Sequence record: NC_071039.1
Strand: one strand, 5' to 3'
Length of the DNA stretch: 64,000 nucleotides
Shown here: one piece after another, positions 1 through 64,000 of the stretch
Layout of the letters: each line of letters starts with the position of its first letter
Numbering within the stretch: the first letter of the stretch is position 1
Translations under genes and position numbers: made by a program
The notes under the pieces: generated by a model
Databases searched by the model: none
Seen by the model: the letters and a program-made list of their open reading frames with translations, nothing else
What the model was told of the DNA's origin: nothing

Positions 1-33
1 CACCGAAGAAAGAAGGACCAAAATTTTGGAAAT

Positions 34-249
34 CTTGCTCTATAGGTCCCATTCATTTTCTTTCCAGTTACATTCATTTTCTTCCAAGTTACATTTATAT
101 TCTTTCCATTTCTAGCCATTTCTAACCATTTTTATAGATTTTTTTTGGAAAAATCCGTTTTCTGCTATATAGGGACCTTCTTATAAAATATAACTTCTTT
201 TTCAATAAAAAATATTTTTTTTGAAAATTTCCAATTCTTGCTATATAGG
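34..249. repeat. Three copies of a (C/T)TGCT(A/C)TATAGG motif with pyrimidine-rich short repeats and A/T tracts
   Basis: cttgctctatagg 34-46, ctgctatatagg 162-173, cttgctatatagg 237-249; no credible CDS. Confidence 0.45.
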
Positions 250-407
250 CCGGTTTCATTATATATTCCCGTTTGCATAACATATACGGAATATAGTATG
301 CTATACGTATATAAGCCGTGACTCTAGTCAACTCACTTACTGTACGTTTGTTAGCTATTAGATATAATTCCATTTCGTAGTATAACGTATATACAGGAAA
401 ACTAGTT

Positions 408-677
408 ATGGATCTGATACTATTTCTTCAACATAATACTGTAGAGATGGACTATAGTGAATGGTACACTCGTTTTAACAACAAGAATGGAGATAGTATA
501 GCTATGATTACAGGTAACGGTCTTAGACTGTATTATAGAAATATCAATAGCTTTCTTGGTATTCTTCATTTACAATACTGTAATTATAATTTTTTCATGC
601 ATGTGGGCAATTATATTTCTTTTACTTTTGCTAATAATAATAGGTTTGTACATGAAATACATGTTGATTTGAAATAA
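408..677 (+). CDS. Microprotein array, long type (MDLILxLQ...GIxHLQ), 89 aa
   Basis: MDLILFLQ...LGILHLQ; motif shared with neighbours. Confidence 0.75.
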   Translation: MDLILFLQHNTVEMDYSEWYTRFNNKNGDSIAMITGNGLRLYYRNINSFLGILHLQYCNYNFFMHVGNYISFTFANNNRFVHEIHVDLK

Positions 678-680
678 TAT

Positions 681-986
681 ATGGATTTCATACTATTACT
701 TCAATCTCATTGCAATGAGATTGTATATACCAATCAAATCATTGATATGCTTAATGCGCATAATAGGCAGTTCGTATATGGAATTACGTTGCCTATGGGA
801 AGAAAACATGTGTCATATAATGCATATTGTTTGTATAATAATTTATGTGATGTGATAGGATTATTGCATATGCAATCTGTTTTATCATTAATAGAAGTTA
901 AACATTTAAAATCATTTTCTGGTAAAACAGATATTATTATTAATATGGTGTTTGTTAACGGTTATCTTCAACATGCTATATTCTAA
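681..986 (+). CDS. Microprotein array, long type, 101 aa
   Basis: MDFILLLQ...IGLLHMQ. Confidence 0.75.
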   Translation: MDFILLLQSHCNEIVYTNQIIDMLNAHNRQFVYGITLPMGRKHVSYNAYCLYNNLCDVIGLLHMQSVLSLIEVKHLKSFSGKTDIIINMVFVNGYLQHAIF

Positions 987-1002
987 TAGTTGTGTCTAAT
1001 AT

Positions 1003-1287
1003 ATGGATTTAATATTATTATTTCAGTATCGTTGTTGTAAGATTTGGTATTCAGATTATATTATAGATATGATCGACTATAGTGATTGTACTATAGTATC
1101 GTTATTACGCCCGCCGAATGGGCGTATGTATGCCTATTGTTCGTGTAATAGTATAAACAACGAAACTAGTATAATGCATTTGCAGAATAGCATACATTCA
1201 TTACAAATAAGTTATAGTACCCGTTCTATAATATGTCGTATGACTAATGTGTATGAAGATCTAATTCAATATATTTGTATACTTTAG
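1003..1287 (+). CDS. Microprotein array, long type, 94 aa
   Basis: MDLILLFQ...SIMHLQ. Confidence 0.75.
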   Translation: MDLILLFQYRCCKIWYSDYIIDMIDYSDCTIVSLLRPPNGRMYAYCSCNSINNETSIMHLQNSIHSLQISYSTRSIICRMTNVYEDLIQYICIL

Positions 1288-1289
1288 TA

Positions 1290-1565
1290 ATGTATTTTAT
1301 CTTGTTTATACAGAGATTGTGTTGTTCGATTAGAAGGGCTTCGCATGGATTCGATATTTTTGATACTAATGAAGTAGCATATTCATTAATAGATCATCAC
1401 GGTTTCAGTATGAAACATTTTGTTTCGTACTCTGTTATAAATGATGTAATAGGAATTATACATTTACAAGTGCATACAAATAAGTTTTATTTTCTTAATG
1501 AAAACCATCAAATGGATATGATTTGTTTTCTAGATAGTAAAGGCGGTCATTTTTTTAGTTTATAG
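1290..1565 (+). CDS. Microprotein array, long type, 91 aa
   Basis: MYFILFIQ...IGIIHLQ; start moved to ATG 1290 by family alignment. Confidence 0.7.
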   Translation: MYFILFIQRLCCSIRRASHGFDIFDTNEVAYSLIDHHGFSMKHFVSYSVINDVIGIIHLQVHTNKFYFLNENHQMDMICFLDSKGGHFFSL

Positions 1566-1577
1566 AGGACTAAATTT

Positions 1578-1841
1578 GTGCTATTAATATTAATGCTTCA
1601 GCGTAATGTCGAATGGATTCTTAATACTGATTGCGAAATTCGACTTGTTCTGCCCGATTATAACACGTTATATCGTTTTCTAATTCAGATACAGAAAATT
1701 AATGGGTATCTAAATTGCCATGCTAGTAATGACATTGTAGGTATGTTTTATTTACAGTACAATTGTGATACTATATCATTTAATAGATTTGATGAATTTA
1801 TGATACTAAACCACAATGGCGTAATAATTTTTGGCTGGTGA
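1578..1841 (+). CDS. Microprotein array, long type, 87 aa
   Basis: GTG start, (M)LLILMLQ...VGMFYLQ. Confidence 0.7.
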   Translation: MLLILMLQRNVEWILNTDCEIRLVLPDYNTLYRFLIQIQKINGYLNCHASNDIVGMFYLQYNCDTISFNRFDEFMILNHNGVIIFGW

Positions 1842-1846
1842 CTAGT

Positions 1847-2137
1847 ATGGATATTATATTGATCCTTAGTAATGAAGTTATAAGAATACAAGGTTGTTTT
1901 TATGATATAGAAACTTTACAAATAAGGTTCTTCAATAAATACGACTCAATATATTTTTGTAATAAAATGGGAGGATTTGTTAACTATAAAACATTTCCCA
2001 ATGAACTACTAAGTATAATTCATTTGCAGCAGAATACACACAGGTTAATAACACAAATTAAATGTATATTTTTTGATAATGTGGATTTTATTTCTATTCA
2101 CTGGGAGACTTTGTTTGACACAGATGAATACGTATAA
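1847..2137 (+). CDS. Microprotein array, long type, 96 aa
   Basis: MDIILILS...LSIIHLQ. Confidence 0.7.
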   Translation: MDIILILSNEVIRIQGCFYDIETLQIRFFNKYDSIYFCNKMGGFVNYKTFPNELLSIIHLQQNTHRLITQIKCIFFDNVDFISIHWETLFDTDEYV

Positions 2138-2141
2138 TGAT

Positions 2142-2368
2142 ATGAATTATATATTACTAATTAGTAACCAGTCTAAATATATTTCGTTGAAGGCACTTGG
2201 ATTAACTGTAAAAACACGTGAACCAAGGTTAACTCATTATATTATATTTTAAATATGAACGAAGAATATGATATATTATATTTGTCTAACAATACTATGC
2301 AAATAACATTTCGTTTTTCAGTATATTGTTTTTATGATAAAACTCGTAGTATTATATATTGTCAATAA
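2142..2368 (+). pseudogene. Frameshifted array member (or sequencing indel)
   Basis: MNYILLISNQ... stops at TAA 2250-2252; the -1 frame continues ...NEEYDILYLSNNT...YCQ to TAA 2368, giving a family-sized product. Confidence 0.5.
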
Positions 2369-2381
2369 GACAGAAATATAA

Positions 2382-2696
2382 ATGGATTTAATATTAACAC
2401 TTCAGCATAAAACTGTGCTAATATCGCAATTTAGTGCATTATTTGTATTTCAAAATATAAACAGTGATACTATATTTTGCTTGGATATAGGTAAACATGT
2501 ATATTATTTTGAAATAATATTCAGGTTATATAATAATAAGAATGGCATGGTGTATTTGCAACATGCCATTAATTCTATTAAGTTTACCTTTAGTTTACAA
2601 TATCATACAATTCGTGGATATTCTAGTATACCATCTATATATATGTATGATAAAAAATATGCTATTGTACACGTACCATATGTTAGGAATACTTAA
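2382..2696 (+). CDS. Microprotein array, long type, 104 aa
   Basis: MDLILTLQ...GMVYLQ. Confidence 0.75.
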   Translation: MDLILTLQHKTVLISQFSALFVFQNINSDTIFCLDIGKHVYYFEIIFRLYNNKNGMVYLQHAINSIKFTFSLQYHTIRGYSSIPSIYMYDKKYAIVHVPYVRNT

Positions 2697-2998
2697 TGGA
2701 TCTTATATTATACATTCAGTACAGTGCTCATAAAATAGAAACTGTTTATAAATCATATCTATTTTATAGTAATAACTATTCACTTTATTACAGACTGTCT
2801 GTATATAAGAGATTATTGGTACCATCGGGTAGTGAATCATATGCAAGGGCTTCGGCTGAATATTCTGCTATTACAGACAAAATAGGAATTATACACTTAC
2901 AATCGAAAACACACGTAATATTATTTGTTATGGATGGTTGTATGTGCATTCACGACAAATCGTATCAAACACTCCATTATATTATACCAAAGTCATAA
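2696..2998 (+). CDS. Microprotein array, long type, 100 aa
   Basis: MDLILYIQ...IGIIHLQ; TAATG coupling on both sides. Confidence 0.75.
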   Translation: MDLILYIQYSAHKIETVYKSYLFYSNNYSLYYRLSVYKRLLVPSGSESYARASAEYSAITDKIGIIHLQSKTHVILFVMDGCMCIHDKSYQTLHYIIPKS

Positions 2999-3255
2999 TG
3001 TTCATAAGTTTTATATTGAATATTCAACGATATACTTCTATTATAGAAATAGTTTCATATAGTAATATAAGATTTTGTAGTTTTCGTCAGTATCCTTTTT
3101 ATAATGTAATAAATGTAATATATGAAATAATTCCACCGCAGCAAATGTTAATACGACTACAATCAAATCTACATATTATCTGTTTTGATTCTGTTTATGA
3201 TAGTATAGTGTTTTGTGATAAAGACGGTGACGAAATACATTGCTGCTTATGGTAG
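2998..3255 (+). CDS. Microprotein array, long type, 85 aa
   Basis: MFISFILNIQ...LIRLQ; TAATG-coupled start. Confidence 0.7.
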   Translation: MFISFILNIQRYTSIIEIVSYSNIRFCSFRQYPFYNVINVIYEIIPPQQMLIRLQSNLHIICFDSVYDSIVFCDKDGDEIHCCLW

Positions 3256-3351
3256 CGTGTTTGCATTTAACGCAAAAACATGTTATACAGTATTGTTTGT
3301 TGAGTATTTTGACATTGTTGTTTCTAAAAATCTTTTATATAAAGGATTAAT

Positions 3352-3489
3352 ATGCATAATATATTTAAATTATCATATTGTACAATTATGTTGAAATTTA
3401 AAATATTATGGGATCAAAAAGTATACCTATGCTCGTTTAAGTCATTGCGGTATACTACCCTATATATTTCTGCAGGTCGTATCAGATAA
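3352..3489 (+). CDS. Microprotein array, short type, 45 aa (not in ORF track)
   Basis: MHNIFKLSYCT...; manual translation. Confidence 0.6.
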   Translation: MHNIFKLSYCTIMLKFKILWDQKVYLCSFKSLRYTTLYISAGRIR

Positions 3490-3612
3490 ATGGTAACAAA
3501 TATATTAGAATTAATGTATGTATGTCACCATACATATAATATAACAACTAACAACTACTATAACATTATCTTCTTAAATAAAGATAATAATATTATCTTT
3601 GTTTTGTATTAA
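3490..3612 (+). CDS. Microprotein array, short type, 40 aa
   Basis: MVTNILELMYVCHH...; ATG directly after previous TAA. Confidence 0.55.
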   Translation: MVTNILELMYVCHHTYNITTNNYYNIIFLNKDNNIIFVLY

Positions 3613-3617
3613 AACAA

Positions 3618-3743
3618 ATGGGAATATTTCTCTTATCACATAATACTCGTTATATTTGTGTTATACATATCGGACGTATTGTATACAAGATTAAGATGTA
3701 TGACAGACATGGCAATTATGTGTTTACAATTAATGTTATCTAA
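3618..3743 (+). CDS. Microprotein array, short type, 41 aa
   Basis: MGIFLLSHNTRY... Confidence 0.6.
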   Translation: MGIFLLSHNTRYICVIHIGRIVYKIKMYDRHGNYVFTINVI

Positions 3744-3794
3744 GAACATATTAAATTATATAGAATTTGGTTGTATGTAATACTGTTTAATAAT

Positions 3795-3929
3795 ATGGCA
3801 ACAGATATTGATAAAATAACATACATTTCATTTAACTCATGCTATATATCAGTTAATCGTTTTGGTGTTATTATATATTATGAGTACGGTAGGTTGATTT
3901 TATATGATGATACCCCCGGGATTATATAA
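3795..3929 (+). CDS. Microprotein array, short type, 44 aa
   Basis: MATDIDKITYISFNSCY... Confidence 0.55.
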   Translation: MATDIDKITYISFNSCYISVNRFGVIIYYEYGRLILYDDTPGII

Positions 3930-4068
3930 GAACGTATTCTACATACAGTATAATGTACGTCATATAAGCATATATTATTTTGATGCATGTGAATGTAATA
4001 TATTACAAGTAGAATGCAATAATTTTCTTACTCTAACATATAAATTAAATGAAAAAACCAATAAGTAA
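3904..4068 (+). CDS. Microprotein array, short type, 54 aa
   Basis: MMIPPGLYKNVFYIQYNVRH... Confidence 0.55.
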   Translation: MMIPPGLYKNVFYIQYNVRHISIYYFDACECNILQVECNNFLTLTYKLNEKTNK

Positions 4069-4198
4069 TATATTTGGATTATCGTTTAATACGCACTGGT
4101 TTAATACCAATTACATATCTAGTGCTCATTGTTTAATACTTTATAATGTGTCGTCATATCCTATACATTATGTTCGTTTACACACAAACAAGCGTTAA
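4049..4198 (+). CDS. Microprotein array, short type, 49 aa
   Basis: MKKPISNIFGLSFNTH... Confidence 0.6.
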   Translation: MKKPISNIFGLSFNTHWFNTNYISSAHCLILYNVSSYPIHYVRLHTNKR

Positions 4199-4203
4199 CA
4201 CTT

Positions 4204-4338
4204 ATGTCGCCGGAATTAATTCATAATATAATTTGCATTCAACACTATCTTAATAGATGGTATACTAGAATATCCACAACAGGTATTAATGTGTATTCAG
4301 ATTCATATGTTAGAATTAGAATAAATGTTCATAAATAA
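4204..4338 (+). CDS. Microprotein array, short type, 44 aa
   Basis: MSPELIHIIICIQHY... Confidence 0.55.
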   Translation: MSPELIHNIICIQHYLNRWYTRISTTGINVYSDSYVRIRINVHK

Positions 4339-4492
4339 AAATATTATAAATCACGATATACATTATGATATGTTGCAGGTATCTTTATGCGCACATAGAA
4401 TAGATTCATCGCTATGTAGCACATATCTATTGGCATGCATTTATAATAGTAATGAAAAAATTATTATAATTAGTGTTGCATATCTAAGATGA
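4325..4492 (+). CDS. Microprotein array, short type, 55 aa
   Basis: MFINKNIINHDIHYDMLQVS...; ATGA overlap with next. Confidence 0.5.
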   Translation: MFINKNIINHDIHYDMLQVSLCAHRIDSSLCSTYLLACIYNSNEKIIIISVAYLR

Positions 4493-4647
4493 ATGGTATA
4501 AAAGATATAATAGAATTTTCATCGAATACATACGAAATATGTGCCAATACAGCAAGACTTAGAGATATAGTATACTACTCGATACTCATGAAGACAAAAG
4601 ACGGTCTTGCATTTTATATGGTAGACTCGTTTTCATATATAACATGA
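4489..4647 (+). CDS. Microprotein array, short type, 52 aa
   Basis: MNGIKDIIEFSSNTY...; ATGA overlaps both sides. Confidence 0.6.
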   Translation: MNGIKDIIEFSSNTYEICANTARLRDIVYYSILMKTKDGLAFYMVDSFSYIT

Positions 4648-4781
4648 CCAGTATCCTTGAATGTTCTTACAATACTTCTAATATTATGTTTCGTTTTTGT
4701 AAAAACAGTGACATTTTAGTTGTGAACTTTCTAAACAAAAATGCTGACATACATTTCATTGTAATAATTAGATACAAATAA
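4644..4781 (+). CDS. Microprotein array, short type, 45 aa
   Basis: MTSILECSYNTS... Confidence 0.6.
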   Translation: MTSILECSYNTSNIMFRFCKNSDILVVNFLNKNADIHFIVIIRYK

Positions 4782-4818
4782 ACATATCGTTAATTACTAA
4801 TACATAGGAGAGTAATAA

Positions 4819-4953
4819 ATGAATAGAGCAGCAAAGAAAAATGTTTCTGTATTTGTTATTCAGAATCATACTTTTAGAGTTCATGTTGTGCGATATGATC
4901 CTGCGAGAATTTCAATATATCTCTCACTTGTACATAATTGCGTTGCATCTTAA
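4819..4953 (+). CDS. Microprotein array, short type, 44 aa
   Basis: AGGAG RBS upstream; MNRAAKKNVSVFVIQNHT... Confidence 0.6.
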   Translation: MNRAAKKNVSVFVIQNHTFRVHVVRYDPARISIYLSLVHNCVAS

Positions 4954-5061
4954 GAACTATATCTGCATAATGTAGGTTACATTTGCATGTATAGGATTAT
5001 CTTTCATATAATATATGCTTATTAACTATACGACATGTATTGAATTACTTTATAGTATTGT

Positions 5062-5208
5062 ATGATTCGTAAAAATATAGTTCTAATATCACATAACACG
5101 TCAAAAATAATATTAGAAAAAAGAACAAGTAAAGTATTACGTGTTTCTATGTTTAAATCGATTGGAAAATACTACTACCATTATTATACGGCGTGTGGAA
5201 ATATATAA
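5062..5208 (+). CDS. Microprotein array, short type, 48 aa
   Basis: MIRKNIVLISHNTS...; TAATG overlap with next. Confidence 0.6.
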   Translation: MIRKNIVLISHNTSKIILEKRTSKVLRVSMFKSIGKYYYHYYTACGNI

Positions 5209-5348
5209 TGCAAGATCATCATTTCACTACACTGTTGTATATGTCTAATCGTGCAGATAGAATAAAGATTTTTCGACAGCCTTCCTGTCTTATTGTATAT
5301 ATTAAGTCAGGTATGTTATATATTAATAAACAATTCTTAAAATGTTAG
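5208..5348 (+). CDS. Microprotein array, short type, 46 aa
   Basis: MQDHHFTTLLYMSNRA... Confidence 0.55.
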   Translation: MQDHHFTTLLYMSNRADRIKIFRQPSCLIVYIKSGMLYINKQFLKC

Positions 5349-5515
5349 AATATATAGATACTCTCAAATATAATTACATTTTAACTGTATGCAGCGGTGT
5401 AGAGTCTATATCATTTGAATCATTTACTAGATCAGTGATATCAGTTTCCATAATATATAATAATATTACTATCTTTCCGTGCCAAACTACACGAACTATA
5501 CTGTATGGTGTATAA
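5342..5515 (+). CDS. Microprotein array, short type, 57 aa
   Basis: MLEYIDTLKYNYILTVCS... Confidence 0.5.
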   Translation: MLEYIDTLKYNYILTVCSGVESISFESFTRSVISVSIIYNNITIFPCQTTRTILYGV

Positions 5516-5639
5516 TCTTATTTTTATTTCTTTTAATGTTTCTTTAATTATTTTTTCTATTTTTAATAAAACATTCGAAGTTTATATTTATGGAAAAATG
5601 TTATTGGTAATTTATTATACAGGACTGCATATATGTTAG
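5505..5639 (+). CDS. Microprotein array, short type, 44 aa
   Basis: MVYNLIFISFNVS... Confidence 0.55.
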   Translation: MVYNLIFISFNVSLIIFSIFNKTFEVYIYGKMLLVIYYTGLHIC

Positions 5640-5785
5640 ATATATTGCTACGGTTCCAACGCAGAGTGGATACAATTAAGGTGGAGTTAATATGGCGTCA
5701 CTTGCATTTTTATGAAAAAGCCGGCGAGGAGTTAGAGTTATTTCATATTATATTTCTGCCGCCCGATCACCGAAGTATTAATTAA
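5633..5785 (+). CDS. Microprotein array, short type, 50 aa
   Basis: MLDILLRFQRR... Confidence 0.55.
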   Translation: MLDILLRFQRRVDTIKVELIWRHLHFYEKAGEELELFHIIFLPPDHRSIN

Positions 5786-5919
5786 CAAAAACAAGTTGTA
5801 TTTTTCGGCATAAAAATTTATGAATAAAGATACAAACAAAGAATCACCTATTATTAAAGAATTATATTTTATATTAAGATTGTAAGTAAAATAAAATACT
5901 TTTAGAATCTAAAACTAAA

Positions 5920-6069
5920 ATGATCGATTGGGTATTTAAATTGTCTGCTAGTTGCTACGAAATAGACGGACAACACAGTGAGTCAATAAGAATATATAAT
6001 TCATATTGTCTTTTAGGAACTATACAATGTTATTGTGCTCAGTTAAAAATAAATTTATATAAATTTTAA
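5920..6069 (+). CDS. Microprotein array, short type, 49 aa
   Basis: MIDWVFKLSASCY... Confidence 0.55.
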   Translation: MIDWVFKLSASCYEIDGQHSESIRIYNSYCLLGTIQCYCAQLKINLYKF

Positions 6070-6105
6070 TATTGTGGGAAGAATTCTTTTAAATAGGCAT
6101 ACTAT

Positions 6106-6249
6106 ATGAATGATCTATTACACTACCAACTCACATTATGTTCCATATCTTTGCAGAAAGCTCTTTTTAAGTCAGGCAATGTGTATTACATTCTAATTGA
6201 ACGTAACGACAGCGGTAGGTATTCCCGAGATGTAAAAATACTTAAATGA
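6106..6249 (+). CDS. Microprotein array, short type, 47 aa
   Basis: MNDLLHYQLTLCS... Confidence 0.5.
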   Translation: MNDLLHYQLTLCSISLQKALFKSGNVYYILIERNDSGRYSRDVKILK

Positions 6250-6250
6250 T

Positions 6251-6421
6251 ATGCGTATATTTGTAATATCACAAAATTGTATGACTATCAGACTTTTTTA
6301 TCATACATATTTCATTAAAGATGTAAATTATGATTCAATTTGTGTATTATATAAAACGAATAGTAGAATTGTAATACATCCGAGTTTTACAGTAGATGAA
6401 TATATTCGATCTGTCTTATAA
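6251..6421 (+). CDS. Microprotein array, short type, 56 aa
   Basis: MRIFVISQNCM... Confidence 0.6.
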   Translation: MRIFVISQNCMTIRLFYHTYFIKDVNYDSICVLYKTNSRIVIHPSFTVDEYIRSVL

Positions 6422-6584
6422 TTCTTCATTTATTTTGATGAAATCGAATAGATTATACATTAGTAACTATAATTATTCTGTAGGGGCTACATATGTATTA
6501 CCTGCAATAACAAAATATATACATCAAACATTCTATGTAAACGCTGCAATATATAGATTTTTAGATACAGGTATACTAGTATGA
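6396..6584 (+). CDS. Microprotein array member, 62 aa
   Basis: MNIFDLSYNSS; ATGA overlap with next. Confidence 0.7.
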   Translation: MNIFDLSYNSSFILMKSNRLYISNYNYSVGATYVLPAITKYIHQTFYVNAAIYRFLDTGILV

Positions 6585-6769
6585 AATTCAATATATTTAA
6601 ATTGCAAAGAAGATGTCACATTATAAATTGTCATTTTTATGACATTCTTAGATTTTCAAAACCTACATATTTTCGAGATGCTGATAGAATAACTATATTT
6701 TCATTAATAGGTACTAATAGTATCAGAATTTACGAGGATATGTATAAAGGATATGCACAAACCATATGA
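6581..6769 (+). CDS. Microprotein array member, 62 aa
   Basis: MKFNIFKLQRRC; ATGA overlaps. Confidence 0.7.
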   Translation: MKFNIFKLQRRCHIINCHFYDILRFSKPTYFRDADRITIFSLIGTNSIRIYEDMYKGYAQTI

Positions 6770-7050
6770 TTGAAATATTAATATTTTCGAGTGTTAGTGA
6801 TTATATTAGTATAAGACATGATATGGCACGGCTATATAATCTTAATGGTATTAGTGAATTAATATTTGTATCAAAACCATACAAATATATTATATTAACT
6901 AATTTAAAAAATCGTATAGGTATATTCTGTATTTCAAATATAATAAGTGAAAGGGTGATGGGAGATATTACTAGTAACGAATGTTGGGCTTATCCTTGGC
7001 CTCCAGATACTGGCATAGATGTATATATTGATTTCCTGTATAAAAATTGA
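6766..7050 (+). CDS. Microprotein array member, long type, 94 aa
   Basis: MIEILIFSS...IGIFCIS. Confidence 0.7.
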   Translation: MIEILIFSSVSDYISIRHDMARLYNLNGISELIFVSKPYKYIILTNLKNRIGIFCISNIISERVMGDITSNECWAYPWPPDTGIDVYIDFLYKN

Positions 7051-7149
7051 TGAGCTTTCTACTAAACGCACAATATAACCATAGACAAATAAGTGCATTA
7101 TGCTAATATATACATGCTTACTAAACAGTTACTTGTTAAGTAAGTTAAA

Positions 7150-7455
7150 AAGTCTGTAACAGTGATGTTACAGGATACACAGGCAAATACGGTTGGAAGA
7201 TGCTGTGTAAAGAACAAATATCCAGCTCATTCCTAGGCATTATAGCCTACACATTATATTTGAATGGGCATAAAAACTTCCAAAGAACCTTCGAAATTTT
7301 CTCGTAGGATAGTGTATTAGAAGGAATGCACTATCAGGAAGCTGTAGGTGATGGTTGCTATCCCAGACAGTCCTTTCTAAAATACTTTAATATGATATAA
7401 AGTTCTATGCAACCGTATACATGCTGTAAGATATTAGATTACACCATGTATTAAA
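7150..7455 (+). ncRNA. Candidate structured ncRNA or long structured 5' leader (RNA-A)
   Basis: ORF-free; nested helices 7187-94/7411-18, 7193-99/7277-83, 7225-32/7262-69, 7308-18/7325-35, hairpin 7154-73; putative extended -10 tgcTAATAT upstream. Confidence 0.55.
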
Positions 7456-7558
7456 CGTAAAAGCAAAACCTTCAGTTAGTAATCTCGCAGTGAAGGGGGT
7501 AGGTGAGTGCTACCCAAACTCAACAAACAACTAATGGTCTAGAAAAGGTATAGTATAC

Positions 7559-7966
7559 ATGCAACATACTCACATTCGTTTCTACAACGAAGAAACTCAA
7601 CAGATCGATAACCGCCGTGGCGCTACTGTTGCCTGGGAAACCGCCGGCAACAAGATCCGTATTTCCGTAGCAGCATGTTCGGAAATGGATAACTTCAACC
7701 GCAAGACCGGACGTGAACATGCTGCTAGCCGTCTCGAAAGTGGCGACTACATCGAGTTTAACGGCACCGAACTTCTTAATGCACAGATGTCTTCTGTAAG
7801 TCATGTGCAGTCTGAAGGTCTCGTTCGTGCTATGTGCTTCTTGCTAGCACAAGGCAAAGGCGATCTATATTACCCGGCAAGCGAAGGTCAGCTTCGCAGC
7901 GAAGCCGAGTGCAATAGCTACAACGCTCTCGAGTACCTGAAACACCAGATGGGCATTCATCAGTAA
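7559..7966 (+). CDS. Hypothetical protein, 135 aa, with a common phage AxCSxxDNFxRKxGRxxAxxRL motif
   Basis: Host-like codon usage; motif recalled from small phage proteins, family not assigned. Confidence 0.85.
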   Translation: MQHTHIRFYNEETQQIDNRRGATVAWETAGNKIRISVAACSEMDNFNRKTGREHAASRLESGDYIEFNGTELLNAQMSSVSHVQSEGLVRAMCFLLAQGKGDLYYPASEGQLRSEAECNSYNALEYLKHQMGIHQ

Positions 7967-7979
7967 GTATTCGGCCATT

Positions 7980-8022
7980 CGGAATTGCGATTTAGGTTTT
8001 GGAATTCTAAATCGCAATTCCG
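7980..8022. terminator. Perfect 16-bp inverted repeat (terminator or cruciform)
   Basis: CGGAATTGCGATTTAG-11nt-CTAAATCGCAATTCCG just after the CDS. Confidence 0.65.
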
Positions 8023-8207
8023 GTTTCCAAATTCAATTTTAGGCACAAACTCGGGTCCGCATTTGCATTTTGCATTTACATTTTGTGTTCTGAGTGTATA
8101 TGCAAAATGCAATCGCGCATGTTGTCGATGCATTGGCTAATCTTTTATTTTTGATAGTTTAGAAAAGATTAAGAACAGAAACTATCTGTAAATTAATAAA
8201 AATAACA

Positions 8208-8236
8208 TTTACATTACATACACATATGCATATACT
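8208..8236 (+). promoter_or_regulatory. sigma70-type promoter
   Basis: TTTACA-17-TATACT. Confidence 0.6.
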
Positions 8237-8242
8237 ATATAC

Positions 8243-8520
8243 AAGTTATGCGCTGTTGCATACGTAAATACCTCCTATGTTGTTTAGATATGTCGATTCT
8301 GGTATAACCAGATAGACCTAAGGATGATGCTAGTGATTCCTTAGTATTGTATATTCTAGCTGAGTATAAAGAGTAAGGGGCTTTATACAAATAACAATTC
8401 CTTAGGCAAGATATACCGCTCCGTTGTGCTGACGAGCATAATTTGCCCAGATACAGAGCACGTGACTGTTCTGAGGAGCATTTATATCAGAAAGGCAGAC
8501 TTATGTTTGCCTTTCTTTTT
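8243..8520 (+). ncRNA. Candidate sRNA of about 280 nt (RNA-B)
   Basis: Promoter upstream, no ORF, hairpins 8318-24/8338-44, 8364-71/8381-88, 8418-22/8475-79; ends in terminator agaaaggcagac-ttat-gtttgcctttct-tttt. Confidence 0.6.
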
Positions 8521-8535
8521 GAGCAAATATTCTCT

Positions 8536-8664
8536 TATTCATTTCCTTATTCATTTCCTTATTCATCTCTATTTCATTTGTCACTTCCTTATTCACTTCC
8601 TTATTCATCTCTATTTCATTTGTCACTTCCTTATTCACTTCCTTATTCATCTCTATTTCATTTG
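8536..8664. repeat. Pyrimidine-rich tandem repeat, 12-bp subunits within a 42-bp higher-order unit
   Basis: Unit ccttattcatctctatttcatttgtcacttccttattcactt at 8557, 8599, and partial at 8641. Confidence 0.9.
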
Positions 8665-8669
8665 TTATT

Positions 8670-8787
8670 GCAAATAAGACTAATTCTTATTTGTGTTTGT
8701 AATTTCATTTGTTATTGCAAATAAGAATTAGTCTTATTTGCATTTGCAACGAAAAAGAATATGCAAATAATAACTAATCTTATTTGC
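8670..8787. promoter_or_regulatory. Three tandem 25-bp palindromic operator-like boxes (GCAAATAAGA-N5-TCTTATTTGC)
   Basis: Copies at 8670, 8717 (perfect arms) and 8763; motif recurs at many intergenic loci. Confidence 0.75.
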
Positions 8788-8959
8788 ATTTGCACTGCCT
8801 AGTATATGGATTGGTAGCATACTTGGAAATGGATAGTAGATAAGTAGTTGATTTGTTTATAAATTATAATTCTACACCATACTGATTGACCTTGCTATAT
8901 ATAGCTCGCGCGCGTATGCAAGATGGTAAAAAATAATTTAAAAATATTTTAAAAAATGC

Positions 8960-8988
8960 TTGACTTTCCATTACTACGACCTTAAAGT
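8960..8988 (+). promoter_or_regulatory. Strong sigma70 promoter with UP-like AT tract
   Basis: TTGACT-17-TAAAGT preceded by an A/T-tract. Confidence 0.7.
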
Positions 8989-9054
8989 GCGAACTGTAGA
9001 CGCAGTGTGTAGAACGCTACATAGTAAGCAACGCAGAAAGTAAACAAAAAATGC

Positions 9055-9083
9055 TTGACGCAATGCAAACTAGGCTCTACACT
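9055..9083 (+). promoter_or_regulatory. Second tandem sigma70 promoter
   Basis: TTGACG-17-TACACT. Confidence 0.7.
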
Positions 9084-9166
9084 GTATACAAGCTTAAGGG
9101 GTAAGTGCCCCGAAAGTGTAGTAAGTAAACAACATAATCCTTCCATCAGCTACAGAGGTATACAAC

Positions 9167-9871
9167 ATGTCCGTACATATCACTCGTCAGCGTACCGACA
9201 AACAGCACGTCCTGGCACTGGCAATCAACGGCGTGGTCATCGGCCAGACGATGGCTACTTACACCACCCCGAGCAAGCGCACCTGGTCGGCGACCGCCGA
9301 AGTCGAGCTGGCAGACGGCACCGTCGTTCAGTTCGAGAAGAAAGAAGTGTTCAGCGCGATCCGCATCACCCGCGAAATCGAGCAGGCGCTCGACGGCAAG
9401 GAACTGGCGGCCAAGTACACCCCGGAACCGAAAGTTCCCGGGCAGAAGGGTCCGAAACCGCTCACCGACGAAAGCCGGCTCAGCAACGCGATCGCGATCG
9501 TCAAGGCGGCCATCACCCACACCGGCTTCGACGAAGCTACCCTGGTGTTCGACGGGGTCGACAAGGCCACCTTCGAGCAGAACAGCACTTCCGTCGGCAA
9601 CAAGCTGCGTCGCCTGGGCTTCGTCTTCGAACTCGGCGCCGGCAAGGCGAACAGCGGCAAGGGCTTCCTGATCAACCGCAAAGCGCAGGCCGAGGCAGAA
9701 GCTGCCGAACGCAAGGCCAAGCGCGATGCCGAGAAGAAGGAACGCGAAGAAAAAGCGGCGGCTGCCAAGCGCGAAGCTGACGAACGTAAGGCCAAGCGCG
9801 AAGCCGAACGCGCCGAAAAGGTCGCTGAAAAGAACGCAGCGATCGCCGGTGCGGCACAGGAAAGCAAGTAA
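9167..9871 (+). CDS. GC-rich paralog family member 1 (VFSAIRI domain plus Lys/Glu/Ala coiled tail), 234 aa
   Basis: AGAGG RBS, tandem promoters, terminator; domain shared with 27937 and 33964. Confidence 0.9.
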   Translation: MSVHITRQRTDKQHVLALAINGVVIGQTMATYTTPSKRTWSATAEVELADGTVVQFEKKEVFSAIRITREIEQALDGKELAAKYTPEPKVPGQKGPKPLTDESRLSNAIAIVKAAITHTGFDEATLVFDGVDKATFEQNSTSVGNKLRRLGFVFELGAGKANSGKGFLINRKAQAEAEAAERKAKRDAEKKEREEKAAAAKREADERKAKREAERAEKVAEKNAAIAGAAQESK

Positions 9872-9886
9872 TTGCCCAACTGCGCC

Positions 9887-9918
9887 GAAAGGGGAGCAAT
9901 TTGCTCCCCTTTCTTCAT
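9887..9918 (+). terminator. Intrinsic terminator
   Basis: gaaaggggagcaa-t-ttgctcccctttc followed by T-rich tail. Confidence 0.8.
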
Positions 9919-9941
9919 GACCATATAATCTATATACTACT

Positions 9942-10166
9942 GTGTCTTTAACTATATTTTCTATATCAGCTAGTTTGTATGCAATAACTTGGTATTCTAT
10001 GCCAGCGACACAATGCTGTTATATAGACATAATAACACGCGACGCTGATATTTTTATAACCTATCCATTTTATAATAACATACTTGTATCTAAAATTATT
10101 TCTAATACAATACCTGTAGGAAGTTATGAACACTATATTAGAGATATGTCGTGGAATAAGAAATGA
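9942..10166 (+). CDS. Satellite microprotein-family member, 74 aa
   Basis: GTG start, SLTIFSISAS resembles the xIFxxS motif. Confidence 0.5.
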   Translation: MSLTIFSISASLYAITWYSMPATQCCYIDIITRDADIFITYPFYNNILVSKIISNTIPVGSYEHYIRDMSWNKK

Positions 10167-10300
10167 TCATATAACAGTCAATAATTTTACATATGACTAC
10201 TATCTAGAGGTAAACACACCTGCGTTTTCTTTAATGATAATTATTCCGACAGTTCCTATATTAGACAATACTTGCATTACTTTTATAAAAAAGTATTAAT

Positions 10301-10468
10301 ATGAATATATTCTTTATATCAAACGGTCTATCTAATATAATATATCACAAAGATAATTTGATACAACATAATATACATATGATAGATATTGAGATTAATA
10401 ATTCTGCTGTTATTTGGCTTACATATTCTTTCAATATTGCTAAGGTATCATTTAAATATATTATCTAA
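10301..10468 (+). CDS. Satellite microprotein-family member, 55 aa (not in ORF track)
   Basis: MNIFFISNGLSNII... Confidence 0.6.
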   Translation: MNIFFISNGLSNIIYHKDNLIQHNIHMIDIEINNSAVIWLTYSFNIAKVSFKYII

Positions 10469-10630
10469 TTCATTTTCTTATTGTATGAATTGCAATTGCA
10501 AATTACTCTTATTTGTAATTGCATATAAACAATCAGTTGCTATTAAAAGTATTTGCTGTTAATATATTATATAACAGTGCAATTGATATTTTAAAATACA
10601 GTGTGCAATACATCTTACATGTATTAAAAT

Positions 10631-10858
10631 TTGTGTGTTACTTATTTTGCATTAATGATTAATATACCTCTCTTACAGTACAAAACTAATACTATAAACA
10701 ATTTGTTCGGGCGATCGTTCTCGAAAAGTATACAAGTGAGAGATGACAACCTAATTATACTTGTTAGTTTCTATATAGAAGGTTCTAAATATAGAAAATT
10801 TGTATATAACAAAGAATACCTCGAAGGGATTTCAGCATATGCAAACAACAATCGTTAA
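10631..10858 (+). CDS. Hypothetical protein
   Basis: ORF only; start uncertain. Confidence 0.4.
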   Translation: MCVTYFALMINIPLLQYKTNTINNLFGRSFSKSIQVRDDNLIILVSFYIEGSKYRKFVYNKEYLEGISAYANNNR

Positions 10859-11105
10859 TGCCCTAAAATCTATTAATGTAAAGTATTCGGATATATTTTA
10901 CACAAACGGTAATTTGTGTAATACTGTTACAATACGAAATATTCGCAAAAACGGTAAATTAGATTCGGCAGAACAAATTAATGTCGAATCAGTTGTGAGC
11001 AATTATTTGATTCAAAAAGACTTAAATTTGCCCTTTTCTATTCAATGGGCAAATAATGATTGCTGCGAAGAGTATACCACACTTATTCTCTTCTTCAGAA
11101 AATAG
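10839..11105 (+). CDS. Hypothetical protein, 88 aa
   Basis: ORF; GAAGGG upstream of ATG 10839. Confidence 0.6.
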   Translation: MQTTIVNALKSINVKYSDIFYTNGNLCNTVTIRNIRKNGKLDSAEQINVESVVSNYLIQKDLNLPFSIQWANNDCCEEYTTLILFFRK

Positions 11106-11363
11106 TGTATGATTGTATTAAAAAGATATATTCGTTTGCATAGCATATACAGATTGTCCTACTATGCGCACAACATACATTTTAGCAAAACAAAGAAGAT
11201 AATGCTTTACGTAGGAAACGCAGGTCCCGTACCCGTAACATGACAGTATATAGCGTTAAAATGTGCATTTTTTGCACGATTTTGCGGGGTATGCGTTACA
11301 AGCAATACACACATACTGCTTTTAAAATGCATGCTTACATGCGCTTTGTAGGGGGTTTAAAAC

Positions 11364-11576
11364 ATGCTTAAATTAGTTACCACTGTGCTATACAACGTCT
11401 GTGTAGCTTCGTTGATAATGATTGTGTTTGTATGTGGTATAAATTTAGTAATGTATATAGATAACAATACTGACAATAATCCAGTTGTTATCTTTATTTC
11501 CCTTCTATCGGTTATTTGGGGCGTTGCGCGGATAAGCTATATGTTTGTTACTATCCAATTTCAGTCCAAGAAATAA
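11364..11576 (+). CDS. Small two-TM membrane protein, 70 aa
   Basis: AGGGGG RBS; two hydrophobic segments. Confidence 0.65.
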   Translation: MLKLVTTVLYNVCVASLIMIVFVCGINLVMYIDNNTDNNPVVIFISLLSVIWGVARISYMFVTIQFQSKK

Positions 11577-11591
11577 AAGTATTGGTAACAT

Positions 11592-11933
11592 ATGATAGAT
11601 AAAAACGGAAATACGGAAGACTTTGATTTTGATGATGCATGCACTATAACTGATCTGCCTGTTCCTCTTCAGCAAAAAATACAATCATATAAATTAAATA
11701 AAATATTGGTTATGGTTGCAATCCTTAAATATTCGAATATAAAACAAGAAATTGGTTGTTTCGCTATCATATGGGATCATATAATAAAAATAACGGTTGA
11801 AGTAAAATGCAATCCGTATGCAGAAACACACATACTCATGCATGCGCATGTATTTTCTAATTCCAATTCATGCACTCATAGTGTATTGCTGAATTACAGA
11901 AACAAATATTTACCCACCAATTATTATAATTAA
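11592..11933 (+). CDS. Hypothetical protein, 113 aa
   Basis: ORF in tight operon. Confidence 0.65.
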   Translation: MIDKNGNTEDFDFDDACTITDLPVPLQQKIQSYKLNKILVMVAILKYSNIKQEIGCFAIIWDHIIKITVEVKCNPYAETHILMHAHVFSNSNSCTHSVLLNYRNKYLPTNYYN

Positions 11934-11934
11934 T

Positions 11935-12339
11935 ATGGAAGATATTCTTAAAATTGCTAAACTAATCGGGTACGTAAACATACATGCAAATAAACATTTT
12001 CAGTATGGTTTTAACAAAGATATGGAACATGTATGTGTTAGTGCTAAGAGTAGGACAAGTATAAAGGGAATAAAATACCTTTATGTAGTAATGAATATAT
12101 ATTATATATATTGCCAGCAAGAAAGTGTTGCCGTTATATTAAACGAAGTAAACACTGATGAAATGCCTGTATTAGACAATCTTTATGCTAAGCTCAATGA
12201 TTTAGTTACACATAAATCTATTATAAAATTTAAATATACAGAAATAACACAAGAACAAATAGATTTGTTGAATAATAGTGAAAGATATATAGTATATTTT
12301 GACTCTAATTTAGAATACGGAATAGCTTCGTTTTATTAA
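11935..12339 (+). CDS. Hypothetical protein, 134 aa
   Basis: ORF in tight operon. Confidence 0.7.
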   Translation: MEDILKIAKLIGYVNIHANKHFQYGFNKDMEHVCVSAKSRTSIKGIKYLYVVMNIYYIYCQQESVAVILNEVNTDEMPVLDNLYAKLNDLVTHKSIIKFKYTEITQEQIDLLNNSERYIVYFDSNLEYGIASFY

Positions 12340-12352
12340 TTTTGAGGAATAT

Positions 12353-12550
12353 ATGAAAAAACAAACAGGATTTACAGATTGGCCATTGATTAGTTTGGGT
12401 ACAATTATTATCTTGTGTGTATGGGTATTAATTCTACAATACACAGAAATAAATGTACTAGAAGAAAAATGTAACAAAGTAGGTGGTATTTTTAATAACA
12501 CTGTTTGCATACGGTCAGATGCAGTTATTAATTTAGATAAGGTAAAATAA
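12353..12550 (+). CDS. Small single-TM protein, 65 aa
   Basis: GAGGA RBS; N-terminal hydrophobic helix. Confidence 0.75.
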   Translation: MKKQTGFTDWPLISLGTIIILCVWVLILQYTEINVLEEKCNKVGGIFNNTVCIRSDAVINLDKVK

Positions 12551-12551
12551 A

Positions 12552-12809
12552 ATGCCAAAACTTTACGTTAACAAAAAACATGATACCATTTATCTTCAAT
12601 TAGATCATTTCTCATCTAATACTGTATCTCCAATTAATTATAACGAAGATGTAGAATATGTAATTGATAGGATCCGTAGTCTGCACAAATCCGGCTTCGG
12701 ATTTAGTCATATGAATACTCTACAAGAATATCTTACGGCAAGAACAGAACAGGATAAGAAGTTTAAGCTTAAAGTAGAAGACTTTGAAGTAGTATCATTT
12801 AAGATTTAA
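12552..12809 (+). CDS. Hypothetical protein, 85 aa
   Basis: ORF coupled to upstream gene. Confidence 0.75.
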   Translation: MPKLYVNKKHDTIYLQLDHFSSNTVSPINYNEDVEYVIDRIRSLHKSGFGFSHMNTLQEYLTARTEQDKKFKLKVEDFEVVSFKI

Positions 12810-12830
12810 AATCATACATAATCAAAGTAT

Positions 12831-12859
12831 TTGACATTTGATGTGTATACTAGTATAAT
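12831..12859 (+). promoter_or_regulatory. Perfect-consensus sigma70 promoter
   Basis: TTGACA-17-TATAAT. Confidence 0.85.
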
Positions 12860-12865
12860 TTGCTC

Positions 12866-13398
12866 ATGCTGTCGTAACAGCTACTTTGTTCCATTTACAA
12901 GCAGCTCTGTTCCATTACTGGATATTGGTAGTAGAAACTATCCCCATCGTGCCCACAGTATTGTTCTGTTAGAGACAGATTAAAGCATACAAAAGTGGGT
13001 TATTTAAATTATGATTTTGGGTGCTGAAGTATAGTCGTTAGACAAGGATATGTCTAATGTTGCAAAGGACTATGCGAAACGTATTATATATCTTATCCGA
13101 TATTAGATATGTAATAAAAGGATGAAGCTCTGGTAGAAACAGAGTGTAATTCTTGCTTGTATTTCACACGGATATACAAAAGAATATACACACCAACTTC
13201 AGCATTGATGTAAATTTTCTAGCATAGGTATATAACATCGATGTTCCGGGATTCATTGGAAACAATGAGAGAATGATGTAATCTGAGGAAAAAGGTCCCC
13301 GCCTCGTCCATATTACGAAATGGTTTTGAGTACTTATGCCCTCGTCCTATATTGGCATATGGGTTTTATATTTCTCCCGTAATTACGGGAGAATATAA
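12866..13398 (+). ncRNA. Candidate large structured ncRNA of about 530 nt (RNA-C)
   Basis: Consensus promoter, no ORF of 60 aa or more, long-range helix 13022-30/13196-204 enclosing several hairpins, GAAA tetraloop hairpin 13253-68, terminal hairpin 13372-93. Confidence 0.65.
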
Positions 13399-13720
13399 TT
13401 TCCTGAACCTACTTGGAAATGGACGCTTCTGCTGTGCAAAGCACAGCATCTAAGGGCCTTCACCCTTACCGCTAAGAGCAAGAGCAAAAGCAATATAATT
13501 ACAAATAAGAATTAATTATTGTTTAGTTTTATCGTAATGAATATGAAGATAAAAACTAAACAATAATTCACATGTAGCGTTAGCTACTGTGAATATCTAC
13601 TATAGTATTAACCATATATGTATACAAGGGCATAATATGACTATTACTTGTTGACAATATGATATATGTGTTACACTGTGTAAATGTACATTACAATGTT
13701 TTGATTATTAGGAACATACT

Positions 13721-14305
13721 ATGTCATTATCTTTGACTGCTGCTATTAATCGATATACTAGTCTAATAGAAGAAAATTTCAAAATAAATTATCTGAGGCA
13801 GTTTGAGTCAGGATATATCTCGTATAAATTACTAAGAAATAAAACATTCATACATACTGAAATATCACATGGACGTGATTATATAAAGGTAATTATTTCT
13901 TATACATATATAGAAAATAATGTTGAATTAGATATAAAATCATCTATTGTACATTCGTATATTTCTACTACTGATTGCTCTAAATTTAGAGTAGGAGATA
14001 TAAGAATGTTTTACGATTCAGTTCCTCGTGGAAATGTTTTTAATATTAAAGAGAATACTCAAGTTAGCTGGGCAACAGCTAATATTGGAATTCACGAGAA
14101 TCCGTTTAATCTTAATTATATTTCGAACAATAAGTATATTCGATTAGAAACAGGAGATATATTTGTCTGTATTAATGATAGTATGGTAAATGAACTACAA
14201 GAACATATGCATGTTCATTCTATATGTACTGACAAAACAAAGAAGTTTTATGTAAGAGAAATTGATTTAAATATGCTACATTACAAAAAACACATTATGG
14301 AATAA
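13721..14305 (+). CDS. Hypothetical protein, 194 aa
   Basis: AGGA RBS, long ORF. Confidence 0.8.
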   Translation: MSLSLTAAINRYTSLIEENFKINYLRQFESGYISYKLLRNKTFIHTEISHGRDYIKVIISYTYIENNVELDIKSSIVHSYISTTDCSKFRVGDIRMFYDSVPRGNVFNIKENTQVSWATANIGIHENPFNLNYISNNKYIRLETGDIFVCINDSMVNELQEHMHVHSICTDKTKKFYVREIDLNMLHYKKHIME

Positions 14306-14308
14306 AGA

Positions 14309-14857
14309 ATGAACTACAAAGCATTAGAAGTATTTTATTTCTTTCTAGAACATTACAAGGTAAATCCAGTCGCTGACTTGGAATTTAAATTCGAACCCTC
14401 AGGTAGTGATGATCAATCTAAGCGCAAGTCATCACTGTCGTTTGTTAAACGTATTGGTGTTCTTACTCCTTCATTCAACGAATTATACGAAGTTCAGAAT
14501 CGATTCATGACAGATCTTCGAGAAATGAATGTAGTATATAAGATAGGATTTAATTATAATGCATTCAACGTATTAGCACCTTTGTATGCGAGATATGAAA
14601 AGAATGTAAAAGAATTTCGTCGACTTTTAAAGAAATACTCAAGTTTCAACGAAGTAACAGAATATTACAAAAAAGCCAACAACATGTTACCGGACAATGT
14701 ATACGAAACAATGAAGGAAGATTTTTCATTGTTTAATGACGTTACTACAAAGAGGTTATCTGAAATAAAACTTTGTTATCCTAACTGGCAAATATGGGAT
14801 TCTGAACATCCCAACTGGGAAACAATAAATCAACTTTATAAGAATGCAAAGAAATAA
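14309..14857 (+). CDS. Hypothetical protein, 182 aa
   Basis: Long ORF followed by terminator; C-terminus shared with 18104-18427. Confidence 0.85.
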   Translation: MNYKALEVFYFFLEHYKVNPVADLEFKFEPSGSDDQSKRKSSLSFVKRIGVLTPSFNELYEVQNRFMTDLREMNVVYKIGFNYNAFNVLAPLYARYEKNVKEFRRLLKKYSSFNEVTEYYKKANNMLPDNVYETMKEDFSLFNDVTTKRLSEIKLCYPNWQIWDSEHPNWETINQLYKNAKK

Positions 14858-14858
14858 T
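14816..14858 (+). repeat. Direct repeat copy 1 (43 bp, 40/43 identical to 18386-18428)
   Basis: tgggaaacaataaatcaactttataagaatgcaaagaaataat. Confidence 0.9.
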
Positions 14859-14867
14859 GCATATTTA

Positions 14868-14895
14868 GAAAGGGAATTATAATTCCCTTTCTTTT
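14868..14895 (+). terminator. Intrinsic terminator (AAAGGG...CCCTTT family)
   Basis: gaaagggaatt-at-aattccctttc-tttt. Confidence 0.8.
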
Positions 14896-15015
14896 TGGAT
14901 CTATATTAGCAAATACTAATTAATATTATTTGCACAAATTTAATCCTATTGTGTTTTCTATTTTGAAGTGCTACATTACATGTAGTTGCATAAAACTATA
15001 TACAGGAGAAATGAT

Positions 15016-15573
15016 ATGTGCTATGCATGGGATATCAAAGACGGGGATGATATCGAAGTCGAAGCAGTTATGGATGAACGAAGCTATGAGTGGACCGGCA
15101 AGTTACGTATCATCCAGTATCGGACCCTTCAATCAGCTCAGTGGCGGGTTATTATCAATATAGTAGAATTTTGGAGTCATTCTACTGAAAGTATACTGAA
15201 CGAACTCGGTATAGAAGCTAAACACATCACTAAAGGATATGACACACTTAGTATGGTTCGTTTCCCGGAGGTTGATCACCTATTTGGTGTAACACCCGAT
15301 AATGCAGATTATGTAACTGTTAACCACAGTGCAGTAGATATTTCTAACAGTTGGTTTGTTGCAAAAAACATAAAAGCAGTTATGTATCATTTGGGATCTG
15401 AAATCCAGATCACTCCGTGGTTTGTGCGTAAAGATAGTAGCGAGTCAAATTTCAATTGTATTGATCGATTAGTAGCTCTAGTAAAAGAGAATACTGATGT
15501 TGACACGTATCAGTACATCAAAGTAGGTTGTCCTGAGGACAAGTCATTCTACTTTGCGTGGATAGACAAATAA
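15016..15573 (+). CDS. Hypothetical protein, 185 aa
   Basis: AGGAG RBS before ATG 15016. Confidence 0.8.
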   Translation: MCYAWDIKDGDDIEVEAVMDERSYEWTGKLRIIQYRTLQSAQWRVIINIVEFWSHSTESILNELGIEAKHITKGYDTLSMVRFPEVDHLFGVTPDNADYVTVNHSAVDISNSWFVAKNIKAVMYHLGSEIQITPWFVRKDSSESNFNCIDRLVALVKENTDVDTYQYIKVGCPEDKSFYFAWIDK

Positions 15574-15700
15574 TTCGTTTGCTATACGTACTAATACGTT
15601 GTATACTGTTAGTATGTATAGCAAAAGTAACATATAACGTTTTGATTTAATGGACCCCTAATATGAAAAAAGAATTTGAATTGAGGTGCCCTACGAGTAG

Positions 15701-16195
15701 GTGTTCGAGATGGAGCAAATAGTGAATATGCGAGAAGTGACATTTCTTTCCGCAGTGGATGCCAGCAAGATCGAGACGCCGAGCAACGTCATCAGCATCG
15801 GCAGCAAGGGTGATTGGTATGCCTTTGCCTGCGATCACAAGCGCGTTCTGCGGCTGGAGTTTGATGACGTAGACGGATACGTGGGAAGCGATGGCTTTCG
15901 AGTGTTCAGCCACATTGACGCCAAGCAGATCCACGACTTCGTGAACGAGTGTGGTGATGAACCGATCATTGTTCACTGCCAAGCAGGCATGAGCCGATCC
16001 GCTGCGGTTGCCAAGTTCCTGGCTGACAAGCGCGGCTACACCTTGAACCTGTCGAAGCCTTGCTTAGGCACTACACAATTCTACAACCGCCACGTCTACG
16101 GAACGTTGAACCTCAACAACGCCGAAAGCATGAGCGCCTATTACGCAGAGATGGAGCTAGCCGACCGGACGCGTGGCCATACAAAGGAGTCCTGA
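15701..16195 (+). CDS. Protein-tyrosine/dual-specificity phosphatase-like protein
   Basis: Catalytic loop VHCQAGMSRS (HCxxGxxRS) and upstream FDD acid loop; start uncertain. Confidence 0.85.
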   Translation: MFEMEQIVNMREVTFLSAVDASKIETPSNVISIGSKGDWYAFACDHKRVLRLEFDDVDGYVGSDGFRVFSHIDAKQIHDFVNECGDEPIIVHCQAGMSRSAAVAKFLADKRGYTLNLSKPCLGTTQFYNRHVYGTLNLNNAESMSAYYAEMELADRTRGHTKES

Positions 16196-16197
16196 TC

Positions 16198-16497
16198 ATG
16201 CCTGACATGAGAGAAGAGTTTGAAGCCGCAATCTTTGCGGAAGTGAATGAACAGCGGGCTGCTGAAGGTGAATTTGTCCTTCAGCATCCAGAAGGGCTAT
16301 TTGCCCGCGATGACGATGGCTCCTACTTGATCCGTTGGGTCAAGAGCGCATGGTGGGCCTGGCAAGCCAGCCGCGCAGCTCTGAGAGTGGAGTTGCCGAA
16401 ACCTCACCCTGCATTTGAGTACGCACCTAGAGCCAAGGTTTTCAATATAACTGACGTTGAGGTAGCCCTCCAGCAAGCCGGAATCGAGGTGAAGTGA
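16198..16497 (+). CDS. Pseudomonas-prophage-type hypothetical protein, 99 aa
   Basis: AAGGAG RBS; MREEFEA...AWWAWQASRAAL.VELP pattern typical of temperate-phage early genes. Confidence 0.75.
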   Translation: MPDMREEFEAAIFAEVNEQRAAEGEFVLQHPEGLFARDDDGSYLIRWVKSAWWAWQASRAALRVELPKPHPAFEYAPRAKVFNITDVEVALQQAGIEVK

Positions 16498-16644
16498 ATG
16501 AGAACGCCCATCTTCATCGGCGGATCAATTGGCATAGGAATCGCCTATCTGATGAATCCTGAATATCCCGCTATCGCGCTTGCAATGGTGTTTAGCGCGG
16601 GTACCTCATTGTTCATTCACTATCTATCTGAGGTATGGCCATGA
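16498..16644 (+). CDS. Small two-TM membrane protein, 48 aa (not in ORF track)
   Basis: MRTPIFIGGSIGIGIAYLMNPEYPAIALAMVFSAG...; coupled both sides. Confidence 0.6.
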   Translation: MRTPIFIGGSIGIGIAYLMNPEYPAIALAMVFSAGTSLFIHYLSEVWP

Positions 16645-16715
16645 CCGACCACGCAGAGCTGCGGCGGCTGGCTAAAGAAGTGATCCGAATTGAACGAAAT
16701 GAGGATGCAGCATGA
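16641..16715 (+). pseudogene. Truncated Ead/Ea22-like N-terminus, 24 aa
   Basis: MTDHAELRRLAKEVIRIERNEDAA; ATGA overlaps both sides. Confidence 0.5.
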
Positions 16716-17248
16716 GCATTGACTGGAGCAAGGCACCAGAGGGTGCGACGCACTACCAACCGGAATCACGCGGCTTCCATGCGGCATGGTTCCGACTTCA
16801 AGGGGGGAAGGCTCGCGAAATGTGGGTCGTGAGACCCAGCCGCGTGCTTGAGCACATCATCGATCCGACTGTCTTCGACGAGAGCATGCAGAACCTGATC
16901 GCCCGCCCCGTAGAACCTGCCACCTGGAACGGCCAGGGTCTACCGCCGGTTGGCCTGATGGTGGAGTGGAAGGCAGGCCTTGATCACGACTGGCAGCGCG
17001 TAACTGTGCTTGCCTACGCCAATGGCGACGCGTGGTTTCAGCCCGAGGATGGCCCGTCTTTCATCGTCGGCAACCCGGCAAACTTCAGGCGTATCCGCAC
17101 CCCCGAGCAGTTGGCCGCCGAGGAGCGGGAAAAGGCGATTAATCAGATGATTTCTGATGCTGGATACGTAGATCCGAAGATTGGCACATTTGTGGCTATG
17201 CGCAATCTCTACGACGCCGGCTACCGGCGCCGGGAGGAAGGGAAATGA
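16712..17248 (+). CDS. Pseudomonas-phage-type hypothetical protein, 178 aa
   Basis: MSIDWSKAPEGATHY N-terminus and WNGQGLPPVG motif. Confidence 0.85.
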   Translation: MSIDWSKAPEGATHYQPESRGFHAAWFRLQGGKAREMWVVRPSRVLEHIIDPTVFDESMQNLIARPVEPATWNGQGLPPVGLMVEWKAGLDHDWQRVTVLAYANGDAWFQPEDGPSFIVGNPANFRRIRTPEQLAAEEREKAINQMISDAGYVDPKIGTFVAMRNLYDAGYRRREEGK

Positions 17249-17511
17249 GCAGACTGACCGCTGAGCAAGCCCGTGACATAGCGCGAGCGAAAGACGATGT
17301 TGACGCCATCCTCAACGACATCGCCAAAGCAGCCGCAGAAGGAAAGTACGTGTACACTACCCGCGCCTATGGGTTCGGCACAGGCGGCGGACGGCGCAGC
17401 GACGCGATCCTCAAAGTGTTGCGTAGCCTCGGCTACGACTGTGCGGTGCATGCTGAGGGACGCCAGTCTGTTGACCTGTGGCTTGAAGTGAAATGGGGAG
17501 ACAAGCCATGA
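17245..17511 (+). CDS. Prophage-type hypothetical protein, 88 aa
   Basis: ATGA coupling; GC-rich. Confidence 0.8.
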   Translation: MSRLTAEQARDIARAKDDVDAILNDIAKAAAEGKYVYTTRAYGFGTGGGRRSDAILKVLRSLGYDCAVHAEGRQSVDLWLEVKWGDKP

Positions 17512-18107
17512 CCGACACCAACAAAATAAAAAAGCTAGCAAAACTGGCTACGCCGGGTCCGTGGGTTGTCGATGCGCAACAGATAGGCGCCATCTTCAAC
17601 ATCGAAACCGAATCCGGCGACCTATGTATTGCCATGTCGCAGGAGAATCCTGCGCCGACGAAGCTAGAGATGAATGAGCAGCGCAAGGTAAACGCTGAAT
17701 TTATCGCCGCTGCTAACCCCCGAGCCATCCTCGGGCTGATTGCCGAAATAGAGCGGCTGCGCGGTGAAATCGATGCTTACGAAGAAGGCATGCGATCTCT
17801 GGCGTGCAACCTCGGTTCGGGCGGCTACAACTCCGATACGCTGACCCCCGCTCAACTAGTGGATAAGGTCAAGTGGGGTGTAGATAACCTCGCTGAGACG
17901 CAGGGTCGCCTGATGGATGAGGTACGCGCCGAGAACACAGAACTGCGCAAGACGGCAGAACGTTATCGTAAACTTAGGAAAATCACTCCCCGCCAGTTCA
18001 AGAAGATCCAAGAGTCCGCAACGACTGACGGTGGTGACGTCTTCTACTTCCATGCGGATCGGTTTGACGCAGGGCTAGATGCAGCCCTAGAAGGAGCCAA
18101 GCAATGA
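17508..18107 (+). CDS. Ead/Ea22-like protein, 199 aa
   Basis: LAKLATPGPW...NAEFIAAANPRAILGLIAEIERLR signature. Confidence 0.85.
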   Translation: MTDTNKIKKLAKLATPGPWVVDAQQIGAIFNIETESGDLCIAMSQENPAPTKLEMNEQRKVNAEFIAAANPRAILGLIAEIERLRGEIDAYEEGMRSLACNLGSGGYNSDTLTPAQLVDKVKWGVDNLAETQGRLMDEVRAENTELRKTAERYRKLRKITPRQFKKIQESATTDGGDVFYFHADRFDAGLDAALEGAKQ

Positions 18108-18427
18108 CCGATACTAAAAAACTGAAGAAGCTAGCTGAACAGGCTCTCGATTGCAAATTTGATAGCTATGTGGCGTTAATAGCATCAGCAAAACCACAAG
18201 AAATTCTCAGTCTTATAGCTGAGCTGGAACAGTTAAAGGCAGAGAATGACAGATTGCGAGCAGCACTACAGGTTGTTGAATCGGAACTCACCGGTAATAT
18301 CCTCCCACTAACTAACGACCTCGTGAATACAGTAAGCGGCTTGAATAACGGCGCGCATTCATATGACATTTACGAAGAACCCGATTGGGAAATAATAAAT
18401 CAATATTATAAGAATGCAAAGAAATAA
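18104..18427 (+). CDS. Chimeric Ead/Ea22-like protein, 107 aa, with tail duplicated from 14309-14857
   Basis: MTDTKKLKKLAEQA...ASAKPQEILSLIAELEQLK; ends PDWEIINQYYKNAKK. Confidence 0.8.
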   Translation: MTDTKKLKKLAEQALDCKFDSYVALIASAKPQEILSLIAELEQLKAENDRLRAALQVVESELTGNILPLTNDLVNTVSGLNNGAHSYDIYEEPDWEIINQYYKNAKK

Positions 18428-18428
18428 T
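18386..18428 (+). repeat. Direct repeat copy 2
   Basis: tgggaaataataaatcaatattataagaatgcaaagaaataat. Confidence 0.9.
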
Positions 18429-18454
18429 TGAAGTAAAGTGAAAGAACTATCATT

Positions 18455-18712
18455 ATGATCCTACCAGAAGGAGCAGCATACATGAGCCTTAAATATAACG
18501 GATATGTCTTCAACATCGGTATCCTTGGCCAAAACGAAGCTATTAGTGAATACGCCTATCCCACCGATGATCCCGAAAGTGATAAAAAGAAAGCTTTTTT
18601 GGCTGCAATGACAAAATTCGTCGAATCGGATGATTTCGAGAAATTTACTAATCAAATGTATAACAATTTCTCGATTAATGTTCAAGCACTAGTTTCTACG
18701 TCTACAGAGTAA
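18455..18712 (+). CDS. Hypothetical protein, 85 aa
   Basis: ORF. Confidence 0.75.
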   Translation: MILPEGAAYMSLKYNGYVFNIGILGQNEAISEYAYPTDDPESDKKKAFLAAMTKFVESDDFEKFTNQMYNNFSINVQALVSTSTE

Positions 18713-18717
18713 ATTAT

Positions 18718-18771
18718 CAGTATTGATGCTGATATAGACTATTACAGTTTCTTGTATCAGCATCAATACTG
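18718..18771. other. Perfect 17-bp inverted repeat with 20-nt loop
   Basis: cagtattgatgctgata ... tatcagcatcaatactg. Confidence 0.75.
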
Positions 18772-18924
18772 CAAAAAATAAAGAATAATTAATTCCAGTT
18801 CTTTATTCCTGTATTAAGTGACAATAAAGAAGGCATGACTACTTTGTCTTTGATGCTAAGTAGTAATTATCCTTACGATAACTACACACATATCAACTAG
18901 CTATTATGATAGAGGCAAAAATAA

Positions 18925-19101
18925 ATGAACATTTTAAAACATATATATTGGGCTGTGCGTTATGGTGATTGGAATATAGGATGGGATCCGACTTGGGGTA
19001 GCAAACCTGATGAACCTTTTATTTGGTGTAAGCCGATATATTATGACGGACATCATTGCTACCTGCGAGTAGGCTACTTTTGGATAGGAGTAACATACTA
19101 A
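18925..19101 (+). CDS. Trp/Tyr-rich small protein, 58 aa (not in ORF track)
   Basis: AGAGG RBS; MNILKHIYWAVRYGDWNIGWDPTWGS...YYDGHHCYLRVGYFWIGVTY. Confidence 0.7.
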   Translation: MNILKHIYWAVRYGDWNIGWDPTWGSKPDEPFIWCKPIYYDGHHCYLRVGYFWIGVTY

Positions 19102-19342
19102 CATTTACAATATATCTATAAAAGAATATATTAGTAACACAGTTGTTAAATTGCAAACACTAATTAATCTTATTTGCATTTGCTATCTTGTATAATAGAA
19201 ACGACTTCTAAACATGGATATGAGATGGAAAACTTAGATAGGATCTCTGTTACAAATTTTTGAGTTACAATACATAGTAGTTTTGCTATTATGTGTTTAT
19301 AGAAGTTTAATAACAGAACTAAAACATAAAGGATTGTCTGTC

Positions 19343-19684
19343 ATGAAAAGTTACGCAAAGTTTTATGTAGGGAAAAACATATATGATGCTGAAGTGCCGG
19401 ATTTGGACATAAACATGTCAGATGCAGAACTTTTCGAAGTAGCACTGCATCAAATGGCAGTACAGTGGTCTAGCACTGCCGGGCATCCGCATCACAAGGA
19501 TGCAATGCGTAAAGACGGCAAGGTAGCCCGGAGTAAAGAACGGGTGTATATTCGCGGCGCTGGCTGGTCCGTTTCGTTACATAGTCCTGAATTTGTAGAA
19601 AAACATTCGGCATACCTTGCCGCAGCGGAGTGGAAACTACTAACAGATTTGCTTGTGTTTGACACTTGCTGGAACGCTAATTAG
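19343..19684 (+). CDS. Hypothetical protein, 113 aa
   Basis: AAAGGA RBS before ATG 19343. Confidence 0.8.
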   Translation: MKSYAKFYVGKNIYDAEVPDLDINMSDAELFEVALHQMAVQWSSTAGHPHHKDAMRKDGKVARSKERVYIRGAGWSVSLHSPEFVEKHSAYLAAAEWKLLTDLLVFDTCWNAN

Positions 19685-19713
19685 TAATTCTCTCTCTACA
19701 CAGGAGAACGGCA

Positions 19714-20046
19714 ATGAATACTATCAGTGTAAGAAATATGCGTTATATTGTACGCGGTTTGGTTACTCATGCAATTGCCCGGGGTTATTCAGTTTCCGTT
19801 TATGAAGGGGGCGACTGGGCGATCGAGAAGAGTACTTCTGTAAAAGATATTATGAATTCTATCATGTCTACTGACAGTGATACATTCTGTATTTATAATG
19901 CAGAGAAGGTGAAGGTGGGTCATGTGTATTGCATTTATTGCAATAGTGATTACGAAGTTATTGCAGATTACACCGATTCACCTCTTATGCAATCGATTCT
20001 CGTCGAAGCTCTACGAAGAGCAAATCGAATAGAAGAACTGAGCTGA
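19714..20046 (+). CDS. Conserved-looking phage hypothetical protein, 110 aa
   Basis: AGGAG RBS; terminator follows. Confidence 0.85.
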   Translation: MNTISVRNMRYIVRGLVTHAIARGYSVSVYEGGDWAIEKSTSVKDIMNSIMSTDSDTFCIYNAEKVKVGHVYCIYCNSDYEVIADYTDSPLMQSILVEALRRANRIEELS

Positions 20047-20048
20047 GA

Positions 20049-20079
20049 AAAAGAAGCAGGAATAATTCCTGCTTCTTTT
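20049..20079 (+). terminator. Intrinsic terminator
   Basis: aaaagaagcaggaa-ta-ttcctgcttctttt. Confidence 0.8.
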
Positions 20080-20202
20080 GTATGTTACAAGTTAAACAAG
20101 ATTAATTTGCATTTGCTATGTAATAATATTTTCTATTGAATTAAATTTTATGTGTGTTACTATATGCACAATGCTGTTAAACAAAGCGATAAATTAATAG
20201 CT

Positions 20203-20388
20203 ATGGCAAATAAATTACATATCATCTGTGCAAAATGTGGTAGCACTCTTATAAACATAAAAATACCAAAAGTATGTGCAGATGATCCATTAAATGTAGT
20301 ATATTTTTCGTGCGAAAACTGTAAGGAACTTACAGGCATATACGAATGGGCAGAAACAAATAATTGCAAAGTAGTTGACGATAGGTAA
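20203..20388 (+). CDS. Zinc-ribbon-like small protein, 61 aa
   Basis: CAKCGS...CENC. Confidence 0.7.
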   Translation: MANKLHIICAKCGSTLINIKIPKVCADDPLNVVYFSCENCKELTGIYEWAETNNCKVVDDR

Positions 20389-20395
20389 GAAGTAA

Positions 20396-20701
20396 ATGGA
20401 AGCATATACAGATTGCCCTATCCTAATGATCGGTGATGCTCCGTACGAAGAAGCACCTATAAGAAAAATAATTATAAAAGGTTATGATTTTAAATATATC
20501 TGGGCAGTATACTATTATATGGATTTAATTCCTATAAGGGTTCAGATAAAACGCTGTTATGTGTACGAAACTCCAGGTAGAGTAGGTTATGTAAAATCTA
20601 TTAGAGAAGAAGTATTAAGAAAACGCAAAAAGAAACAACGTGACATATGTGAATACGATACATATCAAGATGAAGACGATTTTTGGAAAGGAATGTATTA
20701 A
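20396..20701 (+). CDS. Hypothetical protein, 101 aa
   Basis: ORF in operon. Confidence 0.75.
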   Translation: MEAYTDCPILMIGDAPYEEAPIRKIIIKGYDFKYIWAVYYYMDLIPIRVQIKRCYVYETPGRVGYVKSIREEVLRKRKKKQRDICEYDTYQDEDDFWKGMY

Positions 20702-20702
20702 A

Positions 20703-20996
20703 ATGCATAATACTCGTATTGTTGTTCGACTCAATGTTATCACTCCTATTTCAACTGCTAATGGCGTTGTAGTTGATTCAGTAGTCCGCGGGCATCGAGC
20801 AGGAATTAAGCAAGGCAAACAAATGTATCATGTTTATTCTATTCAAACAGGCGAGTATCTCGGTTTGAAATCAGAAGACGACGTAAGCGAAGTTAAACCG
20901 TCTTCGTATGAAGAATTTCTTACTCCGAGAACACTTACTTCAACCGAAGTTGAACAAATTAAGTCTTCTTTCGAATGGTACGAAGCTAACACTTGA
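20703..20996 (+). CDS. Hypothetical protein, 97 aa
   Basis: AAAGGA RBS; terminator follows. Confidence 0.8.
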   Translation: MHNTRIVVRLNVITPISTANGVVVDSVVRGHRAGIKQGKQMYHVYSIQTGEYLGLKSEDDVSEVKPSSYEEFLTPRTLTSTEVEQIKSSFEWYEANT

Positions 20997-21000
20997 TATA

Positions 21001-21028
21001 AAGGGGGAATTAATCCCCCTTTATTTTT
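21001..21028 (+). terminator. Intrinsic terminator (family)
   Basis: aaggggga-attaa-tccccctt-tattttt. Confidence 0.75.
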
Positions 21029-21231
21029 CTTTTATAAACATAAATAATTCGCATTTGCACCGAAGATGCTGTATAATGCATAAATTTACATAGCTAATAC
21101 ATACATATTGCTAACGTTAAAAAGCGCGTTATATAGCTTATAATTGCATATTGTGCAATGCATTTGTTGGTGTTATATTAAACATGCACAACAATCAACT
21201 ATACAAAAACATTTATTATGGAGATACAACA

Positions 21232-21522
21232 ATGAAAAATACACTGTGTCTCGTTGCATTTTTGGGTCTCACAGTAATAGCTCATACTTATGCAGCAGAT
21301 TCTGCAAATAAAGACGTGAGCACCCTGACTATGGAACAGGATCTAGAAACATATCTAAACGAAGAGTTTGGATTAACAGGGAAAGTTAATTGCAATAATG
21401 CTGTTAATGGAATGTTCGAATGTGTCATGCACGACGGACAAAAGAAATACATGTTTGCATGTAATGCAGAAGACAGTGTATGCATAGTAGTATCTGTCCC
21501 AATTAAAGGAATTCGGTTATGA
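21232..21522 (+). CDS. Putative secreted/periplasmic protein, 96 aa
   Basis: GGAG RBS; signal-peptide-like MKNTLCLVAFLGLTVIAHTYA; four Cys in mature part. Confidence 0.75.
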   Translation: MKNTLCLVAFLGLTVIAHTYAADSANKDVSTLTMEQDLETYLNEEFGLTGKVNCNNAVNGMFECVMHDGQKKYMFACNAEDSVCIVVSVPIKGIRL

Positions 21523-21707
21523 AAAAAGCTCTTTCAAGTGTAATAGGTATTATTGTTCTGTTACTAGGCGTGTTTATGGTAGATAATCCTGCAATAGGAT
21601 TAATGCTAGGAGGGTTAGTAGGCAGTTATATTTTCAGCATAGGCGGAGTAATTCTATGTGTTATATCGTTTATGATATTTGCACTTGCCTTTGTTGAGAT
21701 GAAATGA
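21519..21707 (+). CDS. Small two-TM membrane protein, 62 aa
   Basis: Hydrophobic; ATGA overlap. Confidence 0.75.
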   Translation: MKKALSSVIGIIVLLLGVFMVDNPAIGLMLGGLVGSYIFSIGGVILCVISFMIFALAFVEMK

Positions 21708-21977
21708 ATGTTTTAAGTATTTGTATCTATAATAGTATCGATATATTTTAATATATTAACTATAAAAATGCATAAACAGATACTGTATAAAGAATAAGGA
21801 AAGATTAGATCTTGTCTGTAATAGTTATATATTTTTCAATGTAATATTCTTCATTTTCATTGCGTGTGTTACAAATTAGATCACAAAAAGTTTTAAAATT
21901 CAGTTTACAGCATGCATAGTTTTACGTATTATAAACACACAAAGCAATACAGCATAACGCATTGTAGGCAACACTAA

Positions 21978-22275
21978 ACGGGAGACACCGTCCCGCAAGC
22001 AGCCCGCGCGCGGCGCAGGCGGCGAGCATACAGGTGTACAAGGTCTAGTAACGTGGAAGGCGCAGCATACCTTTCCCTAAATCGGAAATTGGTCAATGAC
22101 GTACCTGCCCCTAGACACTGCTAGACCTTGCTGCTACAAGCGGGACAGCTACAAAGGTACACTGTATGTATCTATGCTTTACCCCGCTTTGTAGCAGGTC
22201 TTAAAACGGTCTACTGGCATATGCTTTAGTGCTAGTAGGAATCATTAACTTACAACTATTATATGCTTCCTGGAG
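21978..22275. other. GC-rich non-coding element with nested and alternative inverted repeats
   Basis: 22039-48/22121-30, 22027-39/22157-68, 22148-56/22187-95, 21990-96/22140-46; no credible ORF on either strand. Confidence 0.6.
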
Positions 22276-22534
22276 GTGAAGAGTATGCCGCCGCAGCATT
22301 GATTAGATTATATAATATTTATATAATAAATGCCGAAACACCTCTTCGATTCGTTTAAAAGACAGTTGTCTGAATTGAATGTTTTTCGGGCAAAAGGTCC
22401 CTTAGATGGGATTTTTTTGCGGCTGCTAACTAGCAAACGCGAATTAATCTTATTTGCAATTTAAGAAAAATACCAGTTGACTGTAGCTTGCTAACATAGT
22501 ACATTTAACTCATAAATCCGCAGGAGTAGCAGTT

Positions 22535-22702
22535 ATGTCACTGAAAAAGAAACTTTTAAATTCTGTGCAGATTAAATATTTCGGCAACATTTATACTTAC
22601 ATTTATGATGCCGTTCATGACGTTATTTATTTCGATAACCAGCAAATGTCTTATGCTGAATTTGAAGAGGCAGTAGACTGTAAGCTAGGAGAAGTTCTGT
22701 GA
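22535..22702 (+). CDS. Hypothetical protein, 55 aa (not in ORF track)
   Basis: AGGAG RBS; MSLKKKLLNSVQIKYFG...; GTGA overlap with next. Confidence 0.7.
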   Translation: MSLKKKLLNSVQIKYFGNIYTYIYDAVHDVIYFDNQQMSYAEFEEAVDCKLGEVL

Positions 22703-22974
22703 ATGAATATGTTGATACACACAGAGCTAAAAGAATACTAATAATTTCTTCTATATGTTTTTTTGTAACTGGCATTCTGATAGGATACAGCCTAGCGTCA
22801 AATTCTGAGTCTGCTTCGTTATATATGCAGTATAAGGAACTTGTAAAGTCTTGCGAAGCAGAATTGCCAAGAAATGAAAATTGCCAAGTAATCGTATATG
22901 CTATACCAACACCCGAAGTAGAAGAAGAGAAACTAGAAATACAAACAATTCTTAAAGGGGTCGAAATAAAATGA
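22699..22974 (+). CDS. Single-TM protein, 91 aa
   Basis: AGGAG RBS; hydrophobic N-terminal segment. Confidence 0.75.
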   Translation: MNEYVDTHRAKRILIISSICFFVTGILIGYSLASNSESASLYMQYKELVKSCEAELPRNENCQVIVYAIPTPEVEEEKLEIQTILKGVEIK

Positions 22975-23207
22975 GCGTATACTGTAATTGCATAGCATGC
23001 GGTGGAGATGATCCGTATGCTGTATGTGAAAATGTGTTAATGGATATCCAAAAGCACAAATATAATACTGGTCCCAGCTGGGGGCTGGTAGTTGCGGCAG
23101 TATTGTGTTTGGTAGGAATGGGATTAGCAGGTAACGCAGCACTATCTGATAAAAAAGAAACACCGTGCGAAACTACACAACAAAAACAAGAGGTGTATAA
23201 TGAGTAA
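22971..23207 (+). CDS. Membrane protein with Cys-rich N-terminus, 78 aa
   Basis: ATGA overlap; CNCIAC and a TM segment. Confidence 0.7.
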   Translation: MSVYCNCIACGGDDPYAVCENVLMDIQKHKYNTGPSWGLVVAAVLCLVGMGLAGNAALSDKKETPCETTQQKQEVYNE

Positions 23208-23406
23208 CAAAACAACAGACATGCTGGTAGATGAATTTCTGTGCGAGCGTGCATCTTTTTCTCCGTTTAGCGAAGGTGTTCATGCAGCTAAACTAGGGCA
23301 GAAATATACAGACTGCCCGTATACCAAAAATGAGCCGTATGAACGTAACGAATGGATTCGAGGACATCAAATGTGGCATGATTATTCTGTTCAACAATAC
23401 AAATAA
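23200..23406 (+). CDS. Hypothetical protein, 68 aa (Rmf-like CPY motif)
   Basis: GAGG RBS; EGVHAAKLG...CPY...RNEWIRGH resembles the Rmf-type G..A...G....CPY......W..G pattern, unverified. Confidence 0.7.
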   Translation: MSNKTTDMLVDEFLCERASFSPFSEGVHAAKLGQKYTDCPYTKNEPYERNEWIRGHQMWHDYSVQQYK

Positions 23407-23421
23407 TATTCAGGGGATATT

Positions 23422-23625
23422 ATGAAAAAACTATCTATGTGCGATTTTGCCAAATGGAAGGCAAACTATTACAGCACTAATAAATCCGGTCAGCCACTCC
23501 GTCTAGGACAAGCATTTATTAACGAATTTTCCGAACAGGGTGATATGCCTCAGCCAAATCTATATTATGAAGAAGATAATGCAACTGCTGAGCTTATCAT
23601 TCTAGAAAAATACATTATATACTAA
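23422..23625 (+). CDS. Hypothetical phage protein, 67 aa
   Basis: AGGGGA RBS; LRLGQAFIN...LYYEED pattern common in phage small proteins. Confidence 0.75.
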   Translation: MKKLSMCDFAKWKANYYSTNKSGQPLRLGQAFINEFSEQGDMPQPNLYYEEDNATAELIILEKYIIY

Positions 23626-23635
23626 GGAAGTAGTA

Positions 23636-23830
23636 ATGTATCTTGCACACCTATTCGCTTTGGTCCCGTCTATGTTTGCAGTATTAATTAATGCTATCTT
23701 TATTAAATACGGTTTGGGACCTGCTGCTATAATAGTATTTATGGCATTAGTTGTAACTGTAACAGGAATTGGGTCTGTAATAGATATGATGCGTGCATTG
23801 TCTGAAGTAGACAATATTATTGATAGATAG
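23636..23830 (+). CDS. Small two-TM membrane protein, 64 aa
   Basis: AAGGA RBS; hydrophobic. Confidence 0.75.
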   Translation: MYLAHLFALVPSMFAVLINAIFIKYGLGPAAIIVFMALVVTVTGIGSVIDMMRALSEVDNIIDR

Positions 23831-23855
23831 TATTTATGTATGCATAAGAGAACTT

Positions 23856-24155
23856 ATGAAACTCAACGAAGTTACTACAATTTCTGATCTAGACAATATT
23901 CCTGTCACTGACAAATTTATAGTTGTCGGCGAAGATATGGTAGGTCTTGCTTTTATCGATAACGATGGTAAGTTAAATGATGGATTCTTTTTTGAGTGTA
24001 CTTATACTCAGAATAAGGAACAAATATTTAAAGCTGTTCAACAATTGAAAAAACAAGTAGATGAATTAAATAATTGTAATAAAGAGAAAGTTATAGCACA
24101 TATCATGCGAGCTCCTGAGTTTGCATATGTTTGGGTATACTTTGAACAAAAATAA
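23856..24155 (+). CDS. Hypothetical protein, 99 aa
   Basis: ORF. Confidence 0.75.
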   Translation: MKLNEVTTISDLDNIPVTDKFIVVGEDMVGLAFIDNDGKLNDGFFFECTYTQNKEQIFKAVQQLKKQVDELNNCNKEKVIAHIMRAPEFAYVWVYFEQK

Positions 24156-24512
24156 TAGTTCTATATTTTTTGATATATGCAATCGCAAATAATTAGAATT
24201 TGCAGAATCTGTTACAAACTTTCTGTTTATATCAAATACAATCATGCTATACTAGTTTATAATAAAAATGTAGGCATACTATCACGTTGTGTTTGACAGA
24301 TTAGTAAAGGGTTTGAGTTCAACGACGGACAAAATAAGAAGTAATTCTTAACAGCTAGCACAAAAAGAACAAAGATGAAGTTCATTCTTTGTCTAAAGAA
24401 TAAGTTTGCTGAGAAATATGATAAGAAACTTCAACTGCTAGATTATATCAATAGTGCATTTATTATGCATTGAACAGAAAAGAAGTACCCTTTTATCTAC
24501 GAGGAAAAGCAA

Positions 24513-24728
24513 ATGAAATACAAAATCATTCTTCAAAACCGTAGCAATGGTGTTGTCGCTGAATTTTCGGTAGATAACGAAATTAACCCCGAGATCATGG
24601 ATACTTCTATTATTGTTCATGAAGGGACATCGTATATGTACACTGGCATGGGCGGTTCTTACTACGATACCATTTATTTTAGTGAAATATATAAGACCAC
24701 TAACACGACAGACTTGTCGTTGCTATAA
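24513..24728 (+). CDS. Hypothetical protein, 71 aa
   Basis: GAGGA RBS. Confidence 0.8.
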   Translation: MKYKIILQNRSNGVVAEFSVDNEINPEIMDTSIIVHEGTSYMYTGMGGSYYDTIYFSEIYKTTNTTDLSLL

Positions 24729-24801
24729 CAGAAAACGCTTTACAATAGCTCTAAATGTGCTATTATGTAGTTGTACATAAAACAACGCAGGAGATTATAT
24801 C

Positions 24802-24999
24802 ATGCGTAGCACACTCGGAGTAGAACATGCATCGAGAGAAATTCTTTCTGCATGGGTCGATGTAATGCAGCAACTCAACTGTGAGCATTTCTATAGCGAA
24901 CTGAAAGACAATGCAGTTCGCTTAGATTTACAGGAATATATGTATACTGAACGTCTCGTTCAGTATTATACAGATCTTCCAGTCACTAATGCTGGTTGA
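24802..24999 (+). CDS. Hypothetical protein, 65 aa
   Basis: AGGAG RBS, promoter-like upstream, terminator downstream. Confidence 0.8.
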   Translation: MRSTLGVEHASREILSAWVDVMQQLNCEHFYSELKDNAVRLDLQEYMYTERLVQYYTDLPVTNAG

Positions 25000-25026
25000 T
25001 GCCTTCGCCGGGCGTGAACTACATTC

Positions 25027-25059
25027 AAAAGGAAAGGGGCTTAAAACCCCTTTCCTTTT
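25027..25059 (+). terminator. Intrinsic terminator (family)
   Basis: aaaaggaaaggggc-ttaaaa-cccctttcctttt. Confidence 0.85.
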
Positions 25060-25178
25060 GAATGTTAAGTGTAAGTGCAAATTAATCTTATTTACTTGTT
25101 ACAATTTAGTTCTTGAATTCACACATAATAGTATGTATAGTTTTAATATATAAGATACCAACATGCGAGGTTGTAAAA

Positions 25179-25631
25179 ATGAAACTTCATAATATGAATG
25201 GTAATATTTTTATTCGGTTTGAAGTAGATACTTCGTCGGATAATTTTGTAGAAAAAGTTTACGAAGAAATTATGCAGCTTCCTGCAAAATTGTATTTCGA
25301 AAAGATAGAACGTAGAACTTGGTTCTGTAGCTTTTACACAGGCTACGACGAATTGGTAGAATTCGTTAATGAAATAAAAGACAGAGTTAGTTCAGAAGGT
25401 GTTTTCTTTGACAGGCCATTGCAGCTAACTCTTATCAATTCGGGCGGGGTAGAAGTAAATATTTCCGATATAGAACCAGATCTTCACTATCTTTTTGATA
25501 ACGATATTACAACTACAAAACTTATCTCTATGGAAGGATCGTGCAATATGGTAGATTTGCTCATGTGCGAATGGGTACCTATTAACATTCGTACTTCTAT
25601 TGCTAAGGCATTTACTGACAAATTTTTGTAA
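25179..25631 (+). CDS. Hypothetical protein, 150 aa
   Basis: GAGG RBS before ATG 25179. Confidence 0.75.
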   Translation: MKLHNMNGNIFIRFEVDTSSDNFVEKVYEEIMQLPAKLYFEKIERRTWFCSFYTGYDELVEFVNEIKDRVSSEGVFFDRPLQLTLINSGGVEVNISDIEPDLHYLFDNDITTTKLISMEGSCNMVDLLMCEWVPINIRTSIAKAFTDKFL

Positions 25632-25723
25632 TAAAATACCTGTTGACGCATATAGCAATATGCGCAATAATATGCACGAAAGCAAGAACAGATCCAAATA
25701 ACCTTTTTATAAGAGATTATATT

Positions 25724-26371
25724 ATGTCTAAGTATCTTTCTTTTAGCGTAAACGTAGACATGGACAACACTGGTCTGCTGAAATGGTTGCGTCCTACCAC
25801 CGGTCGGTTGGATGGATTCGAAGAGAGTGTTAAAAACTTCGTTTCTTCTTTCCGCTCAGTCGAGTCGAGCCCTACGGTGTTTCAAGTTTACGATGACGAT
25901 GATCAGCCGTTGCAAGTAAGCAACATGAGCTGCTTCTTCCGATACTTTCCGGTGTATGGTATGTGCCTTGCACCGGGTTCAATGGTCAGGGAACAATATC
26001 GTCGGGAGATCCTCGACTACACTACTGACGAGTTCTGTTCATTCAGTAACTACTTCAGTGACGGCAAGGCCATCCGCGGCGGGGCAGTCTTGTGGTGGGA
26101 TGTAGAGAAAGACTTGGTATGGTCTGTTAGTCCCGAATTGATTCGCCTTGTATATGCCCGCTTGCAAAGTGATATGGACATCGGGTGGTATCATCTCGGG
26201 CAAGAAGTTATGGCTGTAGTTCCCCTTCGTTCTTATCCCAACGATGTTGCCCGATGGAAATATGTACAAGGTAATATCTGCGGCATCGACGATCAAGTGA
26301 GCATTCGCAGCAATGTCGACGGTCGAGTCACCCGGCTTAATTGGGAATACATCGTGACCCAAGGGGGATAA
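25724..26371 (+). CDS. Hypothetical protein, 215 aa
   Basis: Long ORF; moderately GC-rich. Confidence 0.8.
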   Translation: MSKYLSFSVNVDMDNTGLLKWLRPTTGRLDGFEESVKNFVSSFRSVESSPTVFQVYDDDDQPLQVSNMSCFFRYFPVYGMCLAPGSMVREQYRREILDYTTDEFCSFSNYFSDGKAIRGGAVLWWDVEKDLVWSVSPELIRLVYARLQSDMDIGWYHLGQEVMAVVPLRSYPNDVARWKYVQGNICGIDDQVSIRSNVDGRVTRLNWEYIVTQGG

Positions 26372-26372
26372 T

Positions 26373-26600
26373 ATGGGCGGTCTTGCTAATATAGTTGCAT
26401 GCATAGCTTCTATTGTTGCAATTGTTACTGGAAATATCTGGTATTTTATCGCACTATTGCTATGCACAGCATTTATGTCGCCCGAACGAAAAGGATCATT
26501 AATTGATGTATTTTCGGTCATTGTCGGGATTGGTGCTATATTTAACGGAGACATTGCATGGGGCATAGTGTTCATAGCATTAGTGATAATAGTTAAATAA
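26373..26600 (+). CDS. Multi-TM membrane protein, 75 aa
   Basis: GGGGGA RBS; hydrophobic. Confidence 0.75.
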   Translation: MGGLANIVACIASIVAIVTGNIWYFIALLLCTAFMSPERKGSLIDVFSVIVGIGAIFNGDIAWGIVFIALVIIVK

Positions 26601-26629
26601 AAAGGAAGGGGGTTAAACCCCTTCCTTTT
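26600..26629 (+). terminator. Intrinsic terminator (family)
   Basis: aaaaggaagggg-ttaaa-ccccttcctttt. Confidence 0.85.
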
Positions 26630-26643
26630 ATTGCAGGTGTTAA

Positions 26644-26793
26644 ATGTCATCAATTTTTTATCTTAGCAAATGGACAGAATACATAGTAATTTTAAACAAT
26701 AAGAGAATAAGGTTAAGTACAGCGAAATATTCTATAGGATATGTATCACTAGAAACACCTCGTCGCACATTTTACTGGACACTTTTTGGATGA
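26644..26793 (+). CDS. Satellite microprotein-family member, 49 aa (not in ORF track)
   Basis: MSSIFYLSKWTEYI... Confidence 0.55.
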   Translation: MSSIFYLSKWTEYIVILNNKRIRLSTAKYSIGYVSLETPRRTFYWTLFG

Positions 26794-27035
26794 AATACAA
26801 TAATCATATCTAATTAGCTACCTACATTTATATCAAAAACCATTCTATGAAATATATTTCCTAAATCATATTACAAAAGTTATATTTGAATTTTGGATTC
26901 TTATCTCAACCTTGCATTGCAATATAAAATGCGAATATGAGTGTGCTGTATGTGTTTGCATACGCATGTACATACGCATAAACGTATTAAGAAATACAAT
27001 TTATTTTATCCTATACGATTATCTTTAATACCTAT

Positions 27036-27380
27036 ATGTTGTTTGATAATAAAAGTATAATAAGTAAAAGACATTATCCATTGTATAATGGTTTTAATAT
27101 ATTTCGCTGTAGTGTCGGATGTATATATTTTTCATATGATAAAATGTCATTTATTCACGACATATTCATGCAAACCATTTCGTTGTTCCTTACGACGTTA
27201 TTATTGTTTTTACTTATAACTCCTTTATATTATATAGGATTGAAAAATCCAGTCAATATAACTACATTTGTTTCGTGTTTAATAATAACCATTCTTATAA
27301 CAAGTTATTATTTTATGTCAGTTTTGACTTATATATTCTGTATTACTGTTCAGTCAATAATTTATAAAAGAAAGAAATAA
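27036..27380 (+). CDS. Hydrophobic hypothetical protein, 114 aa
   Basis: ORF; may be two fused microgene modules. Confidence 0.45.
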   Translation: MLFDNKSIISKRHYPLYNGFNIFRCSVGCIYFSYDKMSFIHDIFMQTISLFLTTLLLFLLITPLYYIGLKNPVNITTFVSCLIITILITSYYFMSVLTYIFCITVQSIIYKRKK

Positions 27381-27385
27381 TTTAG

Positions 27386-27457
27386 TTTCAATATCTTTTT
27401 CTTTTTCAATATCTTTTTCTTTTTCAATATCTTTTTCTTTTTCAATATCTTTTTCTT
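27386..27457. repeat. 18-bp tandem repeat x4
   Basis: (tttcaatatctttttctt)4. Confidence 0.9.
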
Positions 27458-27936
27458 TATCTTTTATCATTGCAAATACAAATAATAATTATTCTTATTT
27501 GCATTTAGTGATGTAAATAATTCTTATTTGTAATTGCTATTAATTCTTATTTGCTACAATAGATAGAATAAGAATAATTCACATTTGCAATGCCGCTAAA
27601 AGCGCTGTAAGCGCTGTATGTTGCGTAGTAGTGCTAAGCAATGTATTAGTACAGCTACGCGCACAAACGCTGTTATACGCGCTTGTAGCGCGTTTTAGGG
27701 CCCATGCGCATGCGTATACCTGCAGCTTTACATAGTAAAATGCAGAAAAGACGTCGTCTATTAACGTGTCTGTCTTAATAGAAATATACAATTGTACAAT
27801 ACCTGCAAAATTCTACACACTACAGACATGCAAACAAGCAACGTGCTTGCAAGCATAAAAGTTTTTAAAAAGTAGTAGACACAGTGTAGCATCCCTAGTA
27901 AGCTACACACATAAACAACACAACGGAGTACAAGCT

Positions 27937-28407
27937 ATGTCTAATGTAAGCATCCCTGCAGTAACGGTAGAGAACATCGGCACCCTGCGCATCGTGCGCA
28001 CCGCTAACAAGGAGGTCGGAAGTGTGCTCGACCTAAAAGTTAACGGGGTAGTAGTAGGGCAAGCTTTCCCGCTCTACAGCACAAAAACCCAGCGTAGCTG
28101 GAACGCGAGCATGCACGCTACCGTTAACGGCGTAGAGGTGCAGTTTGCACAGGAAGGCGTGTTCAGTGCAATCCGCATTGCACGGGCGTTCGAGGATGCA
28201 GTAAAGCATGCCGTTAGCAACGGCGAACAAGGGCAACCCCTCCCCGCGCCGGCGGCGGCAGAAGCGCAAGCAGAAGCGCAAGCAGAAGCGCAAGCAGAAG
28301 CCCCGGTAGCGCAGACCGAGGATGCGCCGGAGACCCCGGCAGCCGAAGCTAAGCCCGCCCGCAAAGGCGGCAGCAAAGGCGGCAGCAAAGGCGGCAGCAA
28401 AAAGTAA
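27937..28407 (+). CDS. GC-rich paralog family member 2 (VFSAIRI domain plus AEAQ x3 / GGSK x3 tail), 156 aa
   Basis: GGAG RBS; domain shared with 9167 and 33964; terminator follows. Confidence 0.9.
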   Translation: MSNVSIPAVTVENIGTLRIVRTANKEVGSVLDLKVNGVVVGQAFPLYSTKTQRSWNASMHATVNGVEVQFAQEGVFSAIRIARAFEDAVKHAVSNGEQGQPLPAPAAAEAQAEAQAEAQAEAPVAQTEDAPETPAAEAKPARKGGSKGGSKGGSKK

Positions 28408-28420
28408 GCGCTGCTAACAC

Positions 28421-28449
28421 AGGAAAGGGGCAACTGCCCCTTTCCTTTT
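28421..28449 (+). terminator. Intrinsic terminator (family)
   Basis: aggaaaggggc-aact-gcccctttcctttt. Confidence 0.85.
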
Positions 28450-28575
28450 ATGTCCTAGTTGTAAACGCAAATTAATCTTATTTGCATTTGCACAAGTCAA
28501 TCTCCGGTTGCATTACTGCGGTAAGATGTTAGTATGTGTTTAGCAGTAACACATAACTAGCAGGAGCAATAGACA

Positions 28576-28824
28576 ATGGCTAAAGTATTGCATGTTGACA
28601 GCATCGGCAACATCGCCGAAATGTTTACATCTGTAGACCTCGATAGCGCCTTGTTGCACGCAATCAAGCGCTGTGCAATGATGGGCAAGGTTAATGTTGT
28701 TGGTCCCAACGCTCCTGTGTTTGCTATCCACTACGACGCACTGACAGCGTACGACGTGCAGTGGCGCCTCGTTCCTCCGGGCTGCGGCGTTACCGTGTAC
28801 GTCATTGCCGAAGACAGCAATTAA
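28576..28824 (+). CDS. Hypothetical protein, 82 aa
   Basis: AGGAG RBS. Confidence 0.8.
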   Translation: MAKVLHVDSIGNIAEMFTSVDLDSALLHAIKRCAMMGKVNVVGPNAPVFAIHYDALTAYDVQWRLVPPGCGVTVYVIAEDSN

Positions 28825-28835
28825 GGAGAGACACC

Positions 28836-29138
28836 ATGAATCTCGTTCATTTGTGGATCAACGGGCGTGTTGTGACTGCCCGCAAGGTTGTCAGTAAACA
28901 CACTGTCCGCAATCCGAACAGTCCGATCGATATCGAGACTATCGACGTTGTTCGACTGCGTCTGCCCCGTGGTGTTCGTGCTAGCAGTTGGGCACTCCGT
29001 AAGGCAGTGTACCAGCTCATGGAGCAAAGCTGTAGCTGCTCGAGAGACTGTTGTGGACACTGGTTCGGCGGCGCACGCAAGATCTACATTAACGGCAGAG
29101 ACATCAGTGTCGTTGCCGGGTACCAGCGCAATTACTAA
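28836..29138 (+). CDS. Hypothetical protein with Cys motif (CSCSRDCCGHW), 100 aa
   Basis: AAGGAG RBS before ATG 28836. Confidence 0.8.
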   Translation: MNLVHLWINGRVVTARKVVSKHTVRNPNSPIDIETIDVVRLRLPRGVRASSWALRKAVYQLMEQSCSCSRDCCGHWFGGARKIYINGRDISVVAGYQRNY

Positions 29139-29168
29139 AGGAAAGGGGGCAACTGCCCCTTTCTTTTT
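29137..29168 (+). terminator. Intrinsic terminator (family)
   Basis: aaggaaagggggc-aact-gccccttttctttt. Confidence 0.8.
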
Positions 29169-29357
29169 ATCCATTAATGTGCAAACGCGAATTATTCTTA
29201 TTTGCACAGGGCAGTGAGATGCGAATGCAAACAAGAGGCATTCTTGATACGGTCGGGTGATAATAATTGTTCACAAAAAGAAAAAGCTTGCGTTATGCTA
29301 CACAGGTGCTAGTATGTGTATTGCAGTACCTATAAACATTAATAGCAGGATAAGAAA

Positions 29358-29677
29358 ATGGTTGACTTTAAAGGTTTTAACTGGGACGCACTAGCCCGGA
29401 GGACAACGTTTCCATAGTTTCCATTAAAAATCACTACGAGGAACTCCTACAAAGTTTTGTTGACAACGGCATAGACTATGTGTTAGTCCAGCTGTCCCAG
29501 GAACTGCCGCACTACGAGGATTCAGATTATCCCTGCTACAAATTGGTTGACAAGTATGCAGGATGGATAGTAGGCTGGGACTACTACGGATTTGTTGTGG
29601 AACGCATGGACACGCACCTTTTCTTTGACAACAGCACTGCAAAGGGTGTAATGGACTTCCTGGAAGCCAACGGCTAG
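29358..29677 (+). pseudogene. Probable frameshifted gene of about 106 aa
   Basis: ATG 29358 with AGGA RBS reads MVDFKGFNWDAL, then the -1 frame continues SPEDNVSIVSIKNHYEELLQ... into the ORF-track 29480-29677 frame. Confidence 0.55.
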
Positions 29678-29680
29678 CAC

Positions 29681-29711
29681 AAAAAAGGAAGGGGCGCAAG
29701 CCCTTTTCTTT
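29681..29711 (+). terminator. Intrinsic terminator (family)
   Basis: aaaaaaggaaggggc-gcaa-gcccttttcttt. Confidence 0.75.
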
Positions 29712-30120
29712 TGTCTGCAATTTCTGTGCAAATAAGAACTATTACAGTTGTGGTAAAAGCACAATGCAAATAAGACGCATTCTTGATTAGGCCTGATAAT
29801 AAGTTCTTATTAACAACAAAGAAACTGAATAAGAATAATTCTGAAAAAAATAACCCTGCAGCGTAACACAAAGAGCTTGCAATTTGTAAGCCCTTTTTAA
29901 TATGCATTTGTTAAGATTAGTTCTTATTTGCAATGATAATATCCCCGCCTTACGAATAAGAATTAATCTTAGAACAAATATTCACTTGATTTTTCTCCCA
30001 ATATAGTGTATGTCTATATTAGATAAGATTAAGTCTTGTTTGCTTGTTACATTTTATATGTTGCAATGCTAAGGCAATGATACTATTATATGTACAGTAA
30101 TATAACCCAGGGGATATAAC

Positions 30121-30426
30121 ATGTCAGCAGAATTGAAGCGGTTGTTAGAGATTTTTCCAACCTTTAAATCATTCATTTATGCTAAAGGGGCATATGGCAT
30201 TGATGTTTGGAAGGCTACGGGTAGTGTTACTTTGGAACAGGTATCCAATGCTGTTAATGCAGGTAATGCTGAATGGCAATGTAAGGGTGATCCAACTTGC
30301 AGCCTGGAACAAAACAGCATGTATATTTTCATTACTATTCAGGAACCAGACTACACAGGAATGGTTGATATTGATGTTTGTGTAAAGATTACTAACGGTA
30401 ATGAAGTAAGTTATCAAATAGCATAA
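30121..30426 (+). CDS. Hypothetical protein, 101 aa
   Basis: AGGGGA RBS; terminator follows. Confidence 0.8.
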   Translation: MSAELKRLLEIFPTFKSFIYAKGAYGIDVWKATGSVTLEQVSNAVNAGNAEWQCKGDPTCSLEQNSMYIFITIQEPDYTGMVDIDVCVKITNGNEVSYQIA

Positions 30427-30459
30427 TAAAGGAAAGGGGATTAATTCCCCTTTCCTTTT
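30427..30459 (+). terminator. Intrinsic terminator (family)
   Basis: aaaggaaagggga-ttaat-tcccctttcctttt. Confidence 0.85.
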
Positions 30460-30644
30460 ATGTATAATATACTTATAAATAAGAATTAATTTTATTTAAT
30501 TAAAATTAGAATAATTCTTATTTGCACGATCCCGCACTTATAACACAAGTATATTACAAAAGCAAGAATAAAATTAACTTGACACCTATATGTAGAATAT
30601 AGCACAATGTGTTTATAAATTATATTACTACAGGAGTGTTAACC

Positions 30645-31016
30645 ATGTTCAAATGCAAATTGTTTGTAATAGATCCTGTTTATAACAACCTTTGCTACAC
30701 TCAGCAAATATGGCTTGAAAGTGACATAAATGTGTGTAGTCAAATAAAGCGTATTATTTCTAACGCAGAATTGGCATGCGCAAATAGGATAGTAAATAAT
30801 CCTCATAGTCCACTATGCGTTAAATCGGCAGCATTAAAAATGGTTATGGACGGGCGCATTGACATCGAACTCAAAGATGTCAATAGTTACGTTGATCAAT
30901 ATAAAGACATTCTCCCTAGCACAAATATTTTGGGTGTTTTTAAACCGACGTTTTTATCTAACTGGAAAGAAGAGTGTGAACTTTATTTCCTCACTTGTGT
31001 TGAAAAAGACAATTAA
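30645..31016 (+). CDS. Hypothetical protein, 123 aa
   Basis: AGGAG RBS before ATG 30645. Confidence 0.8.
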   Translation: MFKCKLFVIDPVYNNLCYTQQIWLESDINVCSQIKRIISNAELACANRIVNNPHSPLCVKSAALKMVMDGRIDIELKDVNSYVDQYKDILPSTNILGVFKPTFLSNWKEECELYFLTCVEKDN

Positions 31017-31027
31017 TATAATATAAT

Positions 31028-31315
31028 ATGGAAGATGATTTAAAAAATATTGTTTCGAAGACTATCTTATCTAATAAAATTAAGATAGTCTCTTTACGTA
31101 CTGTAGTAAAAACTCAGTATAAAAGAGTAGACTTCCATTATAAGATAGAATGTGAAAATAGTTCTACAAAACGTAATTTGGTATTTGCCCGTATATGCAA
31201 ACCATTAGAACACACATTAGGTTCAAAACTTGTTTATGTAGATATTGTGCCTATCAAGTTTAAGAAAGATGAAATGCCATCTACTATTCTATCGGTAAGT
31301 GTAATGACCAATTGA
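31028..31315 (+). CDS. Hypothetical protein, 95 aa
   Basis: ORF. Confidence 0.7.
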   Translation: MEDDLKNIVSKTILSNKIKIVSLRTVVKTQYKRVDFHYKIECENSSTKRNLVFARICKPLEHTLGSKLVYVDIVPIKFKKDEMPSTILSVSVMTN

Positions 31316-31466
31316 TATTTGGATTTGATTTTTGGAAATATAATAGTAATTCTTATTTGCAATTATAATAAATTCTTGTTTACTTTTAAAATAAAAGCAA
31401 ATTCTAGTTGCATAGCTAGCGGCACTGTGCTAGTATATTAAAAAATAAAGACAGGAGTGTTATTAC

Positions 31467-31649
31467 ATGCAAACCAAAGCAACCGAGTTGGCAGTAGGCG
31501 ATGTTGTTTTCTACAATGGCATGAAAATGACTATCCAGAAAATTTCTAAAGGTCGGTGTGCAATAGATATTACACTAGTAAATACTTTGGCTAAACTCAC
31601 ATCTTATGTGACAGTCGACTATGACGAAGAATTTGAAGAAGTATTATAA
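31467..31649 (+). CDS. Small SH3/KOW-like beta protein, 60 aa
   Basis: AGGAG RBS; KATELAVGDVV pattern. Confidence 0.75.
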   Translation: MQTKATELAVGDVVFYNGMKMTIQKISKGRCAIDITLVNTLAKLTSYVTVDYDEEFEEVL

Positions 31650-31666
31650 TGCAGAAATTATAGTCA

Positions 31667-31695
31667 TAAGAAAAGGGGCAATGCCCCTTTTCTTA
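31667..31695. terminator. Bidirectional terminator between convergent genes (family)
   Basis: taagaaaaggggca-a-tgccccttttctta. Confidence 0.8.
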
Positions 31696-31932
31696 TAGTC
31701 CCAACAAATGCTTGCCACTTTTGACTTGCATCATACGTACTTTCTTTTTGCGCATTTGCGTTCTTACGTTCAGGCTGTTGGGACCTTTGAAGCTATACAG
31801 TATTTCAGTAGTCCCGTCTTCATAGTTGCGTACCACATTTGCAACAATTTGACTACCTTCCTGGAACGCTTCGATAAACACGCAGTAATTGAAATTTTCC
31901 TTGTTAGCGTTATGTGCGCGTAGTTGCATCAT
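31693..31932 (-). CDS. Hypothetical protein, 79 aa; the only clear minus-strand gene of the accessory region
   Basis: AGGAG RBS on minus strand; ends in the shared terminator. Confidence 0.8.
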   Translation of the reverse strand: MMQLRAHNANKENFNYCVFIEAFQEGSQIVANVVRNYEDGTTEILYSFKGPNSLNVRTQMRKKKVRMMQVKSGKHLLGL

Positions 31933-32285
31933 TTTCTGTTACTCCTGCGTTGTTTTGCTTTGTTATGTGTAGTATACGCTATGTGTGTGCTAATGCAAGA
32001 ATTTTCTTCCATTTTCTTTCAAATAAAATGTTATTAGCATCTATTTTGTTATAACATTTTCTACTACTTCATGTTTTGCAAATAAGAACTATTCGCATTT
32101 GCATTCCTACCTATCTGCCTAAAATTTAGGCAGCCTGGGTGATTGTCTCCCCCGCCCTATTACTGGTCTCTGTATAAAGATAATAGCATATTTGTATCTG
32201 CATGCAAGCATTTTTTGTAGAATTTTCCTCTTGACATTCCTTGCTATAGGCTACATTATGCACACACAGAGCAGGAGATACCATC

Positions 32286-32666
32286 ATGGCACTCATAGCA
32301 TTAGTAGCAACTGCATATGACAAAGAAGGCGATAAGTTCGACTATGTTCGATATCTTAAAGCTCATATCAATTTTGTGTCTGCTCAAGATCAACTGAAAG
32401 AATGGATCAAAAACAAAATTGATGCAAGTATAGCAGAAGTTAAAATCGGATTACGTGCAGAAATCGAAGTATTGGCCTATTTGGGAAACTATATAAGCCA
32501 TAGTCAACGGATTATTAGTCCCGCCGGGATCATCATGTACATTGTTCTTGATGAGAAGTATGTTAATGAACTTCACGGTCAAATTTCTAATGCAATTGAT
32601 TGTGAAGAAAAGAAACATGTAATAAAGAAAGAAGAAAACGTCACTTATATTGATTTTAAAAAATAA
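32286..32666 (+). CDS. Hypothetical protein, 126 aa
   Basis: AGGAG RBS; TTGACA-17-CATTAT upstream. Confidence 0.8.
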   Translation: MALIALVATAYDKEGDKFDYVRYLKAHINFVSAQDQLKEWIKNKIDASIAEVKIGLRAEIEVLAYLGNYISHSQRIISPAGIIMYIVLDEKYVNELHGQISNAIDCEEKKHVIKKEENVTYIDFKK

Positions 32667-32667
32667 C

Positions 32668-32696
32668 TTGCATTAGCTGTAATGTATATGTATTAT
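32668..32696 (+). promoter_or_regulatory. sigma70-type promoter
   Basis: TTGCAT-17-TATTAT. Confidence 0.6.
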
Positions 32697-32702
32697 GTAC
32701 TC

Positions 32703-32859
32703 AAGTTTGCAGCAAGACGTATTAATTTGTTTTGCTGTTAGTTGTAACTCCTGCTACCAAGTATGTGTTGAGCTAATGCTCCTGACTTGGTTCTTGGTAC
32801 ACTGGTTTGGGTGTACCGTTCTTGAGCTGCAAAGGGCTTGCCCGGAGCAGCTTTTTTTT
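32703..32859 (+). ncRNA. Candidate sRNA / attenuator of about 155 nt (RNA-D)
   Basis: Hairpins 32710-37, 32757-90, 32796-817; terminator agctgc...gcagct plus T8. Confidence 0.55.
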
Positions 32860-32940
32860 GACTAATAATATTCATTTGACAAAAAATAATAATTAAAAAT
32901 ATAATAGCTTAGTGTATAACTTTCCCATATTAGGCTAATT

Positions 32941-33312
32941 ATGAAATTTGTTATTGCTGCTATTGCAATGTCTTTGTCCACACTAGTTTCTGCAGAATCT
33001 ATTTCTGAAGTTAAGATAACTAAAGAAACATGCCTTACACTTCTAGAATTATCTAAGATTCATGTTGATATGGTAGTAAATGAACATATGAATGCAATAC
33101 AAATTGCATCTCATATGGATATTGTATCTAATTTATATAAGAACAATAATAGTAAATGGCTTGCATTCTTGCAGGCTCAAGCAAATATTTCAAAATTAAT
33201 TGATGACGTATATGAGTTTTCATCTACCGAAGAAAGAAAGATTATTCCTTTAGCCATATTTAACGGTTGTATGGGAAGAGTTGGTAATACTTTTGAAATA
33301 TATAAGAAATAA
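32941..33312 (+). CDS. Putative secreted protein, 123 aa
   Basis: Signal-peptide-like MKFVIAAIAMSLSTLVSA; own TTGACA-18-TATAAT promoter. Confidence 0.8.
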   Translation: MKFVIAAIAMSLSTLVSAESISEVKITKETCLTLLELSKIHVDMVVNEHMNAIQIASHMDIVSNLYKNNNSKWLAFLQAQANISKLIDDVYEFSSTEERKIIPLAIFNGCMGRVGNTFEIYKK

Positions 33313-33313
33313 T

Positions 33314-33631
33314 ATGTATGTATATGTAGTCCACGGAATAGTCAATACAGGCGTTGAGACTAATATTTGTGATATAGAACGTTATGTTACAGTTAACGAC
33401 TTCTACGCTATAGAAAAGTTTCTTACTTTTAAAGAACATATAGCAGCAAACCCAAACTTATATATACGATTAATTACTACTGGATTTAATACTAAAAAGA
33501 ACATATTAGAATTAGAATTAAATTTATCGAAAAAAGAATATGTAGTATCAGGTTTTAGAGTTACATCAACTAATATAAATGAATGTATTGAATATTACCT
33601 GTGTAGAAGGATATTTAAGTTACATGATTGA
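33314..33631 (+). CDS. Hypothetical protein, 105 aa
   Basis: ORF coupled to upstream gene. Confidence 0.7.
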   Translation: MYVYVVHGIVNTGVETNICDIERYVTVNDFYAIEKFLTFKEHIAANPNLYIRLITTGFNTKKNILELELNLSKKEYVVSGFRVTSTNINECIEYYLCRRIFKLHD

Positions 33632-33963
33632 ATTTATATTAAAATCCCTTTTATTAACTTCAGTTGTCAGTGTTGGCATACTACTGATATTCATTATTAT
33701 TTCATTGTTAATGTTTGGCTTAGCACCGATAGTTCCATTCCTTATTTAATTTTAATTATTTGCAAGCAAATGCAAATACGAATAATTCTTATTATCCAGC
33801 AGGCCACTGTACCTAATCTTCGTTAGATAAAATCTATTAGAATCTACAAAGTCCATTAAAACGTTCAATTGTACATGGTGGCCAGATCTGCATATACTAC
33901 ACACATGAAGCAAGCAAACAGCGCTTCATAAACAAACCCAAATACAGCTAGGAGTTCCAAATC

Positions 33964-34425
33964 ATGACCAAAGCAACCGTTACCGTCGAGCAATCCGCAA
34001 TCAAACTGGTTCGCCGCAACCTGGAAGGGCACCGGCAAGCCCTGTTGCTGAACGGCGTCGAAGTAGGCAGCAGCGAAGCGTTCTACAAGACCAAAACCCA
34101 GCGCACCTGGTCGGCGAAGATCGACGCCAACATCAACGGCAAGGACATCGTCCTCGAACAGAAAGGCGTGTTCAGCGCGATCCGGATCGCCCGGGCGATG
34201 GAACAAGCAATCCTGTTCATCCTGACCGACGGCAAAGAAGGCGCCGAGATGCCGGCCAGCACGCTGAGCAAGGAAGAGCAAGCCCACAACCTGGTCAAGG
34301 CAGTAGTCCAGGTCGCCGACCATGCAGTTCAGTCCGGCGGCGCCGGCAACGGCGAAACCGAGGCAGCAGCCCCGGCGAAGAAAGGCAGCTCGAAGAAGCG
34401 CAAAGAAGCCCAGCCGGAAGCATAA
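33964..34425 (+). CDS. GC-rich paralog family member 3 (VFSAIRI domain plus Lys/Ala tail), 153 aa
   Basis: AGGAG RBS; domain shared with 9167 and 27937. Confidence 0.9.
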   Translation: MTKATVTVEQSAIKLVRRNLEGHRQALLLNGVEVGSSEAFYKTKTQRTWSAKIDANINGKDIVLEQKGVFSAIRIARAMEQAILFILTDGKEGAEMPASTLSKEEQAHNLVKAVVQVADHAVQSGGAGNGETEAAAPAKKGSSKKRKEAQPEA

Positions 34426-34438
34426 TCCGGACTACACC

Positions 34439-34464
34439 GAGAAAGCACCGAAAGGTGCTTTCTC
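34439..34464 (+). terminator. Intrinsic terminator
   Basis: gagaaagcacc-gaaa-ggtgctttctc. Confidence 0.8.
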
Positions 34465-34581
34465 TATGACTGTTAATAGCAAATATTCTTATTTGCATCT
34501 ATTCTGACAGAATAATAACTCTTATTTACAAATCATACTGAATACTGTATTTTACACATTAAACATTGTAGGTAATATAAA

Positions 34582-35070
34582 TTGAATATATTTGTGACTG
34601 ACACAAATCCTTATGTATGTGCCAAACATCATTGTGATATTCATCTAAGAAAGATGATAGTAGAAACAGCACAATTGTTAAGCACCACTCATTATATAAT
34701 AAACGGATATACTCCTGCATATAAACCTACTCATAAAAATCATCCATGTGCTGTTTGGATTAGAGAAAGTTCATATAACTATAAATGGACTTATGAACTT
34801 CTTACAAGTCTTATAAATGAATTCGAATATAGATTTGACAAACAACATGCAACTAAAATGCACCTTTCGTCATTAAAAACTATACCAAAACTCCCTGATA
34901 TAGAAAGAACAGAGTTTGTCTTAGTTATGCCAGACGAATTTAAAACAGATAATGTAACACATTCATATCAGATATATTTGAATAACAAATTTAAAGAATG
35001 GGCATCGAGATCTAACAGACCCATATATGCTACATATACAAAGACACCTAAACCATATTTTATTAGTTGA
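34582..35070 (+). CDS. Pyrimidine-dimer DNA glycosylase / endonuclease V (DenV)-like protein
   Basis: MNIF.TD.NP..CA..HCD.H..KMIVETAQLLST and YKPTHKNHPC.VW.RES..NY.W signature. Confidence 0.8.
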   Translation: MNIFVTDTNPYVCAKHHCDIHLRKMIVETAQLLSTTHYIINGYTPAYKPTHKNHPCAVWIRESSYNYKWTYELLTSLINEFEYRFDKQHATKMHLSSLKTIPKLPDIERTEFVLVMPDEFKTDNVTHSYQIYLNNKFKEWASRSNRPIYATYTKTPKPYFIS

Positions 35071-35142
35071 AAGATAATAAAAGTGGTTGACATGTACATA
35101 AGATCATATTATGCTGTATAAAACAGCAAGGAGTAGATACGC

Positions 35143-35376
35143 ATGTACCGCAAACTGAATACAAATCCACGTCCAATGCCAAAAACAAAGGCAATTCCAA
35201 CTAAATTTGTCATTCAGTACACTGCACGGAATAAAGCAACAGAAAGTTTGTTCAAAAAAAGAACTATTACATTACATGCGTTTGGGCGTCTCGATGCACA
35301 AACACTCTTATCAAAACATATCCGAAAAAATAATTTGGAATTAGGTGTAATTATTGATTTCGGTGAAACAGTTTAG
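35143..35376 (+). CDS. Basic hypothetical protein, 77 aa
   Basis: AAGGAG RBS; terminator follows. Confidence 0.8.
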   Translation: MYRKLNTNPRPMPKTKAIPTKFVIQYTARNKATESLFKKRTITLHAFGRLDAQTLLSKHIRKNNLELGVIIDFGETV

Positions 35377-35385
35377 TTAGTGACT

Positions 35386-35417
35386 AAAGAAAGGGGAATT
35401 AATCCCCTTTCTTTTTA
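35386..35417 (+). terminator. Intrinsic terminator (family)
   Basis: aaagaaagggga-attaa-tcccctttctttt. Confidence 0.85.
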
Positions 35418-35643
35418 TTAAGTCAAATGCAAATGCAAATACAAATTATTCTTATTTGCACAGATCAGACCGGCAATCCCAATAACATTACTAACTTAGA
35501 TGAAATGGCTTACTACAATGAACCTTGAATACTGAAAAGTGCCTAAGAAGTAATTCCAGTTGTATCTAAAACACTATGTGTTATTATATACATATAGTGT
35601 TTTTATTTCTTATGATTATATTCAATAATAATGGTAAAAATAT

Positions 35644-35967
35644 ATGATTGAAGTAATTAAATGCATTATATGTAATGAATCACCCCGCCCCGGTGCATTT
35701 GCAGCATTTATTACTCAAATGCGTCAAGTAGTAAAACCTCATGCAACTATAACTAGTTGGAATATTCTGCCCGGCATTAATGATGATCCAACTAGTTATA
35801 TTCATGCATTCAGTATAAAATCAAAAACAGCATACAATATTAATCAAGCGGTTACCTTATTACTAATGTCATTATATAATGCTAGTGAATATAAGACTAG
35901 CTACATACCTACTTCGTTTAAAGACTATGAATCTACAATAAAGCATTTATCTAAGATCAAACAATAA
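35644..35967 (+). CDS. Hypothetical protein, 107 aa
   Basis: ORF. Confidence 0.65.
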   Translation: MIEVIKCIICNESPRPGAFAAFITQMRQVVKPHATITSWNILPGINDDPTSYIHAFSIKSKTAYNINQAVTLLLMSLYNASEYKTSYIPTSFKDYESTIKHLSKIKQ

Positions 35968-36031
35968 CCAGTTGCATATTTACAAATATACATGTATGCT
36001 AAAACATATACACAATCATGAGTACATTATC

Positions 36032-36187
36032 ATGACAAAAGAAATTGCTTTTACTGAAGGATTAAAAGCAGGCACTCAAATAAAAGAAGGCAAAGCTATC
36101 CTAACTGACTTCTTTCGATATTTCAATTCCTTACCAATTAATATGAGAACTTCTTTTATTATCGGTATCAAAACCGGTAGAAACTAA
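36032..36187 (+). CDS. Hypothetical protein, about 51 aa
   Basis: ORF; start uncertain. Confidence 0.5.
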   Translation: MTKEIAFTEGLKAGTQIKEGKAILTDFFRYFNSLPINMRTSFIIGIKTGRN

Positions 36188-36274
36188 TAAGCATATTAAT
36201 TTTCATATTTTGGTAGACAAAGGTACTCACTGGATGCATACTGTACACATACAGAACATACTGAGTACAAAGGG

Positions 36275-36544
36275 ATGGATGCGCGTAGTCTGCTTAGCCT
36301 TATCGAAGACCTCCCTATAGCTGTCTTCGGCAGCACAATGGATATTGTTCATCGAGTCAATTTTGAAGCTCTGGACAATGCCGCTCACACCGACGGGGTA
36401 AAAGTCCACGAAGATGGAACCAACTGTTATACAGACGCTTTTGTCGATTGTTGGCTCCGCAGCGTCGAAACAGTTTTGGCCTGTTGCGATTTTGTGACCG
36501 AGGATGCCGCTAAGTGGTATACCGAGCACGGTGTCAAGTTTTGA
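36275..36544 (+). CDS. Hypothetical protein, 89 aa
   Basis: AAGGGA RBS; GC-rich. Confidence 0.7.
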   Translation: MDARSLLSLIEDLPIAVFGSTMDIVHRVNFEALDNAAHTDGVKVHEDGTNCYTDAFVDCWLRSVETVLACCDFVTEDAAKWYTEHGVKF

Positions 36545-36574
36545 CATCCTCTGCCTCGCTTGCAGATAAAAAGG

Positions 36575-36603
36575 TTGACGTAGACTAGCAATGGACACAT
36601 AAT
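36575..36603 (+). promoter_or_regulatory. sigma70 promoter, duplicated at 37972
   Basis: TTGACG-17-CATAAT followed by AATTACAAC. Confidence 0.75.
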
Positions 36604-36637
36604 AATTACAACGCAACCAGCCCAGGAGGGCAAAACT

Positions 36638-36787
36638 ATGTGCAACATCCAATGCATGAACAGCAAAGCAGGCGAGTCCTACGCATGGATTTGGAGCGAT
36701 AGTGATAACGATATCTGCTACGAAGTCATCTTCAGGCATGGCCAGGTCATTACCCAGGTTTGGCTCGGCTATGATATCGTAGCCTAA
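36638..36787 (+). CDS. Hypothetical protein, 49 aa (not in ORF track)
   Basis: AGGAGG RBS; MCNIQCMNSKAGESYAWIWSDSD... Confidence 0.7.
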   Translation: MCNIQCMNSKAGESYAWIWSDSDNDICYEVIFRHGQVITQVWLGYDIVA

Positions 36788-36796
36788 CACCAACTA

Positions 36797-36820
36797 AAGC
36801 CCCGTCCCGGGACGGGGCTT
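36797..36820. terminator. GC-rich hairpin / terminator
   Basis: aagccccgtc-ccgg-gacggggctt. Confidence 0.65.
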
Positions 36821-36837
36821 CACCGAAGGAAAAGATC

Positions 36838-37047
36838 ATGATCGAACAACTGAAAGCCATGCTCGTAGCGCAACGCATGCGCATGAACCAACTCGAAAAA
36901 CTGCGCTACACCGGACGCGTCGCTAGCGAGTTGCATGCCCACGCCAGGGAATTGTGTGAAGCCTTGGAACTGGCAATTGCAAATGCCCAGTGCCTGGAAA
37001 TGCGCAAGTTCGAAGAAGCCGCCCTGCACGCCCTGTTCGCACAATAG
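36838..37047 (+). CDS. Hypothetical helical protein, 69 aa
   Basis: AAGGA RBS. Confidence 0.75.
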   Translation: MIEQLKAMLVAQRMRMNQLEKLRYTGRVASELHAHARELCEALELAIANAQCLEMRKFEEAALHALFAQ

Positions 37048-37080
37048 CCCATCGCGCACAACCCGACAAGGAAACCAAAC

Positions 37081-37572
37081 ATGAGCACCACAATCCCTGA
37101 TTCGATTAACCCGGGTGATCTTCCTGAAATCGGCCAGCCATTGGCTGATGGAACCTTCTTTGCCCGCCAATGGCTCAATGGCAAGGAATACGCCTACGTC
37201 GCTCTCGGCAAAAGCGCCGAGTTCACCGGAGAATGGGGCGAGTATGGGAAGGACGTGGACGGCGCCGTTAGCTATCGAGACGGAGCTTCGAACACGATCG
37301 CCATGGCTGAAGCTGGCAGCCCGATTGCCAAGCAAGCTCTTGAGGTCGGAGAAGGCGTATTCATTCCTTCTGTTCTGGAACTGTCTCTTCTGTTCTCCGC
37401 CAAGCAAGCAGGCGAGCTGTCTGGTTTCGCAGATTGCTGGTACTGGTCGAGTTCGCAGTACTCCGCCTACAGCGCCTTCTACACGTACTTCCACGACGGC
37501 CTCACGCTCAGCTACGTCAAGGACTTCGACTGCCGTGTCCGCCCCGTCCGCAAGATTCTCATTCTTCAGTAA
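37081..37572 (+). CDS. DUF1566 / Lcl-C-terminal (C-type-lectin-like) domain protein, DGR-target type
   Basis: LPEIGQ...GG-type start, DG..NT..M, FIPS..EL, WYWSSSQYS...F.DG....K....RVRPVR. Confidence 0.85.
   Translation: MSTTIPDSINPGDLPEIGQPLADGTFFARQWLNGKEYAYVALGKSAEFTGEWGEYGKDVDGAVSYRDGASNTIAMAEAGSPIAKQALEVGEGVFIPSVLELSLLFSAKQAGELSGFADCWYWSSSQYSAYSAFYTYFHDGLTLSYVKDFDCRVRPVRKILILQ
37459..37551 (+). other. DGR variable-region-like segment
   Basis: 27 of 31 codons end in C, in positions that are AAC in typical template repeats; ends CGTGTCCGCCCCGTCCGC. Confidence 0.55.
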
Positions 37573-37649
37573 TCTAGCCCCGGAGATAACACGATGAACC
37601 TGCACCTCTCCAAGCATTGTCTGCGCCAACGCGGGACCAAGGAACAATC

Positions 37650-37898
37650 ATGAGCATTGCAAGCTACCTCTTGTTGTCCACCATTGTCTTCAACAACAAC
37701 ACCTACGCTCGTTCGACGACAGTGGACACCATTGTGGTTCGTGACCTCAGCAAGGAAGACTGCGAGGCGCTCAAGCGTGAGCGCGAAGCGGTTGTTAAGA
37801 ACATCCAGGCAAGGAACTTCGGTAGCTCTGGTGATACGAGCGGTATCGCCGTGGGCTTTTCCAAACATAGCTGCACAAAGATGAAGGGTACGAAATAA
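37650..37898 (+). CDS. Hypothetical protein, 82 aa
   Basis: AAGGA RBS before ATG 37650; preceded by a 19-aa remnant ORF 37594-37653. Confidence 0.7.
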   Translation: MSIASYLLLSTIVFNNNTYARSTTVDTIVVRDLSKEDCEALKREREAVVKNIQARNFGSSGDTSGIAVGFSKHSCTKMKGTK

Positions 37899-37971
37899 CT
37901 CAACTGGCCACCGCGAGCAAACATTGCCCGGAAGGTGCTAGCTGACCGCCTGGCGGAACAATAAATAAAAG

Positions 37972-38000
37972 TTGACGTAGCCGAGCGAAGGGCGCATAAT
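37972..38000 (+). promoter_or_regulatory. sigma70 promoter, duplicate of 36575
   Basis: TTGACG-17-CATAAT followed by AATTACAAC. Confidence 0.75.
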
Positions 38001-38038
38001 AATTACAACACAACACAGCAAGCCCCGGAGGCGCAACC

Positions 38039-38239
38039 ATGAGCCAGATCGTAGATGTCAAGCAAATTGCAATTGATGCAAACCGTCGGCCGGCCTACAA
38101 TGCGGTCATGGTGCGCTGGTTGATGCAGGAAGCTGAATTGCACCGTAGCTGTGGGCGCACCGCTACCCTGTTCTGCATCGTTCGCAACCGCCCTGACGGC
38201 ACACAGCGCCAGCTTGTGCAGCTTGTGGCTAGCGAGTAA
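38039..38239 (+). CDS. Hypothetical protein, 66 aa
   Basis: GGAGG RBS. Confidence 0.75.
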   Translation: MSQIVDVKQIAIDANRRPAYNAVMVRWLMQEAELHRSCGRTATLFCIVRNRPDGTQRQLVQLVASE

Positions 38240-38269
38240 CCTCAATCACCCTATGCCCGGGAGGCCGTC

Positions 38270-38434
38270 ATGAATGCTGCACTGGCCAGACTTCAAAACG
38301 AACGTTGCATGTTACTTCGCCGGATGCTTTGCAGCAAATGGCACGGATTCTGTTTTGCAGGTCACCCTTGGGCAGAACAAGCCCGCAATCTGCACAACGA
38401 ATCCAAGTGCATCCGAGAACATCACAGTAAGTAA
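38270..38434 (+). CDS. Hypothetical protein, 54 aa (preferred over ORF-track 38274-38495)
   Basis: GGAGG RBS correctly spaced to ATG 38270; MNAALARLQNERCMLLRR... Confidence 0.55.
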   Translation: MNAALARLQNERCMLLRRMLCSKWHGFCFAGHPWAEQARNLHNESKCIREHHSK

Positions 38435-38554
38435 TCCAATCCCACTGGATCTTACTGAGGATAAGATAATGACCTACGCAGAACATAGAAGCTAGTCATT
38501 ATCTTTCCAATAATGAAGTTAATTTTCAAAATGCAGGCAAGCAGGAGAACTAAA

Positions 38555-38851
38555 ATGAATTGCGAACATTTTTTCCTCAGTGCAGTAAAAGAACTTCTGT
38601 CTCTGTACCACATTAAGAGTACTATTCAACCGTCTTCTGATAACCTCGAAGAATTGGTAGTAGTTATTACCGATACTGCTTTTGGTACTATCAGATATGT
38701 CGGAAATAATACTGGATCGGTTATGTGTTATACGATGGGCGGTAATTACCCGTTGTATGATACTGAGTGTTATTCCAACCGAACTATGATAGATTGTGTT
38801 ATGTTGATATCAGTTTGGTATTCAATGTTCCCGACATTCGATAATAAGTAA
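38555..38851 (+). CDS. Hypothetical protein, 98 aa
   Basis: AGGAG RBS before ATG 38555. Confidence 0.75.
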   Translation: MNCEHFFLSAVKELLSLYHIKSTIQPSSDNLEELVVVITDTAFGTIRYVGNNTGSVMCYTMGGNYPLYDTECYSNRTMIDCVMLISVWYSMFPTFDNK

Positions 38852-39108
38852 TATAATGGTTGCTCTATATAGTGTATGATGTTAGTTGTATACTATATAG
38901 AACAATTCTATTAACTGGGAGGGATTAATAAAAATATTTTCTTGACAATAGTAGGTATAGGATAATTCTATTATACTGAAAATTGTTATAGAAAAATATA
39001 GTTGACAAATTTTGAAAGTGATGAATTCCAACACCGGGTGGCTGTAAGCTGAGACGGTTGACATTCGGTGGGTGGTGGATTGTTACGCGGGTAGATTTTG
39101 AAATTCAC

Positions 39109-39250
39109 CGTCTATAGGTTCGTCTATAGGTTCGTCTATAGGTTCACTTATAAGTCACTTTCACTTATAAGCCACTTTCTCACTTTCATTTATAGGTCAC
39201 ATTCAATACTGTTACTACACACATTCAAACCTATAAGTCATTTCACTGTA
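39109..39250. repeat. 12-bp tandem repeat x3 followed by degenerate TCAC(T/A)T repeats
   Basis: (cgtctataggtt)3 at 39109-39144, then ttcactt/tcacttt/ccacttt/tcacatt. Confidence 0.8.
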
Positions 39251-39376
39251 CTGTACTGTATTGTACCGTATCATATATACTTCATACAATTCTCTTCTTT
39301 ATCATGCTGCTAGTAAACAATCTATGTTATTATGCGTAGAAATGTTGTATAGTGTATTATAGTAAGTATAGTATGA

Positions 39377-39610
39377 TTGCTATACAATATTCCTAATCTC
39401 ATATTGTTGTTTAATTTTCCAAATCTGTCTCGGCTGTTCTACTTTATGTCTCATAGTTACGTATTTTCTTTATCTAGGCGTATACGTAATAAACAAAGTA
39501 ACTTTATAAAAAATTACTATAACTTATTAAAATGGGCATACGGCGAAAGAGACATTAATAGATATATTACACGATACACACTGAGTAGAGCATTATATAG
39601 AGGCAATTGA
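39377..39610 (+). CDS. Microprotein array 2 member, 77 aa
   Basis: ORF; start uncertain. Confidence 0.45.
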   Translation: MLYNIPNLILLFNFPNLSRLFYFMSHSYVFSLSRRIRNKQSNFIKNYYNLLKWAYGERDINRYITRYTLSRALYRGN

Positions 39611-39616
39611 ATAAAA

Positions 39617-39826
39617 ATGAGTAGTATAATAAAAACATCTGTGTATTATAATAATATTAATATATCTTCTTATGTTACAATCATTAAACTAGCTACAACA
39701 TATAGGTTAAAAGAATTTTCATACATTGGAAATTTAAATATATCTTTAATACGCAATAAAACTTATGTTACATTGAGTGTAAGTAAATATGGTATAAAAA
39801 TTAATGTTAATATTAGAAATATCTAG
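39617..39826 (+). CDS. Microprotein array 2 member, 69 aa
   Basis: AGAGG RBS; MSSIIKTSVYY. Confidence 0.65.
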   Translation: MSSIIKTSVYYNNINISSYVTIIKLATTYRLKEFSYIGNLNISLIRNKTYVTLSVSKYGIKINVNIRNI

Positions 39827-39989
39827 TAGAATAAGGGTTATACGATATGATACATTCCTTAATGCTAAATATACACTTTTTAATAGTATACCGAATTTAA
39901 GCATGTATAAAATAGGCATTGATGTTGATGATAACGTTATATCTATAATAGTTTACCAAACATATGAACAAGATATTTTTAATTTCTAA
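39804..39989 (+). CDS. Microprotein array 2 member, 61 aa
   Basis: MLILEISSRI. Confidence 0.65.
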   Translation: MLILEISSRIRVIRYDTFLNAKYTLFNSIPNLSMYKIGIDVDDNVISIIVYQTYEQDIFNF

Positions 39990-40179
39990 CAATATTAATT
40001 TAATGAAGTATAACATACTTTACTATTATTATTCTGCTATTGCAGTTAATACACATAAATTCTGGAAGGATAGAAGCTACGATATTGAAATAACATTTAC
40101 AGGGGGTAATGCAATTATTCTGGAGTTGTTATTTCTAAATTGTAGAATAAAGGTTAGGAAACAATATGACTACGAATGA
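39964..40179 (+). CDS. Microprotein array 2 member, 71 aa
   Basis: MNKIFLISNNI. Confidence 0.7.
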   Translation: MNKIFLISNNINLMKYNILYYYYSAIAVNTHKFWKDRSYDIEITFTGGNAIILELLFLNCRIKVRKQYDYE

Positions 40180-40357
40180 GATTATACGCTGCTCGCGTAT
40201 TGTAGGGATGAACTGCATACGTAGATACATTGCTGTATTTTATAGTTGTGAGTTTAAAAGTTTATATATACAGCTTAGTGAGCTTAGCTATGATGGAAGT
40301 TTAGGTTTAATGTATAGAGACTATGATTCAGATATACTTTTTTATATACTTAGATAA
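40166..40357 (+). CDS. Microprotein array 2 member, 63 aa
   Basis: MTTNEIIRCSRI. Confidence 0.65.
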   Translation: MTTNEIIRCSRIVGMNCIRRYIAVFYSCEFKSLYIQLSELSYDGSLGLMYRDYDSDILFYILR

Positions 40358-40359
40358 TT

Positions 40360-40545
40360 ATGAATATATTTAAAATTAGTGTTTTATCATATGAAACAAT
40401 GCAATTAGATACATTGCTTCGATATATTACAATACCCCAACATGTACCTATAAAGACTGTTTCTATAGTATATTTAAATGATTCAAAATTTGAAGTATAC
40501 ATTATCTTTGATAATATGAATTATATAATACTTACACATGAATAG
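40360..40545 (+). CDS. Microprotein array 2 member, 61 aa
   Basis: MNIFKISVLSYET. Confidence 0.7.
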   Translation: MNIFKISVLSYETMQLDTLLRYITIPQHVPIKTVSIVYLNDSKFEVYIIFDNMNYIILTHE

Positions 40546-40768
40546 TATTTTATTAAGATCTAGAATTCTATCATACGAAACTATAAATTCTTTTTTTAAT
40601 ATACTCTCGGCTATCAGTAGTAAGCGTAATCATACCTGGTCTGCTGTACGCAGCGTATCGTGCGAGTGTTTTAGAGACAATAATAATTACACACGGGTAA
40701 ATTTCTCTGTTGAAACCTTTGCAGATAATACATTTATTTTAGCCAGATATAGAAGTAACAAAGCATAA
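40538..40768 (+). CDS. Microprotein array 2 member, 76 aa
   Basis: MNSILLRSRILSYET (ILSYET shared with the previous gene). Confidence 0.7.
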   Translation: MNSILLRSRILSYETINSFFNILSAISSKRNHTWSAVRSVSCECFRDNNNYTRVNFSVETFADNTFILARYRSNKA

Positions 40769-40799
40769 CTCTATATTAAACATATATCAATATACACTA

Positions 40800-40841
40800 G
40801 GGTGAAGGGTGAAGGGTGAAGGGTGAAGGGTGAAGGGTGAA
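40800..40841 (+). repeat. (GGGTGAA)6 microsatellite, G-quadruplex motif
   Basis: Six perfect 7-bp units, six G3 tracts. Confidence 0.9.
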
Positions 40842-40879
40842 TAGTATAAGATCGAAACTTGTATATAAGAAAGAGGAAC

Positions 40880-41030
40880 GTACATGATAACATGAATAAA
40901 CATGTAGGAATGAGTTATATGTGTGAAGTGGCGAAGTGATGGGGATGAAGTGGAACATACATGATAACACGTAGGAATGAGTTATATGAGTGATTATATG
41001 AGTGATTATATGAGTGATTATATGAGTGAA
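40880..41030. repeat. Purine-rich repeats including (gagtgattatat)3.5 and duplicated acatgataaca...gtaggaatgagttatatg
   Basis: 12-bp units at 40988, 41000, 41012. Confidence 0.8.
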
Positions 41031-41170
41031 GTGGATTATCTACTAGCACAATTGATTTAAAAAAATGCGTGCTAGCTCCACCATTCTAAAAAAATAAAAT
41101 CTTGCTATGCAAATGCATGCAGTTTTGCTATAATATTATTATATTTAATCTAATATAACGGAATTTTAAA

Positions 41171-41545
41171 ATGATATTTGTTTTTGGTAGTAATGAAGCG
41201 GGTCGACATGGCGCTGGCGCAGCAAAATTTGCACTACAGCGTAAAGGTGCAATCTACGGTATCGGTGTAGGTCATCATGGACAAAGTTATGCAATTCCTA
41301 CTAAAGATCATAACATAATTACACTACCGTATGCTGATATAGAAAAATATGTTAAGCAGTTTTTAGAATATGCGAAAAATAATCCACAATTGCAATTTCA
41401 GGTAACCCGAATCGGTTGTGGTCTAGCAGGTTTTACTGATAACGAAATAGCTCCTCTGTTTGTTACTGCATCGGATAATTGCTATTTCGATAGCGCCTGG
41501 GCGCCTTATCTTCCTGGCAATTTTAAATTTTGGGGAAGTTTATGA
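41171..41545 (+). CDS. Macrodomain-like phage protein (A1S_2505-family type), 124 aa
   Basis: IFVFGSN.AG.HG.GAA, GQSYAIPTK, FQVTRIGCGLAG signatures. Confidence 0.8.
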   Translation: MIFVFGSNEAGRHGAGAAKFALQRKGAIYGIGVGHHGQSYAIPTKDHNIITLPYADIEKYVKQFLEYAKNNPQLQFQVTRIGCGLAGFTDNEIAPLFVTASDNCYFDSAWAPYLPGNFKFWGSL

Positions 41546-41757
41546 ATATAATAGAGAAAATACAAGACTATAATAGTGTTTTTGATAGAATAACAGTCTC
41601 ATATTTATTGCAATTAATAACAGGGAGTGAAAAGTTAATTAACTTTGATTTTATCAATATAAAGATAGTAACATATAAAACTAGTGTAACTAGTAAACCT
41701 AGTGCAACATTAGAATATAGAACATGCAGTTTTCCTATAAAAATAGGATTAGTATAG
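41542..41757 (+). CDS. Microprotein array 3 member, 71 aa
   Basis: ATGA overlap; MNIIEKIQDY. Confidence 0.65.
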   Translation: MNIIEKIQDYNSVFDRITVSYLLQLITGSEKLINFDFINIKIVTYKTSVTSKPSATLEYRTCSFPIKIGLV

Positions 41758-41972
41758 TGAATAAACAAGCAGAATATATTCACGCATACATTAAGGTATT
41801 AAGCGTCTGTTCTATTAATAAAATAATTAATAAGCGTGTGAATCATTTTAGTATATACATAACAGAAGTTATTCATGATTTTGATGGAAAATATTTAATT
41901 GTGAGAGCTAAATTTTATATTGTAGGTATTTACGGTTGTTATAGCAAGCCGGTTATATACAGATGCATATAG
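41757..41972 (+). CDS. Microprotein array 3 member, about 71 aa
   Basis: GTG start overlapping the previous stop. Confidence 0.55.
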   Translation: MNKQAEYIHAYIKVLSVCSINKIINKRVNHFSIYITEVIHDFDGKYLIVRAKFYIVGIYGCYSKPVIYRCI

Positions 41973-42157
41973 ATATATTAGATTATTCAGCACGCTTCGG
42001 CAGAAGGTCCAATGCCGTATCTATGTTAATTTACCTTGCATTTTTAACGGTTAATAGTAAACATATAAAAATAAAAATAGATAAATCGTCTAGGGTTTTC
42101 TTTTCTATAATAGAAAACAACAATTTAAGATATAGTATAGGTATAGTATGTCAGTAA
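41963..42157 (+). CDS. Microprotein array 3 member, 64 aa
   Basis: MHIDILDYSAR. Confidence 0.6.
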   Translation: MHIDILDYSARFGRRSNAVSMLIYLAFLTVNSKHIKIKIDKSSRVFFSIIENNNLRYSIGIVCQ

Positions 42158-42405
42158 AGGATATACTAATTTTATCTAATTTCTTTAATAAAGAAAAGTC
42201 GATTGCATCTATTTGTCCCATGCTAACAGTAAATTCAAATCTTGCTCCTTTAGAAATGCCGTTCGAAAACATAAAACTTCTAACTGTAAATATACATTTT
42301 TCCAAAGCTACCTCAAACCACATAAAATATGAGTTTACTTTTGTAACAGACAACACCGTACTTAACAACTTAAATGGATATGCAGTGTATATAAGACATG
42401 ATTAA
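42148..42405 (+). CDS. Microprotein array 3 member, 85 aa
   Basis: MSVKDILILSNFF. Confidence 0.65.
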   Translation: MSVKDILILSNFFNKEKSIASICPMLTVNSNLAPLEMPFENIKLLTVNIHFSKATSNHIKYEFTFVTDNTVLNNLNGYAVYIRHD

Positions 42406-42619
42406 ACATTTCGACAGTGTTACTAATATCCTATTTTTATCCCATTATATTATTGTAAATGATAAACTTATATCTGCATTTGTAAAATTTTACAATACGG
42501 ATAAAAATAAAGATGTTAAACCGCATTTTATTATAGTTACAGACTATTATAATAGAATATCGAAAAATATATTTTTCGTAGTAGACGATGCGTATTATGT
42601 AACTAGGTATAATGAATGA
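42398..42619 (+). CDS. Microprotein array 3 member, 73 aa
   Basis: ...TNILFLSHY. Confidence 0.65.
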   Translation: MIKHFDSVTNILFLSHYIIVNDKLISAFVKFYNTDKNKDVKPHFIIVTDYYNRISKNIFFVVDDAYYVTRYNE

Positions 42620-42855
42620 ATTATCATACCAAACTCTTTACATTAGTTAATACATTTTCTATATCACATGCTATGCACTGCAATATATGTAATGCACATT
42701 TAGCTAACATAACGTTTTTATTTTATGTTAAGGATGCATATTGCGTCGATTTGCATCACGTTAAGTTAACAACAAAAAAATTGTTTAATAAAGATGAAAT
42801 TTATATGTTTACTAATGTAAATTCTTTAAAAATATGTGAAATACGTTGTGTATAA
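42616..42855 (+). CDS. Microprotein array 3 member, 79 aa
   Basis: ATGA overlap. Confidence 0.6.
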   Translation: MNYHTKLFTLVNTFSISHAMHCNICNAHLANITFLFYVKDAYCVDLHHVKLTTKKLFNKDEIYMFTNVNSLKICEIRCV

Positions 42856-42994
42856 CTTTTTATATTATAATAAAAAGATTATAGTTTTATAGCATGATCG
42901 AGAATCATCTAAATTTATGTTCAATGTATATACGAATGCCTAATAATCTTACTTATTAACGTACTATTCAGCATTATAGGATTTTATAATTGAT

Positions 42995-43180
42995 ATGTAT
43001 ATAATAGACCTGCAATATTTTTATTCCTACAAATCTATAATAAAATCTATAATATATATTAACACACATTCCATTAATGTACGTTTTTCATTAATAAAAT
43101 ACCACTACGCATGGCTAGTATATACTAGTCACGGTCATACATTATTCAACAAAATAATAACAGATAATATTGCTAAGTAA
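42995..43180 (+). CDS. Microprotein array 3 member, 61 aa
   Basis: MYIIDLQYFY. Confidence 0.6.
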   Translation: MYIIDLQYFYSYKSIIKSIIYINTHSINVRFSLIKYHYAWLVYTSHGHTLFNKIITDNIAK

Positions 43181-43281
43181 TCGTTTCATATTTGCTTATA
43201 AACACAATGTTTACATAATTGTATTACATAGTGTATTATTAAGTATTGTTGCAAGGATCGCAACAACGGAGATAACAAGGA

Positions 43282-43467
43282 ATGTTAACAATTTCATCAG
43301 TAGAATTGGCATATGTAAATACTACATGCCTTTTTAGGGCATCTATGTTGCTAAGGGAAATGCCAGGTAGTAATATAAGAGTTTATCTAGGTAAAAAAGT
43401 ACAAACGATGGTAATGTTGTCACGTACATTACCTGTTAAAATTGGATATATTCCGCAGAAGGGTTAA
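43282..43467 (+). CDS. Hypothetical protein, 61 aa
   Basis: GGAG/AAGGA upstream; promoter-like region before. Confidence 0.6.
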   Translation: MLTISSVELAYVNTTCLFRASMLLREMPGSNIRVYLGKKVQTMVMLSRTLPVKIGYIPQKG

Positions 43468-43470
43468 GAA

Positions 43471-44448
43471 ATGACTATAGTATATGCACATGAAATAAAA
43501 AATGATGTTTTTGTAGTTAGAACTAGTGCATATCTGTTTAACAATAATGCAGTAATCCCTAGGCAAAATAACGGAAAACCTATTATTTCTGTCGATTTTG
43601 CTATACATGACGGAATAAAAGAATATGCAGTAAAAAGTAATGGTTTGATAGAATTTTATGCATCTAAAGACGACATAGAAACTAAACAGTACACAATAAT
43701 AACATATATTCATTATGTTTCTCATTATATTCATTCTGTAGATAATACCATATTGTCTGTTCAAGATTATGACACATTTAAAATATGTAATGAAATAGAT
43801 AAAGGATATTTAAATCTTTATTCCGAGTGCTATGCTAAGACAAAATACAAAGAAGATACAATCCAAATTGTCATACAAAATAAGCTCGAAAGTATCGAAG
43901 ATGAAATGCTAAGAAAGCATGCAATGCCTGTATTTTTGCCAGATCCGCACAACGTAAGTTCTGGAAAATCAGTGTATTCTATAAATTTAGAAAATGTAAT
44001 TATAGATTACATTGAAACTAATGTTAATTCTGTAGTTAAAAATAAACTTGAACAAAAAATAAAAAATCCTTCTGAACCGTATTTTTATAAATCGAAAATT
44101 CTTAGAAATCAATATTATATAGAAAAAACAAACATTTCTATTGCACTAAGTATAGGGCAATCACTACACAATACACTCTATACTAGAGATACATTTGTTG
44201 GGTCTATAGAAAGTATTAACATATCGTTAAAACATGCTATGAAACAACTAAAACTGATGTGCGATCTTTATATATCGTTAAATGATACATCAAATACCGA
44301 TATGACCTTTTTAGTTAGCCATCTTGACTCACTAGCTAGAATAGTACGACAGATAGATTTTAAAATAAAAGATAAAGACAAAAGAACCTTATTAACTGAT
44401 TCGATTGATAAAATAAAAGAAAGTATAATAAAAAGAAAAGAAGATTAA
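43471..44448 (+). CDS. Hypothetical protein, 325 aa
   Basis: Long ORF ending in the convergent terminator. Confidence 0.85.
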   Translation: MTIVYAHEIKNDVFVVRTSAYLFNNNAVIPRQNNGKPIISVDFAIHDGIKEYAVKSNGLIEFYASKDDIETKQYTIITYIHYVSHYIHSVDNTILSVQDYDTFKICNEIDKGYLNLYSECYAKTKYKEDTIQIVIQNKLESIEDEMLRKHAMPVFLPDPHNVSSGKSVYSINLENVIIDYIETNVNSVVKNKLEQKIKNPSEPYFYKSKILRNQYYIEKTNISIALSIGQSLHNTLYTRDTFVGSIESINISLKHAMKQLKLMCDLYISLNDTSNTDMTFLVSHLDSLARIVRQIDFKIKDKDKRTLLTDSIDKIKESIIKRKED

Positions 44449-44463
44449 ATCTTCTTTTCTTTT
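44431..44463. terminator. Bidirectional terminator at the early/late convergence
   Basis: aaaagaaaagaagatt-a-aatcttcttttctttt (16-bp arms). Confidence 0.75.
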
Positions 44464-45682
44464 ATATTATTAAAATTGTTTTTGTATAAGTATACGTATT
44501 ATTGTCGTATGTAGTTACTCGCCACGTTATGTCTTGCGTCTGTCCCACTGTGCCGGAATTTGACGAAAAAGTCCATGTTCTGTTAACTACAACAGGATCG
44601 TTAGGTCTTACATAATTAACAGAGCCCTTTGAATTTGTTCTAGTTGTATTAGATCCTACAGGCAAAGGGTATGCAACTCCGTCAAACACTATTTCTTCAG
44701 ATACGATTGCTTGATAGCCGAATGTAAATATTGCAGATCCGGTTATGCTAGCACCCTGCTGCACTTGGTTAGGACCAGAAATGTTCATAGTAGGAACTAT
44801 TGCTGCACTATTTGTTAAATTATATAACAGTGCATAAGTAGGCGATATAACAGGATATATTGCACTAGAAATATGTTCTATTACTGTAAATTGCAAATTT
44901 CCTTGAACTATAGTTTGTGTGTCAAATTCCGTAAATATTACATAAAATGATATAACAGATGGACTGTTTAACTTTGCTTGAACAGACATCTGGACGTTGT
45001 CTATTTTAAGTATAAAAACTGTTTGATATGTATTATTTAATTCATAGAACGTTTTAGTACATGGTTTGCTGTTAGTTGGTACGCTTGGTGCAGATATTCC
45101 AAAAAATACAACAGAATTTATATTTTCTAAAAGCTCCTTCATCTTTGTAGAAATAGTAGTGTTTGGCGAGGTCAACTGAGGCGTTATTCTTATTGCGCCG
45201 CCTGTATTGAAAAATTGTCTTGCATGATTATTATCATTAAATGTGACAGTAAACTCAGAATATACAGATTGATCCCACGGAGCACTCGTTGGTCTACTAG
45301 ATGTTAGTTTAGTAGTATAAGTCGGATTTGCTAATTTACCTCTATTAGTTTCTAATAAAGATAATGCATCGCCTAACGGTAATAGTGTACCGGGCGGTTG
45401 CATTACATCATAGTTATATGCAGCAATTGTATTATTTGAAGATACAATTGCTGGCCAGGCTGCGCCTAGTAACGATGTGCCTTGATGTAATGCAATAGTT
45501 TGCATAGTAGAAAACAGTGTATTCCAGTTAGATGCACTGATTATATTTCCTATAGCAACTTGTTGTACAGGAACAGTCTGTCCGTATCCGTAACTACCTG
45601 TTCCTGTGCCTAAAATATTTTGTATTTTAGAAGAAAATAGATTATAATCGGCAGCCTGTATTACCTGATTTCTTGCGTACAT
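44462..45682 (-). CDS. Virion structural protein (baseplate/tail associated), 406 aa
   Basis: In structural operon; I.A.DYN...G.G..GYGQ N-terminus and F.....AR.FFN.GG.IR motif typical of jumbo-myovirus tail proteins. Confidence 0.8.
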   Translation of the reverse strand: MYARNQVIQAADYNLFSSKIQNILGTGTGSYGYGQTVPVQQVAIGNIISASNWNTLFSTMQTIALHQGTSLLGAAWPAIVSSNNTIAAYNYDVMQPPGTLLPLGDALSLLETNRGKLANPTYTTKLTSSRPTSAPWDQSVYSEFTVTFNDNNHARQFFNTGGAIRITPQLTSPNTTISTKMKELLENINSVVFFGISAPSVPTNSKPCTKTFYELNNTYQTVFILKIDNVQMSVQAKLNSPSVISFYVIFTEFDTQTIVQGNLQFTVIEHISSAIYPVISPTYALLYNLTNSAAIVPTMNISGPNQVQQGASITGSAIFTFGYQAIVSEEIVFDGVAYPLPVGSNTTRTNSKGSVNYVRPNDPVVVNRTWTFSSNSGTVGQTQDITWRVTTYDNNTYTYTKTILII

Positions 45683-47118
45683 TATTTAGAGCCTATTGCA
45701 CATAAAACTAATTCTACATCCGATGTTGATTTAGAACTAATAGCACGTCCTATAATACTATATACACCCATAGGACCTAACTGTTGTAATTCTGACATTG
45801 TTATTCTGCGGGCAACACCAGGAACATCACTTGCAACTAATCTATCGCCCTTAGATATGGGTCCTATTACTTTCACGGGTACTCTTCCTGCTAATGCGAC
45901 AAACGGATGAGTGTCATCTGTTCCTGCGTCGGCATTCATCATTATGCCTGCACTTGTACTTATTACACCGAATACTTCTGTATCTGCATCGAGTGTTGTC
46001 ATTGTTATTTCTTTAGAACCACCCAATTTAACTACAGTTCCTGTATCTAATTCTCCATCAGCTTCATATCTTTCTGCAAGATCTGCATATTTACTTGATG
46101 TAGACGTACCTATTAAATTAGTTCCATAAATATTTTGGAAAGGACTAGTTTGACTTCCTATAGAAGAAGTAGTTGTTCTAGCATTTATTTTAGATGTTGT
46201 TATTTCGTTTATGTATGATAGGCCAAATGCATTATTAACATCACCGATTGTGGTAGTATCAGGTACACCAGGAATTATCTTATCTCTTGCATATAATTCC
46301 ATACCGTATATTTTAGAATATCTATTTGTATCTGAACCTAAAGTAAACGCATTAGTTGTGCTAGGTATTAAGTTAGTAATAACACCATAACCCGGCTGCC
46401 CGGATCCGACCGATAAACTATTAGCATACATCCCGCTTGCATATATACCTGCAATTCTACTCGAAGCACTACCTAGAGTATCAGTTGTGTTTTTCATCCC
46501 AACTGCTGTATCACTAAGAGGTATAAAACCTAAAGTAATATTACCGTTTGATCTAGAAAATACAATTTCTTGTGTTGCAAGAAATCTTCTTGCATATATA
46601 TCTGCAAATGTTAAACTTGCCGAACCTATAGAATACTGAGAAGTTGTACTAGGTAGTACATTACCGCCTATAGTAGTAGCACCTAATTGGGTTGTTCCTG
46701 CAACTAAATTAGTCGTATTAACTGTACTAAAATAACCGACTCTGAATCTATTTGCGGCAGCGCCTAAATCTACTGTGTTTGTTGCAGGAATTATTGTAGA
46801 ATCTACTGTACTTATTAATGATTTCCACGATGCATGATTTGGGTTTGCACTAGTGTTATCTGTAGAATTGACAGGATCGTTTCCTATCCACACTTTCATT
46901 ACATTAGTTCTAGTATCAAACCAAAGTTGCCCTTTTATTGCACCCCGAGGAGATGTATTATTTGCAAAGTTTTCTAATGTTCTTATTGTAGACTGTGCTA
47001 AAGATTGTCCATATGCAGGTGTTATTCTACCAACTAAGCTAGTAGAATATACGTTAGATATAGTACCATCAGGTATTGCTATTATATTTCCGTTTGACTT
47101 TGTAATTGTATATGACAT
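45682..47118 (-). CDS. Tail fibre/baseplate-associated protein, 478 aa
   Basis: N-terminal ENFA...P...GQLWFD domain, T/S-rich fibre repeats, C-terminal YADLAERY...AGRVPVKV domain. Confidence 0.85.
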   Translation of the reverse strand: MSYTITKSNGNIIAIPDGTISNVYSTSLVGRITPAYGQSLAQSTIRTLENFANNTSPRGAIKGQLWFDTRTNVMKVWIGNDPVNSTDNTSANPNHASWKSLISTVDSTIIPATNTVDLGAAANRFRVGYFSTVNTTNLVAGTTQLGATTIGGNVLPSTTSQYSIGSASLTFADIYARRFLATQEIVFSRSNGNITLGFIPLSDTAVGMKNTTDTLGSASSRIAGIYASGMYANSLSVGSGQPGYGVITNLIPSTTNAFTLGSDTNRYSKIYGMELYARDKIIPGVPDTTTIGDVNNAFGLSYINEITTSKINARTTTSSIGSQTSPFQNIYGTNLIGTSTSSKYADLAERYEADGELDTGTVVKLGGSKEITMTTLDADTEVFGVISTSAGIMMNADAGTDDTHPFVALAGRVPVKVIGPISKGDRLVASDVPGVARRITMSELQQLGPMGVYSIIGRAISSKSTSDVELVLCAIGSK

Positions 47119-47120
47119 TA

Positions 47121-48866
47121 TTAACCTACCCTAATCCATACGTATGCACATTGCCACGGAGATTGGTTATTATGTTTTCCGTCGCCGCCGACAGAAGAAG
47201 TTAGAGGCGCTGTAGTAACGCTCTGGAATCCGTAACCGTCTTCGACCCTAGCAGATTGACCTCCGACTGAACCGAATCTACCCGATTGCGAAACGTTATT
47301 TCCGAAACCTTGTATATGCTGATGCGCTGGCATCTCTGCTACAGTAAGTTTATGGAAATAAGTTCCTCCCGTTGATCCAGCAGCATATCCACCCGAATCT
47401 CCATTTGCATCAGTAGTAGATCCGTTCCCGACTATAGATCTGCCCTGTGCATACGGATTCCAGACCCCGAACCCTAAATAAGTTGCTGGGTTTGCCGAAT
47501 TAGTTGCGTTAATGTATACAGAACCTATAGGATATACTAATTCTCTAGTAGCTGCAATGGCAGTTAAAATTTTCTGATCTACTTGGTCTTGGGTATAAAC
47601 TGTAGGAAGATTGCCAGTATGCCATATTCTTTGACCATTTATATATAGTGCGCCGTCATTGACGCCATCTGTATGCAGTCGAACATCGTAATCAGTAGAA
47701 GAGTTCGTGGCATGATGAAAATCTAAATACCTAGCTATTTCTGTAACACCAGATGTACTAACAACGGGAATCTTGTTAGCCATATTTCCAGGAACACCGG
47801 GTGCTATAACATCGTGTGACGCTGCTGTGCCTAATCCAACTACAGTTGTGTTCATTGTAACGTTTGCAGTACCGTCTAATACTACTGAACCTAAAACATT
47901 TCCAGTTAGTGTTAATGTTCTACCAAACGTCCATTTATCTGCAGAAGCTGCTCTAGTTGCATTAGTCGCACTTGATGCATTACCTACGAAATTTACAGAA
48001 TACATGTTTCTATAGCGCCGAGCAGTAGAACCTAAGTCATACGTATTATCTATTACAGGCATCAAATGAGAATTTAAACCTTGATTTGTGCCAGTTCCTA
48101 GTGTTAATAACGTCGTATTTACATCTTGGCCGAAGAATCTTGTTACTCTATATGAAGTACCACCTATAATCCATGTACCCCTACAGAATAAATCGTTATT
48201 AGGTCCGTTTTCTAATGCTATAACAGAAGAACCATTAGTAAAAGTTATGCCACCAGAGTTAATCCATGCTTTCTTTGTATATAAATTATCCCATTGTTTT
48301 GCAGACGAACCCAAACTAGACGATGTTATAAACTGACAAGGATTCGGCATAGTCGATTGGGTTTCGGGTAATATGTCGCCTTGAACTGAAGTATTTCCTA
48401 CAACTGTAAGAGCAGTTCTGTTAGAACTAGATGTACATTTTCTTAAAGTTGCTTCTGTTCCGAAAAAGCCCACTGCATAGATATTTTTAAATCTAAGGGT
48501 AGGAGACCCTATATTAATTGTATTATCAACCTTTGGCAATAGATCTTGTATTAATGCTCCGCCAATAGGAGTCCACATTTCGTTAGATCTATCTGCACTA
48601 GTGTTATCGTTAGGAGATAAAGGGTCTGCTCCTTTCCATACTTTAAGTATTTCCTGCTGAGTATCATACCACAGTTGGCCCTTAATGGCCCCCCGAGGCG
48701 GAATTGTATTGGCAAAATTTTCTAAATGCCTAATTGTACTCTGTGCTATTTCTCCGCCATACGGTGATATGTCTTTGCCTAGTAATGGCAAAGTATAATT
48801 CTCTAATATCGTTTGGTCTGCAACAGTAATAGGGGTGCCGTTACTTTTGGAAATATTATATGACAT
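47121..48866 (-). CDS. Tail fibre protein, 581 aa
   Basis: Same N-terminal domain; fibre motifs (YLDFH, IWHTGN); C-terminal YPIGSVYI...GxW...GR..VG...GG...H.LT..EMP.H gp10/collar-like domain. Confidence 0.85.
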   Translation of the reverse strand: MSYNISKSNGTPITVADQTILENYTLPLLGKDISPYGGEIAQSTIRHLENFANTIPPRGAIKGQLWYDTQQEILKVWKGADPLSPNDNTSADRSNEMWTPIGGALIQDLLPKVDNTINIGSPTLRFKNIYAVGFFGTEATLRKCTSSSNRTALTVVGNTSVQGDILPETQSTMPNPCQFITSSSLGSSAKQWDNLYTKKAWINSGGITFTNGSSVIALENGPNNDLFCRGTWIIGGTSYRVTRFFGQDVNTTLLTLGTGTNQGLNSHLMPVIDNTYDLGSTARRYRNMYSVNFVGNASSATNATRAASADKWTFGRTLTLTGNVLGSVVLDGTANVTMNTTVVGLGTAASHDVIAPGVPGNMANKIPVVSTSGVTEIARYLDFHHATNSSTDYDVRLHTDGVNDGALYINGQRIWHTGNLPTVYTQDQVDQKILTAIAATRELVYPIGSVYINATNSANPATYLGFGVWNPYAQGRSIVGNGSTTDANGDSGGYAAGSTGGTYFHKLTVAEMPAHQHIQGFGNNVSQSGRFGSVGGQSARVEDGYGFQSVTTAPLTSSVGGDGKHNNQSPWQCAYVWIRVG

Positions 48867-48869
48867 AAA

Positions 48870-49475
48870 TTACCCCATTTGCACTCTAACAGTATATTGT
48901 ATTTGTAATGCTCTATTAGATGATTTTTGTATAGGATGGAATATTACATGAGTAATCATTATTGCTTCACTTTGATCTAAATTTCCGGCTATACTGGGCG
49001 GACCTACATATAACGCAATTTCATCGAATACAGAACTATCTTTATTATCTTCTGCAAAACTGGGAGCTCTGTCTATAATTTGTTGTTGTAGTCCTGCTTC
49101 ATCATATGCAAGAGTAGTGGTTACTTTTAAATCTGAAAAGTTTGTACTTCCTAAAATAACTTCTATTTTATTTTGAAGTGTATTATCTATTTCTTTTTTA
49201 AATGTTTCGTTATATAACGAATCGTCGGGATTGCGTATAATAGAAACATTGGGTTCCCTATAAATTATTTCACCCTCAGCAGTCACTCGAGTACCGCCAT
49301 TGCCGAAAGCCATATATCTTACGTGCCCGTTATCTTGTCCAGCCAATGCAGATACTATAGCAGCAGCCAAATTACCGAAATGAATTGCATTCTTTTTGCT
49401 AAGAAGTATTTCACCCGTGTCTTTATCTACAATAGTAAGATGCCCAATAGCACGGATAGTTCCACTATCTTGCAT
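48870..49475 (-). CDS. Baseplate/tail structural protein, 201 aa
   Basis: KKNAIH.GN, MAFGNGG, FDEIAL, ITHVIFHPIQKS.NR...I.YTVR. Confidence 0.85.
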   Translation of the reverse strand: MQDSGTIRAIGHLTIVDKDTGEILLSKKNAIHFGNLAAAIVSALAGQDNGHVRYMAFGNGGTRVTAEGEIIYREPNVSIIRNPDDSLYNETFKKEIDNTLQNKIEVILGSTNFSDLKVTTTLAYDEAGLQQQIIDRAPSFAEDNKDSSVFDEIALYVGPPSIAGNLDQSEAIMITHVIFHPIQKSSNRALQIQYTVRVQMG

Positions 49476-49476
49476 A

Positions 49477-49602
49477 TTAACCCCTTTTATTTAATAATTC
49501 TTTATTTGTTTTCAGATCTACAATTTTAACGTGATCGAGGGCGTGACCGAGCACGTCCTCGTCTGGTTTTTTATTGTTACTGTTATCTTTCTTATCATCC
49601 AT
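49477..49602 (-). CDS. Small protein, 41 aa (not in ORF track), paralogous to the N-terminus of the downstream gene
   Basis: MDDKKDNSNNKKPDEDVLGHALDHVKIVDLKTNKELLNKRG; fills the intergenic gap. Confidence 0.7.
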   Translation of the reverse strand: MDDKKDNSNNKKPDEDVLGHALDHVKIVDLKTNKELLNKRG

Positions 49603-49607
49603 ATCGA

Positions 49608-49615
49608 TATTTATC
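49608..49615 (-). promoter_or_regulatory. Possible T4-late-type promoter
   Basis: GATAAATA on the minus strand just upstream of ATG 49602. Confidence 0.35.
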
Positions 49616-49626
49616 TGTGTTTTAAA

Positions 49627-52600
49627 CTACGGAGTTAATCCACTTCCAGGTCTGTTTTGTAAGAATATAGCCCAGGGAGTTGTACTTAGAGCAAGTCCAC
49701 CGTTATTATTTTCCCATATGTACTTACCTGTATCTTCTTGTTCTTGTTTATACGAACCGTCAAATACTCTAGTATATAAAGGCACAGTTGTATCTCCATT
49801 TGTTCCGGTATATACAGATGTCCCTAATGATCCCCTAGTCAATCCGTGTAATTTATTACCGCGTTTATATAAGAATTCTATACGTTCGGTTCCTATCCAA
49901 ACTACACCGGGTTTACTACTAGACGGATCTACTATTGCAGATGCATCTACTAACTCTATAGATTTATCTGTAAGTTTTAATGGTTTAGCTAATCTAGTGC
50001 TATAATAATCAGAAATCCTAACATAGTGTGTTTCGCCCATTTCATCTAGGTGTACCCTGAAGCTTAGTGGTTTGGCAGGATATTTGATTACAACATTATC
50101 ACCTTGCATTGTAACTGGATTTATGAAATTGTGTTGTTCATTAAATACAGCTACCCACGAATTATTAACAATATCGGTTACTTTTTGAATGTTTGTTTCA
50201 GTCCAATCGATTCGTATAATATCGCCTGCGTTAAGAGTACCCTTATATACTACTAATAATTTAGCATTATCACCTGTTATATTTGTGAATTCTATAGTGT
50301 AGTCTTTGTCTTTAGTTTTACTAATTCCATTTATATAAACTGTCTCTCCTACAAAATTACGTATACTAGTATCTACAGTGAAAAGTTTTGTATTTGTATA
50401 CAACATTTCTTTACTCTTACGAGTATATAAATTATTAGACACACTGATCATTCTTTTGTTAGCAGCAACAAACATATCTATTGTCTGCAACTTATATTCA
50501 GATGTAGTAACAGAAGTTATGTTATATTTGTTCATTACATACGAAACATAATCATCTAACTTCATTATAGAATAAGATTGATATTTAACTGTGATTACAG
50601 TTCCTGCGCTCGGTGCAATTTCAAAATTAATAACAAGTTCAGGAGTAATTCCACTATTATCTACAACTACTGTATAGCCATACATTGCAACTCCGCTCGA
50701 ATAAACACCCTGGACTCTGTTGGGGAGAATATTCATACCTGTATGTATCATAGTATCTACACCATTTGCAGTAATATCTACGAACTTGTATGTAAGTTGT
50801 CCCGATGCCTGTGCGACTACTTCGTCAGGATTAGCAATAGTTGGCATATCTATAGGTAGTAGATACACACTATCTGCATTTTCTGGAGAATCTATGCTTG
50901 GATCCCAAGCAAATGTATCCCATGTGTTTATATCTTTATTTTGTTTTGTATTTCTTAAATCTACAGTTATGTATCCTTGAGTATTATCCCTTACTACTGA
51001 ATTAGTATCAAACCTATAATCGTTAGCTACAGTAGTTTGTGAAGTATAATTATCTTTATAGACTACTGATATAATATCACCTGTACTGAAACTAGTAGGA
51101 TATGCAATGACTACGGTATTAATGCCGTTGTTATCTATATTAAACTTCAATTTGTCTTCAGTATTAGGATCTCCATTTATAACTAACCCTATTATGTCCT
51201 GTAACACTATTTTTTCAGTTAATACTATTTTAACAAACGGATTCGAAGTATCTGTATTAGTAACAACATACTGAACTTCTGTAGTTTTCGCATTAGAATC
51301 TACAATAATAACCATGTTCTCTGTAGGAGATACTAATGCTTGCTCTTCCGGGATTCCTTCTCTTACGTTAGTATCTTCAAAATATGCACCATCTATTATA
51401 GGCTTACTAGTGTCACTGTTAAATGTATTAGTAACAGGATTAAAAGTAAACACTATTTCGTCACCTTCTACTGCGCCAGGAACTTCTATAGATGTAAAAT
51501 TAGAACCTTTTGTAGCAGTGTATTGTGTAGAAGATCCATTTAGTGTTACGCCAGTTATATCTACTACATATCGTATGACAAATGTTGTTTTTCCTTCCGA
51601 TATAACTGTTGCACTTGTTTCTGTATAATTGGGAGTAATAACATACGTAGCAGTAGAGGCATCCCATGCATATTCGTCCCATTTTGTACTATCCCACGGT
51701 CTGCTAAATATGTACTCAAAATCTTTAGCATCTATTACCTTACCTTCATAGTCACACCCATATTCGTCACCGAAACGTTCGTTGAATTGGAATAAAACAT
51801 CTCTCTCGCCGGCTGAACTTTCGTATAGACGTTCAGTAAACGAACTGTATGGATATGAACCGTTTATGGGTGCGGCACTTAAAATATCCCGTTGCAGGTC
51901 AGTTTGATATAAGATATATCTTCCAGCAGCGCCAGAATATTGTAAGTATTCAGTCCATAATTGACGATTGCCTTCTTGTATTGTGCCCGGTATACCCCAA
52001 CGTAATTGACCCCACTTAGGTATACCCCAGCCGCCTGCGATTTTACCAGCCGGATCTATTGCTAAATCAAATATAGGTTTAAGTACTTTACCGGGTTGTC
52101 TAGCATTATATTCTAACCTCATTTCCTCTAACGGAGTTTGGGTGAATTCTGTACCAGAATATAATTTTATTTTAGATCCTATTTTAATAAGAGTATTTGA
52201 TTTAAATGTTACTTGTAGATAACCATTCTCGTTTATTTCTACATCATATTGCTCTTTAGTAATAGTTTTTCCATCTACCTTAATTTTCCAAACAGATTTT
52301 ATATCGGTGTAGTTTACTATTATTACATCACCTGCATCAGGAGTAGAAGGAAGTATTATAAATGTTGCATTTAATATTGTAGTGAATGTGTAACCTTCTA
52401 TTTCTTGCCCATTTATTGTTACAGATGTTATTCTAGAAATATCTTTATTAGCACCTAATTGATATTGAGAAATTCCATCTAATGCTATAAATTCATCATT
52501 AGGAGTATTTGCTATAAGAACTACTTGGCCACCGGTACCGATAAATGTTTGGTCGCCTAAGTCTATATAATTCGGTTTAGTTATGTAACCGCATTGTACT

Positions 52601-55600
52601 CGATCGTATAACGAATTTATATCAAATAATCTGGGTACTTCTATCGGACGGAATGGTGCTTGTTCTCCCTCGTGATCGTCTGGCCAATCATATAATGAAT
52701 CATAGTCATACGCTGTTCCGTTCGCGATATCCATAGGAACATTATATTTTACCCCTAAGTCTCTTATTTTTGTAGTATACGGTTTAATTTCTTTTATATA
52801 AGAAATAAAACTCTGTATAGGATCAGTTGTAACCGATTCTTGCTGAGTTAAACTTTCTCCTTCTTGATTAACTTTTATATAAGTAGTCTTGAATACCCAA
52901 TCTAAGTTTTGTTGCTCAGATAAAATATAATTTATTAACGCAAAGAACACTAAGTTCCTCATTACTAAGTTTGCGTCTTTAAATACATTGTTATAAAGAG
53001 CAAATATTAGTTCTCGCAGTGCATTATCATTTGTATACGATCTAGATACTGTATAGATTGCAGGCAACAACTGAATAGCACTGTTCTGACGTCCAATTAG
53101 CGTAAAATTTTGATTACTGTATTGATAAAGTGTAAATTCTTCAGGTCTTACTAATTTAACTATATCGCCGTCTTTTAGTTTTCCTACAAGTCCCGTTAAT
53201 TCACCTACAGTAGACACCTGTTTCACAGGTGTTGTATTAAATTGATTAAATCCGTCAGCATACCAGTTTACATATCTCCAAAGAACAGAAGACGCTAATC
53301 CGTCAGCCCATGCAGGATTAAAATCTTTTATAGATATAGTAGACAGAAGACTGTTTGCATTTTGAACAAATACTTTTCTTGCTGCCATTCTATTATCTAT
53401 CATAGATTGTCTAGGTCTTACTTTTATACCTAATTTACTAAATTCAGACAACGTAGGATCAGGAACTATATCTCCGTTTATGTTATATCCAACTAAACTA
53501 TCTACTAATCTATTCCATAGATATGTAGGGATAACCGAAACTTCGTCGCCTTCCCTTAGTAGTTTCCATTCTGTATGTTTCTCGTTTATATTTTTAGTAT
53601 ATCTATAATTAACCTGGAATACTGGTGTTTTTCCATTAATAGTTTTTGATACATTAGAAAATACAAACGAATTATTTCCTATAAACGAGAACCATTTATA
53701 ACCCTGTGATTTAGGATTAGTTATAAGATTTTCTACACTAGTAGAAGTCATATTTCTACTTTTTATATTATTAGGTATTTCTTGTTTACCTTTTACCCAA
53801 TAATAATATATAGGTGTTGCTTGGCCAGCAGAATTAGTGTCATACCTGACAACATAATCTGTTAACGATTTCGGTGTGCCAGTGCCGTTGTATAAATCAG
53901 GCGTAAACGGACTCGAAACCCATTCGTAAACATTTATTACTGAACCTGGGAATAGTTTACCCCAATTATCCCTTCTATATTCTAGAATTTGTTCTTTGGT
54001 TTCAGATCCATCTAGTTTTCCGGGTTGTTCATATTGTAAATACCTGCAAGTAGATGTATCCCACCATAATCTTCCCACTTCAGAATCTGTAAATGCTAAT
54101 TCGTCGTCTATATTTGCAGAATTAGCCGAGACAGAATATGTAGTAGGATCTATTTCTGATTTATAGTGAATGTTTCTATCAGCAGTTCCTGGTATTAATC
54201 CTTTAACTGGATCGTAAACTGGTAGAAAATCTATAGTTTGTTTAGTGTCTTTATCATAGAAGTATGCATTTTCGAATAATTTACTATCTACTAAATTTTG
54301 TCTAGAACGAATATTTGTTATAGTAGATCCAGAAACAACAGCAACAGCCCAGTCATTATCTGAATTTATACTATCGATCCATACTTTACCTGATGTTACG
54401 TTAACAGTTGCATTATTTTTAAATCTCACATTTTTAAAGAATAAAGGATTCTGTATAGGTACATTAGTTACTTGTTTACCTTCTTTATCAAATATTGCAT
54501 CTATAACACCGTCTGAATCTACAGTATACGAATATATCATATTGTTTATAACACAATACGGATATAGCGCATTAGTAGCAGGTGTTAGTCCAGAATATAT
54601 AACAAATACACCCCAGTCGATACCCACTGACGCGGCATTACCTACCCAAATGTAACTAGTTAGACTCGGTTTAGAAACATCTTTTCTTTCCCACAATGTA
54701 AATATATTTTTAGGATATAGTATTTGATGAGTAACATCTTTAGTGTTTACATACCCAGCTGTAGGTATATTTCCGTCTAGCTGTTTTGTAGTAGGAACTA
54801 ATCTATCATTATACTTAATCTCATTACCTACAATTACTGGCATTCTGCCATTAGGTTTAGATAGCCAACGCTCGTTGTCATCGCTATCTATAGTAATAAT
54901 CATATCATATGGACTATCTTCGTCTATTTTATTTTTTATAATAGAAATTAACTTATCTATAGTTATGACAGTCTGGTTATAAATTATTGCTATCTTGGGA
55001 GGTTTTATATAACCGTATCCTGGTTCAGTTATAGTAACAGAATCAATTCTTCCATTTTTTAATACAACCTGCCCTGTTGCTCTAATTTCCTCTACAATAC
55101 TATTATTGGGGCTATTTAATTGATTGCCTTGCAAATACGCATCTACATTAGGATCTAAGCCAGCATTAGCTTCTTCAGGTGTAGCAAATACTATTATAGG
55201 TGTAGTAGTATAAATCATTTCCGAACTTAATACTCTAACTTCAGAAACTTTACCTGTTCCATATGATACAGGATACGATAATTCTACTATTTGCGGATCA
55301 CTTTTTACTAAATCGCCGTCAATTAATACTTCTAATTGTGCATTACTATTAGTAGCACCAAAATCTGCTAGCTTAAATGCAAATTCCTCATAAATCTGAA
55401 TATTTTCATTACTTTTAATAAATTCAGATCGTAAAAGTTTATCTACAGACTGCTTTGTACCTTTCTGAGAAATCATGCCTTTATAGAATAGATATTGCTG
55501 ATCGCCTGTAATACGTAGATTGTTTAAATACTCTCTATCTTGGAATCCTATTAAATGTCTAGCAGTTTGTTCTATTATGGGATTATCTAATGTATTTTCA

Positions 55601-58600
55601 GTATCGTAATAATGCCATATCGAATCAGTTAAATTCTCAAAGTTTTGTAATAGATTATCATCTTGTATTAAATAACCATCCGCCTCAAACTTACCGTACC
55701 AATCGTTTGTGCGAATGCCGCGTAACTGAAGTCTTTTTTGTCTAGAGTATAGTAACGGATCGTATATAGTATCATTAAATATAGTTTTGTTATCAAATAG
55801 TATAGCGTGTTCTGTATCGCTTGTAGAAACACGGAATAAATATATTCCAATTTGGTCGCTTTCGTGAGATACAGAGATAGTTCTTCTGTCCCTGTCTATA
55901 ATAGTATCATTAGGCGATATAGCATATCCATTTTGATCTAATATACTATAAACACCATTTGATATTCTTTCTACCTTCTCGGGATAACCTTCGTTTACTT
56001 CTAATGTAATTTTAGAAGCGCCCGGGGCAACGAATAAAGTGTTATTTGGTGCCCATTGAGTAGTTGCCCAGAATAAGAATCCCTTAGCAGAAGTAACCCA
56101 ATTTAATACTTCTCCTGTAGTTTGGTCTATTTCGTTAAATTTCCATCCGTTTAATTCTAAATACTGACCATATCCTATTAGGAAATCAAATACATCTTGA
56201 GGAGTATCTAATTCACTTCCGTATTCTATTTCGTAGAATTCGCTATAATCACCTTCATTAATATAGTTTACTGTTATACCGCCAGTTGCAGGAAGTGATT
56301 TTAGACGCATCCAGTTATCTTGATTAAATTTTCCCTGTGCTGCAATAACAACGCATTGATAGTAGACTCCGTTGTACCGAACTACATCTCCGTAATTGTA
56401 CTGAACATTAGTGTCATAAATTGTGAAATTAGAAGTTGTTCCGCCTACATTTATTGTAGTTCCAGATACTAACGTACTTCTAGGAACAACTTTAAATACA
56501 GGATTTAATACATCATATCCTCTTACTTCAAATTTTCCATATTCGTTCACACGTATTGCAACACCGCTGAATACGTATTCAGTTATAGGTTTGCCGGTGT
56601 ATACTCTTACATGTATATTTTCGTTAGGTAACAACATGCTAGAATTAGTAGAGCCGCCAGATATACTATCAGCATATACGTTCAATGTATCTACATTGGT
56701 ATACCCTGCAAGTCTATGTGCTAAACAAACATCTAACGAACGTATCTTACTACCGAAATTGTATGTAATATCTTGTTTACCCATGAAGGACAATCTATCA
56801 AATACATATTGTTGATATCCAGAGTTTAACACTATATTTCCATTTACTACTTCGCCGTGGGCATATGTGTTACTATTAGCAATTCTAGTATATGTAGAAC
56901 TTGATATATACTGCTTCGCGTTTATGGGTGCTCTTGTATCGTCAAGTGGATTCCAGTATCTTTCTCCGAAATCTGCAGGTTTCATTAAATATAACAATTC
57001 TAACTGAACAAATGGCCATTCCGAATTGGTATACCATGCTTCTTCTACAGGACTATTGTCCCCAAATATCCATTCGTCTTGAAGTGTTTCTATTTCTTGA
57101 TTAGAAAGCTGCGGAACTATACCTAACTCCTCTGGTGTTTTTAAATCACCAGAAGTATCTGACGGTATTAGATTTGGAACTAATCCAGTTCTTTTATACT
57201 TTTCGTGGGTGCCTGCTCTATTGCCACGGCGAATTATACCGTTTTCAATATCAGTCCACATATCAGTATTTTGTGAAGTATAATCTCCATTATATTCTTC
57301 ATCCCACCAGGTCGGCTTTTCTACAAACCCTAACATTTCCCACGGTGTTTTATTAGGTGTTAGTGTATTATAGTAGTATTTGTATAATCCGCGCCAAGAT
57401 CCGATAGAATCGTTACTAACTGGACGATAATTCCAAGTTTTCCAGTTTAACGAATTAAATCCAGAATATAATTTATAATTAAGACTATTCTTTAAACACC
57501 ATTTTAAGAAATAAGGTTTTACTATTTCATTATATTGTTGCAGAGTATACCCGTTTTCATAAAATTTTGTCGGTTTTACATCGTCTAATTTAAGTAATAA
57601 ATTGTAATCTAGTCTAAATTTGTCGGCAATATTGTTATATATTCTTGTTTCGAATTCTAATAATAGATCATCCCTAATATCGCCGTAGGTGGGTATTTTA
57701 GAACCATCATGACCTAAAATTACTTCTGTAGGAGTAACATAACTAGTATCTACAATTATTTTAGGTTGATATACAGGATAACATCCTATTTTAGAAGGTG
57801 TTGCAGGTATTTTTGCAGAAAGTATGTTATTGTATATACGAACAATATACGACGTATTCGAAGGTGTGCTAGATAGTTTAACAACTAAATTATTATTAGA
57901 ATACGATAGTGTATAGTCTTTATCTATTGTTAATGTATTGTAATCAACAGAAGTGCCAGTTCTTCTAAATACAAGAACAGAAGAATCCATTTTACCTAAT
58001 ATGTTATTAGTCGGTACTAATAATGTATTTCCTACCGATGCGCTAGAGAAATTGTATTCATCGTATACATCACCCCATGCAGCCATATATGACTGTGTGA
58101 AGGCACCATTGTATTCGAACGTACTAGTAACGCGATTTATCACATACGTAAACAATGCATCTATGTTTACTGGGTTTGTATTTTGATTTAAAGGCGCTGC
58201 TATTAATTCTTTTGCATATTTTATGAACTTATCTTTATATCTAGTATACTCGTCGCGTGCAAATCTTATAGCAGAATTTATATTTAATTCTTCGCTAGAA
58301 GATACAAGCATTGTTTTTAACAATGGACTTCTATTTTGTAGAATAAATGTACCTAAAGATTTGTCTTCAGCAGTATCTCTGTAATTATTATTAGAACTAT
58401 AAGGATCTCCTTTAAATCCTATTTGATTAGTCATTATACTAACAAAATGGTTTGTTAACTCGTTCGACGAGTATTCATTTACTTCTAAGTTGTTAGGGTT
58501 ATTCTCTAATTGTTGTGGAATTTGATAATACCCTAGTGCGTTATCTGGTAAAGCTTCTTTAGAATAGGTGTATGTTTGAATAACATCGGTTGCAGAGAGT

Positions 58601-61200
58601 GATCTCAATATTTTTATAGTTTTAGTAGGTTTCCCGTCGTTATCTAGGACTATAGTAAATTCCACATTCTGTGCAAGGGTAGATTTATTGTATTCTACTC
58701 TTATGTCAAATATACCCGGTTCCAATTCTTCGGGTGTTACGCTTAGTTCGTATTCTTTTTGCGAAGAATCCGATACTACAAATCTATCTATTACTCTTTG
58801 TTTAGAATTTCCGTCAAATGGCACCCAGGTATGCTCATATGTGGGATTAGAGCCAGATATTGTATAATTCCATTGTTTAAAATAATAATAACCTTTTATT
58901 GGTTCGAATTCATTTCCGTTAAAGTATTGGAATACATCCATGTGAAGATCGTGTCTAAACACAATATCGGATATTTGACCTAAGTTTTTTACTTCAATAG
59001 GAAATCCTAGTATTTCATCGTCGTATGCACTTTCTTCATTTACTTTATACGAAAAAATCTTAGATCCAGCAAATGTGGATTGCGGGAAACTATCCAACGA
59101 AATTGCATTGTTATTAGAGTCTAAATCAGTATAATATAAATTAAATAAAGGAGCTTGGTTAGCATTTGTTTTTCTATTATAAGTCCTTTCCCATTGTACT
59201 CCAGTATAATAGAACATGTCTCCTGCAAATGTATCTCCTTCAGTTACTAATACTACATCTCCTTTAGCAACTTTTGTGTATTTGTTAGGAACAGGGATTA
59301 TACTGTTTACTACAGTATTGTCTGGTTGTTCTACTTTAACTATTTTCCATATATAGTCTGTTGCATTTAGTGTAAGAGTTTCGTTATCTCTTACTATTAA
59401 TTTAACAATACTATCGTCAGGCACTATATTTTTAAATTCTACTAATAGTGCATTATCTTGTTCTATTGTAAAACTAACAAAATCATCTGCAGGATTATAT
59501 AAGTAGTCATACGATACTGGATCATTGTTTGCATCTCTTGTATATGCATCTATTTGAATACCTATTATATGATTACCTATATTTTGTTGAGTAAAATTAA
59601 AAGTAAAATCATTATTAAATAAAAATGTTCTTCTAGCGCCTGGTCCTTCTATTGCTTCAGCAGCAGGCTTCTTATACATGTTTACTTTATTGTTTACATT
59701 TATTTCTACTTCGTCACCAGGCAATAACCCATCTATGTTATCATTTATAATTACATCAAATGCTAAATTAGTAGGTAAGGTAGTTCCTGTAATGGTTACA
59801 ATGCTATTATTCTTGCCAACAGGTGTATTTAATGTTTCTACATTAAATGTAAACGAAGTTCTTGGCTGTCTTATAGATGTTCCTCTGTTAACTACATCTA
59901 TAGTCTTAATAGTTCCTACACTAGATGGTGTATAAAATTTATATTCAATGCCATTTGTTATGTTTTCAAAACTAACATTGTTTATATCATACGAAATAGG
60001 ATTCCATTGCAATCCTTTTGTGTCTGCAATGAAATTCATTTGGTTTAATTCATCTTCGTACGAATACCATTCGGGATTGTAAAACATTTTGTTACCACGT
60101 TTTACAATTACAAATATATCATCTGTATCAGTAAATGGTTTTCGTAATATTATATTGTATGGTGCTGCATCTGCAATAAATGTATCTACAATTGGATAAG
60201 TTATTGTGCTATTAGATAAGAAAATTAACTTATCTTGATCTTCTAATAGTTTTCCATCAATAGTGTATGATGCAGAATTTGATATACTAGAAATATTATC
60301 AGACTCGGCTACTAGATTAACTTCACCTAAGTAATTATTTCCAGATTTAAATAACTCTATATCTCTATCAAACTCTATAATAGGTCTTCTTGCCTTAACT
60401 GCGTTGTTATATGTAGATGTATTGGTTGCAGAGGCAGAAGTTGCCATTACAGATTTATGATACCATTTGTTAGTGCGCGACCAGGCGTTGCCATCTCTGC
60501 AGCCACGTTCTATAGTGATATAATCTACCGAACCGACCGTATCTACTAAGTGAGATTCATCTTTTACTAAAATAATACCTTTTCCAACACCTTCTACAGT
60601 TAATGGTCTATTAAATGAAGACGAGTTAGTATATTGTATTCTGAGTCCATTAGAAAGCTGAATAGTATTACCGTTTTCTAATGTTATACTGGCGTTCTTT
60701 TTTCCTATTATATTGTTTATTATCCATTCGTCTGCGTTTATACCACTTTCGTTTTCTACTGTTAACATAATAACAGGCAGCCGATCTTCTATCCAATAAT
60801 AATTTTGGAAATTTATAAATTTATCTAAATCTATCGGCGGACCGAAAGAATAATATCCACCAGAAAATAAAGTGTCATTATTCTTTGTATTGGCACCATA
60901 ATAATTTAACCTGTTTAACAAGTCTTGGTAAAACATTATATTTGTTTGATCTAACGTAGTAGAATCAATACTATACGAGGTTGCTTCTAACTGATACCAA
61001 GTCCGTTCTTTAGTAGGTTCTGCTAAGTAATAATCGTTTATAGGATCATGTCTACCAGGAACTCTTCTACCTATGTAGGCAGTTATATCCTCTACATTCT
61101 TTTTAGAAAATAGTTGTTCAAATGTAGCTAAAAAGAATCTTTTTTGGGTATCTGTTCTAAATATACCAGGTAACTTGTTAAACGTTTTTAATGTTGCCAT
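49627..61200 (-). CDS. Giant baseplate wedge-type structural protein, 3857 aa
   Basis: 11.5-kb uninterrupted ORF; N-terminal LP..F.T...K.FF..T.EQL and PPID.DKFINF.NYYW motifs of jumbo-myovirus wedge proteins; lies next to a gp6-like gene. Confidence 0.85.
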   Translation of the reverse strand: MATLKTFNKLPGIFRTDTQKRFFLATFEQLFSKKNVEDITAYIGRRVPGRHDPINDYYLAEPTKERTWYQLEATSYSIDSTTLDQTNIMFYQDLLNRLNYYGANTKNNDTLFSGGYYSFGPPIDLDKFINFQNYYWIEDRLPVIMLTVENESGINADEWIINNIIGKKNASITLENGNTIQLSNGLRIQYTNSSSFNRPLTVEGVGKGIILVKDESHLVDTVGSVDYITIERGCRDGNAWSRTNKWYHKSVMATSASATNTSTYNNAVKARRPIIEFDRDIELFKSGNNYLGEVNLVAESDNISSISNSASYTIDGKLLEDQDKLIFLSNSTITYPIVDTFIADAAPYNIILRKPFTDTDDIFVIVKRGNKMFYNPEWYSYEDELNQMNFIADTKGLQWNPISYDINNVSFENITNGIEYKFYTPSSVGTIKTIDVVNRGTSIRQPRTSFTFNVETLNTPVGKNNSIVTITGTTLPTNLAFDVIINDNIDGLLPGDEVEINVNNKVNMYKKPAAEAIEGPGARRTFLFNNDFTFNFTQQNIGNHIIGIQIDAYTRDANNDPVSYDYLYNPADDFVSFTIEQDNALLVEFKNIVPDDSIVKLIVRDNETLTLNATDYIWKIVKVEQPDNTVVNSIIPVPNKYTKVAKGDVVLVTEGDTFAGDMFYYTGVQWERTYNRKTNANQAPLFNLYYTDLDSNNNAISLDSFPQSTFAGSKIFSYKVNEESAYDDEILGFPIEVKNLGQISDIVFRHDLHMDVFQYFNGNEFEPIKGYYYFKQWNYTISGSNPTYEHTWVPFDGNSKQRVIDRFVVSDSSQKEYELSVTPEELEPGIFDIRVEYNKSTLAQNVEFTIVLDNDGKPTKTIKILRSLSATDVIQTYTYSKEALPDNALGYYQIPQQLENNPNNLEVNEYSSNELTNHFVSIMTNQIGFKGDPYSSNNNYRDTAEDKSLGTFILQNRSPLLKTMLVSSSEELNINSAIRFARDEYTRYKDKFIKYAKELIAAPLNQNTNPVNIDALFTYVINRVTSTFEYNGAFTQSYMAAWGDVYDEYNFSSASVGNTLLVPTNNILGKMDSSVLVFRRTGTSVDYNTLTIDKDYTLSYSNNNLVVKLSSTPSNTSYIVRIYNNILSAKIPATPSKIGCYPVYQPKIIVDTSYVTPTEVILGHDGSKIPTYGDIRDDLLLEFETRIYNNIADKFRLDYNLLLKLDDVKPTKFYENGYTLQQYNEIVKPYFLKWCLKNSLNYKLYSGFNSLNWKTWNYRPVSNDSIGSWRGLYKYYYNTLTPNKTPWEMLGFVEKPTWWDEEYNGDYTSQNTDMWTDIENGIIRRGNRAGTHEKYKRTGLVPNLIPSDTSGDLKTPEELGIVPQLSNQEIETLQDEWIFGDNSPVEEAWYTNSEWPFVQLELLYLMKPADFGERYWNPLDDTRAPINAKQYISSSTYTRIANSNTYAHGEVVNGNIVLNSGYQQYVFDRLSFMGKQDITYNFGSKIRSLDVCLAHRLAGYTNVDTLNVYADSISGGSTNSSMLLPNENIHVRVYTGKPITEYVFSGVAIRVNEYGKFEVRGYDVLNPVFKVVPRSTLVSGTTINVGGTTSNFTIYDTNVQYNYGDVVRYNGVYYQCVVIAAQGKFNQDNWMRLKSLPATGGITVNYINEGDYSEFYEIEYGSELDTPQDVFDFLIGYGQYLELNGWKFNEIDQTTGEVLNWVTSAKGFLFWATTQWAPNNTLFVAPGASKITLEVNEGYPEKVERISNGVYSILDQNGYAISPNDTIIDRDRRTISVSHESDQIGIYLFRVSTSDTEHAILFDNKTIFNDTIYDPLLYSRQKRLQLRGIRTNDWYGKFEADGYLIQDDNLLQNFENLTDSIWHYYDTENTLDNPIIEQTARHLIGFQDREYLNNLRITGDQQYLFYKGMISQKGTKQSVDKLLRSEFIKSNENIQIYEEFAFKLADFGATNSNAQLEVLIDGDLVKSDPQIVELSYPVSYGTGKVSEVRVLSSEMIYTTTPIIVFATPEEANAGLDPNVDAYLQGNQLNSPNNSIVEEIRATGQVVLKNGRIDSVTITEPGYGYIKPPKIAIIYNQTVITIDKLISIIKNKIDEDSPYDMIITIDSDDNERWLSKPNGRMPVIVGNEIKYNDRLVPTTKQLDGNIPTAGYVNTKDVTHQILYPKNIFTLWERKDVSKPSLTSYIWVGNAASVGIDWGVFVIYSGLTPATNALYPYCVINNMIYSYTVDSDGVIDAIFDKEGKQVTNVPIQNPLFFKNVRFKNNATVNVTSGKVWIDSINSDNDWAVAVVSGSTITNIRSRQNLVDSKLFENAYFYDKDTKQTIDFLPVYDPVKGLIPGTADRNIHYKSEIDPTTYSVSANSANIDDELAFTDSEVGRLWWDTSTCRYLQYEQPGKLDGSETKEQILEYRRDNWGKLFPGSVINVYEWVSSPFTPDLYNGTGTPKSLTDYVVRYDTNSAGQATPIYYYWVKGKQEIPNNIKSRNMTSTSVENLITNPKSQGYKWFSFIGNNSFVFSNVSKTINGKTPVFQVNYRYTKNINEKHTEWKLLREGDEVSVIPTYLWNRLVDSLVGYNINGDIVPDPTLSEFSKLGIKVRPRQSMIDNRMAARKVFVQNANSLLSTISIKDFNPAWADGLASSVLWRYVNWYADGFNQFNTTPVKQVSTVGELTGLVGKLKDGDIVKLVRPEEFTLYQYSNQNFTLIGRQNSAIQLLPAIYTVSRSYTNDNALRELIFALYNNVFKDANLVMRNLVFFALINYILSEQQNLDWVFKTTYIKVNQEGESLTQQESVTTDPIQSFISYIKEIKPYTTKIRDLGVKYNVPMDIANGTAYDYDSLYDWPDDHEGEQAPFRPIEVPRLFDINSLYDRVQCGYITKPNYIDLGDQTFIGTGGQVVLIANTPNDEFIALDGISQYQLGANKDISRITSVTINGQEIEGYTFTTILNATFIILPSTPDAGDVIIVNYTDIKSVWKIKVDGKTITKEQYDVEINENGYLQVTFKSNTLIKIGSKIKLYSGTEFTQTPLEEMRLEYNARQPGKVLKPIFDLAIDPAGKIAGGWGIPKWGQLRWGIPGTIQEGNRQLWTEYLQYSGAAGRYILYQTDLQRDILSAAPINGSYPYSSFTERLYESSAGERDVLFQFNERFGDEYGCDYEGKVIDAKDFEYIFSRPWDSTKWDEYAWDASTATYVITPNYTETSATVISEGKTTFVIRYVVDITGVTLNGSSTQYTATKGSNFTSIEVPGAVEGDEIVFTFNPVTNTFNSDTSKPIIDGAYFEDTNVREGIPEEQALVSPTENMVIIVDSNAKTTEVQYVVTNTDTSNPFVKIVLTEKIVLQDIIGLVINGDPNTEDKLKFNIDNNGINTVVIAYPTSFSTGDIISVVYKDNYTSQTTVANDYRFDTNSVVRDNTQGYITVDLRNTKQNKDINTWDTFAWDPSIDSPENADSVYLLPIDMPTIANPDEVVAQASGQLTYKFVDITANGVDTMIHTGMNILPNRVQGVYSSGVAMYGYTVVVDNSGITPELVINFEIAPSAGTVITVKYQSYSIMKLDDYVSYVMNKYNITSVTTSEYKLQTIDMFVAANKRMISVSNNLYTRKSKEMLYTNTKLFTVDTSIRNFVGETVYINGISKTKDKDYTIEFTNITGDNAKLLVVYKGTLNAGDIIRIDWTETNIQKVTDIVNNSWVAVFNEQHNFINPVTMQGDNVVIKYPAKPLSFRVHLDEMGETHYVRISDYYSTRLAKPLKLTDKSIELVDASAIVDPSSSKPGVVWIGTERIEFLYKRGNKLHGLTRGSLGTSVYTGTNGDTTVPLYTRVFDGSYKQEQEDTGKYIWENNNGGLALSTTPWAIFLQNRPGSGLTP

Positions 61201-61206
61201 TTTTAG

Positions 61207-64000
61207 TTAAATTCTCATATTCATTTCTGTTAAGTTATTTACTATCTCTACATTAGCTACAGTTGCAGTAGATATAAACAATTCATCTGATTCTGCTCTA
61301 ATTTGGAATAAATTACCAAATTTAGAAGTTTGTTCTATAGGTACTATAACAACCGAACCTATAACTCCCGCTAGGGTTTGGTGAATGTATGCTGCTAATT
61401 CTGTATAATAGAATGATTCACCGAAATCCCAGTTGTTTATGTTGAAATATTCGTCTATTGCAGAAACAACTTTAGATTTTATTTCGTTATCGGTTAAAGT
61501 AGTGGAACCTACTTTAACTACTTTAAATGTACATTTGTATTCTTCTCTTGCTTGCTGGCCAAATAATACTTTAAATCTAGCAGGCTGGAATACAATTTGG
61601 TCCGACAGCATTTTGTATGTACTAAGATCACCAAATTGTATTCTTAGTTCTTCAGTAGTAGGCGATTCGGGGAAACGTTCGATAGGTAAATTTTGATTTT
61701 TCCATTTAAGGATATCGTCATAATACGATTGTGTTAAAGTTACCATATCTACAATATTACTTATACTAGGATCTATTCTGTTATCCGAAGGAGCATAATG
61801 TTTCCATTTATAATGCAACGGATAAAACTGAGAATCCTCGTTCTGTGTATAACCCCTTCCGTTACTAACACTATGGTCATCATCAAACACATACGATAAT
61901 ACAGCATAACTTGCAGTTAATGTCATAAACTGTGCTAATGAAGACGAATTAGCCTTCGCTGCGGTTATACCTGTTATTTCGTTAATAGTTTGATTATTTC
62001 CATTGTTAATGCGTATTGTTTCAAAAATACGACTACCAGGAGAATCTAAATTCTGTGTTACAATATTTATTCCGTCATTTTCTATGCGTTCTATAAAAAT
62101 AGTTGTCCCATCAACACTATTGTTACTATTATAATTATCAGAATATATTGCTTCTAATACTTTAGTCCTTAGTAATGATTTAAAAGATGATTCTGCTGCA
62201 CTTGCAATTAAAACCAAGTCCCTTGCAACAACATCATTATAATTAAAATCTAAACTATTAGGATTCTGTTGGCGAAGATCTAGCCAAGATGCTTGCCATA
62301 ATCTATTATATTCATACCCGTCGTAATCTGTAGTTTTTTCGTGAAAAACTAAATCAGTGGGTGAAACAAATTGTTCGAAAATAAAAGTATTATCTGGTAT
62401 ACCGTCTCTATCTCTGTCTGCAGGAACTACTACTATTTTTCTGGGATCACTATATCCGTCAGATTCTATAAATGTTTGGAAAGAATTCCAGACAATAGAA
62501 TTACCTAATTGGCCTTGATTAGAATAAAATATTCGTATAATATCGTTAACTTGTTGTCCTACGTATTCTGCATCTAAAACGCCAGCAGATGCAGCTCCAG
62601 TTGGCAATGCACCCGGTAATAATATGCCGTTTTGCCAATACTGAATTTCTTTAGGTAAAGTATCTCTGTATTTTAAAATTATTTTGTTGTCGGGATAAGT
62701 TAAACTAACTATACCATTAACCAAACGCCATTGACCGTTTCCGATAAACTGCCAATTTTCTACTATAGTAGGACCTGTGTTAATTCCTAGTATTTCTATT
62801 TCATCTCTTTGTGCAGAACCAGTGTTTATATCAAATTCGGTTTCGTCTGTATCGTAATAAAACTCTACAGTACCGTTTGTTTCAAATATAAACTTTGTTC
62901 CTCTCGATAAAAATGTGTAATTATCTGTTTCAGTAGAATATGTTAAAACAAGCATCCAGTCTTTTCTAACTGCAGGTTGAGATAAAGATAAATCGAATTC
63001 GAAATTATCTAAATTTGTAGTAGGTACGCCTAATACAATAAACCACGAACCTTCTGGATCTACATCTATATCGTACTTTAATCCAAATTCATTTCTTCTA
63101 AATAGTTGATTTGCTATATCTGTAGTTTCTTCTGTATCAAACGTTGTTTTATATCTAGGATATACACTATCTACATACCAATTTGCTGGAATTTCTATAT
63201 CAAATACAAATAAACTTGCGTTTAATCTAGTTGCAATAAACTCATTATCTGTAGTTGCATCCCCTTGTGACACCGGGTTAGTAATACTTTTAACGGTTAC
63301 TTCTTTATATTCTGTACCGTTTGTAAATTTAATTTTAGATCCGACAGAAAGGAATCTAAATTCCCCTTCTGGTCTATTATTATAATTCGTAGGATATATA
63401 TAGTTGGTAGATCCTTTAACTAAATATCCTGTATTAGTTGCGTCAGACGACGGATACGTTACCCACTTTGCTTGAGTAGAAGTGTATCTAAATATATTAG
63501 GAACTCCAGGACGAACAATAGAGGTATTTATGGGGTTAGGAGTTGGGTTTTGTCTATATCTTATATACTCACTTAGGTAATTATTCCAATAAAAGTTGAT
63601 TAAATCTTGATTTCTAATAAATGTCTGTAAATTATTTCTAACTACTATATTTTCGCTAACTAATTTATCACCCATTGCCACTGTAGTAGAAGGTACAGTA
63701 CTCTGATTGTATATAGAACCATCTTCGCCAAAAATATTTAAATTTTGATGAAATCCAGTAGGATCGTTAATATCTATATATCTAGAATGTCCAGAATGTG
63801 TTCTATTGATAGCATGAACTTTTGCAATAGAACTACCCTGCGTTAACGGGAAAACATTATAGTCCTCATTGTTTACCATTCTGTCTTGGGTATAATATAC
63901 TTGCGGTGCTCTGGTTTTTATCTCATCGTTTGTTTCTGTAGGTGAAGAATTAGATATAGTTTGTTCTAAACTAAAAATTAATCGAAGATCATATTGTTGA
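61207..64000 (-). CDS. Baseplate wedge protein (T4 gp6 / baseplate-J-like), 5' end outside the window
   Basis: Frame is open upstream of ORF-track ATG 63879 to the window edge (...RAPQVYYTQDRMVNNEDY, the gp6 AP..Y.TQ.R.V..EDY motif); C-terminal W.FGESFY..EL..YIH. Confidence 0.85.
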   Translation of the reverse strand, partial: QQYDLRLIFSLEQTISNSSPTETNDEIKTRAPQVYYTQDRMVNNEDYNVFPLTQGSSIAKVHAINRTHSGHSRYIDINDPTGFHQNLNIFGEDGSIYNQSTVPSTTVAMGDKLVSENIVVRNNLQTFIRNQDLINFYWNNYLSEYIRYRQNPTPNPINTSIVRPGVPNIFRYTSTQAKWVTYPSSDATNTGYLVKGSTNYIYPTNYNNRPEGEFRFLSVGSKIKFTNGTEYKEVTVKSITNPVSQGDATTDNEFIATRLNASLFVFDIEIPANWYVDSVYPRYKTTFDTEETTDIANQLFRRNEFGLKYDIDVDPEGSWFIVLGVPTTNLDNFEFDLSLSQPAVRKDWMLVLTYSTETDNYTFLSRGTKFIFETNGTVEFYYDTDETEFDINTGSAQRDEIEILGINTGPTIVENWQFIGNGQWRLVNGIVSLTYPDNKIILKYRDTLPKEIQYWQNGILLPGALPTGAASAGVLDAEYVGQQVNDIIRIFYSNQGQLGNSIVWNSFQTFIESDGYSDPRKIVVVPADRDRDGIPDNTFIFEQFVSPTDLVFHEKTTDYDGYEYNRLWQASWLDLRQQNPNSLDFNYNDVVARDLVLIASAAESSFKSLLRTKVLEAIYSDNYNSNNSVDGTTIFIERIENDGINIVTQNLDSPGSRIFETIRINNGNNQTINEITGITAAKANSSSLAQFMTLTASYAVLSYVFDDDHSVSNGRGYTQNEDSQFYPLHYKWKHYAPSDNRIDPSISNIVDMVTLTQSYYDDILKWKNQNLPIERFPESPTTEELRIQFGDLSTYKMLSDQIVFQPARFKVLFGQQAREEYKCTFKVVKVGSTTLTDNEIKSKVVSAIDEYFNINNWDFGESFYYTELAAYIHQTLAGVIGSVVIVPIEQTSKFGNLFQIRAESDELFISTATVANVEIVNNLTEMNMRI

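Follow-up and report, generated by a model that had tools for sequence, protein, structure and literature searches.

The left end of the Pseudomonas jumbo phage PA5oct genome carries a tandem array of 33 very small genes, which are protein-coding and held open by purifying selection, and which belong to a family of at least 52 genes that share a unit roughly 45 residues in length. The window analyzed here (64,000 nt) is 100% identical to positions 1–64000 of Pseudomonas phage vB_PaeM_PA5oct (MK797984.1), that is, the first 64 kb of the genome. The best overall explanation, held tentatively and at slightly below even confidence, is that this unit-built family, which is restricted to the genus Wroclawvirus, makes products that would bind host proteins. 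The interpretation offered by an earlier sequence-only reading of the same DNA is supported in part.

Gene content and organization of the array

The 33 ORFs at 408–7050 are all co-oriented on the plus strand; 10 encode 85–104 aa, 22 encode 36–62 aa, and one encodes 94 aa. Thirty-two appear in GenBank as plus-strand CDSs (gp2–gp33) for hypothetical proteins, with the exception of gp23, whose label “phosphoglucomutase” is unsupported by any Pfam or PHROG match. The other ORF, at 2142–2252, lacks annotation in PA5oct and is annotated in PAC2, Cassandra, Paride, Deifobo, and Ettore; together these give the 33 that the sequence-only reading had put at about 33. Its roughly 19 ATG-initiated ORFs of 40–57 aa in a seemingly empty interval were also confirmed, as 3352–6421 contains 19 that correspond exactly to gp12–gp30. 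Most of the genes were described as invisible to the ORF track, which is true of a long-ORF track but not of annotation in general: PA5oct, PAC2, and four Swiss phages annotate them, and most are missed in MIJ3, Callisto, 30-2, and 30-3. GC content is 26.8% in each of two array blocks vs. 36% in the remaining window, and the proteins are small and fairly hydrophobic, with a median pI of 7.9, i.e., not notably basic.

Chance does not reproduce this arrangement. Between 3256 and 6769 the plus strand contains 22 ATG-initiated ORFs of 40 aa or more and the minus strand 0, compared to a mean of 2.4 (maximum 7) in 500 dinucleotide-preserving shuffles. A shared N-terminal motif, defined as [ILVFM][ILVFM].[ILVFCM][SQ].[NHRYS] starting within the first 14 residues, was found in 15 of the 21 microgenes and 7 of the 10 long genes (shuffles: mean 0.08, maximum 1); the pattern was written after the data had been seen, but the excess is far larger than post hoc choice could explain. 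In almost every microgene an ATG lies a few residues ahead of the motif. Because TRF detected no DNA-level period in the array and the Q/S position of the motif is encoded by varied codons (CAA 12, CAG 8, TCT 10, TCA 6, AGT 2, TCG 1), the motif is conserved at the protein level, with little DNA identity, as had been proposed.

The genes had also been described as joined by overlaps, and counts over the 31 junctions bear this out for about two thirds: 15 are overlaps (five of the 4-nt ATGA type and three of the 1-nt TAATG type among them) and 6 have gaps of 0–5 nt, giving 21 of 31, while 3 have gaps of 6–20 nt and 7 of more than 20 nt. Shine-Dalgarno sites are missing upstream of most array genes. 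Mean duplex energy is −1.55 kcal/mol in the array vs. −4.63 kcal/mol for 83 other genes, and is not distinguishable from that at random array positions (p = 0.19), a level at which translation could be poor.

Most of the long genes stand upstream. Five are two-unit members of profile A1: gp2 (89 aa; 408–677; omega 1.23), gp3 (101 aa; 681–986; omega 0.54), gp4 (94 aa; 1003–1287; omega 0.45), gp9 (104 aa; 2382–2696; omega 0.45), and gp10 (100 aa; 2696–2998; omega 0.56). Two allelic types of gp2 exist (72% amino acid identity), both carried in tandem by phage 30-2. The closest paralog of gp3 is gp4 (z = 19.6), which has the motif at residues 4 and 57; gp4 and gp10 are kept as ORFs in 10/10 related genomes, and tblastn matches to gp9 come from Wroclawvirus genomes only. 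Further two-unit genes are gp5 (91 aa; 1290–1565; omega 0.11; kept in 10/10), gp6 (87 aa; 1578–1841; GTG start as annotated; omega 0.88; kept in 10/10; motif at residues 4 and 56), gp7 (99 aa; 1838–2137; omega 0.20; kept in 9/10), in which the motif starts at an internal Met used by other annotators, and, in PA5oct, gp11 (85 aa; 2998–3255; omega 0.31). The gp11 region is 76 + 43 bp shorter in seven relatives, about one unit less, and in five of them a 141-bp (46-aa) ORF is annotated there. Two single-unit genes are interspersed: the ORF unannotated in PA5oct (“gp7.5”; 36 aa; 2142–2252), a 111-bp CDS in five relatives with a motif-like N-terminus and gp15 as best paralog (z = 5.8), and gp8 (37 aa; 2255–2368; omega 0.33; kept in 10/10), the top non-training match of the long-family profile (E = 1e-3).

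The 21 microgenes follow as gp12–gp32, and 18 of them (gp12–gp20, gp22–gp26, gp28, gp29, gp31, and gp32) are intact in 10/10 genomes. Against the unit profile, gp12 (45 aa; 3352–3489), a training member, scores 29 bits; in four relatives the annotated form is longer, at 79 aa. gp13 (40 aa; 3490–3612; omega 1.85 on few sites) scores 19.6 bits against the long-gene C-half profile. The motif lies at residue 3 in gp14 (41 aa; 3618–3743; omega 0.25), 11 in gp16 (54 aa; 3904–4068; codon position 3 accounts for 5/5 variable sites), 8 in gp17 (49 aa; 4049–4198; omega 0.74), 9 in gp18 (44 aa; 4204–4338; omega 0.72), and 7 in gp20 (52 aa; 4489–4647; omega 0.43; annotated in 10/10 relatives). Among these, gp15 (44 aa; 3795–3929; omega 0.72) has gp8 as best paralog (z = 6.8), and the motif of gp19 (55 aa; 4325–4492; omega 0.15) is weak.

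Downstream, gp21 (45 aa; 4644–4781; motif at residue 4) has the same bounds in 5/10 genomes and a 150-bp form in the rest. It is followed by gp22 (44 aa; 4819–4953; residue 11; omega 0.23; best paralog gp26, z = 9.7), gp23 (48 aa; 5062–5208; residue 6; omega 0.25), gp24 (46 aa; 5208–5348; residue 9; omega 0.16), gp25 (57 aa; 5342–5515; omega 0.06; codon position 3 in 7/8 variable sites), and the very hydrophobic gp26 (44 aa; 5505–5639; residue 5; omega 0.65). The N-terminus of gp27 (50 aa; 5633–5785; same bounds in 7/10 genomes) is of the long type, scoring 15.4 bits on an N-terminal matrix trained on long genes. Next come gp28 (49 aa; 5920–6069; residue 5; omega 0.45), gp29 (47 aa; 6106–6249; omega 0.46), gp30 (56 aa; 6251–6421; omega 0.10), gp31 (62 aa; 6396–6584; residue 3; omega 0.41), and gp32 (62 aa; 6581–6769; residue 5; long-family profile E = 0.018). 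The last array gene, gp33 (94 aa; 6766–7050; omega 0.42), is a weak member with a loosely motif-like N-terminus and profile scores near noise; its bounds are the same in 6/10 genomes, with a 312-bp form in the rest.

The repeating unit and the extent of the family

That the microgenes continue the upstream long genes, as first proposed, is supported by profile ranking: five array microgenes are the top non-training matches of the long-family profile among 1287 six-frame pieces. Alignment of microgenes to long N-halves with hhalign gave P = 1.1e-5, and further P values of 7e-4 and 3e-4 also support one family. Matches to half profiles (gp13 to the C-half, several microgenes to the N-half) define N-type and C-type classes without clear alternation, and the motif recurs mid-protein in every two-unit protein. 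These profile comparisons support a composition of two units for genes of about 95 aa and one for microgenes of 36–62 aa.

The unit is predicted to be a short helix plus a small beta-meander. In the AlphaFold model of the representative microgene product gp30 (pLDDT 80, pTM 0.56; H3-8, E12-16, E19-23, E29-35, E40-42, H50-55), the conserved motif sits in a short helix at the N-terminus, followed by a meander of three to four strands, so that an earlier description as beta-rich was half right. The long-protein model (gp5; H-EEE then H-EEE) repeats the helix-strand pattern twice, at low confidence (pLDDT 60). Foldseek returned weak, non-significant likeness between the two-unit model and sliding-clamp half-domains (TMq 0.47–0.50, E about 2); no known fold or described family was matched, in agreement with the initial impression that no such family had been described.

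The array is larger than the 408–7050 first delimited. It continues across the terminal-repeat boundary, with short tandem repeats adjoining, as gp442–gp460, a block of 19 further members directly before the right terminal repeat that joins the 33 in the terminal-repeat half. The unit profile, untrained on this block, gave 12 matches of at least 10 bits there vs. 1 in 66 kb elsewhere, and the long-family profile matches gp457–460, gp450, gp447, and others (E = 4e-16 to 1e-3). The family has no relatives outside Wroclawvirus; the RaK2/PBECO4-type jumbo phages that PMC7318152 names, which are related and have core machinery in common, do not carry it.

Selection and stability across ten related genomes

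The comparison set comprised ten related phage genomes of European and Asian origin. Microgene omega is 0.38 in frame vs. 0.71 and 1.18 off frame, variable sites are distributed 73/47/97 over the codon positions, and neighboring bona fide early genes have an omega of 0.32. Stop-making substitutions are depleted in microgenes (1 observed vs. 8.5 expected) and long genes (3 vs. 15.6), and are at or above expectation off frame. ORFs are disrupted at rates of 0.95 (microgenes) and 1.16 (long genes) per 1000 codon-genomes, 7–9 times less often than null ORFs of the same DNA (6.6 and 8.9). Selection on the products, as the sequence-only reading had proposed, is thus evident but moderate; omega is near or above 1 in several genes (gp2, gp6, gp13, and gp32), and per-gene power is low throughout.

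“Hyper-divergent,” the term used initially, fits paralogs, which share at most about 30% identity and become less similar with distance along the array, but not orthologs, as array identity among relatives is 96–97.5%, similar to the adjoining early region. Gene order and sizes are almost constant in the ten phages, with one difference in whole-gene copy number and one in unit number. The multigene family is old, stable, and divergent, and not the recent, near-identical, copy-number-labile gene accordion that had been envisaged. It may have grown by old tandem duplication together with unit fusion and fission, and the two gp2 types, the extra copy in phage 30-2, and the one-unit gp11 in seven relatives would reflect slow, ongoing turnover.

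Expression and possible roles

Nearly all early transcription in PA5oct comes from the Watson strand, and the highly transcribed early genes named in the accessible part of PMC7318152 are gp34–gp105 and gp450, with gp2–gp33 not among them. Expression of the array as one polycistron at entry, conjectured in the sequence-only reading, gains no support from this list or from the scarcity of Shine-Dalgarno sites. Since gp450 is a family member, at least one member is expressed early. The scarcity of Shine-Dalgarno sites suggests that initiation on the AU-rich array messages would rely largely on translational coupling or re-initiation where ORFs abut or overlap. Judging from position, size, diversity, and analogy, the products are most likely early host-interaction proteins, possibly a diversified set of binders of host proteins for host takeover or counter-defense; we infer that single-unit products probably pair, mimicking the two-unit form. 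The anti-defense, decoy, or sponge roles suggested initially are guesswork.

Alternatively, the proteins could be the phage’s own regulators or assembly factors, nucleic-acid-binding or oligomerizing modules directed not at host proteins but at AT-rich phage DNA, phage transcripts, or processes near the genome ends such as replication or packaging. A location that spans the terminal-repeat boundary and adjoins short tandem repeats, small size with a median pI of 7.9, and the faint sliding-clamp likeness are consistent with this. We consider it unlikely, however, as no DNA-binding family or fold was detected, the proteins are not notably basic, housekeeping should hardly require about 52 copies at just 20–30% identity, and RaK2/PBECO4-type phages lack the family despite the common core machinery.

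The phage T4 internal-protein locus is typified by small proteins that diverge strongly except at a conserved extreme N-terminus. The PA5oct family likewise combines a conserved N-terminus with divergent small bodies, which might then be packed in the head by a capsid-targeting signal and enter the cell along with the DNA. PA5oct has a prohead protease as well as head and baseplate genes of T4-like type (PMC7318152), compatible with such a role. It is nonetheless quite improbable: the motif recurs inside every two-unit protein and is therefore part of the repeated fold rather than an N-terminal tag, and a [LIV]xE cleavage-type site follows it in just 7 of 52 members. The genes are also on the early strand, one member being an early gene, and the “ESI-MS/MS” note, which covers virions only, appears on no family member, compared to 93 virion proteins found (PMC7318152).

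Decay of two-unit genes into functionless pieces by stops and frameshifts is largely refuted, and we give it very little credence. A microgene pair does approximate one long gene in length (roughly 325 vs. 285 bp), gp13 and several microgenes match opposite half profiles, gp11 and gp12 vary in ORF structure among relatives, and Shine-Dalgarno sites are missing; against this, the microgenes show the low disruption, stop depletion, codon-position bias, and in-frame omega described above, on par with real early genes, N-type and C-type classes show no clear alternation, and an ATG just ahead of nearly every motif is not expected from random breakage. Scarcely credible is a function of the DNA itself (exonuclease buffer, decoy for host AT-binding silencers, or recombination or packaging spacer), for although low GC, a terminal position in the genome that spans the repeat boundary, and absence from the named highly transcribed early genes (PMC7318152) would fit, strand-specific ORFs (22 vs. 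0), third-position bias, and a protein motif in varied synonymous codons go unexplained, searches for DNA repeats and for enriched promoter or terminator signals were negative, and frame-specific selection, including stop depletion, refutes the idea that the ORFs are incidental.

Whatever role its products have, the PA5oct array is a real, evolutionarily maintained family of very small genes, confined to one phage genus and larger than first recognized.

Coding status of the terminal ORF array

By blastn, positions 408–7050 match the Pseudomonas jumbo phage vB_PaeM_PA5oct (MK797984.1, 286,783 bp) at 100% with identical coordinates, and nine more Wroclawvirus phages at 96–97.5% identity; Wroclawvirus is the sole genus of the family Arenbergviridae. 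The window thus corresponds to the first 64 kb of the PA5oct record, and the array occupies the far left end of its 39,080-bp direct terminal repeat as annotated (GenBank record; also PMC7318152). Ten long genes of 85–104 aa, with two short ORFs between them, occupy 408–3255, followed by 21 microgenes of 40–62 aa to position 6769 and then a 94-aa ORF ending at 7050. Fifteen of the 31 junctions are overlaps, 6 are spaced by 0–5 nt, 3 by 6–20 nt, and 7 by >20 nt. This tiling, described earlier in a sequence-only reading, is seen in both the ORF list and the three-frame translation. The genes themselves are already in GenBank as 32 plus-strand CDS, gp2–gp33, and their existence is not new; all are labeled “hypothetical” except gp23 (5062–5208, 48 aa), whose “phosphoglucomutase” label in PA5oct and PAC2 is a mis-annotation of a family microgene, with no Pfam or PHROG support. 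One of the two short ORFs in the long-gene region, at 2142–2252, encodes a 36-aa family member that is unannotated in PA5oct and annotated in five relatives. The microgenes are largely overlooked by four of ten annotation pipelines.

Stop-codon recoding was considered as a source of the ORF-poor appearance and rejected: the standard code suffices to read a 3857-aa ORF and further long ORFs, and the microgenes are kept as short ORFs in ten genomes. Each protein query used here was one unmodified ORF, with no stop read-through or cross-frame join. The 3857-aa ORF (49627–61200, minus strand) adjoins T4-like baseplate genes at 44462–48866 and 61207–63879 (Gp10_C match, E = 1e-23; Gp6_C-III match weak); the structural module begins here, beyond the repeat. 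Scans of the whole window for tRNAs and Rfam families returned nothing.

Chance does not account for the tiling. Between 3256 and 6769 there are 22 ATG-initiated ORFs of at least 40 aa on the plus strand and none on the minus strand, vs. a mean of 2.4 and a maximum of 7 in 500 dinucleotide-preserving shuffles of the same segment, so shuffled AT-rich sequence does not yield an equal array. The motif [ILVFM][ILVFM].[ILVFCM][SQ].[NHRYS] begins at residue 14 or earlier in 15 of the 21 microgenes and in 7 of 10 long genes (shuffle mean 0.08; the pattern was devised post hoc, which inflates the contrast to some degree, though by less than two orders of magnitude), and occurs at no other place inside the microgenes. 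The codons at its Q/S position are varied (CAA 12, CAG 8, TCT 10, TCA 6, AGT 2, TCG 1), which argues for conservation at the protein level. Tandem Repeats Finder detected no DNA-level tandem period in the array.

Aligned across the ten genomes (pairwise identity 96.1–98.6%), the 21 microgenes have 73, 47, and 97 variable sites at codon positions 1, 2, and 3 (chi-square ~17, p ~2e-4) and a Nei-Gojobori omega of 0.38 in frame, vs. 0.71 and 1.18 in the other two frames. The long genes have 98, 90, and 123 variable sites by codon position and an omega of 0.46. Fourteen adjoining terminal-repeat genes (10.1–15.6 kb), used as a control, gave similar values (0.32 in frame, 0.66 and 1.01 off frame), indicating that the microgenes evolve like ordinary early genes of PA5oct. 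The sequence-only reading had supposed selection on the products, and dN/dS is indeed well below 1.

Maintenance of the reading frames leads to the same conclusion. Stop-creating substitutions are depleted in microgenes (1 observed vs. 8.5 expected, Poisson p ~0.002) and in long genes (3 vs. 15.6, p ~1e-4), whereas off-frame changes of this kind are at or above expectation (10 vs. 9.2, 16 vs. 9.8, 11 vs. 14.6, and 20 vs. 17.2). In all ten genomes, 18 of the 21 microgenes remain intact and keep their bounds; disrupted or re-bounded genome-copies number 9 of 189 for microgenes and 9 of 81 for long genes. Per 1000 codon-genomes, disrupted copies amount to 0.95 for microgenes and 1.16 for long genes, in contrast to 6.6 and 8.9 for off-frame and minus-strand ORFs mechanically drawn from the same DNA. 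Frame-specific substitution and ORF maintenance in relatives thus point to selection on the gp2–gp33 ORFs, and the array is very probably a real coding family.

The repeating unit and the extent of the family

Nine clear long genes align at 18–32% identity. When the profile built from them was searched against all of the window's 1287 stop-to-stop pieces in six frames, the best non-training matches were five microgenes (gp8, gp32, gp21, gp30, and gp13), all in the annotated frame, at E = 1e-3 to 0.1. Profile-profile comparison (hhalign) matched the microgenes to the N-terminal halves of the long genes at P = 1.1e-5 and to the C-terminal halves at P = 7e-4, and the two halves to each other at P = 3.2e-4, the latter indicating internal duplication. 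Four of the 10 long genes carry the strict motif at both ~residue 4 and ~residue 50–60, and 8 of 10 carry at least one copy. A position matrix made from long-gene N-termini alone finds gp8, gp27, and gp32 and misses most microgenes; the looser pattern and the profiles were needed because the motif of the microgenes is shifted and rich in S. Judged by sequence comparison, the microgenes belong to the Wroclawvirus “MDLILxLQ” two-unit family defined here, on evidence that is weak one by one and strong collectively.

An AlphaFold2 model of gp30, with paralogs as the alignment (pLDDT 80, pTM 0.56), predicts a short N-terminal helix corresponding to the motif, then four short strands and a second helix at the C-terminus. 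The model of gp5, of low confidence (pLDDT 60), has a helix and three strands, a disordered linker, and again a helix and three strands. The fold unit is therefore predicted to be a helix plus sheet that occurs in one-unit and two-unit forms. Together, the profile matches, the repeated motif, and these models suggest a repeating module of ~45 residues, with two per long gene and one per microgene. When microgenes were sorted by profile to see whether N-type and C-type halves alternate, gp13 alone was clearly C-type and eight were N-type (including gp30 and gp32), so we do not claim that each pair of microgenes is a split long gene.

The family extends beyond the left end. Among 1.84 billion representative proteins, the long-family profile had ten matches, nine of them Wroclawvirus-type. 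One of these matches (P0010) is encoded on metagenomic contigs ~1 kb upstream of gp1/gp2 homologs, where it ends a long run of ~95-aa genes. The PA5oct counterpart of this run is gp442–gp460 (record positions 280,681–286,427), immediately before the right terminal repeat. Ten of these genes are matched by the long-family profile (E = 4e-16 to 1e-3), and a single-unit profile trained on window sequences alone gives 12 matches of at least 10 bits on the plus strand of this block, vs. one on both strands of the other 66 kb examined. Both blocks have 26.8% GC, vs. 36% in the rest of the window. The array reported at 408–7050 is thus real, but the true array is larger, adding gp442–gp460. The family comprises at least 52 genes (3807 codons), compared with 461 annotated in the genome; this is a lower bound, as the scan covered all but ~208 kb of PA5oct.

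The blocks are separated only by ~760 bp containing gp1 (on the minus strand), gp461, the repeat boundary, and some short tandem repeats. Flanking this boundary are the members most alike, gp457–460 and gp2–gp10 (z = 10–20), and similarity falls with distance along the array, from a mean z of 1.65 for neighbors to 0.40 at a separation of 30, as stepwise tandem duplication predicts.

Several other features of the repeat and its boundary were observed. The short tandem repeats have periods of 21, 10, 16, and 25 bp. They lie on either side of the point where the direct terminal repeat starts, at window positions 50–131 and record positions 286,453–286,725, and may mark the terminase or repeat boundary; a “CRISPR” annotation at this site in Paride and Deifobo is almost certainly a repeat-finder artifact. 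The terminal repeat is otherwise 26–35% GC, with GC-rich islands (42–57%) at ~9.0–9.9, 15.7–18.1, 28–29, 34–35, and 36.2–38 kb that resemble recent acquisitions from GC-rich P. aeruginosa phages; the 15.7–16.6 kb stretch has 90–99% identity to ~140 other, unrelated Pseudomonas phage records. A near-perfect 42-bp × 3 tandem repeat lies in the “extensin-like” gp37 (8539–8665), directly downstream of ncRNA001 (8263–8498), which is highly transcribed.

Distribution, turnover, and comparable systems

No relatives outside Wroclawvirus were found among 5.8 billion clustered proteins, in 50,697 phage records (tblastn), or in IMG/VR with one family protein as query. The family is a selected, lineage-specific set of very small proteins. 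Searches of Pfam and PHROGs gave nothing at E < 0.04 for the long genes and nothing credible for the microgenes, PDB sequence profiles had no matches to the family, and Foldseek found nothing significant in the PDB and BFVD (best E 0.57, 0.21, and 0.16); a resemblance to sliding clamps (TMq 0.5, E ~2) is a weak lead only. The earlier view that no described family of this size and brevity is known is borne out in these databases, by sequence and by fold. The sole profile match outside Wroclawvirus, a metagenomic protein (P0009) with six PF18780 homing-endonuclease-associated repeats, was rejected as a spurious homolog. The PF18780 repeat is likewise ~50 residues long and starts with a similar hydrophobic-x-L-Q heptad, and the likeness of P0009 is confined to this heptad, which occurs five times at repeat starts at ~9 bits each; no array protein matches PF18780 in Pfam scans.

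Array order and gene sizes are stable in the ten genomes of the genus. Two allelic types of gp2 (408–677) share 72% aa identity, and phage 30-2 has both in tandem (locus 325–870 of the 30-2 sequence examined); this extra copy is the sole whole-gene copy-number difference seen. The 85-aa gp11 of PA5oct corresponds to a region shorter by 76 + 43 bp in seven relatives, five of which annotate a 46-aa ORF instead, about one unit less. For gp12, four relatives carry a 79-aa annotation and others one of 45 aa. Between phages, the array is no more divergent than the adjoining early region (96.4–97.5% identity); structural genes are 97.5–99.8% identical. The “gene accordion” proposed from the sequence did not hold up, given paralogs only 18–32% identical, the lack of a DNA-level repeat, order and sizes kept in ten genomes, and the one extra copy in 30-2. 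The array is instead an old multigene family whose birth-and-death turnover is slow. Poxvirus-type accordions also consist of tandem copies of host-interaction genes, but these are recent, near-identical, and unstable in number, whereas the PA5oct copies are at most ~30% identical and nearly fixed across ten genomes.

Another parallel is the general class of multigene families that large DNA viruses, as well as jumbo phages, carry in their terminal regions: tandem, co-oriented paralogs near genome ends, deeply divergent and modestly variable in copy number, which are ORFans confined to one lineage and presumed to act on the host. The PA5oct array shares their tandem layout, paralog divergence, copy-number differences, and lineage restriction. 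It differs in its far smaller units (36–62 aa single, ~95 aa double), in accounting for at least 52 of 461 genes, and in straddling the boundary of a direct terminal repeat, and no sequence or fold relation to such families was found. What is new within this known kind is the very small unit, the one-/two-unit series, and a share of ~11% of the gene count. In the searched text of the PA5oct, MIJ3, and Paride papers, we found neither the term “paralog” nor any description of the family, the units it is built from, its reach across the repeat boundary, or its signature of selection.

Expression, candidate functions, and significance

Most array genes lack Shine-Dalgarno (SD) sites. Their mean anti-SD duplex energy is −1.55 kcal/mol, vs. 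−4.63 in 83 other plus-strand genes (p = 9e-6), and is no better than at random array positions (p = 0.19). With two thirds of the junctions overlapping or near-abutting, translation would require coupling or re-initiation together with SD-independent initiation on AU-rich RNA, as is established generally for Gram-negative bacteria. Consensus scans for promoters and terminators (87 vs. 76 and 4 vs. 2.3 in shuffles) were not above chance in this AT-rich DNA, and neither array block has a strict TTGAC-N-TATAAT site.

Bacillus phage SPO1 (host-takeover module) and T5 (pre-early region) carry small-gene clusters of unknown or host-shutoff function in long direct terminal repeats, transcribed by host RNA polymerase from strong early promoters, with ordinary ribosome-binding sites; these modules are not one paralogous family. 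PA5oct is described as dependent on host RNA polymerase, and early genes likewise abound in its terminal repeat (PMC7318152). The same account names gp34–gp105 and gp450 as highly transcribed at 5 min; its main text does not mention gp2–gp33, most of which lack SD sites, in contrast to the SPO1 and T5 modules. One of the nineteen members gp442–gp460 is gp450. The paper also states that 49 PA5oct CDS were added by hand with RNA-seq help; pipelines without such curation overlook most microgenes, which may be among those 49.

We infer that the array would be expressed early by host polymerase, with translational coupling, and that its products would act on host proteins in takeover or counter-defence. 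Small size and position in an early-gene-rich repeat at the genome end point this way, as do extreme paralog diversity on a conserved scaffold restricted to one genus and the gp2 dimorphism with omega above 1. The PhageExpressionAtlas authors report no DefenseFinder anti-defence match in PA5oct (bioRxiv 10.64898/2026.03.30.715471). As a whole, this mechanism is quite possible, although we would stop short of calling it probable. A more specific version, in which single-unit microproteins are not inhibitors in their own right but combine, chiefly with the adjoining coupled gene's product, into two-unit modules of which each is one half, so that ~22 microgenes give a combinatorial binder repertoire tuned by gp11/gp12-type fusion and fission to variable host targets such as defence systems, is a long shot.

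A regulatory or assembly role internal to the phage is the best-surviving alternative, though an unlikely one. The T4 internal-protein locus, variable among related phages, encodes very divergent small proteins with a short common N-terminal sequence, much as the PA5oct array does, and the family could likewise consist of injected proteins. In PA5oct, however, the motif also recurs inside the long proteins, where it is the predicted first helix of a fold unit; an [LIV]xE protease-type site occurs in 7 of 52 members and is not conserved; no member carries a virion MS note; and the genes lie on the early strand, all of which makes injection very unlikely. That microgenes are decaying fragments of two-unit genes is contradicted by the selection data and highly improbable. 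A purely DNA-level role is scarcely tenable against the frame- and strand-specific signals.

A single undescribed family thus supplies at least 52 of the 461 annotated genes in a jumbo phage that is a therapy candidate, roughly every ninth gene, and its share per virion is still higher since 33 members lie in the duplicated terminal repeat. Comparative data alone can confirm ORFs of 36–62 aa as real genes. If the host-interaction reading is true, the family would be a large untapped set of small Pseudomonas aeruginosa protein binders; if not, the retention of so many weakly signaled genes at a genome end would need explaining. As a natural one-/two-unit series of a minimal module, predicted to be helix plus sheet, it should be useful for the study of small-protein evolution and gene fusion and fission.

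Follow-up and report, generated by a model that had tools for sequence, protein, structure and literature searches.

Genomic Organization of the gp33–gp35 Region

The window analyzed here, i.e., the whole stretch of 64 kb, corresponds to bases 1–64000 of the Pseudomonas aeruginosa jumbo phage vB_PaeM_PA5oct (MK797984.1) with 100% identity and the same coordinates, and the locus lies inside the 39-kb direct terminal repeat of this phage. The stretch 7090–7558 is the gap between gp33 (6766–7050) and gp35 (7559–7966), and the sole GenBank feature in this gap is the 35-aa ORF gp34 (EST35_0034). A "putative lncRNA," ncRNA001, is annotated in GenBank at 8263–8498, downstream of gp35. Four ncRNAs have been described for PA5oct, none of them at 7090–7558 (PMC7318152). 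The DNA upstream of the gap is dense with ORFs of 44–62 aa, and several further long non-coding gaps are present in the terminal repeat. The features of the locus that are discussed below are as follows:

7082–7109, plus strand: sigma-70-like promoter, with −35 TAGACA, a 16-nt spacer, and an extended −10 TGcTAATAT (9/12 matches, TG present)
7114–7558, plus strand: putative untranslated leader at the front of the gp35 mRNA (about 430–445 nt), with the 5′ end within 7114–7130
7200–7307, plus strand: gp34, annotated 35-aa ORF of doubtful coding status
7559–7966, plus strand: gp35 (EST35_0035), protein-coding, 135 aa
7980–8022, plus strand: perfect 16-bp hairpin directly after the gp35 stop codon (z about −4), where RNA depth falls ∼tenfold
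8058–8117, plus strand: long hairpin with 23-nt arms, between gp35 and ncRNA001

Coding Potential of gp35 and gp34

Analysis of 17 distinct strains showed that 21 of the 24 variable sites in gp35 (7559–7963) fall at third codon positions of the plus-strand frame and, because of this substitution pattern, gp35 is a real protein-coding gene. The encoded protein is 99–100% conserved across strains, and the third-position G+C content of the gene is 0.51 vs. 0.16–0.24 in the adjacent genes. In four related GenBank records, gp35 is missing and an ORF on the minus strand (7520–7804) is called in its place. An exhaustive HMMER search retrieved 71 related proteins, including three sufficiently close for the locus layout to be shared, and a word-index search found one near-identical protein. 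The N-terminal domain of gp35 (∼80 residues) is a widespread phage domain to which no function has been assigned. The AlphaFold (AF2) model built with the HMMER alignment had a pLDDT of 92; comparison with Pfam, PHROGs, PDB sequences, Foldseek (PDB, Swiss-Prot, and BFVD), and VIA-align returned uncharacterised phage proteins only and no significant fold match. Rows with a dsRBD-like fold had Z values of 3–3.7, below the noise level stated for the tool.

The original prediction described the gap as ORF-free. This was nearly so: all plus-strand ORFs in it are ≤35 aa, one of them being annotated as gp34. Alternatively, the region might encode one or more very small proteins, gp34 among them as annotated, with the hairpins described below being incidental. 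The GenBank annotation was guided by RNA-seq (PMC7318152), the gp34 ORF is open in 10/10 GenBank strains, and small ORFs crowd the DNA upstream. However, gp34 lacks a properly spaced Shine-Dalgarno (SD) sequence, its GGAAG run abutting the ATG without spacing, and no homologue was found in Pfam or PHROGs. Its seven variable sites are split 2/1/4 by codon position, and four of the seven are non-synonymous; the synonymous sites 7241, 7259, and 7304 as well as the non-synonymous site 7254 lie outside the helices conserved among strains. Moreover, gp34 spans just 108 of the about 445 conserved bases. No positive evidence of coding was found for gp34, whose coding status is doubtful, and the reading that the region encodes very small proteins appears quite unlikely.

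Transcription of the Locus

Transcription was evaluated with Logan contigs of four RNA runs (X1, X3, X7, and X9) placed on positions 5000–10500, with the depth summed in 184-nt bins. Such contigs are strandless and their depth is a crude measure; the plus strand was taken from published stranded data. In X1, the depth rose from 4.2e3 (6840–7023) to 2.6e5 (7024–7207), 8.8e5 (7208–7391), and 7.0e5 (7392–7575), continued over gp35 at 7.0e5 and 6.6e5, and then dropped ∼tenfold to 6.2e4 at 7944–8127. The profile of X3 was similar. Relative to the upstream genes, the depth in these two runs, which derive from an infection study, jumps about 60–200-fold at about 7130, and low-depth read-through contigs stop at 7130–7133. 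Beyond gp35, the depth rises again over ncRNA001 and is almost nil past 8496. Two other, unrelated runs of low depth yielded no phage contigs except 7130–7575 and 8296–8468 (X9) and 7151–7772 (X7). Flanking stretches had zero depth in both, and the signal is therefore RNA and not phage DNA carry-over. The region is thus transcribed at a very high level by contig depth; the original prediction had named the lack of a transcript as grounds for rejection.

The sigma-70-like promoter at 7082–7109 predicts a start at about 7114–7117, and both of its hexamers are invariant in all strains. This is compatible with the dependence of PA5oct on the host RNA polymerase and with stranded RNA-seq data, in which the onset of high early transcription lies "between gp34 and gp105" and the Watson strand is used almost exclusively (PMC7318152). 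Transcription of the region was hence already known, but it had been assigned to the 35-aa gene. No plus-strand terminator was found between the promoter and gp35, and the depth of leader and coding region was contiguous and nearly equal in the two deep runs (about 1.2 to 1). With a promoter upstream and depth continuous through gp35, the stretch can be assigned as the 5′ leader of the gp35 mRNA, in line with the leader that was one of the readings offered originally. The observations fit one plus-strand transcript of ∼0.9 kb that comprises leader and gp35 and mostly ends at the two hairpins past the stop codon, of which the hairpin at 7980–8022 is likely to be the 3′ end, a terminator, or a processing site.

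Alternatively, the leader could be, or could give rise to, a separate stable ncRNA acting in trans, released by processing or left over after decay of the coding part. In the low-depth runs X9 and X13, the leader was assembled (word share of 1.00 and 0.94, respectively) and the coding part was not, the X9 contigs stopping at 7575 without gp35; the X7 contig bridges the leader and only half of gp35. Such a low-depth pattern, in which the leader is seen and some or all of the coding part is not, fits differential decay and a separate leader RNA equally, and gaps in Logan contigs prove nothing. The near-equal depth of leader and coding region in the deep runs, and the lack of a terminator or of a long RNase III-type duplex between leader and gp35, speak against a separate RNA, which we regard as rather improbable. 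Further points that bear on it are taken up with the conservation of the leader and with its relatives.

Predicted Secondary Structure of the Leader

Secondary structure was assessed from pair probabilities in the ensemble fold and from fold z-scores against 100 dinucleotide shuffles. None of the 100 shuffles was as stable as the region (z = −3.76 for 7090–7558 and z = −3.07 for 7114–7558), and the energy test set out in the original prediction thus came out in favor of folding better than chance. Windows of 150 nt over 7100–7450 gave z-scores of −2.3 to −2.9, and the upstream genes mostly gave −1.5 to +1.7. A run at 6600–6849, which reaches z −1.9 to −2.4, is an exception among the latter.

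In the ensemble fold, the leader is predicted to form seven or eight local hairpins in a row, each independent of the others, and after them comes an open A/C-rich tract with the SD sequence. The pair probabilities of the hairpins are 0.7–0.99 overall (the outer step of HP4 being lower, at 0.53). The predicted elements, all on the plus strand, are listed below:

7116–7145, plus strand: HP0, interrupted hairpin of 12 bp, at or close to the 5′ end; pair probability 0.86–0.95
7153–7174, plus strand: HP1, hairpin of 9 bp whose tetraloop is GUGA (GNRA); pair probability 0.94–0.98
7225–7269, plus strand: HP2, outer helix of 8 bp and inner helix of 5 bp; pair probability 0.8 and 0.96
7308–7335, plus strand: HP3, 11-bp hairpin (7308–7318/7325–7335) with the loop AGAAGG; pair probability 0.96; invariant in 17 strains
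7337–7377, plus strand: HP4, stepped hairpin (7337–40/7374–77, 7342–45/7367–70, and 7350–54/7358–62); pair probability 0.53, 0.97–0.99, and 0.96–0.98, in this order; invariant
7417–7451, plus strand: HP5, hairpin of 7 bp and 5 bp with a C.C mismatch at 7424/7444; pair probability 0.7–0.96
7469–7496, plus strand: HP6, hairpin; pair probability 0.99
7497–7515, plus strand: HP7, 6-bp G+C-rich hairpin with the loop GUGAGUG; pair probability 0.99; invariant
7516–7558, plus strand: A/C-rich tract with the SD sequence AAGGU (7545–7549), mostly unpaired; invariant in all strains

HP0 is part of the RNA only if the transcript starts at ∼7114–7116 and would be absent from an RNA starting at 7130. In the A/C-rich tract, the mean unpaired probability is 0.77–0.79 for 7516–7542 and about 0.5 for the SD sequence and spacer, and the SD sequence and AUG are about 50–65% unpaired. 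The sequence GTATACATGC occurs as an exact 10-nt repeat at 7415–7424 (the 5′ arm of HP5 and the two preceding bases) and at 7553–7562 (the start-codon region), and such a copy of the start-codon region in HP5 was seen in ∼2% of shuffles (p about 0.02). From its sequence, the 3′ arm of HP5 (7445–7451) could in principle mask the AUG, but this pairing is negligible in the ensemble. Likewise, a weak 5-bp anti-SD pairing (7287–7291/7545–7549) appears in the consensus fold and is not populated in the ensemble. The leader contains no inverted repeats of ≥14 nt, long ones being located downstream of gp35, and neither a paralogue of the leader nor self-similarity was detected within the window. Inspection by eye showed GGA (Rsm-type) motifs in the leader at about the frequency predicted by composition and no exact copy of the AAnAAnAA (Hfq/Crc-type) CA motif.

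A different fold had been put forward in the original prediction, namely, a closed multi-branched structure in which a closing helix encloses two domains, with hairpins on its flanks. The complementary strings listed for it are all present, though two of them were one base off: atacggtt 7187–7194/aaccgtat 7411–7418, ttggaag 7193–7199/cttccaa 7277–7283, agaac 7284–7288/gttct 7402–7406, and, within HP2, gctcattc 7225–7232/gaatgggc 7262–7269 and taggc 7234–7238/gccta 7245–7249. The flanking hairpins and the two hairpins before the start codon were recovered with robust pair probabilities (7153–7174, 7417–7451, 7469–7496, and 7497–7515). The closed fold itself was not borne out, as neither the MFE nor the centroid structure contains the three long-range helices (7187–94/7411–18, 7193–99/7277–83, and 7284–88/7402–06), whose probabilities are <0.5. 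The closing helix and the ttggaag helix cannot both form in full because they have bases 7193–7194 in common, and the substitution G7415A in strain PAC2 and contig L021 breaks the closing helix (C-G to C.A). The earlier anatomy got the local hairpins right and the closing helices wrong. G-U pairs had also been read as a sign of RNA rather than DNA structure. However, the reverse strand of the region folds at least equally well (z −4.23), and the strand can therefore not be told from the G-U pairs.

Sequence Variation and Selection Within the Genus

Nucleotide diversity (π) was calculated for ten GenBank strains, and variable sites were counted in 17 distinct sequences obtained after adding Logan/ENA strains. 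The leader had a π of 0.0098, compared with 0.0265 at third positions of gp35, 0.0307 at third positions of the upstream ORFs, and 0.025 for the upstream small genes overall. Similarly, 25/445 sites were variable in the leader vs. 21/135 third positions in gp35 (odds ratio 0.32, p = 4.5e-4). Because the leader reaches only about one third of the synonymous diversity of gp35, it is, judging by sequence comparison, under purifying selection within the genus. Its conservation equals that of coding sequence, which is one of the points in favor of a separate trans-acting RNA.

The substitutions were distributed unevenly over the predicted structure. Stems were variable at 4/156 sites and unpaired positions at 21/289 (p = 0.05, or p = 0.087 with the loop replacement of PAC2 counted as a single event). 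Of the four changes in stems, two retain the pair as a wobble, i.e., C7126U in HP0 of Paride (U-G) and A7474G in HP6 of Cassandra (G-U); U7155G in Callisto weakens but does not abolish HP1 (−7.5 vs. −10.3 kcal/mol), and T7439A lies within the replacement of the HP5 tip. This tip is replaced in PAC2 and L021 with the hairpin retained, and C7444G in L023, L027, and L028 turns the C.C mismatch of HP5 into a pair, giving a 13-bp stem of −16.7 kcal/mol. The loop of HP1 is GCGA in L026, which retains the GNRA type, and all three variable sites of HP2 (7241, 7254, and 7259) are in loops. These changes fit hairpins under constraint, as far as can be read from the sequences. No double compensatory change occurred in the 17 strains, and among 11 sequences, 0/121 consensus pairs showed compensatory change, with an RNAalifold covariation term of +0.84; the covariation proposed as a check in the original prediction did not materialize. 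The predicted structure hence rests on thermodynamics and on the placement of substitutions.

These data also bear on the possibility that the region is a functionless spacer or an element acting at the DNA level, composed of chance palindromes, of operator or terminator sites for the opposite strand, or of decayed small genes. The equal folding of the reverse strand, the resemblance of HP1 to a terminator when read on the minus strand, the lack of covariation, and the occurrence of other long non-coding gaps in the terminal repeat all count in favor of this possibility. Against it stand the diversity of only about a third of the synonymous level and the very high RNA abundance, the G+C content of 36% in the leader vs. 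25–27% in the adjacent small genes, and early transcription that is almost exclusively from the plus strand (PMC7318152). We consider a spacer or DNA element very unlikely.

Comparison With Known RNA Classes

A search of the window with Rfam 15 gave no matches at gathering score, the set including riboswitches, self-cleaving ribozymes, group I/II introns, GOLLD, ROOL, HEARO, 6S, tmRNA, and tRNA. At E ≤ 10 there was no match inside 7090–7558, and at E ≤ 0.5 there was none in the whole window. ARAGORN detected no tRNA or tmRNA, and the Rfam models found no YrlA-like tRNA-like domain in PA5oct. The original statement that no known class could be recognized in the leader is in agreement with this result.

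It had further been suggested that the region is a novel ncRNA, ribozyme, or riboswitch-like leader. A riboswitch or self-cleaving ribozyme would imply that a closed multi-branched domain controls gp35 through a ligand or through cleavage. The position of a long, structured, and conserved leader before a gene, together with the start-codon copy in HP5 and the weak anti-SD pairing, would suit this idea. However, no Rfam match was obtained at any threshold, the closing helices are improbable and one is broken in two strains, the masking of the AUG is negligible, and the sequence is not conserved beyond one genus. As regards an aptamer, the 0/121 covarying pairs in 11 sequences and the lack of any in 17 strains constitute a weak test, the strains being 96–99% identical. 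As regards an expression platform, no plus-strand terminator was found in the leader, the ribosome-binding region is largely open in the default fold, and neither the start-codon copy in HP5 nor the anti-SD is populated as a sequestering helix in the ensemble. As regards cleavage, the RNA contigs are continuous and had no reported joints or preferred ends, though contigs test cleavage poorly. A riboswitch or ribozyme is thus extremely improbable, and the proposal of a novel element of this kind is not upheld, the region being genus-confined, with its closed fold disfavored. The leader belongs to no described RNA family and is not a new class of RNA; it is most like a long, structured 5′ UTR in front of a phage gene with high expression.

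Distribution of the Leader and of the Locus Layout

A blastn search of the leader against 50,697 phage records matched only 11 Wroclawvirus records (≥97.4% identity). IMG/VR contained no relative, and a metagenome scan added one identical strain and two remote family members only. The three nearest distant homologues of gp35 (42–45% identity) are encoded on metagenomic contigs. In three of four loci (L011, L012, and L014), the gp35 homologue, which has 42–43% identity, is preceded by 740–935 nt with almost no called genes, the stretch in L012 containing one 35-aa call; the fourth contig (L015) is too short to show the upstream stretch. Downstream of the homologues, a conserved non-coding stretch and a homologue of a 234-aa structural protein are present and, owing to these shared features, the locus layout is common to PA5oct and these relatives. 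In a more remote member of the family, the gene and its neighbor are tightly packed, and the long upstream space is therefore limited to the close subfamily.

Neither blastn nor Smith-Waterman comparison with shuffles detected any similarity between the upstream regions of the relatives and the PA5oct leader, and because of this dissimilarity a deeper set for covariation could not be assembled. RNAalifold applied to L011 and L015 gave 15 "compensatory" pairs, which were rejected as over-fitting on a 60%-identical pair. The gene-proximal 450 nt in two of the relatives are about as structured as the PA5oct leader (z −3.8 and −3.3). YrlA-like (RF02553) tRNA-like modules occur upstream of the gp35 homologues in L011, L012, and L014 (two or three loci), with scores of 45.9, 44.8, and 36.3 bits and E about 1e-7, below the Rfam gathering score of 69. 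Such Y-RNA-like modules in the equivalent upstream space of relatives would favor a trans-acting RNA. By an after-the-fact reading of the sequences by eye, one feature may be common to all four lineages, namely, a short G+C-rich hairpin with a GGU-containing loop, ending 32–44 nt upstream of the AUG, and a G-poor tract after it; in PA5oct, HP7 takes this position.

Possible Role of the Leader in gp35 Expression

Taken together, we give a little better than an even chance to the interpretation that 7114–7558 is a long 5′ untranslated leader of the gp35 mRNA that acts in cis for stability and translation. By analogy with known stabilizing leaders, the 5′-proximal hairpins and the dense stems would protect the message from 5′-end-dependent and endonucleolytic decay, and the open A/C-rich tract would serve as the ribosome landing site. 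The transcript made by the host RNA polymerase may thereby accumulate and be translated throughout infection, and its structured 5′ fragment may outlast the coding part.

The 5′ UTR of Escherichia coli ompA is a stabilizer with a 5′-proximal stem-loop, carried on an abundant and long-lived message. Similar to the ompA leader, the PA5oct leader is untranslated, has a hairpin at or near its 5′ end followed by an open ribosome-binding region, and belongs to a very abundant message. It differs in being three to four times longer and in having seven or eight hairpins, there is no sequence relationship between the two, and its stabilizing role is a prediction. As for the 5′ stem-loop, HP0 begins at 7116 and the predicted start is at ∼7114–7117, yet the contigs begin only at 7130. 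The leader of the abundant, stable gene 32 mRNA of phage T4 serves as a model of autogenous regulation, exerted by the nucleic-acid-binding protein that this mRNA encodes. It is likewise a long structured leader on an abundant phage message; unlike in T4, no pseudoknot or unstructured operator was identified in the PA5oct leader.

Within PA5oct, ncRNA001 and ncRNA002 resemble the leader in lying in the same terminal repeat and on the same strand, in their very high level throughout infection (PMC7318152), and in having no database relatives outside the genus. They are annotated as free-standing, and ncRNA001 has, by reading of its sequence, a promoter-like site and a terminator of its own, whereas the gp35 leader carries the annotation of a 35-aa CDS and runs directly into a real gene. 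YrlA RNAs are comparable to the extent that their modules occupy the non-coding space before the gp35 homologues of the metagenomic relatives; the difference is that PA5oct has none and that the relatives score below the gathering threshold.

The adjacent ncRNA001, an accepted abundant phage ncRNA (PMC7318152), is a further point for the separate trans-acting RNA introduced above. Such an RNA could be a decoy that draws off a host RNase or RNA-binding protein, or it could be a partner of gp35; that no trans target is known counts against it. In its more specific form, which we deem distinctly unlikely, the leader would be an abundant, long-lived regulatory RNA that is co-transcribed with gp35, outlasts the coding part, and acts in trans, where it might titrate a host RNA-binding protein or ribonuclease or be a hairpin-rich ligand of gp35. 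If this were true, the leader, ncRNA001, and the Y-RNA-like modules of the relatives would together make up an "RNA island" within the terminal repeat of this group of jumbo phages.

Returning to the cis-acting leader, PA5oct is a model jumbo phage and phage-therapy candidate that needs the RNA polymerase of its host, and by contig depth, the gp35 transcript ranks with ncRNA001 among the most abundant phage RNAs of the stretch that was examined. The front 430–445 bases of this transcript are selectively conserved non-coding sequence that is labeled as a 35-aa gene in the public record, and the analysis also flags a possible abundant phage RNA beside ncRNA001. With the annotation corrected, the locus offers a clear and testable instance of a means by which a jumbo phage may keep the expression of one early gene persistently high.

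Coding Strand and Protein Product of gp35

Four related phages, Deifobo, Cassandra, Paride, and Ettore, have GenBank records that list a 94-aa ORF on the minus strand (7520-7804) and leave out gp35. The pattern of substitutions at third codon positions identifies the plus-strand gp35 (7559-7966), not the minus-strand ORF, as the real gene at this locus. The third-position G+C content was 0.51 for gp35 and 0.77 for gp38 vs. 0.16-0.24 for their neighbors, and these G+C-rich islands may represent codon adaptation to a G+C-rich host. It was also observed that the islands at 7559-7966 and 9167-9871, in an A+T-rich genome, match very highly expressed genes. The AlphaFold model of gp35 (7559-7963) was confident only when an alignment was given (pLDDT 92 vs. 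52 without it). Searches of PDB, Swiss-Prot, and BFVD with gp35 revealed no significant match except uncharacterized phage proteins, and the N-terminal three-strand-plus-helix unit retrieved only dsRBD and uS5-like entries, all below threshold.

Sequence Elements Preceding the gp35 Start Codon

An exact direct repeat links the untranslated leader of the gp35 mRNA with the start-codon region, and post hoc reading of the sequences places a short, G+C-rich hairpin with GGU in its loop in PA5oct and in three metagenomic contigs carrying distant gp35 homologs.

7415-7424 and 7553-7562: exact 10-nt direct repeat GTATACATGC
7497-7515: GGU-loop hairpin, PA5oct
1920-1940: GGU-loop hairpin, contig L011
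1937-1957: GGU-loop hairpin, contig L014
213-231: GGU-loop hairpin, contig L015

The first repeat copy overlaps the 5' arm of the leader hairpin HP5, and the second covers the gp35 start codon; a repeat of this length was present in ∼2% of shuffled leaders. The stem sequences of the GGU-loop hairpins are not the same among the four lineages. In all four, again as post hoc observations, the hairpin lies upstream of the gene, with its end 32-44 nt from the gp35-family start codon, and a G-poor tract comes next.

Region Downstream of gp35

8208-8236: promoter-like site of ncRNA001 (TTTACA, 17 nt, TATACT)
∼8489-8522: canonical intrinsic terminator of ncRNA001 (hairpin and T-run, by reading of the sequence)
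8503-8724: CDS annotated "extensin-like protein," overlying a tandem array
8539-8665: 42-nt tandem array, three copies in PA5oct
8662-8788: three palindromic arms of ∼30 nt each after the extensin-like CDS (fold z -9 to -11)

The putative lncRNA ncRNA001, apparently served by a promoter-like site of its own, showed the highest conservation in the neighborhood (pi 0.005), with an RNA-run depth equal to that over the leader. RNA depth over the extensin-like CDS was close to nil, and the copy number of the 42-nt array varies between strains. The features of 8503-8788 suggest a DNA element, of repeat or origin-like type, rather than a gene.

Non-coding Stretches in Metagenomic Relatives

Long non-coding space 5' of the gp35 homolog contains Y RNA-like (YrlA) tRNA-like modules in three contigs.

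L011 737-838: YrlA-like module
L011 1270-1373: weaker YrlA-like copy
L012 3485-3586: YrlA-like module
L014 769-836 and 1137-1240: YrlA-like modules

Against an Rfam gathering score of 69, the modules reached 45.9, 44.8, and 36.3 bits, with E values of 1e-7 to 5e-5. The non-coding stretches 3' of the homolog in L011 (2397-2879) and L014 (2407-2900) share ∼61% identity. This downstream stretch is better conserved than the upstream regions of the two contigs and may correspond to the hairpins and ncRNA001 of PA5oct.

Follow-up and report, generated by a model that had tools for sequence, protein, structure and literature searches.

The ncRNA001 locus of Pseudomonas jumbo phage PA5oct: transcription unit, conservation and a possible role in trans

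Known phage RNAs and the ncRNA001 locus

Non-coding RNAs of lytic phages with a demonstrated function are very rare. The ncRNA1 and ncRNA2 of PAK_P3 and the candidates from phiKZ, described by Grad-seq and ONT-cappable-seq, are mostly derived from 5′ or 3′ UTRs or processed and have no start site of their own (PMC10914365). In PA5oct, Lood et al. (2020, Environ Microbiol 22:2165; PMC7318152) listed ncRNA001 at 8263..8498 on the plus strand in their Table 1, with 2.40, 5.07 and 4.68% of the phage reads at 5, 15 and 25 min. They described high transcription of ncRNA1 and ncRNA2 over the whole infection, from regions "lacking putative ORFs or known promoters" and with phage MIJ3 as the only likeness in GenBank (PMC7318152). 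PA5oct is transcribed by the host RNA polymerase, and phage reads climb from 21% to 93% of the transcriptome during infection (PMC7318152), so that ncRNA001, given its share, makes up about 4% of the mapped transcripts in late infection. Later sources (the ONT-cappable-seq paper, PhageExpressionAtlas, the Paride paper and a 2026 jumbo-phage review) make no statement on ncRNA001.

The window, i.e., the whole 64,000-nt stretch of DNA analysed here, consists of bases 1–64000 of the 286,783-bp genome of Pseudomonas jumbo phage vB_PaeM_PA5oct (MK797984.1 / NC_071039.1), and we found that a unit flagged in it at 8208–8520 from the sequence is the ncRNA001 gene. By megablast, the region 7500–9900 is 100% identical to MK797984.1 with unchanged coordinates, and nine more Wroclawvirus phages match it at 96.5–98.6%. 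The gene lies inside the 39,080-bp direct terminal repeat of PA5oct and is thus present in two copies per packaged genome. The RNA is already known, having been in GenBank and the literature since 2020, and the published entry is the same locus, strand and RNA, its interval falling within the flagged unit. The original prediction of a stand-alone phage RNA with no ORF agrees with that entry. Its description as early is correct only in part: from 2.4% of the phage reads at 5 min, the share of the RNA grows to about 5% at both later time points (15 and 25 min), with high transcription throughout (PMC7318152). The published account has coverage-based ends and no known promoter, and is without structure, conservation analysis or function; what is added here is the promoter, the terminator, the length of about 275 nt, the conservation rank and a list of excluded families. 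Published stranded RNA-seq, contigs from RNA libraries and exceptional conservation together make ncRNA001 almost certainly a real, stand-alone ncRNA gene.

Transcription unit and conservation

The features of the transcription unit and its control region are as follows.

8058..8117, no strand assigned: 23-bp imperfect palindrome/hairpin (inverted repeat; hairpin energy −29 kcal/mol)
8130..8207, plus strand: A/T-rich upstream region, 78% A+T, with an A-tract (8190–8207) abutting the −35 element (sequence and composition; invariant in 10 phages)
8208..8236, plus strand: sigma-70-type promoter TTTACA-17-TATACT (promoter scan, 10/12 matches)
8243..8520, plus strand: ncRNA001 transcript, about 275–278 nt (promoter/terminator model, GenBank, Table 1 of PMC7318152, RNA contigs)
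8263..8498, plus strand: ncRNA001, EST35_0036, "putative lncRNA" in GenBank MK797984.1 (annotation from RNA-Seq)
8489..8520, plus strand: intrinsic terminator with 12-bp stem, UUAU loop and U-tail (inverted repeat, energy, RNA depth drop)

The promoter was found as originally predicted, with TTTACA at 8208–8213, a 17-nt spacer and TATACT at 8231–8236. Transcription is predicted from this arrangement to start at A8243/A8244, and the published RNA-seq 5′ boundary at 8263 lies 20 nt inside that start. Because promoter-like hexamer pairs are common here (42 versus 21.7 expected in 5 kb of AT-rich DNA), the match alone is weak evidence. The A-tract at 8190–8207 resembles an UP element and may act as one. 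Further upstream, the 8058–8117 hairpin belongs, as a degenerate copy, to the operator-like motif family TGCAAA...TTTGCA found in the terminal repeat. The block covering the −10 element and start, TATACTATATACAAG (8231–8245), recurs with two changes at 9078–9092, at the promoter of gp38, a virion protein gene (TACACTGTATACAAG); weaker copies are present at 38889 and 44172, the four copies found comparing with 1.85 expected, which is not above chance.

The claimed 12-bp terminator stem and U-run are likewise present at 8489–8516. The arms (8489–8500 and 8505–8516) form 12 pairs, one of them G-U, around a TTAT loop, TTTT follows at 8517–8520, and the hairpin energy is −17.4 kcal/mol. A simple terminator scan missed 8489–8520 only because the full stem is followed by four Ts instead of five. 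With a U-tail of 4–5 Us, ncRNA001 has an intrinsic terminator of the kind expected of Hfq-dependent sRNAs. The published 3′ end at 8498 falls about 20 nt inside the predicted stop; both published ends (8263 and 8498) are thus about 20 nt inside the predicted ones, an offset to be expected when ends are called from coverage.

Contigs over the locus come from the RNA libraries of four separate studies. In one run (X1), the summed contig depth is 1,300 at 8010–8110 (about 1,200 across 7983–8147), rises to 0.43–1.0 million over 8212–8514 (433,000 at 8414–8514), and falls to 42 at 8515–8615 and to 0 beyond 8717. The depth therefore drops about 10,000-fold at the terminator, which corresponds to a read-through of about 0.01%. 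The upstream gp35 mRNA (~7100–8009) is equally abundant and separate from ncRNA001. Since contig depth is an average along each contig, it places the 5′ end no closer than ~8150–8290; the contig data are compatible with a start at 8243, short of proof. The G+C content of ncRNA001 is 38.5%, versus about 27–32% in the surrounding region.

The statement that the unit has no ORF holds in substance, as the longest plus-strand frame in it encodes 19 aa (8248–8307) and has no Shine-Dalgarno sequence. Frames of 83 and 93 codons beginning at 8426 and 8443 extend through the terminator into the tandem repeat downstream. On the minus strand, "hypothetical proteins" have been auto-annotated over ncRNA001 at 8235–8390 and 8383–8481 in PAC2, Ettore, Paride, Deifobo and Cassandra. 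All three natural substitutions in ncRNA001 are non-synonymous in these frames, which together with the published plus-strand RNA-seq argues against them, and they are probably false calls.

The DNA beyond the terminator is gene-free and rich in repeats.

8534–8665, downstream of the terminator: tandem array of three 42-nt units, sub-unit CTTATTCATTTC
8655–8795, next to the 42-nt array: three 47-nt units with internal palindromes
up to 8960, beyond the 47-nt units: A/T-rich stretch of the gene-free region
8669–8790, 19169, 22449, 27494, 28477, 29197, 29727, 29765, 29923, 30517, 31352, 32077, 34488 and 35451: copies of a ~28-nt palindrome, here and farther along the terminal repeat

The 42-nt array could be a set of iterons or binding sites. 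One 42-nt unit is found in PA5oct and MIJ3 and is absent in the other eight phages; Deifobo and Cassandra have additional indels. The CDS EST35_0037 (8503–8724), annotated as "extensin-like protein", has its ATG in the terminator loop of ncRNA001 and no Shine-Dalgarno sequence; it is made of the 12/42-nt tandem repeat, has an RNA depth of ~0–40 and varies in length with copy number between phages, and is most likely a spurious gene call. The ~28-nt imperfect palindrome (consensus ~TGCAAAyGCnAATTAaTCTTATTTGCA) is recurrent in the terminal repeat. Of the 18 occurrences of its core, CTTATTTGCA, in the 287-kb genome, 17 fall at 8.6–35.5 kb, inside the terminal repeat. The palindrome mostly lies just past terminator-like T-runs and before the next gene, four copies are 150–270 nt downstream of ncRNA001, and from sequence and position it looks like a phage-specific operator or a MotA-box-like promoter element of the early region.

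We aligned 7500–9900 from 10 phages and found four variable columns within 8056–8525 (8242, 8309, 8402 and 8469), compared with about 130 substitution columns plus repeat-number changes in the flanks. Three of these sites lie within ncRNA001 itself; 8242 just precedes its start, and 8056–8241 has no variable site at all. Site 8402 is evenly split, with T (U) in five phages, PA5oct among them, and C in the other five, which include MIJ3 and Paride; site 8469 is T in two and G in eight. Across the first 30 kb of five phages (PA5oct versus the 42-kb loci of Paride, 30-2, Callisto and Cassandra), the interval holding ncRNA001 is the least variable of 2,338 intervals of 470 nt, having 0.85% variable columns against a mean of 6.1% (binomial P ~6e-9). 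The second least variable interval, 12850–13040, is at an ncRNA004-family RNA gene; within the 30 kb compared, constraint is highest at RNA genes, not at protein genes. The 8058–8117 palindrome is the upstream edge of the invariant block, which starts exactly there and ends at the terminator, and these edges indicate that it comprises the whole transcription unit and its control region. Because the 186 untranscribed nucleotides upstream are equally invariant, the conservation is no proof that the RNA rather than the DNA is the object of selection.

Relatives were found only within Wroclawvirus. Inside ncRNA001, one metagenome contig and two RNA-seq contigs of other studies depart from PA5oct at no more than one position, which is 8402 where given; the JGI metagenomes yielded one near-identical 1.2-kb contig. 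Outside Wroclawvirus, a "distant" blastn search of 50,697 phage records gave only chance matches of 30–40 nt, and IMG/VR, searched via the neighbouring gp35, gave no relative outside the genus. The phage, IMG/VR and JGI collections thus hold no diverged homologue that would provide material for covariation. Within the PA5oct genome, BLAST for paralogues returned only a terminator look-alike at 14867–14897, and low-stringency blastn within the window returned none. A Wroclawvirus-like contig over 8307–8901 with one tandem-repeat unit fewer was present in a pitcher-plant inquiline metatranscriptome (run X5), which suggests that the phage group also occurs outside sewage and clinical sources.

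Predicted folds and exposed segments

The minimum free energy (MFE) of ncRNA001 is −84.6 kcal/mol, with z = −4.1 against shuffles. The minus strand equally has z = −4.1, and fold stability is therefore no guide to the strand. The predicted MFE fold has a 5′ domain (8245–8308) with ACCUCCU in its apical loop, a central domain closed by a long-range helix (8317–24:8398–8405), and a 3′ domain (8410–8488) followed by the terminator. Three segments of the predicted structure are of particular interest.

8268..8280, plus strand: predicted apical loop with ACCUCCU, like the anti-Shine-Dalgarno tail of 16S rRNA (MFE fold, unpaired probabilities)
8317..8345, plus strand: local hairpin (fold B), CCUAAGGA : UCCUUAG(U), all positions invariant (sequence, forced folds)
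8387..8406, plus strand: accessible A-rich stretch ACAAAUAACAAU (one AAnAAnAA), then the second UUCCUUAGG partner; holds site 8402 (unpaired probability, motif, polymorphism)

The ACCUCCU loop at 8268–8280 may, judging from the modelled fold, have a functional role. For the central domain, ctaagga at 8318–8324 had been proposed to have two perfect partners and so to allow alternative folds. The partners exist (tccttag at 8338–8344 and 8399–8405) and belong to a 9-nt direct repeat, ATTCCTTAG, at 8336 and 8397; a 7-mer with two perfect partners also occurs in 6% of dinucleotide shuffles, making this detail only marginal. We compared the two arrangements by forcing each helix. With U8402, the long-range helix gives −84.6 and the local hairpin −80.5 kcal/mol; with C8402, which is present in 5/10 phages and replaces the A-U pair by an A-C mismatch in the long-range helix, the values are −80.4 and −81.0 kcal/mol. 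The natural allele at 8402 thus flips the predicted ground state, and the local hairpin of fold B is the predicted MFE arrangement in C8402 phages. Alternative folding is therefore thermodynamically plausible, with the folds within ~4 kcal/mol of each other, but it has no covariation behind it and one of its two helices carries the C8402 mismatch in half of the phages.

RNAalifold over the 10 phages gave compensatory changes at 0/90 predicted pairs, a count without power given three variable columns. The polymorphisms at 8402 and 8469 fall on predicted pairs and weaken them, and so support no specific fold; the majority allele G8469 favours another local hairpin. Presumably both 8402 alleles are functional, and as the local hairpin is invariant, it is the safer structural call. 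The unpaired probability exceeds 0.6 across 8387–8398, and in the model the A-rich plus UUCCYUAGG stretch at 8387–8406 is likely exposed at least part-time. We infer this exposure from the predicted folds and see in it no evidence for a riboswitch-like mechanism.

Possible functions and comparison with known RNAs

A strong promoter of its own, an end at a terminator, a share of several percent throughout infection, the lack of an ORF and a constraint stronger than anywhere else in the region speak for an RNA acting in trans and in bulk. We put the overall reading of ncRNA001 as a stand-alone trans-acting RNA at a probability of roughly 0.6, the trans-acting function taken by itself being at or a shade below that level. 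In such a scheme, the host sigma-70 RNA polymerase would start at about A8243 from TTTACA-17-TATACT, aided by the A/T-rich upstream tract, and would halt at the 12-bp hairpin and U-tail (8489–8520), yielding an RNA of ~275 nt. The RNA itself would be the product and would act in trans from the beginning to the end of infection, at an approximately stoichiometric level. It would either sequester an RNA-binding factor of the host or the phage or pair over short stretches through exposed segments, for which the ACCUCCU loop (8268–8280) and the A-rich plus UUCCYUAGG stretch (8387–8406) are the candidates. A more far-reaching and rather doubtful idea is that ncRNA001 represents a new class of phage takeover RNA, a genus-specific abundant decoy that titrates Hfq/Crc, ribosomal Shine-Dalgarno recognition, the degradosome or an RNA-sensing defence, with the competing helices setting the exposure of the UUCCYUAGG/A-rich segment.

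Selection might instead act on the DNA or on transcription as such, the promoter and terminator serving as an origin activator, primer source or insulator for the adjoining repeat-rich DNA and the RNA being a by-product. The T7 and T4 origins have promoter-driven transcripts beside A/T-rich DNA, and the gene-free gap around ncRNA001, 1.2 kb long, is crowded with iteron-like arrays and palindromes. The 42-nt array there is the genome's highest-scoring non-coding tandem array and unique to the site, and the upstream untranscribed 186 nt are as invariant as ncRNA001. However, the copy number of the arrays varies between phages whereas the transcribed part does not, the 10,000-fold fall in depth shows that transcription ends before the arrays, the RNA accumulates to 2–5% of phage reads at all times, and neither an initiator gene nor a skew inflection is seen; we consider this explanation, the chief rival, unlikely. 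Within the trans-acting reading, the RNA could be a specialised decoy, aimed at an RNA-guided or RNA-sensing defence of the host or at an RNA chaperone or RNase, which predicts strain-specific phenotypes. High constitutive abundance (PMC7318152), a site in the first-injected, early-expressed terminal repeat amid anti-host genes (PMC7318152), extreme conservation and the lack of annotated anti-defence genes in PA5oct speak for this sub-case. It is nevertheless improbable, as 0/4,227 Rfam families match at E <= 10, with CRISPR direct-repeat, ToxI and retron msr included, and the transcript has no internal tandem repeats.

The remaining alternatives concern how the RNA is made and whether it is read. 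A processed stable piece, arising by read-through from the gp35 mRNA (7100–8000) or from a transcript starting near 8110, would agree with the report of no known promoter (PMC7318152), with the low-level transcription across 7983–8147 (depth ~1,200) and with the way PAK_P3 ncRNA1 and ncRNA2 are made. The depth between the gp35 mRNA and ncRNA001 is, however, ~500-fold below either, two strong hairpins intervene, and a 10/12 sigma-70 promoter is suitably spaced from the published 5′ boundary, leaving little probability for such an origin. Even less attaches to a short-leader mRNA for a 19-residue cysteine-rich peptide (8248–8307, MRCCIRKYLLCCLDMSILV) or a dual-function RNA. Its AUG and the predicted start are 5 nt apart, 10/10 phages keep the frame open and dozens of tiny PA5oct genes lie nearby, but a Shine-Dalgarno sequence is lacking, only a fifth of the conserved RNA belongs to the frame, its zero substitutions give no coding signal, and Lood et al. 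found no plausible ORF (PMC7318152). That ncRNA001 is a leader or attenuator of the "extensin-like" CDS (8503–8724) or of gp38 at 9167 is barely credible: it has the same strand as both and its terminator precedes them, yet read-through is ~0.01%, the "extensin-like" ATG lies in the terminator loop and its frame is just the tandem repeat, and gp38 has promoters of its own at 8960 and 9055.

Searches for a family or a partner gave no lead. Rfam 15 at gathering thresholds had 0 matches in the whole window, and at E <= 10 only sub-threshold, hairpin-type matches in 8050–8700, none above 19 bits within ncRNA001; a tRNA/tmRNA scan found none. Wobble-aware complementary words between ncRNA001 and the phage genome were at the chance level given by shuffled versions of the RNA (2186 versus 2177 at k=12, and 75 versus a mean of 54 at k=16), and the exposed segment has a single 16-nt match in the phage genome, at 137916, which is not at a credible gene start. 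The neighbouring gp35 and gp38, considered as RNA partners, yielded neither a Pfam or PHROG function nor informative Atlas neighbours. Still, ncRNA001 accounts for several percent of transcripts in a jumbo phage that is a candidate for therapy, and no other stretch of the 30 kb compared is as strictly conserved. Its abundance and conservation make it a good candidate for functional work, and the gene model, conservation ranking and excluded-family list ease the design of experiments.

Among known RNAs, CrcZ, RsmY/RsmZ and 6S RNA share with ncRNA001 that they are abundant, structured, stand-alone and end at an intrinsic terminator. CrcZ has several A-rich motifs and RsmY/RsmZ several GGA motifs in loops, whereas ncRNA001 has one and two (paired), respectively. 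A CrcZ/CrcY-type Hfq/Crc sponge was rejected on a single AAnAAnAA motif (8390–8397, unpaired), at least one of which occurs in 10% of shuffles, and an RsmY/RsmZ-type RsmA sponge on two GGA motifs (8322 and 8475), both predicted paired, against a shuffle mean of 3.5. The predicted fold of three separate domains plus a terminator, with no Rfam match, does not fit 6S RNA, which is a long rod with a central bubble, and a ToxI-type antitoxin or CRISPR-repeat mimic was dismissed as 8243–8520 has no tandem repeats and no Rfam ToxI or CRISPR-DR match. Base-pairing sRNAs of the RoxS/RsaE type direct C/U-rich loops against Shine-Dalgarno regions. ncRNA001 resembles them in having three C/U-rich motifs (CCUCCU and twice UUCCUUAG), at least one in a predicted loop, and differs in having no homology to them and a complementarity to the phage genome that is at chance.

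Closer to hand, ncRNA002 (21951–22401) and the ncRNA004 family (including 12831–13398) lie in gene-free gaps of the same terminal repeat, have their own signals and, as ncRNA001, are among the most conserved stretches; ncRNA001 has no sequence similarity to either and is single-copy per repeat. The orphan ncRNAs of PAK_P3 and phiKZ are, like ncRNA001, highly expressed and genus-conserved. ncRNA001 shares no sequence similarity with them and, unlike them, appears to have its own promoter and terminator.

Follow-up and report, generated by a model that had tools for sequence, protein, structure and literature searches.

T7 Ocr and T4 MotB and Ndd are abundant early 'ORFan' takeover proteins of virulent phages; they are small, have a strong early promoter of their own and are among the first proteins made in quantity, from the end of the genome that is the first to enter or to be transcribed. 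LUZ24 Mip has the same traits (PMC4635203). The three proteins of the Pseudomonas jumbo phage PA5oct described here resemble Ocr, MotB, Ndd and Mip in these respects, but none of the four turned out to be similar to them in sequence or fold. They also differ in forming a three-copy family, with a constant domain and swappable tails, and in showing an unusually strong host-like codon bias in an AT-rich genome.

The window analysed, a stretch of 64,000 nucleotides, corresponds to bases 1-64000 of PA5oct. A first-pass annotation, made from the sequence alone, had placed three related open reading frames in it, and all are present exactly as placed, on the plus strand and within the early-transcribed 39-kb terminal repeat:

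9167-9871, + strand: EST35_0038, 234 aa; family core (about residues 3-78), ferredoxin-like middle domain (about 101-170) and a 60-residue single helix rich in K, E, R and A
27937-28407, + strand: EST35_0086, 156 aa; family core, followed by an acidic linker of A, E, Q and P that carries AEAQ repeats; the tip is basic, with GGSK repeats
33964-34425, + strand: EST35_0098, 153 aa; family core, then a linker, then the basic tip PAKKGSSKKRK

EST35_0038 is annotated in GenBank as a 'structural protein', from its detection in virions by ESI-MS/MS. Detection of an abundant protein in virions by mass spectrometry can reflect carry-over.

Pairwise blastp comparisons of the three proteins gave E-values of 1.3e-15, 4.7e-16 and 2.5e-26, with 40-46% identity. 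The motif proposed to be shared by them was recovered, the invariant columns including N-G-V..G, Y.T...R.W.A, G and VFSAIRI.R..E.A. Nucleotide identity is only 70-76% and is confined to the core; the genes are therefore old duplicates and not the products of recent gene conversion. The tails are also as first described: K/E/A-rich in EST35_0038, with three AEAQ and three GGSK repeats in EST35_0086, and with PAKKGSSKK in EST35_0098. The view that each protein consists of one domain plus a tail holds for the cores and the tails, but EST35_0038 has a folded middle domain (residues 101-170, approximately) in addition, and its tail, which had been taken for a coiled coil, is modelled instead as one long single helix.

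The 286.8-kb genome of PA5oct carries just three copies of the family. An exhaustive profile search of 1.84 billion representative proteins returned 26 matches, about 20 of them small proteins, and no cellular homolog. Wroclawvirus was the only carrier among 50,697 phage records, and a motif scan of 185,579 bacterial and archaeal species genomes gave four matches, all by chance. Every genomic context inspected was either a T4-like module or a row of small phage genes. A word-index protein search, whether with a single protein or with the profile, returned self-hits only, because the low-complexity tails swamp the words. We conclude that the three genes are ancient paralogs belonging to an unnamed family of small proteins, found so far in phage-like contexts only.

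The family core is an N-terminal domain of about 75-80 residues, modelled as a five-stranded antiparallel beta-meander with one packed amphipathic helix, in which the signature NG..VG.A.A.YKT.TQRTW forms beta3, a hairpin loop and beta4. The model was obtained with high confidence from 24 sequences (pLDDT 93); an earlier fold from 3 sequences was poor (pLDDT 56). The charge of the core is approximately neutral, from -4 to +9. The first-pass annotation did not recognise the domain, and neither did our searches: Pfam, PHROGs, NCBIfam and PADLOC gave no consistent match for 3-24 members, and a profile search of the PDB sequences gave no match. In particular, no domain of nucleoid-associated proteins (HU/IHF, H-NS/MvaT or H1-like AlgP) was found by Pfam, NCBIfam or PHROGs among 6-24 members. 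A single match to Ribosomal_L28 (P0026, E 4e-4) was set aside, as it sits in an N-terminal extension that is not common to the family. A fold search of BFVD returned only the proteins themselves, their paralogs and unnamed entries, and the ESM Atlas yielded nothing beyond unnamed clusters, DUF3126, DUF736 and, with a TM of about 0.5, an integrase. A VIA-wide fold search was dominated by the 60-residue helix of EST35_0038, and its outcome barely probes the core. The closest known structures included the single-stranded DNA-binding protein ThermoDBP-RP2 (4psn/4pso), CapZ beta and levivirus coat proteins; for the levivirus coat protein fold, there was no significant structural superposition with the family model.

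We also considered the AP2/ERF domain (PF00847), in which a three-stranded sheet is followed by a helix. AP2 domains also occur in phage HNH homing endonucleases and in the N-termini of integrases. Strands beta3-beta5 and the helix of the family model may correspond to this arrangement, but the model has two additional N-terminal strands, for a total of five strands and a helix. Its integrase neighbor in the Atlas superimposes with a TM of 0.53 over query residues 21-90. By eye, YKT.TQRTW resembles the start of an AP2 domain, where an Arg and a Trp contact the DNA, and GVFSA...ARA.E resembles the start of the AP2 helix, G.F.TAEEAARAYD. An AP2/ERF identity for the core was nevertheless dropped as unproven. 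None of 24 family members matched Pfam AP2 at E<=1, and a six-frame PF00847 scan of PA5oct gave 0 candidates, against 42.9 bits for the Felix O1 and RB49 controls. Alignment of the family core with four phage AP2 domains by hhalign gave a probability of 1.3% (local) and 0.1% (global), a weak exclusion since the AP2 profile was thin (4 sequences), and there was no AP2 structure among the best 50 PDB matches to the family model.

The variable part of the proteins is a low-complexity tail, which differs between paralogs and between phages; among close relatives the core is invariant and the tails are altered by repeat indels. Across the family, the variable part may carry a basic K/G/S tip, an acidic tip or the conserved peptide 'MSDLV...GSSL', or may consist of a middle domain followed by a long charged helix; member P0017 has an AT-hook-like RGPGRPR in its tail. 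Lys/Gly/Ser/Pro-rich tips of the kind found in bacterial nucleoid proteins bind the minor groove of AT-rich DNA. Short C-terminal tips in the family (PAKKGSSKK, KPARKGGSKGGSK and, in P0017, RGPGRPR) are similar in composition to these histone-H1-like or AT-hook tails, but they measure just 10-18 residues, follow an acidic linker and are missing from much of the family. The description of the tails as nucleoid-protein-like is weakened, as the basic tip is confined to the PA5oct-like subfamily, the core is roughly neutral and the C-termini of other members are acidic or carry another conserved peptide. Because several members have acidic tails or none, binding of DNA by a basic tail is not the common function of the family.

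The three genes have a GC content of 0.60-0.62 in a genome of 0.33. Their GC3 is 0.77 (EST35_0038), 0.62 (EST35_0086) and 0.77 (EST35_0098), against a genome median of 0.23, and they rank 1, 7 and 2 among the 354 open reading frames of PA5oct, in line with the earlier account of GC-rich genes in an AT-rich genome. Host codon optimization, also proposed before, is well supported as a pattern. The effective number of codons is 33.2 where GC3 predicts 50.9, a bias far greater than composition accounts for; the C-ending share of the codons for Phe, Tyr, Asn, Ile and Asp is 0.81-1.00; and ATA, TTA, AGA, AGG, CGA, CCA, TCA and CTT do not occur in the three genes. Homologs from three further phage contigs stand out in GC3 as well (0.87 against about 0.55 in L008, 0.77 against about 0.45 in L003 and 0.75 against about 0.38 in L002). 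The codons of the three genes have been selected towards C-ending and other codons favored by a GC-rich host. Such optimization is no general rule in PA5oct, since its late, highly expressed genes are not GC-rich. Other GC-rich islands are found in the terminal repeat, some with a GC3 of 0.54-0.70.

Signals for separate transcription and translation surround each gene:

8925-8959, + strand: UP-like A/T-rich tract just upstream of P1, EST35_0038 unit (sequence)
8960-8988, + strand: promoter-like site P1, TTGACT-17-TAAAGT, EST35_0038 unit (sequence and scan)
9055-9083, + strand: second promoter-like site P2, TTGACG-17-TACACT, EST35_0038 unit (scan)
9092-9117, + strand: small hairpin in the 5' UTR of EST35_0038, weak, folding no better than shuffles (z -0.9)
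9154-9158, + strand: Shine-Dalgarno AGAGG of EST35_0038 (sequence)
9887-9913, + strand: predicted terminator hairpin of EST35_0038, followed by UUUCUUC (fold, -22.1 kcal/mol, z -4.8)
27788-27835, + strand: promoter-like block of EST35_0086, TGTACA-17-CACACT (upstream alignment, sequence and fold; not called by a simple scan)
27925-27928, + strand: Shine-Dalgarno GGAG of EST35_0086 (sequence)
28421-28446, + strand: predicted intrinsic terminator of EST35_0086, an 11-bp stem then TTTATGT (scan; fold, -22.1 kcal/mol, z -4.2)
33870-33898, + strand: promoter-like site of EST35_0098, TGTACA-17-TATACT (scan and alignment with the EST35_0086 upstream region)
33950-33954, + strand: Shine-Dalgarno AGGAG of EST35_0098 (sequence)
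34439-34464, + strand: terminator-like hairpin downstream of EST35_0098, its U-tract poor (-20.6 kcal/mol and z -5.3 by folding; not called by a simple scan)

The two tandem promoters and the UP-like tract proposed upstream of position 9167 correspond to two promoter-like sites, the A/T tract preceding the first, and each gene has its own ribosome-binding site (AGAGG, GGAG and AGGAG), 8-9 nucleotides upstream of the ATG. As to a terminator for each gene, all three hairpins are stable (-20.6 to -22.1 kcal/mol, z -4.2 to -5.3), but only the one at 28421-28446 passes a scan for T-runs. The pattern CAATTGTACA ... ACTACA.ACATG is common to the upstream regions of EST35_0086 and EST35_0098, as is a hairpin close to where the leader begins. 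A 16-nucleotide word common to the upstream regions, TAGACRCAGTGTRTAG, is no more frequent than expected by chance. Judged from these signals, each PA5oct copy is a predicted self-contained unit, in which a sigma70-like promoter and a leader are combined with a strong ribosome-binding site and, downstream, a terminator hairpin.

RNA-seq contigs span 8970-9954, limits that coincide with the promoter and terminator predicted for EST35_0038: contig depth, which is unfit for ranking gene expression, is zero at 8576-8969, starts in the 8970-9166 bin and drops past about 9954. An adapter-tagged RNA fragment starts at 9008. PA5oct depends on the host RNA polymerase, and at 5 min transcription is already strong for most of the genes in its terminal repeat, gp34-gp105 (PMC7318152). 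Together with the contigs and the codon bias, these data support the early and strong expression that had been proposed.

Our tentative preference is that the three proteins are abundant early modular adaptors, possibly associated with DNA. The terminal repeat carrying all three genes is the first region transcribed by the host RNA polymerase, and the design of codons and promoters would allow bulk synthesis in the first minutes, before the phage's own tRNAs are available. The constant domain may dock on one conserved target through its conserved polar and basic hairpin loop, and the tails may contribute a second, lineage-specific contact. For the PA5oct copies, whose basic tips resemble AT-hook or SPKK motifs, the likeliest second contact would be AT-rich DNA, that of the phage itself, and these copies would be abundant early DNA-associated proteins. 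The detection of EST35_0038 in virions fits such a protein.

Somewhat less probable, but a serious possibility, is that the proteins are early takeover or anti-defence factors that bind a host protein (RNA polymerase, the ribosome, a MvaT-type xenogeneic silencer or a defence nuclease) and not nucleic acid. The conserved domain would then be a protein-binding module, and the tails disordered spacers or decoys. Early, abundant expression from a region that classically carries takeover genes is consistent with this, as are the near-neutral core and the short conserved peptide of some tails, which is of a kind typical of protein-protein docking. A proven anti-defence protein, the 'gp52' anti-END1, is reported from the terminal repeat (bioRxiv 10.1101/2025.03.31.646159), and proteins that neutralize MvaT exist in Pseudomonas phages (PMC4635203, PMC8501957). 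However, the family resembles no known anti-defence or takeover family: PHROGs was empty, and no PADLOC model of defence or anti-defence systems matched the three proteins.

Two more specific proposals appear improbable. The family could form a novel class of chromatin proteins for the phage's own genome or, in a variant, the missing clients or adaptors of the phage CobS/CobT machine. As chromatin proteins, made in bulk in the first minutes from their codon-optimized genes, they would coat the phage DNA (33% GC) by means of the conserved hairpin domain and the AT-hook-like tips, and the coating would bar AT-seeking host silencers (MvaT/MvaU) or nucleases; the GC-rich gene bodies might themselves evade silencing. 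Alternatively, and with as little likelihood, the family would work with the CobS/CobT-type pair of MoxR ATPase and VWA proteins, whether as an adaptor, a substrate or a regulator, and the PA5oct copies would have been relocated and amplified from a gene ancestrally just upstream of cobS. A family member does lie 0-2 genes upstream of a CobS-like AAA gene on three phage contigs distinct from one another (L002, L005 and L006/L007). The CobS of L002 is 52% identical to that of PA5oct, and cobS and cobT are also GC3 outliers (0.67 and 0.50 in PA5oct; 0.83 and 0.80 in L002). But this synteny may merely mirror the common descent of related T4-like phages; there is no such neighborhood in L003 or L008, and the 371-aa AAA protein nearby in L027 is not CobS-like. 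In PA5oct itself the genes are about 200 kb apart, and cobS has no family member upstream.

It is rather unlikely that EST35_0038 is a genuine virion protein, internal or injected, with paralogs that are also packaged. The GenBank note points that way, and structural proteins are listed within the repeat (PMC7318152), but the gene is transcribed early, as a stand-alone unit far from the structural modules, EST35_0086 and EST35_0098 were not detected, and the mass spectrometry method is very sensitive, as stressed by its own authors. Contig depths, which are unreliable, suggest that EST35_0038 RNA falls in two runs while its neighbors stay high.

Least probable, and disfavored here, is that GC-richness only shows that the genes were acquired recently, by horizontal transfer from the host or from GC-rich Pseudomonas phages, and is uninformative on expression: the other GC-rich islands of the repeat would agree with it, but all three paralogs keep an extreme GC3 in spite of their divergence, their codon bias (an effective number of codons of 33 against 51 expected) is much stronger than that of a prophage-derived cassette (51 against 57), homologs in phages of unrelated composition are GC3 outliers too, and the protein and motif searches described above gave no cellular homolog.

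PA5oct-like phages (Paride, Callisto, MIJ3) are candidates for therapy, and one of them, Paride, is known for its killing of dormant cells. Three of the early genes are now grouped as one family, with a confident structural model of its core domain. The strongest codon bias of the genome, recurring in relatives, is a clear signature of selection for bulk early synthesis, and makes the three genes obvious first targets in functional work on takeover by jumbo phages that do not form a nucleus. The same codon-bias signature offers a general means of spotting key early genes in AT-rich phages that infect GC-rich hosts.

By megablast, the window matched bases 1-64000 of MK797984.1 (Pseudomonas phage vB_PaeM_PA5oct) at 100% identity, and ten close relatives were 95-97% identical (MIJ3, Callisto, Paride, Cassandra, Deifobo, Ettore, PAC2, 30-2, 30-3 and the RefSeq copy of PA5oct). 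The long terminal repeat of PA5oct comprises bases 1-39080. ORF calls and alignment recovered the three ORFs and their common motif exactly as the first-pass annotation had claimed:

9167-9871, + strand, EST35_0038, annotated as 'structural protein' (ESI-MS/MS)
27937-28407, + strand, EST35_0086, annotated as hypothetical
33964-34425, + strand, EST35_0098, annotated as hypothetical

Pairwise blastp comparisons of the three proteins gave E values of 1e-15 to 2e-26 over 61-145 residues, and profile searches of the whole PA5oct genome found exactly three copies of the family. Nucleotide similarity among the three genes is just 70-76% and limited to the core, so these are old copies.

That these are GC-rich genes in an AT-rich genome was borne out, with a GC content of 60-62% vs 33.3% for PA5oct. 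Across the whole genome, 354 ORFs of 70 aa or more were called (median GC at third codon positions, GC3, 0.23); of these, EST35_0038 ranked first (0.774), EST35_0098 second (0.766) and EST35_0086 seventh (0.618). In the trio, the fraction of C-ending codons was 0.81-1.00 for Phe, Tyr, Asn, Ile and Asp, ACC, GGC, CCG, CTG, CGC and AGC dominated their codon families, and eight codons that are frequent in the phage (ATA, TTA, AGA, AGG, CGA, CCA, TCA and CTT) did not occur at all. The favoured codons are those preferred by Pseudomonas aeruginosa. The effective number of codons was 33.2 vs 50.9 predicted by GC3 alone, and 50.9 vs 57.1 expected for the neighbouring prophage-like cassette gp53-57; the codon bias of the trio exceeds a plain GC effect. 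Homologs in other phages are also GC3 outliers of their own contigs (0.87 vs about 0.55 in L008, 0.77 vs about 0.45 in L003 and 0.75 vs about 0.38 in L002), the elevation being weak in L005 and L006. Horizontal transfer is disfavoured as the source of the GC-richness of the trio. Because GC-richness does not extend to the late structural genes of PA5oct, codon optimisation looks limited to a few early genes, which would be optimised for translation before the phage's 12 tRNAs build up.

Elsewhere in the window, a GC-rich (0.53) stretch of 2.2 kb at 36243-38490 has two annotated genes only, plus several long ORFs, on both strands, that carry no annotation. EST35_0052 (15016-15573) is linked by gene number only to 'gp52' of PA5oct, described as anti-END1, which inhibits END nucleases, sensors of hypermodified DNA; PA5oct DNA is also reported to carry a modified G (2025 preprint, bioRxiv 10.1101/2025.03.31.646159).

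As claimed, each gene has its own ribosome-binding site and a strong 3' hairpin: a Shine-Dalgarno sequence lies 8-9 nt before the ATG of EST35_0038, EST35_0086 and EST35_0098, and the hairpins, strong in all three, fold with -20.6 to -22.1 kcal/mol (z -4.2 to -5.3). The tandem promoters with an UP-like tract proposed ahead of 9167 correspond to two promoter-like sites found by sequence and scan:

8960-8988, + strand, promoter-like site P1 of EST35_0038, directly preceded by a long A/T tract
9055-9083, + strand, second promoter-like site of EST35_0038

EST35_0086 and EST35_0098 have in common a promoter-like block, CAATTGTACA-N17-[CT]A[CT]ACT. Their leaders (27826-27856 and 33903-33929, respectively) start with ACAUG, immediately followed by a hairpin that is not strong (z -1.3 and -2.8); this leader start may be a 5'-end stabiliser common to both genes.

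PA5oct is reported to require the host RNA polymerase, and at 5 min transcription is high for most of its repeat genes between gp34 and gp105 (Lood et al., 2020; PMC7318152). The EST35_0038 region is contained in four RNA-seq runs, all from one 2020 study. Depth in the EST35_0038 RNA contigs was zero at 8576-8969, then present from bin 8970 up to about 9954, with an adapter-tagged RNA start at 9008 and end at 9859. These bounds agree with promoter P1 and the terminator, and support a monocistronic EST35_0038 unit. In one run the summed depth of the EST35_0038 contigs far exceeded that of the downstream AT-rich genes, and in two others it was low while the neighbouring gp35 and ncRNA001 were still high, although contig depths do not rank genes. 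Unreliable as they are for ranking, these depths would fit an early, transient EST35_0038 RNA. The view that the genes are highly expressed early is supported by their codon bias, by RNA-seq from the literature and by the transcript boundaries. In the same four runs, depth over EST35_0037 (8503-8724, 'extensin-like protein') was high to about 8575 (ncRNA001) and almost nil at 8576-8969. Most of this CDS apparently falls past the point where the abundant transcript ends, and its coding status is therefore doubtful.

The domain had not been recognised, and indeed the trio matched no family in Pfam, PHROGs, NCBIfam, PADLOC or a PDB sequence profile search. When 1.84 billion cluster representatives were searched exhaustively with HMMER using the core profile, 26 matched, 11 of them with E below 1e-10; about 20 of the 26 are small proteins (75-255 aa) from metagenome assemblies. 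The family signature is NG..VG.A.A.YKT.TQRTW plus an F-S-A/V-x-K/R amphipathic helix. The metagenome homologs P0012 and P0029 have the same full set of parts as EST35_0038 (core, then middle domain, then charged helix), P0005-P0011 resemble EST35_0086 and EST35_0098, and the contig of P0009 is syntenic with gp86-gp88. Gene contexts were phage-like in all contigs inspected. Among 50,697 phage records the family was found in Wroclawvirus only, and the only four matches to the motif in a scan of 185,579 prokaryote genomes were due to chance. Neither the PA5oct, MIJ3, Callisto and Paride papers nor a full-text literature search gave an account of the family or its codon signature.

EST35_0086 is followed by further GC-rich small genes, EST35_0087 (GC3 0.61) and EST35_0088 (28576-29138), which received no name from any family library. 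In metagenome contig L008, genes of 82 and 100 aa, the same sizes, follow the EST35_0086 homolog; judged by gene size and order, the three-gene block appears conserved.

Three contigs (L002, L005 and L006/L007) encode a CobS-like MoxR ATPase and, after it, a CobT-like DUF2201/VWA protein; in each, the family gene is found upstream of the ATPase gene, at a distance of 0-2 genes. The PA5oct orthologs of the ATPase and the VWA protein lie outside the window, on segment L019:

234078-235193 (L019:10078-11193), CobS-like MoxR AAA, GC3 0.67, outlier
238080-239264 (L019:14080-15264), CobT-like DUF2201/VWA, GC3 0.50, outlier

PA5oct CobS and L002 CobS share 52% identity; in L002 the cobS- and cobT-like genes are likewise GC-rich outliers, downstream of the family member and an RtcB gene. 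Since the family gene adjoins cobS elsewhere but none is present at the PA5oct cobS/cobT locus, the family may have left the vicinity of cobS for the repeat and then triplicated. Upstream of cobS, L005 (4850-5468) and L006 (5172-5868) carry genes of about 107 and 122 aa whose translations look similar by eye. PA5oct has a similar-looking 123-aa counterpart to the 122-aa protein (L019 8181-8552), which likely marks the ancestral site of the family gene.

An AlphaFold2 model from 24 sequences (pLDDT 93.2) placed antiparallel strands at residues 5-9, 15-20, 23-32, 38-48 and 53-61 of the core, then a helix at 64-75. In EST35_0038 the core is predicted to be followed by a middle domain with the order alpha-beta-beta-alpha-beta-beta (101-170), then by a 60-residue helix (171-233). 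Foldseek against the PDB gave nothing at E<=1e-3. Judged by eye, the hairpin and the start of the helix look similar to the AP2/ERF DNA-binding signature, and an integrase is an Atlas structural neighbour of the model (TM 0.53, query residues 21-90). The Pfam AP2 model, which recovers the AP2 domains known in Felix O1 and RB49, gave no match here, and hhalign against AP2 gave a probability of 1.3%; the family was not assigned to AP2. From the strand periodicity, the conserved Ala, Tyr, Trp and Phe appear to pack beneath the helix. Because these residues are apparently buried, the polar/basic hairpin loop K-T-x-T-Q-R-T would be the likeliest functional site.

Tails fall into four classes across the family:

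Class 1, acidic linker and K/G/S basic tip, one member (P0017) with an AT-hook-like RGPGRPR
Class 2, acidic tip
Class 3, conserved 'MSDLV...GSSL' peptide
Class 4, middle domain and charged helix

The tail of P0017, a metagenome homolog, ends in PAKRGPGRPRIKKS, with an AT-hook-like GRP core. Among close relatives, tails vary by repeat indels; the core is invariant and the basic tip is retained. Since tails vary by class and core charge spans -4 to +9, the sequences argue against a histone-like function for the whole family and for a constant docking domain, to which the tails would add exchangeable second contacts.
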